The position numbers and the translations under genes were made by a program. This document shows, piece by piece, positions 1 to 64,000 of a DNA stretch of 64,000 nt. Each line of letters opens with the position of its first letter. Position 1 is the first letter of the stretch. The stretch lies in contig MU053645.1 in the NCBI GenBank assembly GCA_013239625.1, forward strand, positions 62,001 through 126,000, written 5' to 3'. The notes under the pieces are model-generated. The model had not been told where the DNA came from. It was given only the letters and a program-made list of their open reading frames with translations, and did not search any database. The stretch is from Lama guanicoe (lineage: Eukaryota).

Positions 1-752
1 AGCTTTTGATAAAAGCTGACACAGATTCATGATGAAAACTCAGAACAAGGTAGGAATGGAGGGGAACTTCCTAAGCTTGATAAACAATATCTACAGAAAA
101 CCAACGACTAACATAACACTTAATGATAAGAAAGTAGATGCTTTCCTCCTTAAGTTGAGGAACAAAGCAAGACGGCCACTTTCACTATGCCTTTTCAACA
201 TTGTACTGAGAATCCTAGTTAATGCAATTAGATAACAAAAGAGAATAAAGGAATACAGATTGGAAAGGAAGAAATAAAACTCTCTTTGTTCATAGATGAC
301 ATCATTATCAATGAAGAAAATCCCAAAAGAATCAACAAAGATGTCCGGGAATTGGTAGACATTTATGCAAAGTTGTAGGATAGAAGGGTAATATACAGAA
401 GTCGATTGCTTTCCTATACGTCAGCAATGAACAACTGGAAATTAAAATTAAAAACACATCACCATTTATATTAGTACAAAAATGAAATACTTAAGCATGC
501 ATTTTATAAAATATGTATAAGATCTTTATGAGGAAAATTATAAAATTTTCACAAAAGAAATAAAAAATTTAAATAGGTATTTCATGTGCATGAGTAGAAG
601 ACTCATATTGTTAAGATATCAGGTCTTCCCTACTTGATCTATAGACTCAACACAATCCCAATCAAAATTCCAGCAAATTATTTTATGGATAAAGAAAACA
701 CTGATTCTGAAAGTAATAGGGACAGGCAAAAGGCCCAGAATAGCCAACAGAA
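1..752 (+). mobile_element. Old LINE-1 ORF2 fragment
   Basis: Degenerate RT-region peptide (MEGNFLSLINNIYRKPTTNITLN...LFNIVLRILVNAIR). Confidence 0.9.
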
Positions 753-759
753 TGTCCCA

Positions 760-2480
760 TTATTTTCCTTTTTCTTGACTAATTGCTCTGGTTAGAACTT
801 CCAGAATAAAATTTCAAAGAAATGGTGAAAGCAGTCATTCTTGTCTGGTTTCTGATCTCAGAGGGAAAGATTTCAGTCTTTCATCAGTATATGTGATACT
901 AGGTGTGGATTTTTCTTAGAAGCCATTTATCAGGTTGAGGGAGTTCCTTACTATTCTGAGATTGTTGAGTGTTTTTTTCTGTATCAGCAGAAATGATCAT
1001 GTGGGGTTTTCCTTTATTCTATTAACATGGTGTGTTACATTGTTTGATTTTTGTATGATAAATAACCCTTGAATTCCTGGGACAAATTCCACTTGGTCAT
1101 AGCATCTAATCTTTTAAATTTACTGTTGTATTCAGCTTGCTGGTATTTTGTTGAGGATTTTTGCATCTATATTCATGGGGATATTAATCTGTAGTTTTCA
1201 TGTGTGGTTTTTGTCTGCCATTAAGAACAGGGTAATGCTGGCCTCAAAATGAGTAAGGAAGAATTCCCTCCTCCTCTATGTTTTTCAAAGTTTCTTAGAA
1301 GGATAAATGTCCATTATTCTTTAAAAGTTTGGTAGGATTCACCAGTGAAGACTTACTTGAGAGACTTTTCTTACTTGAGTGGTTTTTGATTACTGATTTA
1401 ACCTCTTTATTTATCACAGAACTATTCACATTTTCCATTTTTCCTGAATCAGTTTTGATAGTTTGTATATTTCTAGGAATTTGTCCATTTCATAAACCAT
1501 AATTTGTTGACATCCAATCATCATAGTATTCTTATTACCCTTCTGATTTCTGTAAGTTCAGTAGTAATATACTCACTTTTATTTCTGGTTTCAGTGATTA
1601 TTATCCTCTCTCTATTTTTCTTACTCAGTCTACATAAAATTTTTTCAATTTTGTTGATCTTTTTGAAGAACCAATTTTCATTTTGTTCATTCTTTCTATT
1701 GTTCTTCTATTCTCTATTTTATGTTTCTTCTGTAAGCTTTATTTTGTTTCTTTTGCTAGCCTTGCATTTAGTTTGCTCTTCTATTTATGTTCTTTAAGGC
1801 ATGAAGTTAGATTATTGATTTCATACCTTTCTTTTTATTATAGGCAATTGTGACCATAATTTTCTCTCTGAGCCCTGCATGAGTTGCATTCCATAATTTT
1901 GATATATTGTGTTTTTATTTTCAGTCATCTCAAGTTATTTTTTAAATTTCTCTTGTGTTTTCTTCTTTGATCCACTGGGTGTTTAAGTATGTGTTGTATA
2001 ATTTCACATATTTGTGTATTTTCAAATTTTCCTTCTGTTATTGATTTCTAGTTATATTCTTTTGTGGTCAGAAAATACTTTGTGTGATTTAAATCTTTTT
2101 ACATTTACCGAGTATTGTTTTGTTGTCTAACAAATGGTTTACCTTGGATCCATGTGCAGTTGAGATGAATGTGTGTTCTGCTGTTGTATAGTGGAGTGTT
2201 CTGTATGTATCTGTTATGTTTGGTTGGTTTATAGTGTTGTTCAACTCTTCTATTTCTTCTTTGATAATTTCTGTAGTTCTATCCATTATTTTAAGTGGGA
2301 TATACAAGATTACATCTATTGTTGTAGAATCGATTTCTCCCTTAAATTCTGTCAATTTTTGCTTCATATATTTTGGGGGTTTGTTGTTACCCGTGTATGT
2401 GTTTTAACTGTTATATATTCTGGATTACCTGACCCTTTTATCAATATATAATGTCCTTCTTTGTATCTTGTAATTAAAAC
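760..2480 (-). mobile_element. Old LINE-1 ORF2 fragment (endonuclease to RT region)
   Basis: ORF 2089-2367 resembles L1 endonuclease (EELNNTINQ..TDTYRTLH..AEHTF.STAHG); T-rich antisense L1 sequence. Confidence 0.9.
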
Positions 2481-3439
2481 AAAATCCAGTATTAGTATGG
2501 CTAACCAGCTCTCTTTTGGTTATCCTTCTCAGGCTTTTTTTTCCTGCTGTTGTATATTGTAGTTGTTTGCTTGGTGAATTTTCTAATTTTTCTATTTTTG
2601 TAAAGAGTGTATTCTTTGTTGCGTGTGGTCACTGAAGTCTCTGGTCCATTAGCTTAGTGGCCAGCTAGTGATTTGACAGAGATTTCCTTAAAAGCTTGGA
2701 GTCAATTTAAAAAAGAGGAAAGCAGAAGAAGAAGAAAACGAAAGGAAAGAAGGGAAGGAACAAAACAGAAACAAACAAACAAATCTCCCCTGGTCTTTGT
2801 ACATTCGCTCTGTTGTGGGGCGCTTTCAATGCTTAGATAGGCCATTAAAAACTCAGCCTTAGGTTTTACTTCCTGCTTATATTGAGTCTTAAGATCAATC
2901 AGAGGTCAAAGCTTGGGCCTTCTCAGGTCTTTTGTGAGTATGCATTTAGTCTTGGGTAGGCATGTGTCTTTCCAGAGTCCCCAATATAAACAAAAGCATT
3001 TCAAACCCTTTATTCTTCCATGTATCTCCTTCCCTAGCTTCTTCCTTGCAAGACTTCAGATTATCTGCTTCCTGCCTTGTCTGTTATTCTTTTCCCCAGA
3101 TGGTGGCTTGTGTGTGCCTTTACATGCTTTTGACAAATGCTATCAGGGAGCTACTCCAACCTTGAGGAAGTTCTGAGGGATGCAAAACAAAGGCAAACCC
3201 TGAACAATCCCTCAGGGAGCTGCTGGACTGGCCACAATACATAACAACATTTCTCTGAAAACAAGGTTCATGTTACTCATCTAGCATTAGCAAGCCATAC
3301 CAGGTATATGGGCTGTCATCCCCATGGACACCTTTGAGATGGTGAGTGGCAGATGATAGACAGGTAAATTAAAATGCCTCAACACTCTCTTACCAAAAAT
3401 TATCAACTACTTTCTTCCTTAAGGACTCCCTAGATTGTT

Positions 3440-3880
3440 GTATTTTTTAAATTGTGGTTTAAGAAAACCCCATATAATATAAAAGTTATCATCATAAATT
3501 TTATGTTACAGTTCAGCAGTGTTAAGTATATTCACATCGTTGTGAAACAGATCTCCAGAACTTTATATCTTGCCAAACTGAAACTCTGTGTCTATTAAAC
3601 AATAATTTCCCTTTTCCTCCCTTCCTAGCTACTGGTAACTCCCATTCTACTTCTGTTTCTATGAACTTGACTATTTTAAATACCTAATGGAAGTGGAATC
3701 ATACAGTATTTATCTTTTGTGACCAGCTTATTTCACTTAGCATAGTATCTTCAAGGTTTGTTGTGGTAACCTGTGATAGGATTTCCTTCAGTTTTAAGGC
3801 TGAATAATAGTCCATTGTATGTATATACCATACTTTGTTTATCCATTCATCTGGCAGTGGACATTTGGGTTGCTGTTGCT
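3440..3880 (-). mobile_element. LINE-1 3' end fragment
   Basis: Typical antisense L1 3'UTR (gtggaatcatacagtatttatc...ttatttcacttagcat...tccattgtatgtatatacca). Confidence 0.85.
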
Positions 3881-4494
3881 CCTTTTTTGATTATATTCCA
3901 GAGTTTCAAAAAAGTTGATTCTGACAGTTTTTGAAAGCTTATTTGTTGGTTCAGTAGATTGAAAGATTCCTGGACTTCTCTACAATTTCAGCAATGCCAC
4001 TGAATAAATATTTTTTAAAAATTCTGTATCACACATTGAAATCAACATTGAAAATGCATATCACATATTACAATTTTTGTTTGCAATGATTTTGTCTGAA
4101 CATCTGTCCTCCTCTTAAAACTAACTAATGAAGTAAAAGTTCACCCACATTGAATAGGAAACGCGATGTATTTTTTTTATTATATTTTTATTAAATTTTT
4201 ATTAAAGGAGCGTCTGTAAAATCAGGGAGATATTAATAAAGTGGTTTCATTCTTCCCATAAATTCAGCTACAGTAGTCACTACTGTTAAGAAATATATAA
4301 ATGATATTACATGTGAGTTGTAGTGACCTACCTTAAGAGTTACAAATGCAGTCAAGTCTAGGTTGAGCTTTTAGTGTTTACTTTCACATCAAGTTTTTAA
4401 AATAGTTTTTCTAACATTTACTTAAAAAAAAGTCATTTCAAGTCAAGATAAACAGTTAATTGGCTTCAGATTTTAACTTTTAATTTGTGTATGC

Positions 4495-5550
4495 AAGCAT
4501 ACTTCATTTTATTGTACTTCACTTTATTGTGTTTCATAGATATTGTGGTTTTTTTCAATTGAAGTATAATTGATTTACAATATTGTTAGTCTCAGGGGAA
4601 CAGCATAGTGATTCAGTTTTTTGCAGATTATATTCCATTGTAGATTATTACAAGGTATTGGTATAATTCCCTATGCTATACAGTAATTCTTGTTGCTTAT
4701 CTATTTTATGTATAGTAGTTTGTATCTGTTAATCTCATACTCCTAATTTATCTCTTCCTTCTTTTATAACCATGAGTTTGTTTTCTATGTCGGAGTCTGT
4801 TTTTGTTTTGTATATACATTCATTTGTGTTATTTATTATATTCCACAAATAAGTGATATCATAATATTTGTCTTTCTCTGTCTGGCTTATTTCACTAAGC
4901 ATAATATTCCATTTGCAGCAATATGGATGGACCTAGGGAATATTATGCTTAGTGAAATAAGTCAGAGAGAGAAAAACAAATACTATATGATAGTGCTTAT
5001 TTTTTTTTTTTTTTTACAAATTGAAGGTTGTGGCAACCCTGTGTCCAGCAGGTCTATTGGCACCATTTTTCCAGCAGCATTTGCTCACTCTGTGTCTCTC
5101 TGTCACATTTTGGTAATTCTCGCAGTATTTCAAAATTTTTCATTTTTATTATATTATTTTGGTGATCTGTGATCATTGATCATTGATGTTACTATTGTAG
5201 GTGTTTTAGGACTCCACGAACCGTGCTCATGTAAGATGGCAATCTTAATACATCTGTGTATTCTCACTGTTCCACCAATTGGCTGTTGCCCCATCTCACT
5301 CCGTTTCCTGGTGCCTCCCCATTCCCTGAGATACAATATTGAAACTAGGCTAATCAATAATTCTACAATGGCCTCTAAGTGCTCAAGTGAAAGGAAGAGT
5401 AGCAAGCCTCTCACTTTAAATCAAAAGCTAGAAATGATTAAACTTAGTGAGGATGTATTTGTTGAAAGAAGAGATAGGCTGAAAGCTAGGCCTTTTGTGC
5501 CAAACATTAGCCAAGTTGTGAAATCAAAGGAAACATTCTTGAAGGAAATG
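4495..5550 (+). mobile_element. Tigger1 (TcMar/pogo) 5' part, interrupted by L1 at ~4555-5000
   Basis: Tigger1-like 5' end (catacttcattttattgtacttcactttattg; tacaaattgaaggttgtggcaaccctg) and transposase N-terminus MASKCSSERKS..LTLNQKLEMIKLSE, then frameshifted. Confidence 0.9.
4555..5000. mobile_element. L1 3' end with fold-back inversion, inserted in Tigger1
   Basis: Antisense L1 3'UTR 4555-4910 followed by a sense piece 4909-5000. Confidence 0.8.
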
Positions 5551-6489
5551 ACAATATACATGATATCCAGGAGGAATCAGGTGCCCTTCCTTTACCCCAG
5601 ACTATACACCCAGGAACTCACAAATATGAGGAAGGCTTGAGAGCTCTGGTTTTCAAATACAGGTAGTTAGTCTATGAGGTTAAGAAAGATTTCTCATTAT
5701 TGTGATGAAGAAGTGCACCCTAGTCATTTTAGAAATTAGATTGTCATCTGGCTCACCTAAATCCTCAGAGCAGAGTTTTAAACCACACATTGCTTGGTCT
5801 CTTGATTCACAATTATATGAATAAATGAATGAATGAATGAGGTAGTAAAGAAAGTATTAGAACCAAGAGATAGAGATGGCTCCACTGAGAAAACTGAAGG
5901 TGAGTAATATACTAGAATCAAAGGGACACAATATTATAGACTAAATACAGTGTGTCTTCCCAGGGTATAAGGTCCACATATAGTGTGCTGATGGTGTGTT
6001 GTCAAATGGTCCTTAGGCGCATGAGGATCGTGAGGAAACTATGTGGATGGGTAAAGGCTGTATGCTCGAAGAGTCTTGGTCTTAGGCAGGAGGCAGGGTC
6101 TGGAGAAAGTTCTGTGGAATCTGAAGCTTAGACATTTTGGAAGGCTTTCTTTTAAAATGACACGAAATCAATCATGAAAGTGAACGTTTATTTAGAATGA
6201 TAAGATAATGTATAACAAGCATTAAAATGATGACAACTACAATAAGCCAAAATTCCAAACAAACCATACATGTGTATGTGTATTATCTATATTAACACAG
6301 AAACACCACTTATGTAGCTGCACAATCTGAAGTCTGATGAAGTGAACATCCAAGGCGAAAGATAGAGCAGTTTTATTGAAAATCAAAACATAGAACTTTT
6401 GTAAATTTTACATAAACACGTGGCCACGTGAACACATAACAAAAGCCCAAGAGTGACAGCTGTCTCACTCTAGGAGTAAAAATGCAGAC

Positions 6490-7817
6490 AGGTTCACGTT
6501 AAGCCTTTAACGTTTATTTTTACATCAAGTTTTTAGAATAAAATAGCTCTCTTTATATTTATTCTCACCAAAGTCTTATTTCAAGTTAGAATAAGCAGTT
6601 AACTGGCTTCAAACTTTAACTTGCAGTTGTGTATTTTTAAACGTATCAGGATAATTATCATATTTGGCCAAATAGAGACTTTTTCTGTGACCCATTTCCA
6701 AATTCACAGATTCTGGTCCATCTACTCTTTCTAGTAGTCTGGAATGATTTACCAGTTGGAATATATATTATTGGAAGCAATTGGAACTACCATATGAATA
6801 AGCCACATGATAAAAATTGCCTGGTTTGAAACAAGTGACCATGTAATTGGAGATACAAGACTCAGAACAAAGTGCTTGCATTTTCCACAGTTTATATCAA
6901 ACTGGATGGGCTCTTAAGTGGTCAGCCTGGACTTATACATTGAGAGTAGCCAGACCACGAATACAACGATTCTAGCTGCCTTCCACATGTGGTCAGAAGG
7001 CTATATTAAGATACCGCCACTGTTAGTTATGAAGACAGCCAAAAGCCTGTCTGTTTTAAGGAACCATTTAGCTATTGAATAATAGACACTCCCACAAATG
7101 GAATTTCAGGGAGGTGTAGAACGAACAATCCTGTTCAAGGCTGCCAAAATTATTTTCTGCATGCTGAGATGTTACTCACACACACATAGACTGCATGCAG
7201 GTCGTTCAGTTACTTTATTTTTGAATTCCGGATTGTTTTCTTGCAAAAAGTAATTGCAGCTAGTTATAATATATAGCAAAGCGTCTCTATCTTTGGTTCT
7301 ATATGTCAGAGATATCTTTTCCAAAAATAAATAAGCATGGCAGGAAAAATAATTCGGCTATCTTAAGAGAAAACCCAATATTTTATAAAAATTAAGCAAA
7401 AATATATAATTGACACTTTTTAACTTTTTCTAATTATCTTGCTTAGTATCTAAAACCAGTGCAATTTTAATATTAAAATGATTGTGCACACTGTATTTAA
7501 CTATACAGCATAGACACAAAAATGTCAAAAAACAAAATAGTACTTTCCCTTATGAATCATTTAGGAATTATGCATTCTAAAAATGTATGGGAAAGTAGAA
7601 CTGCTGAAATATGTTAATAAATTGAAGAAGTGTAAGAAAAGGAAATGAAGATGTAGCAATACTCAAAGATTCTAGAGATTGCAAAAAAAAAAAGTGAACA
7701 CATCACTCGAAGTCTCCCATTTCTGGAAAATATTTTTATGTTAGAATCATTCGGAGATTTTTCTTTTTAAACTAGTATCTGTGGAAGCTTCCTGTTACGG
7801 CTGGAGTCTGAGAAGGT
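6490..7817 (-). other. PWWP3B: Probable PWWP3B 3'UTR
   Basis: AT-rich sequence without recognisable repeats following the stop codon, ending near minus-strand AATAAA hexamers. Confidence 0.6.
6513..6563 (-). terminator. Candidate polyadenylation signals (AATAAA at 6518-6513 and 6563-6558)
   Basis: tttatt on plus strand about 1.3 kb downstream of the stop; the site actually used cannot be determined. Confidence 0.45.
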
Positions 7818-10128
<2,311 letters not shown>

Positions 10129-10467
10129 CTAAAATAGGGAAAAGGAAAAGGAGAAAAGTATAAGCAAATAAAATTATTTTGCCAAAGGAGATGAGCAACT
10201 GCAAATAGAGAACAGACAGAAGGAAGGACAATGCTCAGTGGGGCATCAGATGGAGGAGAAAAATGCAGCATAATATAAGGTGGGAGTTAAGAATTGGAGA
10301 AGTGTTTTTATAATACCTCAAGCTCAAGAACTTGCCCTAATTATTGCAAGGAGTGACTATATGTGCATGACGGCAAAGGTGGGAGAGACTATGGTGGTGT
10401 GTCAGGAACTCTATTTAATGTTATTAGATACTTTGGGACTTTTGTGCCCCTAATGTTATCCCTAGGG

Positions 10468-10649
10468 CAGTGGGACTCTAAACTTAGCGTACATCAGAAT
10501 CATCTGGAGGAACTGTTAAAACTACATTTCTAGGCCCTATCCTGAGAATTTTATTCAGAAGGTCTGGATAGGATCCAACACTTTGTATTTTATAATAAGT
10601 GATCAAGTGATGGTAAGGCTACCTGTCCAAGAACTCTTTGGAAGCACTG
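10468..10649. mobile_element. MER5A-like hAT-Charlie MITE
   Basis: cagtg...cactg termini, catcagaatcatctggagg core, ctag-centred target on both sides. Confidence 0.8.
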
Positions 10650-11164
10650 TTCTAGCTGAACACACAGCTTTATAATTCTTCAGCTGTAAATGCTTCCCGG
10701 TCCACCCAAAGCAGGTGGACAAAGATAATAGGGTCTGTATCTCCTGACCCCAGACCACAACACAATGACCTTGTTAATAGCATGAGCTTAGAAGGCAGAG
10801 ATTCAGAATGGCTGCTAGGTTCACATATTGGACTGGATAATTATCACGGATTTCTTAAGAGTCAGGTAGCTGGCTAGGACCTCAGGTAGAAATGTGAATA
10901 GTCTCTCCCATGATTTCTTCATAGTGGTTTAACACATGAAATTCTTTTCCCAAAGCAGAAGTTATTACTTCTAATTATAAAACATTATGGCTACAGAACA
11001 GGGAGCAAAATGAATTGTATCTCAAATTCTCAACCTAAAATGATTTTAAAATGAAATGTGGTTTTTAAATTTAAAAATGCAGAGAAAGAAGCAAAATAAA
11101 TTATATCCCAAGTTCTCAATATGTTTTTAATTTGAAATATTTTGTGAAATGGGAAGAGCCTTAC

Positions 11165-11229
11165 CTGATGTAGAGTCTAGCCCTGTGATCCGGTTGTCTT
11201 GATTCTCACTCCAGAAGGAGACAGGCTGC
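11165..11229 (-). other. PWWP3B: Putative 65-nt 5'UTR exon ('exon B', cassette copy 1)
   Basis: Minus strand acceptor ccctgtctccttttag|G and donor CAG|gtaagg. Confidence 0.65.
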
Positions 11230-11669
11230 CTAAAAGGAGACAGGGAATCAAATGAATTTCATGGACAAGGCATACAGAAATTTTTCTACTAAAACTTTAG
11301 AAGGAATGTCATTCTGAAACACAGGAATGAAATGAAAACTCATCTGTGATGTAGATAAGATGTTTATTGTCCTCCTTATTCTTATTATTTTAAATGATCT
11401 CTGTGTAATACAGTTATGCTATTTGGTCCATGCTTAAATCATCTTTCTCAGGAAAAGTGTGCAATAAGGTCAAGAGAGCAGGGAAGTAACAACTGCCTTG
11501 TGTCTACTATGAGCCAGACTATAGATTCTGTTTGAATCTTCAAATCAATCGCCATGTGAATTTTCCCTCCTTTACACATCTACTTTTTCAACAGAAATTT
11601 AATCACACTCTACATGCTGTCTCACAGTCCGCTAATACAAAATACGTTTCACTGCTTTCTTGGTCTACT

Positions 11670-11830
11670 TCATAAAAATGGTTGCCTGGAGAAAGTTTAG
11701 GAAAGCGCCATCTTGTGACTAGAACCAGAACTGCAGCCTCCTCAGAAGCTATTTGCAAAGCCTCAATCACTAATATATTTTTCTTCTGAGAGAAGGGTGG
11801 GGACTACATTTAGCCAGTCAGGAGCCTTCC
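11670..11830 (-). promoter_or_regulatory. YY1 site (CAAGATGGCG) plus GGACTACA motif, copy 1
   Basis: gcgccatcttg at 11705-11715 and gggactaca at ~11800; YY1 core retained in copies 2 and 3. Confidence 0.5.
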
Positions 11831-12629
11831 CAGGCTTCTAGAACTTTCTAAGTTCAAGGGTTTTGTGTAGAATGATAAGAGGATCTTAATGTCTTCAACT
11901 ACAATGTTTCTGGTTATAAAATATCCAGAGCTTATTAAAAATTGAAAAGATGCAGAAAGATACATGGTAAACTAAGTACAACTATATACAAATAATCACT
12001 ATGAATATTTTCTATCTTTCCAAAATCTTTTTACATGTATAGACAAATGAATATCATTTCAAAACAACATCAGATCTCAATTAAGAGCATAGTTTGAACA
12101 TCATCCTACATAAGTATTTTCCACATGATTTATGAATTACTTTAAATGAGGTTTTCCTCACATTTGAAACAAAATATCGCAATATTTTCCCTGATGATGT
12201 AAGATAAGTAAATTAATAAGTATATATTCATAGTTCAAAAAATAGACAGCAGTAAAGCTAGTCCTGTTTCTCCAACTACACAAATAATCTTGTTAAAAGT
12301 GTGGCAGATATGTTTTCCCAGATTTGGCTGCATTAATTATAGTAGCATATATATGTCCTGCTAACACATATATTTATTTTTAAGTGAGATTATATGACCA
12401 ATGCTATGCTGCAATTTACTTTTTTTCACTTTACTTCGCAGACATTTCAAATCACTACATGTAGGGGTTCATGTGTTTATTTTCCAGATACATAGTATTG
12501 CACTGTATGGATGCACTATGCTATACAATATTGTTAAAGCTGCTAATAGAAATAAACCAGATCCTCTCTCTGTCTCATTCTTAAACTTAAAAGACAGAGA
12601 AAAATGGTTATTGCTGCCCACAGCCATAC

Positions 12630-12800
12630 CTGTGGTCTTACAGGACGAGTTGGAAGGAGGACAAACATAGGGCCGTAGCCATAGCACAGCAACGAGGCTA
12701 CGCTGTTGATCAGGTCCAGGAAAATTTCCACTATCGGCAAAAGACTGGGAGCAGGGGTATGTCTGCATGTGTGTGTGTGTCTATGAATGCTTATGTGTTT
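12630..12800 (-). other. Putative 5'UTR 'exon C', copy 1 (donor intact, homologous acceptor mutated)
   Basis: CAG|gtatgg donor at 12629-12624; highly similar to 26945-27113. Confidence 0.4.
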
Positions 12801-13483
12801 GAAACAAATTGGGTATATTGTTTTAGCTTTGTTTTCTTTTACGATTATAAAATTAATCATGGGGAAATCTCCTCTAAAGATACTGACACAGGCTAAGAAA
12901 TAATATTAAAATAGTTACTTGACCATCCAGAAATGCTGACTAACATGGGAGTTTATTTTTTCCCATATTTTTTCTAATTAAACACATATACATGCATATA
13001 TATGTGCAAGTGTCTTCACTCAAATACATATATGTTCCCCTTTCCATGCTCATGTACAGGTGACACAGACACAGTCTTTCTATATGTAAATCAATGTATA
13101 GAAGTATTTCCCCCCATGCTGTCATATATTTTTATCCATCATTTTCTGTGCAAATTAATAAATGCTTAAAAATTCAAACAGTAATAGAATATCTAGCAAT
13201 ATAAACATGGAATGCCAAGTCAATAAATTAGTATGAACAGCCATGCTTCACTGAAGTCTTAATATAGAGGCTGTAATCTGATCACCCCTTCTCCCACTGT
13301 GGACTTTTAAAGCATTGGGAGTTACAAAAATTCCAAAGGATTAATTCTTTCAAAATGCCAGCAGTTCTCTCAAAACTACACACTCTTCGCAGCCCTCTAA
13401 GACCACTGTCCCTACTTTTCACATCTTTACTCTAGGGTCCTGAGAAATCCCTATAAAATAACTAGATTTAAGACAGCCATTAC

Positions 13484-13600
13484 CTTGAAGCTTCTTGTCA
13501 GCTGCAGCCTGGTGAAATGCAGCTCCTCCCCCAAGACTGGCCTGGCACAGCTCACTCCCAAGCTTCTCAGAGGATGCTCCGCCCCCTCCCTGTGATGGAG
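13484..13600 (-). promoter_or_regulatory. PWWP3B: Promoter and first exon, copy 1 (GC box at 13577-13590, donor AAG|gtaatg)
   Basis: GGGAGGGGGCGGAG Sp/KLF box about 95 nt upstream of a splice donor on the minus strand; local GC enrichment; present three times. Confidence 0.65.
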
Positions 13601-14869
13601 AAGACAAACGGCCCTTCCCTGAATTAGAGGAGGAAGAACTGCTAAGTTAAGCTGCTGAAGTGTTGAAGGGTAAAAATGTTCCTTTTAAAAGAACTTTAAA
13701 GTGAACTGGCAACAAGTGTCTGTTTAGTTTCCCTTAGGGTGATGCGTTATTGAAAAAAGAGGTAGCAAATCACTTTATTTTTTAAAAATCTAAACTATTT
13801 TATATTTTTTCCTTGCCTTCTCTGCACCTTAACTCGGCAGGTAAATTTAAAACCCAGCTGGTCATGCTTCATGAAAATAGTTCACTAAGGATCTTGATTG
13901 GGACTGCACTACAACTGTACATTATTTTAGGGAGAATGACTTCTCTATAATTTTTTTCCTGTTTCCAGGACACAGTATGTCTCTGGTATGTCTTGCCTTT
14001 TATTCAGTTCCTCTGTTAAATGCTTCAGAAAGTTCCAGAGACTTCTTTATCAACATGGATATTTCTGACCAGAGGCTTAAAATAAGTGGTTCGGCAAGAA
14101 AGTACCCATTTCTTATGCCCTCATCAATAACCGGCAATTCTTTCTTATATTTTATTGGTATTTTTCACTCACACAATTCAATGTGGGAAAAATTAATTTT
14201 AAAAAATACACATATTTGTATGTCTGAAATATATTTTGCCCATTTTGTTCATTAAAATTCTTTTGCGTTAAATTAAAATTCAGATTTCTGATTTAACTTA
14301 GCCAGTTTTAAACATCGCTAGTGATAGTTTTGGGAATGAAGATATTTAGGAATGAAATGTTTTATTTGGCCACTATATTATATAATATGTAAGATATATA
14401 TAAAGTATATTTATATATAAATATTTAAACATAAATTCTATTTTATATATAAATTTATTTATAAAATAAAAAAATGTTGTTTTTTATTATAGCAGAAAAA
14501 GGAAACTGATACATTGGCCAAAGAGAATGACTATCTGCTCCTGATTAATTCAGAACCTGATTCAACATCTAGAAATACACATACTTAACAAATGTTCGTT
14601 GAACTGACAGCATCCAATGTGTAATTCAGTTTAAAATCCAAAACGTGAGATGCAAAGAGACATGAAGATACTATGGGTTGTGAAGACCTCAGTGCTAGGG
14701 TCCTCGCAAACCTAGGATGGTGTTGGGCATCCCTCCACCAAAGCAGCCAAAGCCTTAGTTTTCAGTGGCTGGTGAGTATCTCCAGTAACTTCTACTTTAT
14801 TCTTTTTTTGGGGGGAAGATTAGAAAACACCTTTATTAGTCTTGATTAGGTACTATGGAAACAATTTTA

Positions 14870-16128
14870 TATTAGCACTCAAAATACATATTCTTTTTTT
14901 GTTACAGGTGTACAATATGATTCACAACTTTTAAAGGTTATACTCCATTTATAGTTATTATAAAATATTGGCTCTATTTCCCATGTTATACAGTATATCC
15001 TTGTAGCTTATTTTGTAACTGGTAGTTTGTACCTCTTAATCCCCTATCCCTTTTTGCTCCTCCCCCTTCCTTCTCCCCACTGGTAACCACTAATTTGTTC
15101 TCTATATCCATGTGTCTCCTTTTTGTTACATTCACTAGTTTGTTGTATTTTTTAGATTCCACATATAACTGATATCATACAGTATTTGTCTTTCTCTGAC
15201 TTTTTTAACTAGGCATAATGCCCTCCAACTTCATCCATGTTGCTGCAAATGGCGACATTTCATTAATTTCATTCTTTTTTATAACTGACTACTATTCCAT
15301 TGCATACACACACACATTTTTTTAAATGAAACATAGTCAGTTTACAATTTTGTGTCAATTTCTGATGTATAGCATAATAGTTCAGTCATACATATACATA
15401 TATTTGTTTTCATGTTTTTTCATTATGTTACTACAAGATATTGAATATAGTTTCCTGTGCTATACAGTATAAACTTACTGTTTATCTATTTTATATACTT
15501 AGTATCTGCAAATCTTAAACTCTCAATTTGTCCTTCCCCACCCCCCTCCCCCTCCCCCTTGGTAACTGTAGTTTGTTTTCTATATCTGTGAGTCTCCTTC
15601 TGTTTTGTAAATAAGTTCATTTGTCTTTTTTTAGATTCCACATGTAAGTGGTATCATATGATATTTTTCGTTCTCTTTCTGGGTTACTTTACTTAGAATG
15701 ACAATCTCCAGGTCCATCCATGTTGCTGCAAATGGCATTATTTCATTCTTTTTTGTGGCTGAGTAGTATTCCATTGTACAAATATACCACAATTTCTTTA
15801 TCCAGTCATCTGTTGATGGACACTTAGGTTGTTTCCATGTCTTAGTGACTATAAATAGTGCAGCTATGAACACTGGGGTGCATATATCTTTTTGAATTAA
15901 AATTCCCTCTGGATATATGCCCAGGAGTGGGATTGCTCGATCATATGCTAAGTCCAGTTTTAGTTTTTTAAGAAACCTCCATACTGTCCCCCATAGTGGT
16001 TGCACCAATTTACATTCCCACCAACAGTGTACAAGGGTTCCCTTTTCTCCACATCTTCACCAACATTTGTTATTTGTGCTCTTTTTGATGATAGCCATTC
16101 TCACAGGTGTGAGGTGATAGCTCATTGT
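14870..16128 (-). mobile_element. Two adjacent L1 3' ends (older ~14870-15315, younger ~15316-16128)
   Basis: ORF 15631-16008 is the L1 ORF2 C-terminus ([15 protein letters not shown]...FAATWMDLE). Confidence 0.92.
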
Positions 16129-16399
16129 GATAATTTTGGGAATGAAGATATTTGGAACTGAAGTGTTTTATTTGGCCTTTGTATTATATAATTGGCAATA
16201 CATAAAATATATAGATTTATATATATTTTATTTTTAAATATTTTAATTTGTACATAAATTTATTTATATATAAAATAAACCATATATACACATTTTAAAC
16301 TCCACCTTTATGCAAGCACTAATATTGGAAGAATACATACTACTAAATTTATGAATGCAATCTCTAAGCTAGTACATTATTGAGGGCTCTAACAATTAA

Positions 16400-16801
16400 A
16401 GTATGTAATGTTTTCTGCTAAAAACAACCCCTAAATCTCAGGGGCTCAGCCCCAAAAGAGTTTATAATGCTGATGTCAAAATTCAATGGAGGTCATCAAG
16501 TGGCCAGAAAGAGAGAGGATTCTAAGCAGTCATTAAGAGATTCAAACGTCTTCCATCCTACAGCTCTACCATCTTCTTTGGCCTGAAAGTCCTCCAAAGT
16601 CTTTGCAACTGACTAGCAATTTAATGAAAAAGGTCACTGGAGAATCCTGTAGAAAGTTTTAGGAGCCAGGTCTGGCAAGCTTCACTGCTGGTCACAGTTA
16701 ACTCACTAAACTGAGGCTGGGGGGCTGGGGAAGGTAGTCTTCCCGTGACCCAGGAGAAAAATGAAACAGAATCTGGGGAACACAGCATTCTCTCTGCCAC
16801 A
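16400..16801. mobile_element. Old MaLR (MLT1-type) LTR
   Basis: aacaacccctaaatctcagggg start and ctctctgccaca end resemble MLT1 LTRs. Confidence 0.55.
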
Positions 16802-17869
16802 GAAGTTTTCCCTTTTGATCTTTTATAGACGTCTGTTATTTACCTAATGCTTTTTTTTTTTTTACAGCCATGTATCATATTTATAATGACTGGGGCAGAA
16901 ATTTCTACTTGCTCACCCTAGTTGTATTCAGGGTGGCAGTGTAAACTCTTAAAATATTTCTTTCCCCAGACTCCCCTGCTATGAGCCATGGCCATGTGAC
17001 GGAGGTTTTGCCAAAGAATGCAATCAGAAATAGTTGTGAAGATTCCAGAAAAGGTGCCTCCAGAGGGGATAAGAAGCCCTCTTGGGCTTTTTTCCCCCAT
17101 TTTCCCTCTTGCTCTCCCTAATCCAACCCCCAAGAATCTGACCATGACAGAATTCGTACAGCCATTCTGGACCAAGAAGTGACTTAGAAAAAGGATGCAA
17201 CTCACTAGGGATAAAAGATCCTGAATCCCTGAATAAGGGAAAACCTCATTCCAATTACTTCAACTTAGTGGAATAACAAACTTCTAGATTACCTAAGTCA
17301 CTGTGTTTCCCACTCTCTCTTTCTAGCAGTAGAAAAAAACAGCTGATCTTAAAATCACCAACAAAAATAATATCATTCTTATTACACAATTAATCTTGTC
17401 AAAGCTTTCAAAGTATTACTATATAATTTAAAGAAGATTATCAGGCCAGTGTAAAAATGGCTTTATTAAAATGAAGAGATAGATTCAATTATATATTTTA
17501 TAATATAATATTTCTCATTCTGTCTTCTCATTTCACATGTTTGGAAAAAACAAATGCACATAAAGCATAGTCATTATATTAAAACTATGCTTCCCTGTGT
17601 TTATTTTGTCTATTTTCTTTTTTTTAAATTGAAGTATACTTGATTTACAATGCTCTGTTAGTTCCAAGGTTGTGAATTTTCTATATTGCACATTACTCAG
17701 GAAGTGCTACACCACCTCATCATTTTCCAAACAAAATGCAAAGGAAAAGATAAATTCCTTGGACAATATTTTATATTTCATTGTTTTGTAGAAGGAGAGG
17801 GACAAGAATGATAACCTATCATAATTAATGCTACTACTACTATCATCATAATGAAGACAGATAATAATT

Positions 17870-18290
17870 ATAGATATAATAATATCTAATACCTATAAAA
17901 GTCTTCTATATGCCAGGCACTGTTCCCAGCACTTGACTTATTATCTCATTTAATAATCAGATGGCTATTTAGTGTAGGAGAGTCCCATAACCAACGCATT
18001 TTGCATAACAAGAGTAATATTATTAATAACAATGACAAAGATGATAGAAACCAAAAATGTTTCCTTACCAAGTGACAGGCAGTCTGCCAAGTGCTCTGTA
18101 TGCACCATTTCCCTTGATTCTCACAAAATCCTGTTAGGTGGATATTCTGTGTATTCTCGTTTTGTAGATGAGGTATTAGAGAGGTTAATTAACTTTTACA
18201 AAGATATCTAGAGAATACTGGCCATATGGGATTTGAGTCCAGGTACTCTGACTCCAGAGTCCGTGCTTCTAAGCAATAAGATACACTGAA
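17870..18290. mobile_element. MIR/L2 fragments
   Basis: ctatatgccaggcactgt and ttttgtagatgagg...gagaggttaattaactt...gggatttgagtccaggtactctgactccagag MIR core. Confidence 0.75.
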
Positions 18291-19049
18291 CCTACCTCAT
18301 CGCAAATCAAAAATGCTCTACAAATGTGGGCTGGATGAATGGGTGAAATAATTAATGACTCTGAAATAGTTATGTCCTGGGAGCCACTGGAACTTAAAGG
18401 AGAATTCTTTATCTGGTTCTGCATCTAATTTAACATAAATTAGTCTCATACAGCATAATGTAGTTATGGCAGTGAGTGACATCCCATCACTTTTGCCAAA
18501 TTCTATTGATTGGAAGCAAGTCACAGGTTCTGTCCGCACTTCAGGGGAGTGAATTACACAAGTGGACACCTAGGGTGTGTCCACCACAATACAGCATGAT
18601 TCCATTTATATGACATTTTCAAAAAGAGAAAAGTACACTGAATGATCAGCGGCTGCCAGGGGTTCCAGATGGGGGGTGTGTGACCACACAGGGGTCGCAC
18701 AGGAAGTTGAGGGGGTGATGGAACTCTGCTGGATTCTGACTTTGGTAGTGATTGTATATAATATATATTATATATATAATAGAATATTATATATATATTA
18801 TATGAATCTATCCATGTGTAAAATCCAAAGATGTGTATACCAAAAAGTCATGTATTACATATGAAACTTTAAAGTATGTTCTGACTGCATAATAATTAAA
18901 AAATAAAAATTTAAATGGAAAAATTTAATAGCCATTATATAAAAATCAACACTTATAATATGCTTTAGAAACCTGCTTCTTCCTAAAGCAGACTTAATAA
19001 CAAAGAAAACAAAAATAACACTCATACACATATTATTAGAAAGCATCAG

Positions 19050-22000
19050 TTTCATTTTGACTTAGGATATAAAAAGCCATAGGAGAATGTCACCCATAAC
19101 TTAACAATGATAAAAATCTAGATAATCAACAAAACCATAACATTCCTTGAGCTCATCACAGAACTGAGGTAAACTGAATTCCGAAGGGCAATGAGCCCCT
19201 CTGGCAGAGCATGGAGACAGAAGTCTGCTGTCATGCAGGCAGGTGAAGAGAAATCAGCTGAACTTGTAATGAATTCTTAAATTCCTACACTCTTAATGGG
19301 CTAGTGTGTCAACAGTTTGGAATATGTGGCACCCAAGACACTTACACACTCACTGCCAAATTATTTTTCACAGTCCTTTACCAGAAGCACACAAACATGA
19401 CTGGGGACAACGCAGAAAACTAAAATGAGCCCACGCCAGTGGTTCAGGTATGCAGGAGGCAATCAGCTGTTGCTGGCGGACAGACATGTAGCCCCACACG
19501 CTTATCCAACCAAACCCTTCTATCATGGCAAGCAAAAGCCTTAAGCCACTAGGGGAGAAGCACAAACCATCTCCTCTTGGACCCAGGTGAAAATCCCTCA
19601 CTTCTGGTTGAGGGGCAGAAGCAATAGCTATCTTCCTGGGGAGGGGAGACAGGAAACCCTCCCGTCCCCAAGACAAAGACACGAAACCCTTAAGCCAAGG
19701 ATCCTACATGAATAAAAAGCAGTAGTGAGCTACTCCTAAGCAAGGGGCAAGAATGTATTTCCCACAAAAGAGCAACACCAGATACAAATCAGAGTTTAGC
19801 TGCCATTTGGAGGGGAAAGGATGCTGAGAAAGCACAGCCCTCAAGGTCTAGGTACACAGGGCCTCTGTAAGGCTGAGGCTGTACAGAACAACAGGAAACA
19901 CTCCCTGCCTCACCATAAGCCTAGCACCTAATAATAACAGGAGCCCACTGCTGCAAAACAGGCAAGAGTGTGAAGAGAGACACCCTCCCACCTTCAACCA
20001 GTGGCACAGGTGTGAAGGGACTGCTGAAAATTTAGGCTGGAGAAAGATCATTGAGAAAAATCCTCTGGCGCTCAGGCTGCACTCTAAGCAAAATACATAT
20101 GTTATACAAGCCAGATGGTAATGAAGAGAGAAAAGGATGACACAATCTCCAACTTATTTTATGATACCAGCATTAACCTCACACTGGGAAGAAACAGAAC
20201 AAATAAAGAAAACTAAAGATCAATGTGTCTCATAAACAAAGACATGGATCTAATGATACAGATACAGAAATTATATAGAATTACATAGAAAATTATACAG
20301 AAGAATTTTAATGGTATAGAAAAGGATAATATATTATGATCAAATGGTGTTTATCCTGGAAATAGAGGGATGGTTATACATTTGCAAATCAATCAACATA
20401 ATTCACCATATCAACAGACTGAATAAAGAGGAAAAATATCATCTCAATTGATGCAAAAAAAGCATGTGACTTAATTCCACAGACATTCATGATAAAAATG
20501 TTGAGCAAACTAGCAATTAAAGGGATCTCCCTCAAACTGATCAAGAGCATTTACAAAAAAAAACCTAGTGTAAACATCATAATTAATGATGAAACACAGA
20601 ATGTTTTTCCTCTAAAATCAGGAACAAGGCAAGGATGTCTGCTTTCACTACTTCTGTTCAACATTATGTTAGAGACCCTAGCCAATAAATAATATCTGAA
20701 AAACAAAGGGGATACAAATTGGAATGGAAGAAATGAAACTGTTTAACTGCATGCAACATGATGATCTATGCAGAAAATCCTACTGAATTTACCAAAAGAA
20801 AAAAAAAAGCTACTAGATCTAATACGTAAGTTTATTATTATCACCAGATGTAAGATCAATATAATTTATTTTGATACAATAAAAATTGGAAGTTAAAGTT
20901 TAAGAAAGCACCATTTATAATATCATCAACCCCCAGAAAACACTAAATTAGAATAAACCTAGCAAATATGTGCATGATTTGTATGCTGAAAACTTCAACA
21001 CATTGATGAGAGAAATTAAAGAAGACCTGAATAAATGGAGAAATATATTATGTTCATTGAGTGAAAGATGAACTAGTTTTAGGATGTAACTTCTCTCCAA
21101 ACATATCTATAGATTTGATGGAATTTCTATCAAAATTCCAGTAGGATTTCTGTAGAAATTGAGAAGGTATTTCTAAAATGCATATGGAAAAGCAAAGGAA
21201 CTAGAATAGCCAGAACAATTTTGAGAAGGAAATACAAAGTTGCAAGAGTCACACTACCTCATTTCAAGACTACCGTAATGAAAACACTGTATTATTGACA
21301 TAGGATAGACATATAGATAAATAAAACATGAACAAATCAGCATATACAGTCTACAGATTTCTGACAATGGTAATTAAATGGAGAAATGATGGCCTCTTCA
21401 ACAAATAGTGCTGGAAAAATTTGACATCATATGCAAAATATTTACCTTGAACCCATAGATAAGATCATATATAAAAATTAACTCAAAATGAATTACTGAC
21501 CTAAGTGTAAAAGCAAAAATTATGAAACATGTAGAAGAAAACAAAGTAGAAAATCTTTGAGACCTTCATTTAGATAAAGATTTATTAGAATGCAAAAAGC
21601 ATGGACCATAAAACATTTGATAAAATTGACCTGAAAACTTCTGCTCTTCAAAAAATAAAGTGGAAATCCACAGAGTGGGAGAATATATTTAGAAAACACT
21701 TATCTGATAAAAACAAACAAACAACTTGTATCCAGAATATATAAAGAACTCTATAATTCAATAATAAGATTAACAACTCAATTTTGAAAATGGACAAGCA
21801 ATTTCAATAGATTCTCATCAAAAAAGATATATGAATGTCAAACAAACATATTAAAAGATAATCCATATCATTAGTAATTAAGGATATGTGAGTTAAACTA
21901 CCACTAACACCTTTATAAGAACAGCTAATATTAAAAAGAGAAAAAAAAGCCGACAGTATCAATGACTGGCAATGATGCACAGCTACAGGGCCTTATACAT

Positions 22001-22615
22001 TGCTGGTGGAAATATAAATTCCACAGCTACTTTAGAAAACACTTTGGCAGTTTCTGATATAGTTAGACATAAACTTATCAAAAATCCAGAAATCTCATTC
22101 TTTGGGTATTTACCCAAGAGAAATAAAACTTATGTACAATGATCTGTTCTGGACTGTTTATAACAATTTTAATCACAATCAGCAAATATGACAAATCTAC
22201 TGGTGAATGGAGACATAAATTGTAGAATAATAGAATACCTGTAAGCTGTAACAAGGAATGAACTACTGATACATGCAACAACACGGGTAAATATCAGAAA
22301 CGTTATGATAAGTGAAAGAAGCCAGATGCAAAAGGTCACATACTGTATGATTCCATTTATATGACATTCTGGAAAATGAAAAACTATAGGGACAGAAACA
22401 ATAGGCATGTCCCTATGCCAGGAACTGGTGTAGAGAGAGAGTGCTAACTTCAGTGAGGGAGAAAGGAACATTTTGGAGTTGTGGAAATATTCTATAGCCT
22501 GACTGTATTGGTTATTACATGACTGTATATGTTTGTCAAAACTCATCAAACTATATACCTAAAAGAGTGAATTTAGCTCTATGTAAATTATACCTTAATA
22601 AACCTGCATCTTAAA
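19050..22615 (+). mobile_element. Old LINE-1 (5' region remnant, ORF2 and 3'UTR)
   Basis: ORF 20489-20692 [26 protein letters not shown] (L1 RT); L1M-type 3' end ...taaattataccttaataaa. Confidence 0.88.
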
Positions 22616-25367
22616 ATCCAATCAGAATACAACACATATAAGAAGTTTAGATTTTACAGTGAGAGTAATGGGGCTACATACAGGAATTCTGTTTGTCCCT
22701 TGGGTCACTGATTGCCAAAGGAGGTTGTGAGTACCACAAGGTATGTGTAAAAATATCCTCTGGAATGTAGAATGAATATATTAGATATTCAATTTGTTTA
22801 GTCTAACTAGTTTTTAATAACTTTTATTACTGAATTTGCTTTAAAAATGTAGGGGGGCACCTAAGACCTGACTTTAGATGTGGTTATGTAACTCTTTGTA
22901 TAAATTCATATTTCCACTAAATATCTCTTTTGTTGAAAAGTCAGTTAACGTGGGACAAATGTCAAGAATCCAGAGGACTTCAGCATCACCTAGCTTGTGA
23001 AATGCATCCTCACTGGGAGAGCCTTTAACTGCACCAAAGCTCTCACGTGCCAGTCAGCCATATGAGGGGAAGGAAAGGAAGGAGCAGAAGCCAATGGCCT
23101 ATAATCTGGAGACAGTTCTGGTTAAGAATACGCTCCCAGTGAGAAAGTAGAAGCCAATTAACATATGAGAGACAGAGTGGTTATTGAATAAATAAATATC
23201 AACATTTTTAGTGTATAAGGTCCATATAAAAGAAACGATCCATTTAGAATACTCCCAAAGACCACGAGGGAGTCATGAGCATAGGTAAAACAAGAAATCT
23301 TAGATTCTTAATGGATATTCAAAATTTCAATGACTCCTAAGGCACAGGCACAAACAGCTGAAACTGTAAATAAAGTCAAAATCTTATTATTAATGTTCGC
23401 TGATAGAATGTCAGCCCACCTGAAGAGGAAGAATATCAGAAGAAAACTTACTAAGGATGAGCATTCCAGGTAAGAAAAGGGCAAGCCAGATAGTGAATCA
23501 CTGACAGGGCCAAAGGGACACAATACTCTCTGGTCTAATGTATATGAACACACATAATGTAGGGAAAAAAGAAAAAAAAATACCAACCAGTGACCTAGAA
23601 GTCATAAGATGAACCTGTCCTGTTTGGAGATTCTGTATTTCCTAGGTAATGCTAAAACATACACAGAGCCCACGGGAATTCAAGAGTCAGGATGATGCAA
23701 TGGGAAACATACAAAAAAAAGAAAGTGAAAGACAGAGTGATGAGGACCTCACAATGTCATCATCCCAGCACATATCAAATAAAGCTTTATTACGCTCTGA
23801 GTGTTGAAGTAGAGAGACTAAGCTGTAGTGTTCATCACAGGATTAACAAGCAAAGTGAAAGAGCTTCATTGGATCTGCCTTGGGGGATTTAAAGATAAAA
23901 GGAATCTCCTTCTCATTGTGTTCCTCACCCCCACTCCATCTCCACCCCCGCCACCCTCTAGACACCCATAGGAAAAGAAAGATCCAAGCTGGACCAAAAC
24001 TATTCCTGTCATCACTCTGAATAAAGGTACTTACCAGTTCTTTAGTGAGGAGATACGAGAGAGACTGTTAAATATATACTGTCTAAACTTCAGAGTTTCT
24101 CAGACAAGCATTATGGGAAGGTTGTTGTGTTAGAAGTTCTCAAATAGACATATTCAGACATGGGTTTGGGACCGAGTTCTAACTTCTACTAGCTCACTAA
24201 AGGGACCACTGTTACCACTGGATATCAAAATGTATTACAAGGATAAAATAATTTTTAAAAGCTCAGTAACAGTCTAAGTGTGTAGCAAGCAGATATGAAC
24301 GTAACAATGCAGGAGAAAAGAAGAAAAGATGTCCAAATGAACCACTGAAGATCTGAATGTGATGTGATTGATTGGTACATCTGAAATAGACTAGAAATCA
24401 ATCAGTGAACTCTGAATCATGTAGAAAAATCCTTAGGTCATTGATCTGCGTAGGACTGTCTGGTTAACCACAAAAACAGTGATTTTAGAGGCCTCTACTG
24501 CCTTAGGGCCACTAAGTAGTTTCCTCCTTCTGTTCTTAGATGTACCATCCTAAAAACTTGCAAGGGAGCTTGAATAAATAATTTTGAATGGGCAATGCTC
24601 ACTTAAAGAAAAGGCAAAGAGAAGAGAGAATAAACAAAGAGACTTCTTCTGTCAAAGGAGAAGGAAGGTAGCCAATAAAAATGGAGAAGACAGACAAAAA
24701 GATAAATAAATATTGGGCACCAAAGAAACATATTGTGGTTGGGGAAAATATTTAAAAGTTCAAGAAAAGAGAAGTAGTTTTATAATGCTTCAGTATGTAG
24801 GCCTTATTATAGCGATGAAACATACGGAATGAATGAGTGTGTGTGCGGTGGGAGACTGGGGAAGGGGAGTGCTGAGGAATGCATCAGGGACATCATTTCT
24901 GTTACTGGTTATTTTGGTACTTTGGGGCCTTCTGAGGTTTACTCTAGGGTAATCTTTTAACTTTTTAAAGCTTCCAGTGCTGCCTTATCTACACAAGGCA
25001 GCCAGACACAGATACTGGGGTTTGTGTCTCTTGTACTTAGACAAAAACACAATGACCTCATTAAGAGGATGAGCTTAGGAGTCACGTATCTTGAATGGCT
25101 GTCATGGCTACTTACTGGATAGGGTAGTTTTCAAGTATTTATTGAGAGTTAGGCAGTTGGCTGGAATCTGCAAGTCTTCCATACATAGACATCATCATAC
25201 TCATTTGTATAATTTCTTCATAGGAGTTTAACACATTTAATTCTTTCCTAACTAGAATCTGAGGTTTTTCGTTGAAAAAGTTATGGTCACTGAGCCAGAA
25301 TCAAAGTAAATGGCACTTCATATTCTCAGCTTAACCATATTTTAACATGAAATGGAAAGAGCCTTAC

Positions 25368-25553
25368 CCAGTGTCACGTGGATCGTGGAGAGTCTGGCTC
25401 CGTGATGTGGTTGGTTTTATTCTCACTCCAGCTGCTTTTCCAGCAGAGCCTTCTCCCTGCTCGGCACTTTTGTGGTCACGCTGCCTTTCTGGGGCTTGAC
25501 TGGTATCACATGCAGATCCCCCAGGTCGTGTGTATCTCTGATATTGACCTAAG
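25368..25553 (-). other. Putative 5'UTR 'exon B', copy 2 (long form)
   Basis: Donor GGG-gtaagg context at 25367-25362; candidate acceptor ccctgtctcctcttggacag; homologous to 11165-11229. Confidence 0.5.
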
Positions 25554-26944
25554 CTGTCCAAGAGGAGACAGGGAATCAAACCAATTAAATGGAAAAGGTG
25601 TAAAGAAACTTCACTGCCAAAACTTCAGCCGGCATGTCATTCTGACACACAGGAATGAGATGAAATCTCCCCTGTGATGTAGATGCCATGTTTATTTTCC
25701 TTCTTGTCCTTATTATTTGAAGTGCTCTCTGTGATACAGTTATGCTAGTTGGTTCATGCTAAAATCATTCCTCTCATGAAAAAGTATGATTTGGAAACAA
25801 GAAAGAATGGAAGTAACAATTGCCTTGTGTCTCTCTACAGGCCAAATCTGAGTGGCTAGATTTTTTAAGTGCTTTCTGTTGTGAATTCTCATATCAGTCC
25901 TCGTGTGGGGCTTTTTCTTCTAGACACATACAATTTTTTCACCGGAACTGCAATCACACTCTACATGCTGTCTCATAGTCTGCTAAAACAAACTACGGTT
26001 CATGGCATTGTTTGCTCACTTCATAAAAATAGTTGCCTGGAGAAAATCTGGAAAATCTGGCAAGCGCCATCTTCTGACAGGTACCAGAGCTGCATCCTGT
26101 TACTACCAGATCCTTTTTATGGGAGAAGGGTGGGAACTAACATCCCGGCAAGCCAGCAGTTTTCTCAGGCTTCTAGAATATACCATACTCAAATTTAAAG
26201 TTTTGTTATGCATCACACAAAAAATGGAATGCTAATGTCTTTATTTCTAAGGGCCTGATAAAAAAAATTGCATGCTTGCTGAGAATTGAATAGATAAGAA
26301 AGACTTAAAAAGAAAGTATAATTCTGGGAAAACATATTATTGTTTCATGAATATCTTTCAATATTTTTTGTTTACATATATACATGAATACATATAATTT
26401 CAAAACAGCTTTTTACTGTGCTCAAGCAGTTTGAAACTTTTTCCATTATCAGTATTTTCAACGTGCTTTTGTTTGAATCACTTCAACTGTAATTTTACCC
26501 CCTAATTTACATTTTACTTCAAACTTATTTGTGATATTGTTAAAAATGATTAACTATGTATTAAGAATTACTTTTAAATAGAGATAGTAAAGAGTATCTT
26601 GTCTCTCAAACTATACAAATGATACCAGGGAGCCTTATATTTTTTCTGATGTTGTTATACATATCGTATTAACACAGTCCTTTATCTTTAAATGACATAA
26701 CATGGTACTTGTTATTCTGCAATTTGCCTTTTTCACCTACTACTACTTCTCAGACATCTTTTCAAATCACTACATGCTCATACTTCCATTTGTCAGCTAT
26801 GTAACATTCAATTGTAAATGTAAGGATGCACCACATCACACAATATTTCTGAAACTGCTAATAGAAATAAACCAGATCCTCTGTCTGTCTCACTCTTGAA
26901 CTTAAAAGATAGAATAAAATGGTTATTGCTGCCCACAGCCGTAC

Positions 26945-27113
26945 CTGTGGTCTGACAGAATGAGTTACAAGGAGAACAAACATAGGGCTGTAGCCACAGC
27001 ACAGCAACCAGGCTACGCTGTTGATCAGGTCCAGGAAAATTTCCACTATCGGCAAAAGACTGGGAGCAGGGGTATGTCTGCGTGTCCGTGTGTGTCTATG
27101 AATGCTTATGCAT
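26945..27113 (-). other. Putative 5'UTR 'exon C', copy 2
   Basis: Acceptor ctcatttggtttcag| and donor CAG|gtacgg on the minus strand. Confidence 0.5.
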
Positions 27114-27769
27114 CTGAAACCAAATGAGTACAAATTTGTTTCAGCTTCATTTTGCTCTACTAATTAAAAAAAATGATCATGGAATAAAGCAATTCTAAAA
27201 ATGCTGAAACTGGTTAAAAATATACTTTGAAATCCTCAGTAATCTGAACACTACAGAGATAGTATTAACATGGGAGTCTAGTTACCTCTGGAAGGAAAAT
27301 GTACATGTTTTTTCACAAATGTTATCATTCAACAGCATATCTGAATCCCTTCCATGATCATCGTACATTTATATTTGTGTTTGTATGTGTCAAGCACTTT
27401 TTATGGTTACATTTTTCTACTAGTTATTTTTTTTTCTGTAGAATAATAAATGTTTAAATCAAAAGATAATAGATTCTGTAATGAAGACAGAAATATGGGA
27501 TGCCATGTAAGAAATTAAGACTAATAGCATGCCTTACTGAAGTCTTAATTTAGATGCTGTAATCTGATCACCCATTCCCACACTGTGGACTTCAGAAAAT
27601 ATCGGGAGAAACTAAATTTTCAGGGGATTGATTGTGTCACAGTAATAACAATTTCCGCCAAACTATATTTCATTCCCACTTCTCCCAGGCAACAATCAAT
27701 TTTTTTTCACCGTTATACCAAAGCCCGAAGAAATTCCCAGAAAAAAACTAGCTTTAAGACAGCCATTAC

Positions 27770-27890
27770 CTTGAAGCTTCTTGTCAGCTGCAGCCTCGTG
27801 AAATGCAGCTCCTCCCCCAAGACTGGCCTGGCACAGCTCACTCCCAAGCTTCTCAGAGGATGCTCCGCCCCCTCCCTGTGATGGGGAAAG
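27770..27890 (-). promoter_or_regulatory. Promoter and first exon, copy 2 (GC box 27863-27876)
   Basis: One mismatch seen versus copy 1 over ~130 bp; same donor. Confidence 0.6.
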
Positions 27891-30800
27891 CAGGGGGCCT
27901 TTCCCTCAATTAGAGGGAGGAGAATCGCCAAGTTAACTGAAATTCACTTAAAGGGGAAAAACATTCATTTTTAAAAGGATTCGAAAGAGAAATGGCAACA
28001 TGTGTCTCTTTAATTTCCATTCAAAACACAGGGGTAGGTGATATTCTGAAAAGAAATAGCATATTCCTTTATCATATAATAAAGACTCAGTTAAAAATAT
28101 CTCTTACAGATTTTTCTTGCCTTCTCTGGTAACACTTCTACAAAAGATTTTAAGACCCGGTAGATCTAGGTCCACTAAAAAGACCCACTTTGTCCTTGTT
28201 TGTGACTGCAGCAAATTAATGCATTATTTTGTGGAGAATTAAATCTCTACAGTTTTAATTCCTCTCACCATGGGACATGATAGGTTTCTCTTTTACTCAG
28301 TTTGCTTCATCCTTCAGAAAGTTTCACTTTTTTTCAAGTAAAGTCATTTTTAAACCTAAAACATCAGCCAAAATCCTTAATGAAGAGAGATATAAGAGAT
28401 ATATATCTGAATATATTAAAATTGAAAAAAAAACTATTCCTGGTGAAAACACTATAAAGCAAAGTTGAAAACAGAAGAATAAACTTGACAAACTGTTTTC
28501 AATTCAAAAAGTATCTCTACTCTAAAGTAGCTCTTACAAATTGACAAGAAAAAATAGTGAAGGTAAAAAAAAAAAGAGAGTAAGGGACATAAACAATTCA
28601 CAGTGTTCTGAGGGAGTAATTGTTAACCACTCCAAATATTTACTTCCCAAGCTCATGCAGTGCAACTACAGGTATCTCTGTCCTTATACAGTTGCAAACC
28701 TCCAGGCTGTTTGGTAAGATTGTTTAAATTGGATGTTTTAAAGCCAGCTTGACTCTGACAATAATCAGTGCCCTGAAACTTACCTTCACCTTGTACGAAA
28801 GCTGACATTTAGGCTTCTATCTGCAGCTTCATTTATTTTACATCAATTTGTTCAATTTGTTCAGTGAGGAAAGAGAGGTGCTATTCATGGGGGCTCCTCA
28901 AAACCCAAACATTAGAAATAAAAATTAAAACTAAACAATCCACAAAAGAGACTCACCTTCCCTAACTAAGAGATGCAAATATGAACAGCAATGAATTTCA
29001 CTTTTCTACCTAATTTGTTGTGTAATGAAGTGCCCCCCCCCCAAATGATACAACAGACAGTTGGCAAGAGAGTGAGGAAATGGGCACTCTTGCTCACGTG
29101 CAAGGTCACAAAGCTGGGAAGGGGGCAAAACAAAATCAAAGCCAAGGTCTTATCTGATTCCCAAATAGAAAGACGTGTTCTCTCTCCACCAGTACTCAGT
29201 GCCTTCTGGGCTTCGAATCCTGTTTCTTGGGCATAACCAAGGATGATGTCATCCACCTTCAGATTGTGGGGGAATTAGTGAATGTAACCTCTGAGTGAGT
29301 GTTGTTTAATCTTACGTCCCTGCTGGTGGACCCACCAGTGAACTACAACAGCCTTCAATTATTACCATACTTAGCTATGATGTCTCCATCTTTTACATAC
29401 AACTACATTCTTACACCAATTACAACATATGCTTCTGTACTATGCTTTTGCACTGACCGTATACTTTCACTTGGCCATTGAGTAGTTAAGACATGTCTGT
29501 TTTGTGTTGCAGGTCCTGGTAGTAACTTTCCTTTCAGATATGGTTATTCCTGGACAGGGACTGAAAACCACCTGTTACGCAGAGAAATGCCTATTCCACT
29601 TTATCCTCATTTACTGTTGGTAGCTCCCCGTTCTTGTGTTTTGTTATTTGCAACTTCAAATTCAATATCCTCTTTCATTGAGCTTTTTTTTTGTTCACAA
29701 AATATTCAAGAAATTAACATTTAAATTTAGATTTAAATTGCCTTTAATCTAGGGGGATTGTTTCCCAGGAAGGGGTAAAACCTACATACTGCTAATGGAT
29801 CACTTTGAGGGTTAGTTCTCTTAAGATAATGTTACATGTTTTAAAAAGAAAAACGTTACAAAATGCAGGTAAAGTTGGTAAGGCCCTCACAGATCCATCC
29901 ATCATCACAGTGAACAAGTAAACACGACTCCTGTCTCCTGCCACCTCTGACTAATTCAGGTTAGGGAAACAGAGCTGCAGTATGACACAGCTCTTCCTGT
30001 GATTAACAAACAAAGGGAAAGAAAACTGCATCAGGGGCTCTAAAGAAAGAAGGGTCAAGCTGGATCAAAATTATTCCGCTAACCAATCTGAGTAAAGGAT
30101 ATCAAGGGTTCTCTGGTGAGGAAATATGGATTTCTGTTGGCAGAATCCAATGTCTAGCCTTCAGGAGTGTGCCACAGAGGCATTATGATACAGTTACATT
30201 TTTTGAAGTGTTCAAACAGGCAGGCAGGCAGACAGTTGTAGGTTTGAGACCTTTATTAGCTCAGTGGAGAGAACATTTTGAAATCCCTGACAACTATGCT
30301 AACTTGTCATGTCCCCTACTTGATAGCACAGGTAAGAAACATACATGACTCACATGCATCTCTGACATTAACCTAGGTTGTCTAAATATTAAATATTAAA
30401 CCACATTTGAAGGTACAATAATTTAAAAAAAAAGATTTTGGTACCTGCCTAAGTGTGTAGTGAGAAACAGAGGAGACAGGAAGGATGGGAAAAGAGGGGA
30501 AACAAGTCCTAATTTAATCACAGAGAAACTGAATTTGCACATGTTCAGTTAGTGCACCTGGATATAGACAAGAAATCAATCAATAGATACGCAATGTGCT
30601 GGAAAACTCCCTGGGACACTGTGTGGTTCTAGCTGCCTGGTTTTCTAGAAAAGCAGTGTATTTGAAGGGCCCTTAACTCTGTTGTGTTAGGGCTAGTAAA
30701 TGGCTCTTACCTGCTGTAGCCTCTTCTTATCCTTCTGAGACTATACAAAGTAGCTTGAATAAAGTGTTTTCAATAGGTGACAGCTGGATTAGATTAAAAC

Positions 30801-31677
30801 ATGGCAAAAAAGAAGAGGGAACAGATAAGTTTACTCTGCTAAGCAGAAAGAACACGGACAATGAAACTGGAGACAAGATACAAATTCAGAAGAATAAGTA
30901 GTGCATTTCAGACAGAGGAGGTCAGAGACCTGGACATCTTTCGGGAGAAAGGAACAAAAACTGAGAAGAATTATGATAACACAAACCCAATATCCCACCT
31001 TTACTATTTCTATTTTGTACTATAAATAGGGAATGTGTGTGGGAGGGCCTTTGAAAATGGCAGAGACGTTATTTGTGTTCCTAGATAATTTGGGCCTTTT
31101 AAATCTCACTGGGTTGTCATGACGGAAGGCTGGCTTTAGTGTTTCCTATGCTGTTAGTGCTGTTAGTGTCTCTCCAAAGCAACCAAAGAAATCATGGACA
31201 CAGACAGCGAGGTTCAGCATCAACAACCTCATTCAAGAGAGGACACAGATGTCTACTTAAGGAAGGCTGTGAGACCTTAAGCAGGTCTTAAGAAATCCTT
31301 GTAACTAATCTATCTAGTATGTGGTGATGACAACCTAGCATAGTTGTCAAGGACTGGAGAGTCAGGCCATGGGCTGGAACCTCTGGTAAATACCTGAATA
31401 GTCTCTTACACTATTTCTTCACAGTGATTTTAACACATGAGATATTATTTCCTCAAAACCAGAAGCTATGGCTTTTAATTACAAACCATTATGCCTGCAG
31501 AACACAGAGCAAAATGAATTGTATCTCAAATTCCGAACCTAACATGACTTTGATATGAAAGATGGCTTTTAATTTAAAATGCTATATGGCTGCAGAGCAG
31601 GAAGCAAAACAAATTATACCCCAAGTTTTCAACATGTGTTTAATGTGAAATATTTCATGAAATGGGAAGAGCCTTAC

Positions 31678-31863
31678 CCAGTGTCACGTGGATCGTGGAG
31701 AGCCTGGCCCTGTGATGTGGTTGGTTTTATTCTCACTGCAGCTGCTTTTCCAGCAGAGCCTTCTCCCTGCTCGGCACTTTTGTGGTCACGCTGCCTTTCT
31801 GGGGCTTGACTGGTATCACATGCAGATCCCCCAGGTCGTGTGTATCTCTGATATTGACCTAAG
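31678..31863 (-). other. Putative 5'UTR 'exon B', copy 3
   Basis: Nearly identical to 25368-25553 at offset 6310. Confidence 0.5.
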
Positions 31864-34497
31864 CTGTCCAAGAGGAGACAGGGAATCAAACCAATTAAAT
31901 GGAAAAGGTGTAAAGAAACTTCACTGCCAAAACTTCAGCCGGCATGTCATTCTGACACACAGGAATGAGATGAAATCTCCCCTGTGATGTAGATGCCATG
32001 TTTATTTTCCTTCTTGTCCTTATTATTTGAAGTGCTCTCTGTGATACAGTTATGCTAGTTGGTTCATGCTAAAATCATTCCTCTCATGAAAAAGTATGAT
32101 TTGGAAACAAGAAAGAATGGAAGTAACAATTGCCTTGTGTCTCTCTACAGGCCAAATCTGAGTGGCTAGATTTTTTAAGTGCTTTCTGTTGTGAATTCTC
32201 ACATCAGTCCTCGTGCTTTTTTATATTTTATATATGTGTAATATTTCACCGGAACTGCAATCACACTCTACATATTGTCTCATAATCTGTTAACAGAAAA
32301 TACATTTCATTGCTTTGTTTGTCCACTTAATAAAAATGGTTGCCTGGAAGAAAATTTTGGATACCTGGCAAGCGCCATCTTGTGACTAGAACCAGAACTG
32401 CAGACACTCAGGTCCTTGGTGAGAAAGGGTGGGAACTACAGCCCTCCAGACAGTAGCCTTCTCAGGCTTGTACATTTTTTCATTTTCAACTGAAGAGTTG
32501 TGTGTGTGTTGCAGAAAAATGGGATCATATTTCCCCATTTTAATGCTTGCTCTTATAATATCTCTCATGCATACTGTATATCTTCATTTTTTGATTATTT
32601 CAAGAAAGAAAGCAAATCCCCAGAATAATGGTCAAAATGTAATGGATTGTTTTATACATTTACAGATTTTTTAATACATATTTATAAATGTGCATTTTTT
32701 TGAAAGCAGACCTTTATCCCCACCAAGGATAAATTTTAACATCTTTCCACATCAATAAATATTTTCTGCGTCATCTTTTTATGAATTACTTTTACAAGAT
32801 TATTCTGTATTTCTAAAGCTTTATCTCATCTTTTCATAATGAAAATTACTGAAGCTTACTCTCTTCAAAATAAGATTTTTTAAATGGAGAAATGTAATAT
32901 ATAAAAGGTTGAACTGTTCTGTCTCCAATTACACTCATATGCCCAAATAATAAAGTAGCATGTATATTTCCAAATTTTTCTTGTGTACATTGTACTAATA
33001 TTACAGGCCATTCGGCAATTTGCTTATTTTTAGAGTATACTTCCCACATCCTTTCTTATTTTTGCATTTAGTTCACTGCATTAGCTTATTCTTTTTACAG
33101 CTGCATAGTATTCAAAATTATGCATGTAAGAGCCTACATGACTATTTCACAATATTTTAAACATTTCTTGAATTCTTTCTCGAGATTATATAAAAATACA
33201 AATAAATATCTTTGGCTTGAACCAAAGTCTGGATAACAGTCTAAACATTTGAACTGCAAGAAGAGCATAAGCAACCAGATAACCAGCCTTCTCAGATCCA
33301 CAGAAAAATCCACTTTTAGCTAAAAACAATGGAGTGTGTGTGGGTATCTATGTCTGTAACAAAATGGATTTTTCTCTTTCAGCTCCACTATGTGTTTCAA
33401 AAAAACCATAAAGGTACATAAAACCTAAAGAAGAAAATACACAAGCTTCATATCCCAACCCCTGAATTGTTCACTGCTTATTTTTGAGTCTAATCCCCTT
33501 GATTTTTCCCTAATCATATATATGAAATTTCATCATATATATTTAATTTAAAATACTGTATTCATATATATGTATATATATGCCCTTTCCTCACTCTGAT
33601 GTGTATATATTAGAATACACAATTTGAAATTACATTTATTCATCAACATATTTGAATATCTTTCCATGTTTCTATATGTTTACACATTTTTTTGTGCAGG
33701 CAGTTTTTTTCCCCCATGTTTTAAAAATTCTTACCTCAGTTATTTTTTATGGTGACACAGGTTCTACATGCTAAGTGAAATGTGGGAAAAGAAGTGGAAA
33801 ATTTCCTCTTTTTTCCTTAGACATCATTTATTACTACATATATTGTTGTGTTCTATTATATCAATATGTTTATTATTCTTCAGTTTACGGTCTTTCAGAT
33901 ATTTTTCATATTACAGTACAAATAGGAATACATCATTCTCTTAACAGCCAGATAACCAAACTTCTTATTGCGAGAAGTACTTAAACTTGCACAGTGATAT
34001 ATATTACTTCAGATTATTGCTATACAAACTCCACCCAGACAGTAAGATTTGTTAGAAACCCCATCAACAACCAAAGAAATATAAAAAGTCAACACTCCCA
34101 ACTAATAACTTCATTTTTCATTTGGGATTATCATAATCTCTTTTTTTTTCAAAATAAGGAACATTAATTTCTCAAGTTTTGTTTCATCATTTTTCTGTTA
34201 CCACTGCTCTCTGACTGAAACATAAAATGCCCTATTCAACAGTTAGCTTTTGCAACCTCATGAGGTATTTTTTCCGCAGGTGTAATCTGATCACCTCCCC
34301 CACTTTTAAAGAGTGGACTTTTAAAATAGCTGGAAGGAATACAAAATCCAGATATTAATTCCCTCACAGAAACAACGACTCTCACAAAACGACACTCCTC
34401 TCCCACCACTCCAAAGCAACAGTCCCTTCTTTTCTCACCTTTACTGCCAAGTCTCCAGAAATCTCGAAAAATAACTAGCTTTTACGACAGCCATTAC

Positions 34498-34635
34498 CTC
34501 CAAGCTTCTTCTCCTCTCCCTTCGGCGGAGGCCTCCGAAGTCTGTCTGTAATGCGGCTCCTCCCCCAAGACTGGCCAGGGACGGCTCACTTCCAAGCTTC
34601 TAGAGGATGCTCCGCCCCCTCCCTGTGATGGGGAA
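34498..34635 (-). promoter_or_regulatory. Promoter and first exon, copy 3 (GC box 34610-34623), the most CpG-rich copy
   Basis: Same GC box and GAG|gtaatg donor; different, CpG-containing exon body. Confidence 0.6.
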
Positions 34636-37600
34636 AGCAGGAGGTCCTTCCCTCGTTTAGAGGGAGGAGGATCACCAAGTTAAACCGAAATACAGTTAAA
34701 GGAAAGAAATGCTCATTTTTAAAGAACTTTAACGTGTAATGGAAACATATGTCTGTTCAATTTTCTTTCAAACCCCTAGGGTGGGTGATTTCCTGAAAAA
34801 AGAAAAGAAAAGGAGATAGCAAGTCCCATTTTCGTGTAATAAAGCTGCAGTTAAAATGTTCCTTACATATTTTTTCAGGCCTTCTCTTATTCTTTATCTC
34901 TGGTAATTAAGACCTGTTAGTCAGGCTTTACTAAAAAAGCATGCGAAGTGTCTTGATTGGGATTGTAGTGAATCAATATTTTATTTTATGGAGAATTCGT
35001 TCTTTACAATTTTGAATCTGAACCTGGAACACAATGTGTATCTTCTTTCATTCAGGTCTCTTAATCCTTCCTTCCTTAGGTCATTTCTAAGGAAAAATTC
35101 TCAAACAAGATCTGACTATATTGAAATTGAAAAAAAATGTATCAATAATAAAACCACAATAAGCCAAAGTCAAAAATCAACCACAAACTTAGAAATGTTT
35201 TTCAATGCATATGATTGGATAAACAAAAATATCCCTAAACTAGTTATATTTCATTCAGAAAGAAAGGAATAACGTACCAGAGAATTAGGCAAATGGCACT
35301 AGCAGACATTTCATAATATCCTTTTCTACTCCTGATATTTACTTACCTTTAAAGAAAGTTCAAGTAGGGCAACTTGAAGGCTCTCTGTGCTTCTTCTAGA
35401 CTGGACAGGCAGCTAAGCAGATGGATAGTTTGCTTAAATCTGGGTTTCTGTTACTCCCATTTCATTCTCATAATGAGCAATATCCTGCAATTCATTTTCC
35501 CCTCTTAATAAAGGTGACACATGTTTTTATCTGCTATTCCATTTATTTTATTGCAATTTGTTCATTATCTTCAAGATATGACAATTGTAACCTTTTATGT
35601 ACCCACTAAGAAACCTCAAAATGCGTAATACTGCAAAAATGTATAAAAATACATTACTGAGCAGGCAAGAGAATTTTGTAGAGCTCTAACAGAGTGGGAG
35701 AAAATTCCGACCAGCTCTTCCTGAGGCCCTTTTAGCATAGAAAGCATTTTGATCTCTCCCAGATTAAACACTACGTGCTTGGTCTTGTAGTATCTGATAT
35801 GATTTCTGATAGCACATTCTCTCAAGGTCGCTGATAAAATTTCAAAAACCTAGGCTTCTCAATACTGCAACTCTATAAAAACAGCCTTCTGTTCTTCTGT
35901 TCATGAGAATTTCTGCAAAATTGTGGAATCAGTCCTGTTCTTTATCAAGAAACATAATATTAGAAACATTGTTCATTGAAACATAGCAACATTAAGAACA
36001 GAGAACTGATAAACTTTGTTCTTTAAAATTGGAAGACCGTGAGAAACTTTGTATTGAGAAAGAAAAGATTCTATTCTGAGGGTTGCTCCTTTATTGTCAT
36101 TGATGTTTTAGTTTTCTTTGGTATTAAAAAATACTTTAAAATGAAACCAGTACAACAAAGAAAAAATACATACCAAACTATAAAATAGCCAATATGTCAG
36201 GTGTTGGTGAGAAAGAGAAGCAACTTGAATGTTCATACACTGCTGGAATGTAAATTGGAACTAATATTTTGGGAAATGCTTGATATTATCCCCTGAAACT
36301 GAACACTATAGAGGCTGAGATAGAACATTTAGGGCTTTCAGTAACAGAGTTACATGTCTAAATTGGTAGAGAAATGGTCCCCACAGAAAGCTATGCATAT
36401 TCAAGAGCACATATGAGACTATCTAATGGGATATATGAGGTATGTAATCAGAATTCATTTTTTATTTTAATTTATTTCAAAAGCTTTATTTATAAATAAA
36501 ATAATAGTACCATACAAACATATTTGTATGGTATTATTGTATTTTTATATACTTTATAAAATATTGAATTATGGGAGGTAGCAACAAATTTGTTACAGTG
36601 GTGGTAAAAAAGCTATGTAGAGATCTCTGCTTTATAGGACTCACAGTGCACATAGTCTTCCCATTTGTCTTCTCTCTGATTTGTGTGGTTTGGGATTATA
36701 ATCTCATAAAAAGACTAATCTGAACTTCCTAGATGGCCTATATATTGATCTCACTGCTCAGAGAAACTACTGTTACCTTCTATTAAATACTTAAAATAGT
36801 AATGAGAAATCAAAATGTAGTAAGCCAAGTTTTTACCAGAGGATTGATTCTTGCCAACTTCAGACAATGCTACAAAATATGTTGGCCTACTGCTATTTTA
36901 TTTGGACTATATAAAGGTTTTTACTATACTATTATAAAGCCAAAAATTTAATGCCAACAACGATTGGTTTTTTTCTTTAATGTCAACCTAAATTTAATTT
37001 CTAACTTCCCTATTTAACTTTGAGACCTTGAAAATAATGAGTGAATTTTTTTGATACCTGGAAAATTCCTAAGAAAATCAGAATCCATGAACACGGACCC
37101 TCAAACATACCAAGTTGCAATGCAATAATTTTTGAGAGTCTTACATATGAAAGTATTTATTTTCATAAAGTTCAAATTAATATAATAAAATCAATATGGA
37201 ATATGCATCAGCTTATAAGATGTTGAGAAGTTAATTATATTTTGAAGCTTAAGTCTAAACTTTTTATAATATGTATTTATTTGGGTGTATGTTTAAGTAT
37301 ATACATATAATGATACATTAATTTGAATAAGATCAGCTTAGGGATAATAGAAAGGAGAAGATTAAATAATTAAGATAAAAAATGATCTTAGAATATATAG
37401 TCTGCCCTTACAGTGATATCATATAGACTTATTTTTTTTAATATACTCTATCTAGATCCCAGAAAGGTGCTTCACTTATATGTATATTTTCAATTCAAAA
37501 AAGTTAACCTATATCCTTTTACACTGCCTTGTACCATGTTCATAGGTGCCTTATTTCAGGAAGAGCTAAATTTTTTACTTATCATGATGCTTCTTTCTGC

Positions 37601-39846
37601 TATATTTATTTTAAATGTTGTATTGTCATTCTGGTTAATGAAGTAGCCAAGGGTAAAACTGTTCTTTGTTCTTAGGTACCTATTTTAATTGATCAGCCAG
37701 TTTTCCCTAGTAGCCCTTTTGTTATTCTCTTCCCCCCAAACCAACCCTAAATTTAGAGTAATAAAACTGTCGAGGTATCTCTTACACCCAAATCATCTTT
37801 GGTAGTTTCCAGATGGCTAAAATGCAACACAAAAGGCTCATTTCTTCATCTTACAAAAGGAAGGATGAAAAATAGACTTAAGTGTATTTGTTATGCTCTT
37901 TATTTCATAATTGGATTCACAGTCTTAGAAGAACTACTATTTTTTTCAGATGTACATTGTAGAAAAATTGTCAAATCAAAAAAAGAAAATCAATTTCTAG
38001 ATTAATTTCGTATAGTGAAAGTATTATTGATGTAAATATGTTTCAGTAACTATCTTTTCAGGATAGATAGAAGCATGCTCTTAATCACGTGCATGGACTG
38101 ACAAAATAAATTTTACAAATTGATGTATAAGATTTCATTCCTAGGTTATTATTCCTTGCTTATTAGTGATGATAATGGCTCACACTTTATGGGAAGATTT
38201 TTAGAAACCTAGGGATTAATCAGTCATAATCCATAAGATGTTCTTACACTTAATGTTGACAAATATTTCCTAAATCTCTAAGAAAAGGTCATAGTAGGTC
38301 CATATATTTGTTTTTTTTTAAGGTCCATATATTTGTGTATTCACCAATAGGTGAATCCATGCCCCTATCTTGATATACTCAATTATGTTAATAAATTAAC
38401 CCAATCCTGTCAGTCTTCCCTTCCACACACATGTGAACTTAAGGGCCCTGGTTACAAGCTATAGGTGAATGTTTGGGTATAATGGAAGAAAATTGCAAGA
38501 GAGTTAGCCTTAGACCCACAATGAAATGGATTGTACAATGGACAGGAGATTCAAAATTTCCAAGACCATATTAGTCCAGAAACAGAGGACTTCAAGAGAT
38601 ACACTGCTGAGCCAAGATTAAAGGAAAGAGAACTACTTACACGTGACTAAGGGAGGACTGAATGAAATGAAGGAGAAGAGTTTGTGATTGTTTACATTGG
38701 GGTGTTTTGGGTATTGGACTTGATATTCTCTGTTTAGACAGTCTTAAACCATCCAGTTTTTCTCTTCTCTTTTTTCTTCTCTTTCTCCTCCTCCTTTTTT
38801 ATTCTAACTCTCAAACTCAGGGGGTAACAGTAATATTTCATTCTTTAAGTGGCAGGAAATTCAATTGACTTCCCAAAAAATCCACAGAGAAAATATTATG
38901 GTGTAGTTTATGTCATCAAATTTTATGATGTAACAGATTATTACAGTATAGAGTATAGCCCATTAGAATTTGTAAACACACAAAATTTCCTACTTGTTTA
39001 TATTATGACATTTTAATGTAAAAATAGACTGTAAATATGTATTTTCAGGGGAATAAAAAAACTTAAAGACAATGACTGTAGATATATAGAAGGCTGTTCA
39101 AAATCCCACTGTTTAGCCTTTATATGTTGCCAGAGAGGCATATGGCAAGATGGTTACATGTTTGATATTTTCAATATGACAAGCAGTCTGACAGACATAA
39201 ATTTATTTCTCAGTTCTGCCACTCATTAGTCATATAATGTTAAATAAATTCCTTAACTTCTGTATGCTTCAATTTCTTTACCTATCAAATGTGTATTATC
39301 TTTCTATCTTTAGAGTTGACAAAAGTAATTGAAACAATACAGTAGTTCACCAGAAATCAAATCAAATTTGTAATATAACCAAACCAGAAACATTACATTT
39401 GAAGGTAAAGTCACTTAATCAGAGCTTACAAGCTTACCATCGAGAAACAAGGATTATACTTGATAACTACGCCTAAAAAGACCTCCCAGGAAACTGTCCA
39501 GTACTTGGGCTATTGTTCAAAGGGTCCCTGCCTCACAGGTAGTCAAGGATATTTCTTCTCTGGCAGGTGACGAACTTTGGAAATTTGAGTGGATCTCTGG
39601 AAATGTGAGATTGCTGCACAATAATAGGTATTGCAAACAAATAGAGGTGAATTTATTGGTCCTTGTTCTCTAGCTTTAGATAAATTCATCAGAATGGGAA
39701 AGGGTATTTCTGAAGTAATAGGAACCATTTAAAACAGAGCTTTGAATTCCTTCCATAACGTACCAGTGAAAGTTATTAGGTCTTGGTAGTTTCTCACAAT
39801 AGAAGTTGTTAGCTGTGTATTAAGGAGGCCTGTATATGTTAAGTAA

Positions 39847-40578
39847 TGTTATCTAACCTGCTCGCCCAGGCACAGTAAAGCCAATCTACTGACACTGGGT
39901 TGTGGTGAAGCAAAATACAGTGTGTATTGCAGGGCGCCAAGCAAAGAGACAGGGCGGCTCATGCTTAGAAGACCCAACTCCCCAGTGGCTTTCAGCGAAG
40001 AGTTTTTAAAGGCAATGTGAGGCAGGAGGCTGCAGGGTGCTTGATCGGCTTATGTACAATTCTCATATTGGCTGGCATCAAGGTGACGTTTTGAACTTCA
40101 TTAACCTGGTTTCAACCTGTCTGTGGTTTATGTGCTTGTAGTCAGCAGTTTTCATCTGGTGGGGGATCTGTTTCCTATAAAACAATTTAGAAATGTGTGT
40201 CAGGCCTTTATCTTTCTATTTCAGGGAACTTGGGAGTTCAGTGATTCTGCCATGTGACAGATTTATAGTCTAAATTGTTGCCAGTTTCCCAGCCTGACAA
40301 GTATTCTCTGTTTCTATATCCTCACATTTCCTAATCATTAACTCTTCAGCCAGCCTTTTGAGACTTGGGGGAGGCCTGGGAGACTAAAGCAAAAGCTTTT
40401 TGCTTCAATAGACAGGGACACTGAGGCTTGTATATGGTTTCAGCCCCCACCCCCCTTTCTTTGATACTGCTCAATCTGGAGGGGAACAGGTTCAGGACAG
40501 GGAAGGGAATAAAATTTTGGATAGAGAGGTTAATTATAAACTCGCAGAGGAATTCGGCTTTAAGGGGACTTGGTTTCA
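39847..40578 (-). mobile_element. Solo ERV LTR (ERV1-like), 732 bp
   Basis: TG...CA termini with a perfect 4-bp TSD gtaa (39843-39846 and 40579-40582); minus strand begins TGAAACC; orientation inferred from resemblance to ERV1 LTR families. Confidence 0.8.
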
Positions 40579-43559
40579 GTAACATTCTTGATGCACTTGT
40601 GTAAGTGTATCAGGGTATATAGAAAAAGAACTCACTCTAAAAGCCCAGATTCATAGACAAAATTAATTTGTTATCATTAAGATTGATTTAGTTTGGAACT
40701 TTATTTGGAAATTCTTCCTAGATGTTGGAAGTTGAATTAAAGGAATAATATCACTATAAGTACAAGTATTATTTACTTACTGATAACCATGATTGCAAAG
40801 TGTATAAAATAAACCTATATACAATTTTTGCTAAATTCAAAAATTATAAAAAAGGTTAATCAAACAGTAAGTTAGAATTAGAAATAATTGTTGTTTTTTG
40901 GAGAAGGAAACCAAAAGGAGTGATGATGAAAGAAAAAAAATTATCCTCAAACTAAGAAATGGGCAAACTTTATATTCTACATCTTTGTTTCAGCTTGAAA
41001 AAAATCCCTGACACTAACTTGTTATTTGGTGTTCTGTTTCCAATCTCTGCTGACTTTGTGTTCATGCTTTCCTGATAGATGTCCCTATAACTTACTATTG
41101 CTGGAGGATGAAAACTTAATCTCAATCTCAGACAGATATATTCAGAACATTTGCTGCATAAATGCATGTTTTTTTATCTTCTGACTGACAGTCAGCACGT
41201 ACTGTATTGCTACAAGCTTCCTTTGTAACAACTGGCAAGGACATTATGTGATTAAGACTGTGACAGGAAACTTGAATTACTATGAACAAAACTACTTTTA
41301 TTTATGTAAGCATTCATAGTCTCCAACTTTGTAGCTATTCCATTTCAACATCCTTTTGGAACTGGTACATTCTCTTCTAAATATTTTTGTTATCTTGTTG
41401 GTTCCTTTACTAGTGAGTTAATAAAATTTGACACATGTTGGAGATAAATTTATCTAAAGCAGTTTTTTTTATTAGATGATATACAAAGCATGTAACAATC
41501 CCTAAGTCACTGGCCTTGACCAATATTCAAGACTTGCTATGAACAAATAGCAGGACCATAAGAAGGCATATTGGCTAACTGTCAGCTCATCTTCAGTGCA
41601 AAAGCAGGAGAAAAGAAATTATTGGAGCTGAGCGCTCACACACAGAGAAAAGCAAACTAGTCAGTGAGTCACCACCAAGGCCAAAGAGGGCTGAGAACTC
41701 TCTGGTCAAATGTGTGGGAATATAGCAGTGAGGGAAAAAGTGCTTCCAATGCAGAGAAATGAACTTCCACAGAGAACATTCTGACCCCTGGCCTCCAGGA
41801 ATACAAGTTTGAGTTTGCCTCATTTGGAGATTTTGTGTTTCTGAGTCAATACTAAAATTTATACACTGCCAATGGCCAATGATACTATGATTTTAGACCA
41901 CTTAGAGTGATATTATAGTACATTTAAAAACATTTAAGTAAGGCTGTTGAAGAACTGACAACTACATTATCACAGTGCAAAAATAACAATCAGCTCTTGC
42001 CACACTCTTGTGATCACAGGTTAGAGTTGCAGTGTAACACAACTCTTCTTGGGATTAACAGGCAAAAAGCAGGTCCCTTTCTGGTCTTCCTTGAGGACTC
42101 TAAAGCAAGAAGGAATCATCTTACTGTCTAGGGATCCCATAAAAGAAGGACCAGGCTGGATGAGTATTATTCCTATATGTACTTTGAATAAAGGTCACCC
42201 TTATTTCCTAGTGAGAGATAGCTAGCTAGCTAGCTGTTTAAGAGGACCACTATTTAGGCTGTATAAATTGTAGGAAAGTATGCCAAGATGGTTATGTATT
42301 TGATATTCTCAATATGAGGGGCAGTCTGATAGATATAAATTTATTTCCCAGCTTGAAAGTTACTAGTCATGTGATATTGAGTTATTTATATTCTATGTAC
42401 CTCAGTTTTTTGAGTACATAATTATAAAATGTGAGAAATCTTAATACCTACCTCTAGAGTTGATAGAAGTAATCAAAACAATACTGTAGTTCACTTGAAA
42501 TGAAAATATGTGAGAATTTCCAGGAAAGTTGTGAAAAAGAAGTGTAAGAATGGAAGACTAACATCGCCATATATAAAGCCACATAAACAAAGTTAGAATG
42601 ATTAAAAATGTTTAGTACTAACCTACATAGGTGTGTATCAAGAAGTCAAAGAACACATAGAAAGAATAAGAAAAAGGAGAAAAGAAGCCCCAAATGAACC
42701 ACAGAGTATCTGCATATACACATAGTTCATTAATTTGCTGGCATGTGAATATGGATGAGAAATCTAGCATGAGTTCTGTATGTTCTGGAAAAAATTGGGG
42801 GGCATTGACCCATGTTTAATTCCTGGTTCTCTACTGAAGCAGTGCTTTTAATCAGACTCTTTTGTTTTAGGATTACTAATTGCTCTCATATTTGGGGCCC
42901 TTGTTTTTCCCTCCTAAAACTCCATGGGGGCTTGAAAACTTGTTTTAAATGGGGGTTATTTGAACATACTGGATTAAGGACAGAACAGAGAAGAAAAATT
43001 ATAAAGAAATATCTTATGTCAAAGAAGGAACCTTGTCAATGAGAATGCAGTAGTGATACGAGAATGAAGAGAAAAGAGTGGGGATCATCCAGAGGAGGCC
43101 TCATGCATACAATATACCTGAAATAAAAGAACTATAAGAGTACTATCATAATACCCCAAGACCAACATATTCTCATTATTAATTTATATTAAGGTGTGTG
43201 TGAGTCTGTATTCATATGTGTGAAAGAGAGCAACACTGATGTTACACAAGCCCACGTGCTTAAAGTCACCTGCCATTTTGTCATCAGCGCCAAATCCCAC
43301 GAGTGCCCTGATGCTATGGGGATCAGAGCATGTAAGTGCTGTGTTATCAAGGCTTCTGGACCCCCCACTGCTCCAGTTAGAGCCAGAGCCTGGAGCACAC
43401 TGCTGCCTAGGACGCCAGAGCATCTGACTTAATGCCACAACAGGGACCCTTCTGTCTGAGTAAGAACCAAGGAGACTCCGCTTCCACTGAGGAGCACATG
43501 CCCCTGCTGAGAAGGTCACTTCTCCACTGCTGCTGCTGCATTTGTGAGAAGCATGGCCA

Positions 43560-43650
43560 AAAAAGACCAAAAAAAGGGAAGGGAAGGAAAGGAAAGAGCA
43601 AGAGAAAGAAAAGAAAAAACAGAAAAGGAAAAGGAAAAGGAATAGGACAA
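43560..43650 (+). repeat. Polypurine (GAAAA/GGAAA)n low-complexity tract, within a probable old LTR (~43200-43780)
   Basis: Tract seen directly; LTR assignment tentative. Confidence 0.7.
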
Positions 43651-44099
43651 TGAATGCTCTCTTTCTCCCACCTTCTAATCTCCTGATAGTGCCTCACACT
43701 GACATAACCTAATAGATACTAAAGCTGGAAATGGGGTCTCAGAAAAGTAGCCTCTGGGTTTCCATCAGCTGTAACACAGGAGAATGGGAAAAGTACAGTG
43801 GGATTCTAGTGTCTATATTGCCAATGTTTTTCTATAAAATAACTGCATGTACTTATAGAAAATACAAAAAGGCAAGAAGATATATACACTGTCTTATATA
43901 ACATAGCAGAGATACTCACTGTTAATGTCTGTAGTTTTATCTTTCATACATTTTCACACATATATATGAATGCTATTCGAAACTAGGATTATTGTATTCA
44001 ACAATACATTTGAACACTTTCATATCAAAGATATTTTTTCATCATTTAAAGGACATTTTTAACAAGATATTCCCTATGTTTCTAAATGTTATCTCCTTT

Positions 44100-44217
44100 T
44101 TTTGTATTTTGGGGGGGTTGGTAATTAGGTTTATTTTTAATGGAGGTGCTGGAGATTGAACCTGGGACCTCGTGTGTGCTAGGAACACACTCTACCACTG
44201 AGCTATACCTTCCCTCC
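44100..44217 (-). mobile_element. tRNA-derived SINE, camelid Vic-1-like
   Basis: Minus strand gggaaggtatagctcagtggtagagtg...ggtcccaggttcaatctccagcacctcc (Pol III A and B boxes), A-rich tail, flanking repeat atctc(c/t)ttttttt. Confidence 0.85.
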
Positions 44218-44929
44218 ATCTCTTTTTTTTCTGATAGCAGATATAATGCATGTTTTTAAAGAAAATTTGAACAGTACAGAGTTGTATAATATAGAAGTTG
44301 GTATGGTCTTGTATCTCTACCACTCCCACCTCCTGCTTGTCTATGCGTATATGCTCTGTTAATTATTGCCATATATTGTCCAAATTTTTTACATATTGTC
44401 CACACACATGTATTCTGCTTACAAATGGAGACATGGGATACATACCATTCTGCGTTTTGATTTTTTTTAACATAACATTACATGTGTCCATATTATTATA
44501 TAAACCAACTCACTCTTATCAGCAATTACAAATTGTAATATCTAGTGTATAGATCACCTTACTTAGTGTTTCATAACCTGCTTTTCTTTATACAGCTTTA
44601 TTGAAGTATAACTAACATATAATAAGCTGCACATATTTAAAGTTTTACAATTAATATTTTGGTGTATATGTGCACTGATGAAATTACCACTACAATTAAT
44701 ACAGGGAACATATCTATCTCCCCCTGCCCAAATTTCCCTGTACTGGTTTGTTATGCCCTTCCCCAATCAGTCCCCAGTCAGCCACAGAGCTGCTTTCTGC
44801 CATGTAGATTTGTTTGTTTTTTCCTAGAATTCATGCACTTACACAGTAAGCAGTTTTTTTTATTAGCATCTTTTACTCAGAATAGTTATTTTGAGATTTA
44901 TCCTTGTATGTATCAACGGTTTATTACTT

Positions 44930-47900
44930 TTTTTAACTTTTTAAATTGTAGTATAGTCAGTTTACAATGTTGGATCAATTTCTGGTGTACAGCACAATGC
45001 TTCAGTCATACATGAATATATATATATTCATTTTTATATTCTTTTTCACCATAAGCTACTACAAGATATTGAATATATTTCCCTGTACTATACAGTATAA
45101 ACTTGTTTATCTATTTTACATATATCAGCCAGTATCTGCAAATCTCGAACTCCCAATTTATCCTTTCCCACCCTCTTTCTCCTTGGTAACCATAAGTTTT
45201 CTAAGTTTGTGAGTCAGTTTCTGTTTTATAAATAAGTTCATTTCTCTCTTTTTTTTTTAGATTCAAAATATGAGTGATGTTATACGGTATTTTCCTTTCT
45301 CTTTCTGGCTTACTTCACTTAGAATGACATTCTCCAGGGTCATCCATAATGCTACAAAATTCTTTTTTTATGGCTGAGTAGTATTCTATTGTATAAATAT
45401 ACCACAACTTCTTTATCCAGTTATCTGTTGATGGACATCTAGATTGTTTCCATGTCTTGGCTATTATAAATTATGCTGCTGTGAACACTGGGGTGCATGT
45501 GTTATTTTGAATTAAACTTCCCTCTGGATATATACCCAGGAGTGGGATTGCTGGATCATATGCTAAGTCTTTTTTTCATCTTTTGAGGAATCTCCATACT
45601 GTTTTCCACAATGGCTGCACCAAACTACATTCCCACCAGCAGTTTGGGAGGGTACTCTTTTCTCTACATCCTCTCCAGCATTTATTGTTTGTGGACTTTA
45701 GAATGATAGCCATTTTGAATGGTGTGAGGTGATACCTCATTGTAGTTTTGATTTGCATTTCTCTGATAATTAGCGATATTGAGCATTTTTTCATGTGCCT
45801 ATTGGCCATTTGTATGTCTTCACTGGAGAGTTGCCTGTTTAATTCTTCTGCCCATTATTGCATTGGATTGTTTGTTTTTTCTTATTAACTTGTATGAGCT
45901 ATTTGTATATTCTAGAAATTAAGGCCTTGTCAGTCTCATCTTTTGCAAATATTTTCTCCCATTCTGTATGTTGTCATTTTGTTTTGCCTATGGTTTCCTT
46001 TGCTGTGTAAATTTAATTAGGCCCCATTTGTTGTTTTTTGCTTTATTTCCATTGCCTGGGTAGACTGCCCTAGGAGAACATTGCTGAGATGCATGTCAGA
46101 TAATGTTTTGCCTATGTTTTCTTCTAAGAGGTTTATAATGTCTTGTCTTATGTTTAAGTCTTTAATCCATTTTGAGTTTATTTTTGTGTATGGTGTGAAA
46201 GAGTATTCTAACTTCATTGATTTACATCAGCTGTCCAGTTTTCCCAACACCATTTGCTGAAGAGACTGTCTTTATTCCATTGTGTGTTCTTGCTTCCCTT
46301 GTCAAAGATTAATTGACCAAAAGTTTGTAGGTTCATTTCTAGGCTCTCTATTCTGTTCCATTGATCCATATGTCTGTTTTTGTACAAAAACCATACTGTT
46401 TTGATTACTGTAGCTCTGTAATTTTGTCTGAATTTTGGGAGGGTTATTCCTCCAGCTTAATTCTTTTTCTTCAGTAATGCTTTGGCAATTCTGGGTCTTT
46501 TGTGATTACATAAATATTTTAGGATGATTTGTTCTAGTTCTGTGAAAAATGTCCTGGGGAATTTGATAGAGATTGCATTAATCTGTAGATTGTTTTGGGT
46601 AGTATGGCCATTTTAACAATATTAATTCTTCCAATCCAAGAATATGGGATATCTTTCCATTTCTGTACCTCTTTAATTTCCTTAGTCAGTGTTTTGTAGT
46701 TCTTCACATGTAAGTCTTTCACTTCCTTGGTCAGATTTATTCCTAAGTATTTTATTTTTTTAGATGCAATTTTAAAAAGTAATTCTTTACTTTCCTTTTC
46801 TGATATTTCATTGTTAGTGTAAAGAAATGCCACTAATTTCTGTATGTTGATCTTGCATCCTGCTACCTTGCCAAATTCTTTTATCAGCTCTAGTAGTTTC
46901 TGTGTGGAGCCTTTAGAATTTTCTATATATACTATCATGTCATCCACATATAATGACAATTTTACCTCTTCTCTTCCAATTTGGATCCCTTTTATTTTCT
47001 TTTTCTTGTCTAATTGCTATGGCTATGACTTCCAGTACAATATTAAATAGAAGTGGTAAGAGTGGGCATCCTTGTCTTGTTCCAGATTTTAAAGGAGTAT
47101 TGAATAATACTCACCATTGAGTATTATGCTGGCTGTAGGTTTGTCATAAGTAGCTTTTATTATATTGAGATATGTTCCCTCTACACCCACTTTGGTAATA
47201 GTTTTTATCATAACTTGGTGCCGAATTTTACCAAATGCTTTTTCTGCATCTATTGAGATGATCATGTGACTTTTGTCCTTTCTCTTATTGACGTGGTGTA
47301 TCACATTGATCAATTTGTATATGTTGAACCATCCTTGTGTCCCTGGGATGAACCCAACTTGATCATGATGTATGATCTTTCTTATGTTTTGTTGGCTTCT
47401 GTTTGTTAATATTTTGTTGAGGATTTTTGTATCTATGTTTACCAATGATATTGGCCTATAGCTTTCTTTTTTGGTAGTGTCTTTGTTTGGCTTTGATATC
47501 AGGGTGATGGTGGCTTCATAGAATGAATTTGGGAGTATTCTCTCCTCTTTAATCTTTTGGAAGAGTTTGAGAGAGATTGGTATGAGCTCTTCTTTATATG
47601 TTTGATAGAATTCCCCAGTGAAGCCATCTGGTCCTGGACTTTTATTTGCTGGGAGGTTTTTTTATTGATGATTTTATTTCACTTCTAGTGATTGGTCTGT
47701 TCAAATTATCTATCTCTTCTTGATTCAGTTTTGGTGGACTGTATGTTTCTAAAAACTTGGACATTTCTTCTAAATTGTCCAATTTATTGCCATATAGTTG
47801 TTCATAGGATTCTATTATGATTTTTTTTATTTCTGTGGTGTTGGTTGTAATCTCTCCATTTTCATCTCTTATCTTGCTTATTGTGTTCTCTCTCTTTACT

Positions 47901-48022
47901 TCGTCGTGAGCCTGGCCAGAGGTTTGTCAATTTTGTTTACTCTTAAAAAAAACAGCTATTGGTTTGATGATTGTTTCTGTTTTTTTAATCCCTATTTTAT
48001 TTATTTCCTCCCTGATCTTTTG
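44930..48022 (-). mobile_element. Younger 5'-truncated LINE-1 (~3.1 kb) nested in older L1 (44585-44930, 48022-48595)
   Basis: Successive ORF2 peptides including [37 protein letters not shown]; frameshifts and stops. Confidence 0.95.
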
Positions 48023-48595
48023 CCCATTTTTGATTAAATTGTTTGTTTTCTTATTATTTAATTTTCAGAGTTCTTTATAAACTCTGGACAGAAATCCTTT
48101 GTGAGATATCTTCTTTTCAAATATTTTCTCACAGTCTGTGACTTCTCTTTTTGTTCTCTTTGAAGGAGCACAATTTAAAATTTTTGATGAAGTCTGATTT
48201 ATCAGTTTTTTCTCATATGGATTGTGCTTTGGTGTCATATCTAAGTAATCTTTGTCTAAGTGAACATCACAAAAGTTTTCTTTTAAATTTTTTATAGTTT
48301 TAGGTCTCAAATTTAGTTCTATGATCTACTATAAGTAAATTTTTGTGCATAGTGTGAGCTTTAGATCCCAGTTCAATTTTTTAAAATGTGGATACTTTAT
48401 TGTTTGAGTATAATATGTTGAAAAGACTAACTTCCTCAACTGAATTGTCTTTGTACCTTTATAAAATGCCAATTGTCCAGGTATATGTAATCTGTTGCTG
48501 GACTCTCTCTTTTATTCCATTGTTCTATTTGTTTATCTTTACAGTAACACTCCACTATCATGATTAACATACCTTTATAGTAAGTTTAGAAGTAT

Positions 48596-49335
48596 GACTT
48601 CCCAAGGGCTTAATTTCCAGGATATACAAACAGCTCATAGAACGTAATAACAAAAAAACAAGCAACCCAATTCAAAAATGGGCAGGAGACCTAAACAAGC
48701 ATTTCTCCAATGAAGACATACATGTGGCCAATAGGGCACATGAAAAAATGCTCAATATAGCTAATTATCAGAGAAATGCAAATCAAATCTACAATGAGGT
48801 ATCACGTCACACCAGTCGGAATGGCCATCATTCAAAAGTCCACAAATGATAAATGCTGGAGAGGGTGTGGAGAAAAGGGAACCCTCCTACACTGCTGGTG
48901 GGAATGTAGTTTGGTGCAGCCATTATGGAAAACAGTATGGAGATTCCTTAAAAAACTAAAAACAGACTTAGCATATGATCCAACAATCCCACTCCTAGGC
49001 ATATACCTGGAAGAAACTAGTTCAAAAAGATATATGCAACTCAGTGTTCATAGCAGCATTATTTACAATAGCCAAGACATGGAAACAACCTAAATGTCCA
49101 TCAACAGATGACTGCATACATTGTCAGTCATAAATGGAATATTATTGAGCTATAAAAGAAAGAATAAAATAATGCCATTTGCAGCAACATAGATGGACCT
49201 GCAGATTGTCATACAAAGTGAAGTAAGCCAGAAAGAGAAAGTTTGTTTACAAATGAACTTATTTATAACTTATGGTTACCAGAGGGAAAAGGGGATGGGA
49301 AGTGATAAATTGGGAGTTCGAGATTTGAAGATATT
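48596..49335 (+). mobile_element. L1 ORF2 C-terminus/3'UTR fragment
   Basis: ORF 48776-49093 [10 protein letters not shown]...[19 protein letters not shown]. Confidence 0.93.
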
Positions 49336-50609
49336 TCTTTGTTTGTTCTAATACTCTGCCTTCAATGTCTCATCTTTCTTCTGTAGTATCTAATCTGGTA
49401 TTATTATTATCCAATGTATTTTCCATCTCAGATGCTGTAGTTTCCATCTATGGAAGTTTGATTTGGGTCTTTTTAAAGTATCATTCATAGCTCTACTTAA
49501 CACATCGAACTATTTCTACAGTTTTTGGCATATATAGAGTGCAGTTATAAAAATTCTTTTATTGTACTTATTTACCAGTCCTATTATCACTAATATTTTA
49601 GTGTCAATTTTGTTTCTCTCTTCATTTTAGTCATATTTCCCTACTTCTTTACATGATTGGAATTTTTCACTGGATGCTAAATACTGATGTTTATATTTTT
49701 AAGTGCTCAATATTTTTATATTCCTACAACTATTCTTGTGCTTTATTCTAGAGTGTGTTTATGGTTCTTGAAAATATTTGATCCTTTTAGGTCCTTTTTT
49801 AAAACCTTTTCTAGTTGGAATCAAAGTAGCCTGTAATCTAAAGCTAATATTTCCCAACTACAGGGGAAAAACTTCTGAGTATTTTTACCTATGCTTGTGA
49901 ATAATGAGATTTTTCACTCTAACTAGCGGGAACAGAAAATATTCCTTGCCGTGTCTGATCTGTTGGTATTTTTCCCTCTAATCAGTTCATGTGATTTTTC
50001 CCCTGCTGGGGAGTGATTTCCTACATATATATGCTGATTATTACTCAGCTAAAGACTAAAGTAAGAATATGTATGGATATCTAGAGTTGTCTCTTTGCAG
50101 TTACCTCTTCCTCAGAACTCTGCTCTCTCAACCCTAGTTTTGGCTTTGACACAGGATACTGTCTCCTTAAGTCATGAAGACTGTTGGGCTCTACCTGGGT
50201 ACCCATTTCCTTTGTAGAAGCCTATAAACTCTTTGCACAGCAAGGTCAGGTAATCTTAGGGCTCAAATAATTTATTTCCTATATCTCAGGGATCAGTGTT
50301 TTTTTGATATCCGATATTCAGTGCCATTGGTACAAACTATTATGTATAAAATAAATAAGCTACAAGGATATATTGTGCAACACAGGGAATATAGCTAATA
50401 TTTTATAATAAGTATAAATAGAGTATAACCTTTAAAAATTGTGAACCACTATGTTGTATACCTATAATTTTATATAGTATTGTATATCAACTATACCTCA
50501 ATAAAAATTTATTCATATATTTTGTCTGGCTTTATAAGTGTTTCAGGAGGAAGGATAATTCAAGTCAATATTACTAAATTTTAATCCACAATGATAGTTG
50601 CCATACAAC

Positions 50610-53600
50610 TATTTTTTCTAATTACTCTTAATTTTGATATAATTGTAGATTCACATGCAGTTATAAGTGACCTTGTGTATGCATTACCCAGCTTTTCCAA
50701 TGACAACACCTCACAAAAATATAGTACAATATTACAATCAGGATGTCCACATGGATATAGTCAAAAATAGGGCAGTTTTATCACCACAAGGATTCCCCCA
50801 TGCTGCTCTTTTACAGCTACACCCAACTCAGTCCCCAACCCCATCCCTGACCACTGGCAATCACTAAATTTTTCTCCATTTAAAAATTTTTATCATTTCA
50901 AGAATGTTACATAAATGGAATCATACAGTTTGTGACATTTTGGGGTTGACTTTTTATTCTACATCATTCTCTAAAGGTTTATCTAAGTTTTTATTCATAT
51001 CAATAATCCTTCCCCCTTTTTTGATGAGTAATATTCCATGGTAAGGATGTACCACATCTGTTTGATAATTTGACATTGAAGGATGGATATGTGGGTTATT
51101 TCCAATTTTTGGTACTATGAATAAAGCTGCAATGAACACTTATGTACAGAATTTTTTGTTAACGTGATTTTTTCATTTATCTGGGATAAATGCCCAATTC
51201 AATTAATGGGTTATAGAGTAGTTAAATATTTAGTATTATAAAAAGTGCCAAACTATTTTCCAGAGTGGCAAGATCATTTTACATTCCTGGAAGCAACATA
51301 TAGAGTTTCTGTGAATACTTATCAGCATTTAATATTATCACGTTTTTTAAATAGTCATTCTGATATTTATGTGGTGTCAATTCACATTTCTTAGTGGCTT
51401 ATCTTTCATATACTTATTTGCCATCCTCTTAATAGTGTCTATCAGAACAAAAACTTTAAATTTTGATAAGTGACAATTTTTCATTTTTTGCTTTTATGTA
51501 TTTTTGCAATTGGTTTCAAGTCTAACAATTTTGCCTAGCCCTAGATTCGGAAGGTCTTTTCCTCAATTTTTTCTGAAAGTTTTCACATGTTTAAAGATTT
51601 TACATTTTATGTTTAAGTACATTATCCATTTTGAGTTAATTTTTTTATAAAGTGTAAGGTTTAGGGTGATTTTTACTTCTTTGCCTATGGATGTTCAGTT
51701 GCTCCAGGACTGTTTGTTCACCCATCAAATTGCCTTTGCTTGTCAAAACTCAGTTGAGTATATTTGTGTGAGTCTATTTCTGAGTTCTTCATTCTATTCC
51801 ATTGATTTATGTTTTTATCCCATTGCCAATACCACACTGTCTTGATTACTGTAACTATATATTAGATACTAATGTCAGTAGAGTGACTTAAGTATTTTAA
51901 TTTCTTTGCCTTTCTTATTTTAATTTTAGAATAAGCTTGTCTATGTCTGCAAAAATATGCTAGGATTTTGATAGGAAATCAATGAAATTTATAGATAAAC
52001 CTGGGGAGAATTGACATCTCTACTGCGTTGAGACTTCTAGTCCATGAATACAGAATGACTGTCCAAATATTTAGGTCTTCTTTAATTTCTTTTATCAGCA
52101 GTTTTTAATTTTCACCATACAAAATCTGTTTTCTTAAGTGTATCACTGTTGTATCCTTGCATATTTCATTTGCTTTGGAGGGAATGTAAATGATATATAC
52201 ATATATATTAATTTTGGTCTCTACATGTTTATTGTTAGTATGTAGAAATCTGATTGATTTTTGCATATTAATCTTTTATCCTGAAACATTGTTGAACTCA
52301 TTGATTAGTTCTAGAAGTTTTTGGTAGATTCATTGGGAATTTCTGCATAGTCATGTCATCTACAAATAGGGCCAGTTTTCTTTCTTCCTTTCCAATTTGT
52401 AAGCCTTTTATATATTTTCCTTGCTTCATGTTGAGTAAGAGTGGTAATAGCAAGAAAACCTTGCCTTGTTTCCAATCTTAGAAGGTGTCTTAGTAAGTTC
52501 AAGCTGCTATAACAGAATATCATAGATTGGATGATTTATAAACAAGGGAAATTTATTTCTCATAGTTCTAGATGCTGCAAATTCCAAGATCAAGTTGCCA
52601 GCAGATTCAGAATCTGGTGAAAGCCTGCTTCCTGATTCATAGATGACCATCTTCTCACTGTGCCCTTACATAACAAAAAGGTAAGGGAGTTTCTGGAGTG
52701 TCTTTATAAGGGCACTAATCCCATTCATGATGGCTTCATCCTCATGATCTAATCACTCCCCAAAGGTCCCACCCCCAAATGCCATCACATTAGGGATTGG
52801 ATTTCAACATATAAATTTTGTGAGGGCATAAATATTTAGTCTATAGCAGAGGGAGAGTATTGTCTTTCTCAATTAAAATTGATGTTAACTAAGTTTTTTG
52901 TAGATGTTCTTTATCAGATTGAAATCATTCCTTCTGATTCTTAGTTTTCTGAAGTTTTTCTCATGCCTTACTATTGGGTTTTATCAAATGTGCTTTCTGC
53001 ATCAATTGATATGATTATGTGTTTTTTCTTTTTTAGCTTGTTGGTATGGTATAATACATCAATTAATTTTCAAATGTTGAACCCGCGTTGTATAATTTAA
53101 ATAAATTCCACTTGGTCTTGTTGCATAAACCTCTTTACACATGATTGGATTTAGTTTGCTAGTGTAGTGTTCAAGGATTTTCATCTAAGTTCATGAGAGA
53201 TACTGCTCTGTGTTTTTTGTTTTTACTGTCTTTGTCTTGTTTTAATAGCAGGTAGCACTAGTCTTATAAATGAATTAGGAAGTAGTTTCTCCTATTCTAT
53301 ATTCTGGAAAAGATTGCATAATATTGGTTTTAATTCTTCTATAAATGTTTGATAGAATTCTCCAGCAAAACCATCTGAAAATTCCTTTCTTTGTGCTTTT
53401 AAGTTTTAAATAAAATTTATTTAACAAGTATGGAAGTATTCTGAGTATATATTTCATTTTGATTGAGTTCTGTTATTTTTGTGGTTTTTGAGGATTTAGT
53501 CCATTTTTTTAAGAAGTTGAATTTATGAGCATAAAATTGTTCCTAGCATTCCCTTATTATCCTTTAAGTGACTAAAGGATCTATAGTGGGATCTATAGTG

Positions 53601-54680
53601 ATATCTAATATTTTGTTTCTGATATTGGTGACTTATTTCTTCTTTCTTTTTATCTTTGTCATTTTGTTAGGCTTATTAATTTTATTGATTTTTTAAAATA
53701 ATTTGTTTTTGTTTCATTGATTTTCTCTACCATTTTTCTATTTTCATGGATTCCTGCTCTTATTATTATTCATTTCCTTCCTTCTACTTGTTTTAGGTTT
53801 ACTTTGCTCTTTTTCTAGTTTATTTAGGTAAGAAATTTGGTTATTAATTTGAGACACTTTTTCTTTTCTAATGAAAGCGTTTTAGTACTATAAATTTATA
53901 TTTCAGCTCTGCTTTAGCTGTGACTCATATTTTATATTTTATGTGTTGTGTTTTAATTTTTATTCAGTTGTACACTCTTATTTCCTTTGGGATTTCGTAC
54001 CTGATCCATAGAGTATTTAGATGTATCTTCACTTAATTTTCAAAAGTCCAGCGATTTTCCCATTTTCTTTCTGTTATTCATTTCTAGTTTCATTCCATTA
54101 TGGTCAGGGACCATATTGTGTATAATTAAAATTCTTTTAAACTTGTTGAGACTTGTTTTATAGCCAAGAATATGGTCTGTCATGGTGGATGTTCCATGGA
54201 CACTTGAAAAAATTGTATCCTGTTGTTAGGTGGAGTGTTCTATAAATGTCAATTATATCTTATCAGTGTTCTGTCTTTTGTTCTTGTATATCCTTGCTGG
54301 CTTTCTGTGTAATATTTCTATGAGTTTCTGAGAGTAGGGTATTGAAATCCCCAAGTATAGTTGTGTATTTGTCTATTTGTATTTTCAGCTGTATCAGTTT
54401 TTGCTTCATGTATTGTAAGTCTTGTTTGGTGTATACTTATTAAGGGTTGTTATATCTTCCAGTTGGATTCATCCTTTTGTCATTATGTAATACCCTTCTT
54501 TGTCTCTATTAATTTTCTTTGCTCTAAAGTCTACTATATCTAATATTAATATGGTCACCTTTGCTTTTTTGAATTAATGATTGCATGGTAATTATTTCCA
54601 TCTCTTTACTTTCATCATTACTATGGATGCAATTGTAGTAGAAGTAAGTTTCTTGTTGACAGCATATTGTTGGATCATGA
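50610..54680 (-). mobile_element. Old LINE-1 (L1M-type) 3'UTR and ORF2, interrupted by MLT1A
   Basis: Continuous degenerate antisense L1; ORF 50954-51139 MFIAALFIV. Confidence 0.88.
52486..52848. mobile_element. MLT1A-type MaLR solo LTR
   Basis: tgtcttagt..gctgctataaca...tttagtctatagca, 363 bp, near-perfect 5-bp TSD gaagg/gaggg. Confidence 0.88.
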
Positions 54681-54819
54681 GATTTTGTTTGTTTTTGCTT
54701 GTTTGTTTAAATACTATAACCCCCTTTATTTTGATACTTTCATTTACAAAGCAAGCAGATAATGCGTATATTAGGAGTCTTTCTATTTCAAGTTATAAAA
54801 AAATGCAACTCATTCAAAC

Positions 54820-55615
54820 TTTTTTCTGGTTTTATTGAGATATAATCGACTTACAACACTGTATAAGTTTAAGGTATACAGCATAATGATTTACATACAT
54901 ACATCATGAAAGGATTACCACAATAAGTTTAGTTAACATCCATCATCTCAAATAGACACAAAAAATGTGTTTTTCCTTGTGATGAGAACTCTACTGTTAA
55001 CAACATTTATATATAACATATAGCAGTCTAAACTATAGTCATCATGTTGTACATTATATCACCAGTTCTTATTTATTTTATAACTGCAAGTTTGTGTCTT
55101 GTGACCATCTTCATTGAAATCTCCTATACCCACCCACCTCCACTTACAGTAACCACAAATCTGGTCTCTTTTTTCTATAAGTTTGTTTTTTATTCTAAAT
55201 ATAAGTGAAATCATAGAGTATTTGTCTTTTTCTGTCTGTCATAATTCACTGAGCATAATGTCCTCAAGGTCCATCCATGTTATTGCAAATGGCAGGATTT
55301 CCTTTTTTGATATGGCTAATATTCCATTGTATGTATATATACCACAACTTCTTTGTCCATTCATTCATTGGTGGGTGCTTAGGTTGTTTCCATGTTTGGT
55401 TACTGTAAATATTGCTGCTATAAACATAGGGGTGCAGATATGTCTTTGACACAGTGTCTTTGTTTCCTTCAAACATATTCCCAGAAGTGGGATTGCTGGA
55501 TCACATTGTAGTTCTAGTTTTAATTTTTTAAGGAAACTGCATACTATTTTCCATAGTGTTTCTACCAATTACAATCCCAGTAACAGTGCATGAGGATTCC
55601 TTTTTTTCTACATCA
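54820..55615 (-). mobile_element. L1 3' end
   Basis: ORFs 55264-55568 match the ORF2 C-terminus ([21 protein letters not shown]). Confidence 0.9.
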
Positions 55616-57224
55616 GTTGTCTGCTAACCCCTCCACTACCTGGCTGAGGAATCACGATGATGCCTGATTCTGCTTGGTGGGACATGGATTAGCTTCCTGG
55701 CCAGCCCCACAGACACTACCAGGTGGGGAAATTAGAGTGCAGCTGATTCTATGGGATGGGTGTATAGGATAGATAACCCACTTTCTGCTCACCCCACTGA
55801 ACTATGGACAAGGAGTGTGGTTTTATTATTGGTGTTTCATTGGAGTAGGGTGGGTATTATCAAAAAGTTTTTCTGTTGTTAAGCCACTCTTATCCAGAAT
55901 CTGGCCAAAGGAATAGACTTTCCTTGGAATGTTTATTTATTTTTTTTCTATACCTGTTGGTATTTCTAAGTTCACGGATTCTGCAGTGCACTGTCTGGGA
56001 CATATAGGGTGCAATAAGGAAACCAAAGTACCTCACTTGTTGTATTCTTTAGATCCCAAGTTCCTAGCCAGTCTCTGTCTTCTTTCCAACTTTCAGAGTT
56101 TTCTTTGCTTGTTTGCTATGTTATTTCCTAGGTTTTTTAGTTGTAGGTATAAAGGGGGATGATCATCCTCATTAAATCTCTAAATGTGCATGTGCAAAAT
56201 GATATAAAACCAGTTTGCTTATCACTTTTGCTAACATTAAAAATATAAACTTAATACCCTGACTTAAAATATGTAGAAAAAGGTACTCTCTTACTGGTAT
56301 TATACATTGTTACAATGATTTTGTAGTAAATATCATTAAAAGTTTAAAAGTACCTTTCATAGCTATCATTATTATAATTTTAATTTCATTACAATAGATG
56401 TATTTATATATTACCTTTGGCTCTACTCTGTATTAAACTTAGTTAAAGAGAAAAATTAAGATATTTGTATCTGATGGTTGACTTATTTGCATACATGAAA
56501 TGTATTGATTTTAAAATCAGCAGTTTTATTTTTCCAACATTTTTCCCCATTGTTTTTCACTTTTTCCAGTTGAGGTATGCTTTTCACAAATTAAAATTCA
56601 TAAATATTAATTGTACAACTCATTGTCACTTTACATACATAAACACTCCTATAATTACTACACAGTTCAAGATATAGAACACTTTCCCCATTTTTTGGCT
56701 TTTTCAACGTTTTACTCTTGTATTTGTAGAGCTGTATTTTACAGTGCAGTAATACTGTTTAGACACAGCAAAACTCTGTCTCTAGAGTAGTTATAACACA
56801 AATATGACACAGAAAGTGATGGGATAAACATTCCCAAAGAGAGTTTAGTTAGTGACAACTCCAAGTCCCTGTGTCTGCCTACACTTCAAAAGGGGATGAC
56901 ATATTCATCCCTCGTTGGCAACCTCCATGGCAAAAGGCACCATAGGACACGTTTCTAATGAGTAACCTTTTCTAATCAGTAATCAGGCCTCTTGGCCCAA
57001 CAGTTTTTCTGACCTGTATCAACATGGATTAGTTTACTTTGATCTTGAATGTCACATAAATGGAATCATATAGCTTGTATCCTTTTGTGTATGATCTTTT
57101 ACAATAAATATTATATGTTAGATTCATCCATACTGAATTTATTGGTAATTCCTTCTTTTTTTTTTTACTGCTGCATAGCATTCCATTGTATAAATCTAAC
57201 ATATACTTCAAGACAATTGAGGGA

Positions 57225-58290
57225 GTGACTTCATCAAGATGGCAACAAAAGTCATTCCTGACTCAGTCCCCTTCACAAGAAGATCAACTAGCAATTACCC
57301 ATAGATAAGACACCTTTTTGAAAATCACAGAACCTGAAAGTGAGACTGGATCACACTGCTGGACCACAGAGACCAAGAGAAACCACATTAGAAGTGTCAG
57401 GAGAGAAGCTTCACTTTTATTTTATTTTTATTTTTAATTTTTTTTGAGAAGTTTCACTTTGAAGCACGACCCCTCCCTGAGGTCACCACAATGCCACACT
57501 GACAGGGTCCCTTTGGATGTATAGTTTCTCCAGTGGGAATAAGAGAAACCAAAATGAGCATTCAGCTTCCCCAGCATTGTGGGACACTTCTTGGAGGCCC
57601 ACTCAGGTCTCATGTCATGAGGACCACTAGGGGAATCTGTGGAGTTTGACCACTGGGGATCAGATAGAGGGGGAGAAGGGCAGTAGGGCTTACAGCAACC
57701 AGCACTCAGATCTTGGTGGGCCATGTGCCTGCTTGCAGTGGTGCCTTAGCAGAGATCCCAGCCAGAAGTTCTGCCCTTCAGCAGAGTCAAGCCTGTAGCC
57801 CTCTCTAGCCAGGCAGCTCTGTTGGCAGTGCTGCCTGGTTTGTATCCTCAGCCAACAGGTTATACTAGTTGTGGAGCCCATTCTAAGGCTCTGCTCAGGC
57901 AGGGGAGCAAATTTGCAGTCTCGTCTAACTATTAAGCACAACTTCCAGTCCTGCTACTCTGGGAAGCATGGCTACAGATGGCCAGCAGCTGTGGGATACA
58001 TCCTATGACCTGCTTGACAAGAGAGAAAATTTGCAGTTTCACCAAGTTGCTTAGCATAGCCTCCAAATCCCACCCCTCTGGGAAATGTGGTCGCAGACAC
58101 TTGAAAAGTGCAGAACACATCTGATGGCCCACCTGGGCAGGAGCCAAGCCAGCAGCCCTGCCCAGGTTGCCTAAACAGTGACACTGAGCAGACTCAGTGC
58201 ATAGCCTGTCGTATCACCAAGCCAAGAAGCTCAGCCTATACCCCACCCAAAATTGGAGCAAAGCCTATAGCCCTGCCTGATTATTGATAT
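57225..58290 (+). mobile_element. Probable L1 5'UTR remnant
   Basis: Begins with YY1-like caagatggc, relatively GC-rich, resembles L1 5' regions. Confidence 0.5.
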
Positions 58291-58299
58291 GGTCACACT

Positions 58300-61170
58300 A
58301 AGTAGAAATTCCATACTTAATATGTCAGTTTGAGCGGAAAGAGTGACCTTAACAATTTGCTTAGTTGGTTGACTGAAACCAGAACCCAAAGATATCATAT
58401 AGTAAATGAAATCAAGATGCTAGTATTTCCTTAGAACATTGGGGGTGACAGTATCTAAAGATTTAGAGAGTTTGAAAGGATAGAGTAGATTTATCAGTTA
58501 AGACCTCCTTTCAATGCCCCACTATGGCATCCACAGAAGTCCAGAAGACTCTCTCTTTACCAAAGCTGTTAGAAACACAGTCATGAGGGGAGCCTCAGCA
58601 TCACTGAAGGCTCTGTGATGTATAATCTTTCTAGGGCATAAATGAGAATGAGAACCACTGCCATCAAATTGAGCTTCCTGCATTGAAAGGGGATATTTTG
58701 ATCCTGGTTTGGAAGGAGCCAAGTGGTGACATGTACTTACTGAAGACAAGATGAATATGGTTGCCATAATAGGCAGCAGAGCTTAAGCAGTAATAATAAT
58801 TTTCTGATTCACAGTGAGCTTTGGTGTTTACAAGTTGGTTGTGGTGTCCCTAGAACTAAAATAAATGGGCAGCCTACTAAATTCTACTTCATCTGTATAA
58901 ATGCAACAGCTCTCTATCTAAGAAATGGAAATCTGACTTGAATCACTATAACAGAGAGTCACATGCCCTCTTGCACTCAATTCCCATACTTGAGCCACTT
59001 CACAGACTCAATGCCCTGTGAACAAAGGGGAGGCCAGATTTTCTTGAAAAAGGACTCTGCCATCCCGCTAAAATAAATATCGTAAATCTTCATCTGGTCT
59101 TCCCTAAAGGGACTTGCACCCATTTATCAGGGTAACTGCATTGAGGAAGGAGGGAAATATAACTTTTCAGGATTACTAGACATTGACTCTGAAGTAACCT
59201 TAATCCCTGGAGACCCAAAATGTCACTGTGGAGTTTTGACTCAAGTGAGTGACACATCTTCTGCTATCCTGTTGTTATCTCCATTACAGGTTGCATAAGT
59301 GAAATAGACATACTCAGAAACTGAAAGAATTTGCACTTTGGTTTCCTGATCCATAGAATATGAGCTATTACCACAGGAAAGTCCAAGTGAAAAACATTAA
59401 AACTGCCTCTATCTGCCAATATAGGAAACCAAAAGCAATACTGTGATCCTGGAGGAAACTTCCAAAGATTAGCATCACTGTCAAGGACTTCAAATATTCA
59501 GGGAGTGGAGATTCTCATCACATTCCCATTCAGCATTCCTATTTGGCCTGTGCAGGAGAGAGATGGATTTTCAAGAATAACAGTGGATTATTATAAAAGC
59601 AGTCAAATGTTGAATCTAATTGTAGATGCTATTTAAGATGCAGTTTCTTCGCTTGAGAAAAGCAACATATCTCCTGGCACCTGGTGTGAAGATTTTTTTC
59701 CCCTCTGTATTTGGAAATGAAGACCATATGATGCAGTTTGATTTTAGCTGTCAGGCCCAGAAAGTTACCTTCACCATCCTGCCTCAGGGCTATATTAACC
59801 CTCCAGCCTTCTGTCAGAAACTAATTCTTGGGGAGCTTGATCACCTCTCCATACCACAGGAAACTACACTGTCTCATTACATCAATGATATCATGCTGAT
59901 TGAACCTAATGAACAAGATGTTACAACAACCCAAAATACCTTGGTAAGATGAATGAATGCATGTCAGAAAATGGGAAGTAAACCCAACACAAAATTCAGG
60001 GTCTGGCCTCCTTGGTGAATTTTCTAGGGATTCAGAGGTCTAGAGAACATTGAAATATCTTTCCAAGGGGAAGGACAAGTTGCTGCACCTGGCCCATACT
60101 AGTGTGCTTTCTTTTTTTAAAAAAAATTGAAGTTAATTTACAATGTTGTGTTAGTCTCAGGTGTATAGCAAAGTGATTTGGTTATATGTGTGTTTATTTA
60201 TTTTTGCTTTTATTTCTTCTGCCTTAGAAATGTTGCTACAATTTATATCAGAGTGTTCTGTCTATGTTTTCTTCTAGGAGTTTTATGATTTCTGTTCTTA
60301 CATTTAGTTCTTTAATACATTTTGAGTTTATTTTTGTATATGGTAAGAAAAAATATTCTGATATTATTCTTTTATTTTACCTGTAGCTGTCCAGTTTTCC
60401 CAGCACCACTTATTGAAGAGACTGTCTTTTCTCTTGTATATTCTTGCCTCCTTTGTCGTAGACTAATTGACCATAAGCACGTGAGTTTGTTTCTGGACTT
60501 TCTATCCTATTCCACTGATCTATGTGTCTGTTTTTGCATTAGTACCATACTATTTTGGTTACTGAAGCTTTGTAGTACAGTCTGAAGGCAGGGAGCATGA
60601 TTCCTTCAGCTCCCTTCTTTCTCAAGATTGTTTTGGCTATTCAGCATCTTTTGTGTTTCCATACAAATTTTAAAATTATTTGTTGTAGTTCTGTGAAAAA
60701 TGTCATTAATAATTTGTTGGGAATTAAATTGAATCTGTAGATTGCCTTGGGTTAAGTGTGGTCATTTTAATAACATTGATTCTTCCAATCCAAGAACACG
60801 GTATATCTTTCCATCTGTTTGTGTCATATTCAATTTTTTTCATCAGTGTCTTATAGTTTTTGCAGTACAGGTCTTTTGCCTCCTTAGGTAGGTTTATCCC
60901 TAGGTATTTTATTATGGGCTTCTTTTGATTTTTGAAGTCATCACATATATTACTTGGGAGTGCTAATCCTACTCGTTTACTGAATACCCTAAAAAGCTGC
61001 CAGTTCTGAGTGGGGTCCAGACTGAGGAAAAGATCCGCAGTACGCCCAGGCAGCCATATAAGCTGCTCGTCCACTTGGTTAGTATAACCCAGAAGATCTA
61101 GTGACATTTGCAGTGACTGTGGCAAATCAGGATGCTCTGTGGAGCACTTTTCATGCTTCTATAAGTGATA
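58300..61170 (+). mobile_element. ERVL internal region (gag-pro-pol remnant), split by an antisense L1 at ~60110-60915
   Basis: ORF 59626-59952 [17 protein letters not shown]...[11 protein letters not shown] is a class III RT (YIDD decayed to YIND); protease-like LLDIDSEVTLIPGDPK at ~59170-59220. Confidence 0.88.
60110..60915 (-). mobile_element. L1 fragment inserted in ERVL pol
   Basis: [34 protein letters not shown] in ORF 60724-61125. Confidence 0.9.
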
Positions 61171-63351
61171 GTTTGCCCATATTTTCTTCAAAGGCCCATA
61201 GCAAATAGTTTATTTGGGTTGATACTATTCCTCAGATAATTGTGGCATGCTAGCTGCTACACATCCCTCCTCTTTGTTTTTTCTCAGAGGGAACCAATAT
61301 AAAGTTATTCTAACTCTGACAATTTCTTCATTAATATTTTATTTTTCAAAATTAGCAATAAAACTTTTTTAAATGAAGAGGTTAAGGATTTCAAAATTCA
61401 CAGAGGCACATTTGGACAAGTTTCCAGCTTCTTTGTAGCTTCCTTAGTATTTTTCTCTGTGGTAACTACACTTACAAAAATAGAAACTGTTCTGTAGCCC
61501 ATCTCAATCTTTGAGTAACAGAGAAATCAAGTTAGGATATTGACATGCCAGACTGGAAGGTTGTCAGAGAAGTAAAATGTTCTTAAGAATGATTGTTCTG
61601 TATGATCTTAAATGGGCTCCATATAGGTGTGTATGAACTGGCTGATGGCTGGTAGCCCCCAGGTGACTATCTGCATGGGAAAGAAGTAGTCCTGAGCAAG
61701 AGGATTTGTGCACACAATATGTGCAGAGAAAGTGAGATATGAGTGGGAGAGAGGGTGTATATGGTCAGGCCTGGGCAGGGGGGCAAGATGGTTGGTGGGT
61801 ATACTTTAGCTTTGCCCAGGGACTAGATCCATGAGACCAACCTTGTAGAATGATTGGCTATGGGATTCAACTGCAGAGACCATTTCCAAAGTAAGGAGCA
61901 GCACTGTTTCTGTGCTTAGGTAAGAAAGTGTGATAGGGAGTGAGGAAGGGGAAGGGGCTAATAGATCAAATATTTAAACAGGGCCACCTGTAACATTTGA
62001 AATATTTAAAGATTAGGGCCAAGAGTTCAACTGGGGGCCTATATGCTATATATAAAAACATGTGAAAGGTTTGAATCAACTAGTAGACTGTTAAATAAAA
62101 TACCTTCCCATTAACCTGAATAGCCAGGTTCAAATTTGAATAGCTGGTCTATTTTGATGTTTTTCTTATATAGTTTCTTGAAGAAATTTAAAAACAAAGC
62201 TCTCAGTTACAGGTATATGTCAAGAATGGTTAGGTTGTACTCAAGATCACACATCCAGATACCTGTTTCCAGGGCTGTCCTGTGCTAAGTGTATTAATTT
62301 TCTATTGTTACACAACAAATTTCCACTCAAAGAATATATATATGTGTGTATATATAGATATAAAATAACCGTTTCCATATTCTATTGATTATAAGGAAGT
62401 CATTTGTCCTGCTAAATTCCAGGGCAAAGAATTATACAAGAGTGTGAATACTAGAAAGTGGGGCCAGCTTTTGGCCTGTCCACCATGCTTGGACTCCTTA
62501 AAGTTCTGTTCCAGGTGTGTAGGGAGAATTAAGCCCCTAACCTAGGCCCTCCATCCTCATTCCAGGCCCCAGTCTCTCCTCTGCCACTTCTCTACACAAA
62601 CTGAGTTCCATTTGTCACCTCAAGAGGTTTCACATGCATATATGTAGATAATGTAGCTCACTTGCTGTCTGTTCTCAAAATACAGCCATCACCTCTTGGT
62701 CATCTCTCAGTCCTGAGGATATATATATTGGCAGCGAACTCAACTCCCAGAAGCACAGACTCATTGAAGAGGACCATACAGGACTCTTGGGGCTTAGGAC
62801 TTATGGCTATATGAGGTACAAATTCAGGGCCCCAAATATATGGAACATGATTTGAGGTGGAAGGCAAAGTTTTTGTGTGCACATCCCCTTAATCTCACAC
62901 ACTGGACTCTTTGCTGTTTGCAGAGTTGAAGCCCACCCTCCCCAATTAAATTTTCTTCACTCTGTCCACAAGAAGTAGCCACTATCCTAAATAAGTCGTT
63001 TATGATTCTCATACATGACTTTGTGTGCTAACTATGCATGCATAATTCTTATGCATTTCTTTTACTACATGTGTGTTTACCCATAATCAATTTATGGCAA
63101 TTGTTTTGAATGTTTTTAAACTTCACATACAAGGCATCATAAAGTTTGTATACATCTGGAACTAGCTTTTTCCCTTATCTATTTTTTCCACTGCTACTTC
63201 CCAATCTTTGCATCTGGTCTTTCTCTGTGTCTCCATCCCTGAGAATTCTAGTCTCTTTCCCGGGTTAGCTTTTATTGATCTGTTCAACTTACTTGAAACA
63301 GACCCAAGTAAGTGAAGGAAGACTGGTCATAATAAATGTGAAACCTAAACC

Positions 63352-63515
63352 AGCGGTTCTCAAACTTTACTGTGCTTCAGAATCACCTAAAGGACTTATA
63401 AAACTCTGATTCCTAGACCACCTTAAAATTTCCAATCCAGCATGCCTGGTATGGGACCTGAGAATGTGCATTTCTAAGAAGTTCCCCGATGATGCTGATG
63501 CTACTGCTCCAAGTC
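63352..63515. mobile_element. MER5A-like MITE
   Basis: cagcggttctcaaactt...cagaatcacct...gagaatgtgcatttctaagaagttcccc.atgatgctgatgct. Confidence 0.85.
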
Positions 63516-64000
63516 AGCCCAGTACCAGCCTAGCACCATCTGGTCTTGAGGTAAGCTAAGTCATCATTCATCAGGTTCTTTCAATAAAATGCAGTAAGGG
63601 CTAGATTTCCATCCCTCTTCACATACATAGTTTATAACTTGATATTTTAACTAATTGGAGGATGCAATAAAAGAACTTAAAACATGGTTGAAAGTGAATA
63701 GCTGGTTTATTTCAATGGAAGGTGGGCCAAAACAAAAAGAAAGATACAAAGATAGATTTGAATCGGAGTTACTTATCTAAAAAAATCTGCAGCTGATTCA
63801 TTTTAAACAAACGTTTATTTTTAACTTGAACAAACGTTGTCAGATATATATGAAGAAAGACAAAAACCAAGTATCAGTGGATGTTACTTTTTGGGTGATG
63901 AACTCCTGGACAAGCTAGTGTTGATGAAATTTCCCATGCACTACTGAATTTCAAAACATCTCAAATCCGTGAAGAACACTGTTTCTCTTTCATCCATGTC

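What the first reader, a model, noticed from the sequence alone, without database searches (positions are those of the whole stretch)
10890..34700. Mosaic relationships among cassettes: the closest partner switches block by block
Seen: the promoter/exon-1 block is copy1=copy2 (one mismatch, 13468-13598 vs 27754-27884), and exon C is copy1~copy2 (12540-12810 vs 26854-27125). Exon B is copy2=copy3. The intron downstream of exon B (10895-11165 vs 31395-31678) and the YY1 core gcgccatcttgtgactagaaccagaactgcag are copy1~copy3. Sequence upstream of the GC box is copy2~copy3. No single duplication tree explains this. Inference: repeated conversion focused on regulatory modules, i.e. concerted evolution of promoters.
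Basis: partly seen in the sequence, partly recalled or inferred. Interest (0 to 1): 0.7.

Follow-up and report, generated by a model that had tools for sequence, protein, structure and literature searches.

The report
Gene conversion reshuffles PWWP3B leader exons
In front of the X-linked gene PWWP3B lie three old repeats of likely non-coding exons that have probably been copied onto one another in patches (gene conversion), likely separately in different mammals, so each patch now matches a different neighbour; this is a new form of a known process, not a shown promoter system.

Summary
The mosaic is real. The window is the 5' region of camelid PWWP3B (one coding exon). Three direct-repeat cassettes, about 50-70% identical overall, plus a decayed fourth, carry sharply bounded near-identical patches: copy2=copy3 554/560 (two thirds intronic), copy1=copy2 131/132, and copy1~copy2 237/256. 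Translated ORFs from other mammals gave the ortholog test. The 'exon-1' patch differs at 1 of 36 codons between camelid copies 1 and 2, but at 7 of 36 in sheep. Camelid copy 1 is nearer sheep copy 2 than sheep copy 1. In another, unnamed lineage the two copies are again identical. Selection alone is refuted for the strong patches, and lineage-specific conversion is supported. The 'promoter' label is weak: in other mammals' spliced records these blocks are internal exons of one long, alternatively spliced 5' leader. The YY1 block is not significant alone, and the block upstream of the GC box is ancient and conserved. Likely mechanism: selection keeps short exon islands similar enough to recombine, and conversion resets them and spills into introns. 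Closest known case: BEX/WEX/GASP 5'-UTR conversion. No camelid reads were examined.

The parts
7818..9902 (-). PWWP3B (MUM1L1) coding sequence, one uninterrupted exon
   Evidence: 99% to dromedary PWWP3B
9903..10128 (-). 5' part of the coding exon; 9983-10128 is the copy-1 paralog of 'exon A', without the donor that copy 3 has
   Evidence: acceptor scan and profile hit E 3.8e-11; spliced ORFs P0132, P0142, P0148
10895..11152 (.). intron block copy1~copy3 (83%), holding a ~92-bp internal duplication absent from copy 2
11165..11229 (-). copy-1 exon B (short form), AG...GT
   Evidence: P0142, P0148, P0153 splice into its homolog
11672..11736 (.). conserved intronic element with YY1-like motif (motif name recalled); copy1~copy3 likeness not significant alone
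12540..12795 (-). converted patch copy1~copy2 (237/256) holding exon C (12630-12730) and both splice sites
13467..13598 (-). converted patch copy1=copy2 (131/132) in copy-1 'exon 1' (donor 13483, upstream acceptor 13618), GC box near 13579
23400..24700 (-). distal part of copy 2, with an exon-A acceptor paralog near 24600
25346..25905 (-). converted patch copy2=copy3 (554/560): exon B long form (25368-25553) plus upstream intron
26855..27110 (-). copy-2 partner of the exon C patch (exon 26945-27045)
27753..27945 (-). copy-2 'exon 1' (donor 27769; acceptors 27875 and 27904) and the upstream block that resembles copy 3
29182..29229 (-). spacer stretch whose homolog is an exon between copy-3 exon A and copy-2 'exon 1' in sheep-cluster records
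   Evidence: P0124, P0138
30711..30783 (-). copy-3 exon A, with acceptor and strong donor
   Evidence: P0128, P0138, P0140
31395..31655 (.). copy-3 partner of the intron block
31656..32215 (-). copy-3 partner of the 560-bp patch (exon B 31678-31863)
32330..32403 (.). copy-3 YY1-like element
34481..34693 (-). copy-3 'exon 1' with a 20-bp insertion; richest in CpG of the three, so the best promoter candidate (inferred)
   Evidence: P0128, P0141
41580..44300 (-). decayed fourth cassette: exon-A acceptor 42968; homologs of 42891-42971 and 43277-43345 are exons in sheep gene models; no exon B, C or 'exon 1' homology found

Best explanation
The three cassettes are old tandem repeats of likely non-coding exons that probably splice in series into one long 5' leader of PWWP3B, and their patchwork likeness likely comes from repeated interlocus gene conversion confined to short islands that purifying selection has likely kept similar. 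Steps: (1) An array of at least four units, about 50-70% identical, is in the sequence (shown); related ORFs in sheep, cat, fox and field mouse date the cassette to before those lineages split (inferred). (2) The intronless PWWP3B reading frame starts about 80 bases past the end of unit homology in the last unit's exon A (shown); it arrived as a retrocopy (inferred). (3) Selection slowed change in leader exons and their splice signals (supported at codon level: camelid vs sheep copy-2 'exon 1' 34/36). (4) Only such islands stay above the roughly 80% identity that conversion mostly needs (PMC3924818), so a break there would be repaired from the neighbouring cassette, resetting identity and running into introns until an indel or divergence stops it (inferred). 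(5) Which pair last exchanged differs by island and by lineage, which gives the mosaic; in camelids 'exon 1' likely went from copy 2 to copy 1.
For: Sharp patches against a diverged background: 554/560, 131/132, 237/256; block heterogeneity chi-square 337, 10 df; run tests. 338/338 intronic identity where copy 1 differs at about 23%. 'Exon 1', 36 codons read in a non-coding frame: camelid copy1/copy2 differ at 1; adjacent sheep models XDA90929.1 and XDA90928.1 at 7; camelid copy 1 differs from sheep copy 2 at 3 and from sheep copy 1 at 6. Both camelid copies read Q at codon 17, and 0 of 15 other records do. P0123 (copy-1 flank) and P0152 (copy-2 flank) are identical at 36/36, differ at 7/21 flank codons, and differ from camelids at 7-8. 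Exon B: camelid copy2/copy3 differ at 0 of 29 codons where sheep-cluster P0143 matches 17 of 31, and they share KPTT where 5 of 5 listed occurrences in other records have no P. Exon C: camelid copies share NS where P0124 and P0126 have KC. Cassette order is the same in sheep models. The left end of the 560-bp patch sits at a ~95-bp indel.
Against: Ortholog data are amino-acid readings of non-coding DNA, so silent changes are invisible, and most records name no species. No camelid reads were examined, so splicing in camelids and the assembly of the 463-bp identical core are unchecked. No camelid donor was found at two exon ends used in sheep models (near 42890 and 29160). No ortholog covers the intron or YY1 blocks. 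GC bias is unclear: 42 vs 31 in the long patch (p 0.24), 4 vs 7 in 'exon 1', 43 vs 21 in exon C where copy 3 has decayed. Sheep shows no recent 'exon 1' conversion, so the process is sporadic.
Confidence: 0.74

Rival explanations
1. Conversion is itself favoured or targeted at regulatory modules: selection fixes events that keep duplicated promoters or leader exons alike, or breaks form preferentially in open promoter chromatin.
For: All three strong patches overlap a splice-defined exon (random placement P 0.023; exonic bases P 9e-5). The same exon appears homogenised in camelids and in a second lineage. Theory allows selection for similarity (PMC3924837, passages).
Against: The placement test is partly circular and cannot separate targeting from the need for homology. 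Sheep copies differ at 7/36 codons, so identity is not required. The longest patch is 67% intronic. No transcription start is shown.
Confidence: 0.12
2. Unequal crossing-over that expanded and then contracted the array left chimeric cassettes.
For: Direct tandem orientation, a decayed fourth copy and a fragment at 39079-39368 show past copy turnover. Two successive crossovers give the same product as one conversion.
Against: Patches are 130-560 bp with diverged flanks on both sides. Cassette order matches sheep models.
Confidence: 0.06
3. The 463-bp identical core is an assembly error (copy-3 reads filled into copy 2); the other patches are real.
For: Perfect identity; it starts near an indel; not checked with reads.
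Against: Copy-specific differences lie at both ends (78/83 on the left; a separate 30-bp match on the right). Camelid-specific states in the left part are shared by both copies. 14 of 24 listed runs, from 7 studies, hold 89-94% of the region's sampled words; this shows the region exists but cannot test the core.
Confidence: 0.06
4. One duplication tree with purifying selection alone.
For: Conservation is real: copy-2 'exon 1' 34/36 and its upstream block 20/20 codons against other species' records. It does account for the upstream block and probably the YY1 core.
Against: 338/338 intronic identity needs a rate about 47-fold below background, while copy 1 differs at 23% of those sites. Paralogs are closer than orthologs and share lineage-specific states.
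Confidence: 0.02

Closest known systems
BGW element: 5'-UTR gene conversion among BEX, WEX (TCEAL) and GASP genes at Xq22 (Winter and Ponting 2005, PMC1274310, Results section read whole; PMC7586669, section 8 read)
   Same: Eutherian X; genes with one coding exon and non-coding 5' exons; paralogous UTR exons closer than orthologs; lineage-specific events, some very recent.
   Different: There the copies head separate genes. Here they lie in series in front of one reading frame and appear chained in one leader. PWWP3B is not in that paper's gene table, and homology to the BGW motif was not testable.
Interlocus gene conversion between tandem duplicates (PMC3924818 and PMC3924837, passages read)
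   Same: Patch lengths of 130-560 bp fit reported tract lengths of 50 to several hundred bp; conversion mainly above 80% identity.
   Different: Background identity here is only about 50-70%, so exchange appears to survive only in islands.
Retrogenes that gain upstream non-coding exons and alternative isoforms (Carelli et al. 2016, PMC4772013, passages read; author name recalled; supplements not available)
   Same: Single-exon copy of a spliced parent (PWWP3A; its intron structure recalled) with upstream untranslated exons.
   Different: The upstream exons come from a repeated array that still exchanges sequence. MUM1 is not named in that paper's main text; its supplements could list it.
Variable-first-exon clusters UGT1, GCNT2, PCDH (PMC1885805, search listing and start of abstract only)
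   Same: Tandem paralogous 5' exons upstream of shared downstream sequence.
   Different: Those variable exons are coding and used one at a time (recalled). These show no coding signal and are joined in series.

Membership tests
Interlocus gene conversion / concerted evolution | paralogs more alike than orthologs within the patch | tested here: met
   'exon 1' 1/36 vs 6/36 and 2/36; exon B 0/29 vs 14/31, at codon level
Interlocus gene conversion / concerted evolution | lineage-specific derived states shared by paralogs | tested here: met
   Q at codon 17 in both camelid copies and 0 of 15 other records; KPTT in exon B; NS in exon C
Interlocus gene conversion / concerted evolution | bounded tracts with diverged flanks, beyond chance | tested here: met
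Interlocus gene conversion / concerted evolution | copy order kept across species (not re-duplication) | tested here: inconclusive
   same order in sheep gene models and spliced ORFs; no genomic DNA of other species seen
Interlocus gene conversion / concerted evolution | G+C excess in converted sequence | tested here: inconclusive
Interlocus gene conversion / concerted evolution | variants shared between copies within a population | not tested
   no reads examined
BGW element | lies in the 5' UTR of a BEX, WEX, GASP gene or HNRNPH2 | tested here: not met
   the gene is PWWP3B; not in the gene table
BGW element | about 57-60-bp motif with an E-box | not testable with these tools
   the motif is given in a figure that is not held
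Variable-first-exon cluster (UGT1/PCDH type) | variable exons code for protein | tested here: not met
   exon C differences are 5-7 replacement vs 1-3 silent codons in all three frames; no Pfam hit for the 4 cassette-region frames scanned; reading frames differ among records
Variable-first-exon cluster (UGT1/PCDH type) | each cassette used alone and spliced to constant exons | tested here: inconclusive
   records join cassettes in series; this does not exclude separate starts
Promoter | transcription starts at each GC box | not testable with these tools
   motif only; CpG 2, 4 and 9 in about 240 bp of copies 1, 2 and 3
PWWP3B (MUM1L1) | PWP3A-B_N, MUM1-like PWWP and PWP3A-B_C domains in one exon; best hits PWWP3B | tested here: met

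The most novel reading that the evidence does not exclude
PWWP3B, a candidate chromatin reader of meiotic prophase, landed as a retrocopy in the last unit of an older array of non-coding exon cassettes and took over the whole array as a combinatorial 5' leader. Exon choice and upstream ORFs set its translation by tissue, and for about 100 million years selection has favoured conversion of the same exon, separately in several lineages, to keep the leader modules interchangeable.
Probability: 0.2. Interest if true: 0.65.

Novelty: new variant of a known kind. Interest (0 to 1): 0.42.

Why it matters
It extends 5'-UTR gene conversion on the eutherian X from separate genes to repeated modules inside one gene's leader. 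The same short exon seems to have been overwritten in camelids and in a second lineage but not in sheep. That makes the locus a compact test of an open question: is conversion of non-coding modules selected, or does it only persist where selection keeps enough similarity? It also warns that high identity between such non-coding copies can reflect recent copying rather than extreme constraint.

Tried and rejected
No whole genome is held for this window. Rfam: 0 matches. Earlier-finding look-ups by relatives and by sequence found nothing; the words PWWP3B and MUM1L1 met no finding. The metagenome motif scan gave 1 locus, L001, 62% GC with no homology to the window; rejected as chance. A protein search with an exon C frame gave 0 hits among 2 candidates. 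Coding role of the cassettes rejected. No PWWP remnant in copies 2-4, and no distal cassette sequence downstream of the reading frame, so 'whole-gene triplication with later loss' has no support, and the proposed insertion point has no far flank to confirm it. None of 120 PWWP3-family proteins carried upstream exons matching the window. The 0.94 ceiling in DNA runs is ambiguous because 449 of 9771 words are duplicated. An ACTACA-like site near 11800 does not fit the M4 consensus given in PMC5006282 (abstract start only) and is not claimed. The amino-acid difference count printed was out of register and was discarded; the tblastn identity was used.

Full report
Setting. The window holds one long reading frame, 7818-9902 on the minus strand, with the three PWWP3A/B Pfam domains and 99% identity to dromedary PWWP3B. 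It is the camelid PWWP3B (MUM1L1) locus; X linkage is recalled and fits the listed papers and earlier findings. Upstream lie three direct repeats: copy 1 about 9980-14040, copy 2 about 23400-28860, copy 3 about 29600-35570. A decayed fourth lies at 41580-44300 and a fragment at 39079-39368. Background identity is 0.64-0.74 in local pairwise alignments of the four copies and 0.49-0.70 in the three-way alignment. With a recalled rate of 2.2e-9 per site per year this is about 80-130 million years.

The observation. An unguided scan for high-identity segments found three strong patches: copy2/copy3 554/560, copy1/copy2 237/256 around exon C, and copy1/copy2 131/132. Informative sites cluster far beyond shuffles: 584 adjacent agreements against a maximum of 479 in 10,000. 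After the strong patches were removed, the intron block stayed significant (42 of 64 sites, 0 of 5000 shuffles), the block upstream of the GC box was modest (17 of 25, 78 of 5000), and the YY1 core was not. A further weak copy1~copy2 excess at 13154-13298 appeared (19 of 5000). The intron block also holds a ~92-bp internal duplication shared by copies 1 and 3; copy 2's single unit is 54-62% like either half. The longest patch is 33% exonic, the exon C patch 39% and the 'exon 1' patch 87%. Neutral-clock ages are about 2, 17 and 2 million years; they are rough, and too young where sites are constrained.

Ortholog test. Three sequences give one unrooted tree, so orthologs were needed. A search with one non-coding frame of copy-2 'exon 1' returned 15 predicted ORFs, and a profile search returned 24. 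With cluster members these are 40 records. Named ones are from Ovis, Prionailurus, Vulpes and Apodemus; the rest are unnamed Logan, ENA or JGI records. I tabulated 15 of the 40 that align without gaps over the 36-codon core; gapped, rodent-like, copy-3 and some redundant records were left out. Camelid copies 1 and 2 differ at 1 codon; the adjacent sheep models differ at 7. Camelid copy 1 is 3 codons from sheep copy 2 and 6 from sheep copy 1, and camelid copy 2 is 2 from sheep copy 2. Both camelid copies read Q at codon 17 (others: 10 L, 4 P, 1 R). At codon 7, 5 of 6 copy-1-type records read F, but camelid copy 1 reads S like camelid and sheep copy 2, which points to copy 2 as donor. At codon 28, the single camelid mismatch, 5 of 6 copy-1-type records read Q and 9 of 9 copy-2-type read E, so this is an old copy-specific site and the recent tract is probably only 13512-13598. 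Typing of the cat and fox records rests partly on the same exon; the sheep-type copy-1 records are typed independently by their splice into the coding exon. P0123 and P0152 have copy-1 and copy-2 flanks and identical cores with their own states, which suggests a second, independent event in an unnamed lineage; the two records need not be one species. Exon B and exon C show the same pattern on fewer codons. The upstream block behaves differently: P0154 matches camelid copy 2 at 20 of 20 codons, so its likeness to copy 3 is old and conserved.

What the blocks are. Splice consensus predicted exons B, C and '1' (site frequencies recalled). Ten Logan records (P0124, P0125, P0126, P0132, P0139, P0143, P0148, P0153, P0156, P0157) and several gene models join exons at junctions that fit these, where genomic records read on into the intron. 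I infer that they come from spliced RNA. The joins seen are: fourth-copy exons to copy 3 (gene models only), copy-3 'exon 1' to exon A, exon A to copy-2 'exon 1', then exon C, exon B, copy-1 'exon 1', copy-1 exon B and the PWWP3B coding exon, with skipping. So 'exon 1' of copies 1 and 2 is at least sometimes an internal exon. The coding exon's acceptor (10128) is the copy-1 paralog of exon A: a profile built from copies 2-4 alone hits 9983-10218 (E 3.8e-11), and the ATG follows about 80 bases later. Predicted camelid leaders hold 1-2 short upstream ORFs that end before the main frame. No camelid reads were examined, so exon use in camelids is inferred from other mammals.

Mechanism. Conversion mainly needs more than 80% identity, and tracts run from 50 to several hundred bases (PMC3924818, passages). 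In two of the three strong patches the third copy is also raised, to 77% and 85%, as expected if these are islands kept similar by selection or earlier exchange. I therefore favour a feedback: selection on leader exons and splice signals preserves islands, conversion resets them and spills into introns, and indels stop it. Whether conversion is itself favoured cannot be told from these data; sheep tolerates diverged copies. Function of the leader is untested. One preprint names MUM1L1/PWWP3B among candidate H3K36me3 readers in meiotic prophase (10.64898/2026.03.26.714455, two passages; its supplements were not seen). Knockout macrophages showed no antiviral phenotype (PMC12045991, two passages).

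Known and new. [quoted passage not shown] This locus works like that system but is not a member: it is a different gene, and the copies lie within one leader. I found no paper on the PWWP3B leader array in these searches: either gene name (118 papers, 40 listed), MUM1L1 with retrogene (1), names with gene conversion (4), conversion with alternative promoters or first exons (11), and X-linked UTR conversion terms (0). Subscription papers are mostly outside the library. Verdict: a real mosaic, largely explained by ordinary gene conversion plus selection, in an unusual intragenic setting; a new variant of a known kind, interest 0.42.

Noticed in passing
window 9983-10128: The PWWP3B coding exon's acceptor and first ~145 bases are the copy-1 paralog of exon A, without the donor seen in copy 3; this suggests where the retrocopy inserted.
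   Followed up: partly
window 41580-44300 and 39079-39368: Decayed fourth cassette and a further fragment; they share a stretch that looks like an old MIR repeat (identification recalled, not tested) with copies 2 and 3.
   Followed up: partly
window 28783 and 35346: The two best-scoring minus-strand donor sites in 9900-45000 lie just upstream of copies 2 and 3; possible further leader exons.
   Followed up: no
window 11165-11229: Camelid copy-1 exon B lacks 14 bases present in copies 2 and 3 and, by translation, in sheep copy 1.
   Followed up: partly
window 5173-5640: Fragment with a CENP-B N-terminal domain, probably a Tigger-type DNA transposon remnant (recalled).
   Followed up: partly
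window 59626-59952: Weak reverse-transcriptase match below Pfam's cut-off; probably an old endogenous retroelement fragment.
   Followed up: partly
window 14900-16130, 20100-22400, 44940-55600, 60100-61000: Many LINE-1-like fragments; two clusters widen the spacer between copies 1 and 2.
   Followed up: no
P0140 (sheep gene model KAG5194219.1): Its acidic N-terminal 116 residues have no match in the window; the model seems to fuse a more distant gene to the leader exons.
   Followed up: no
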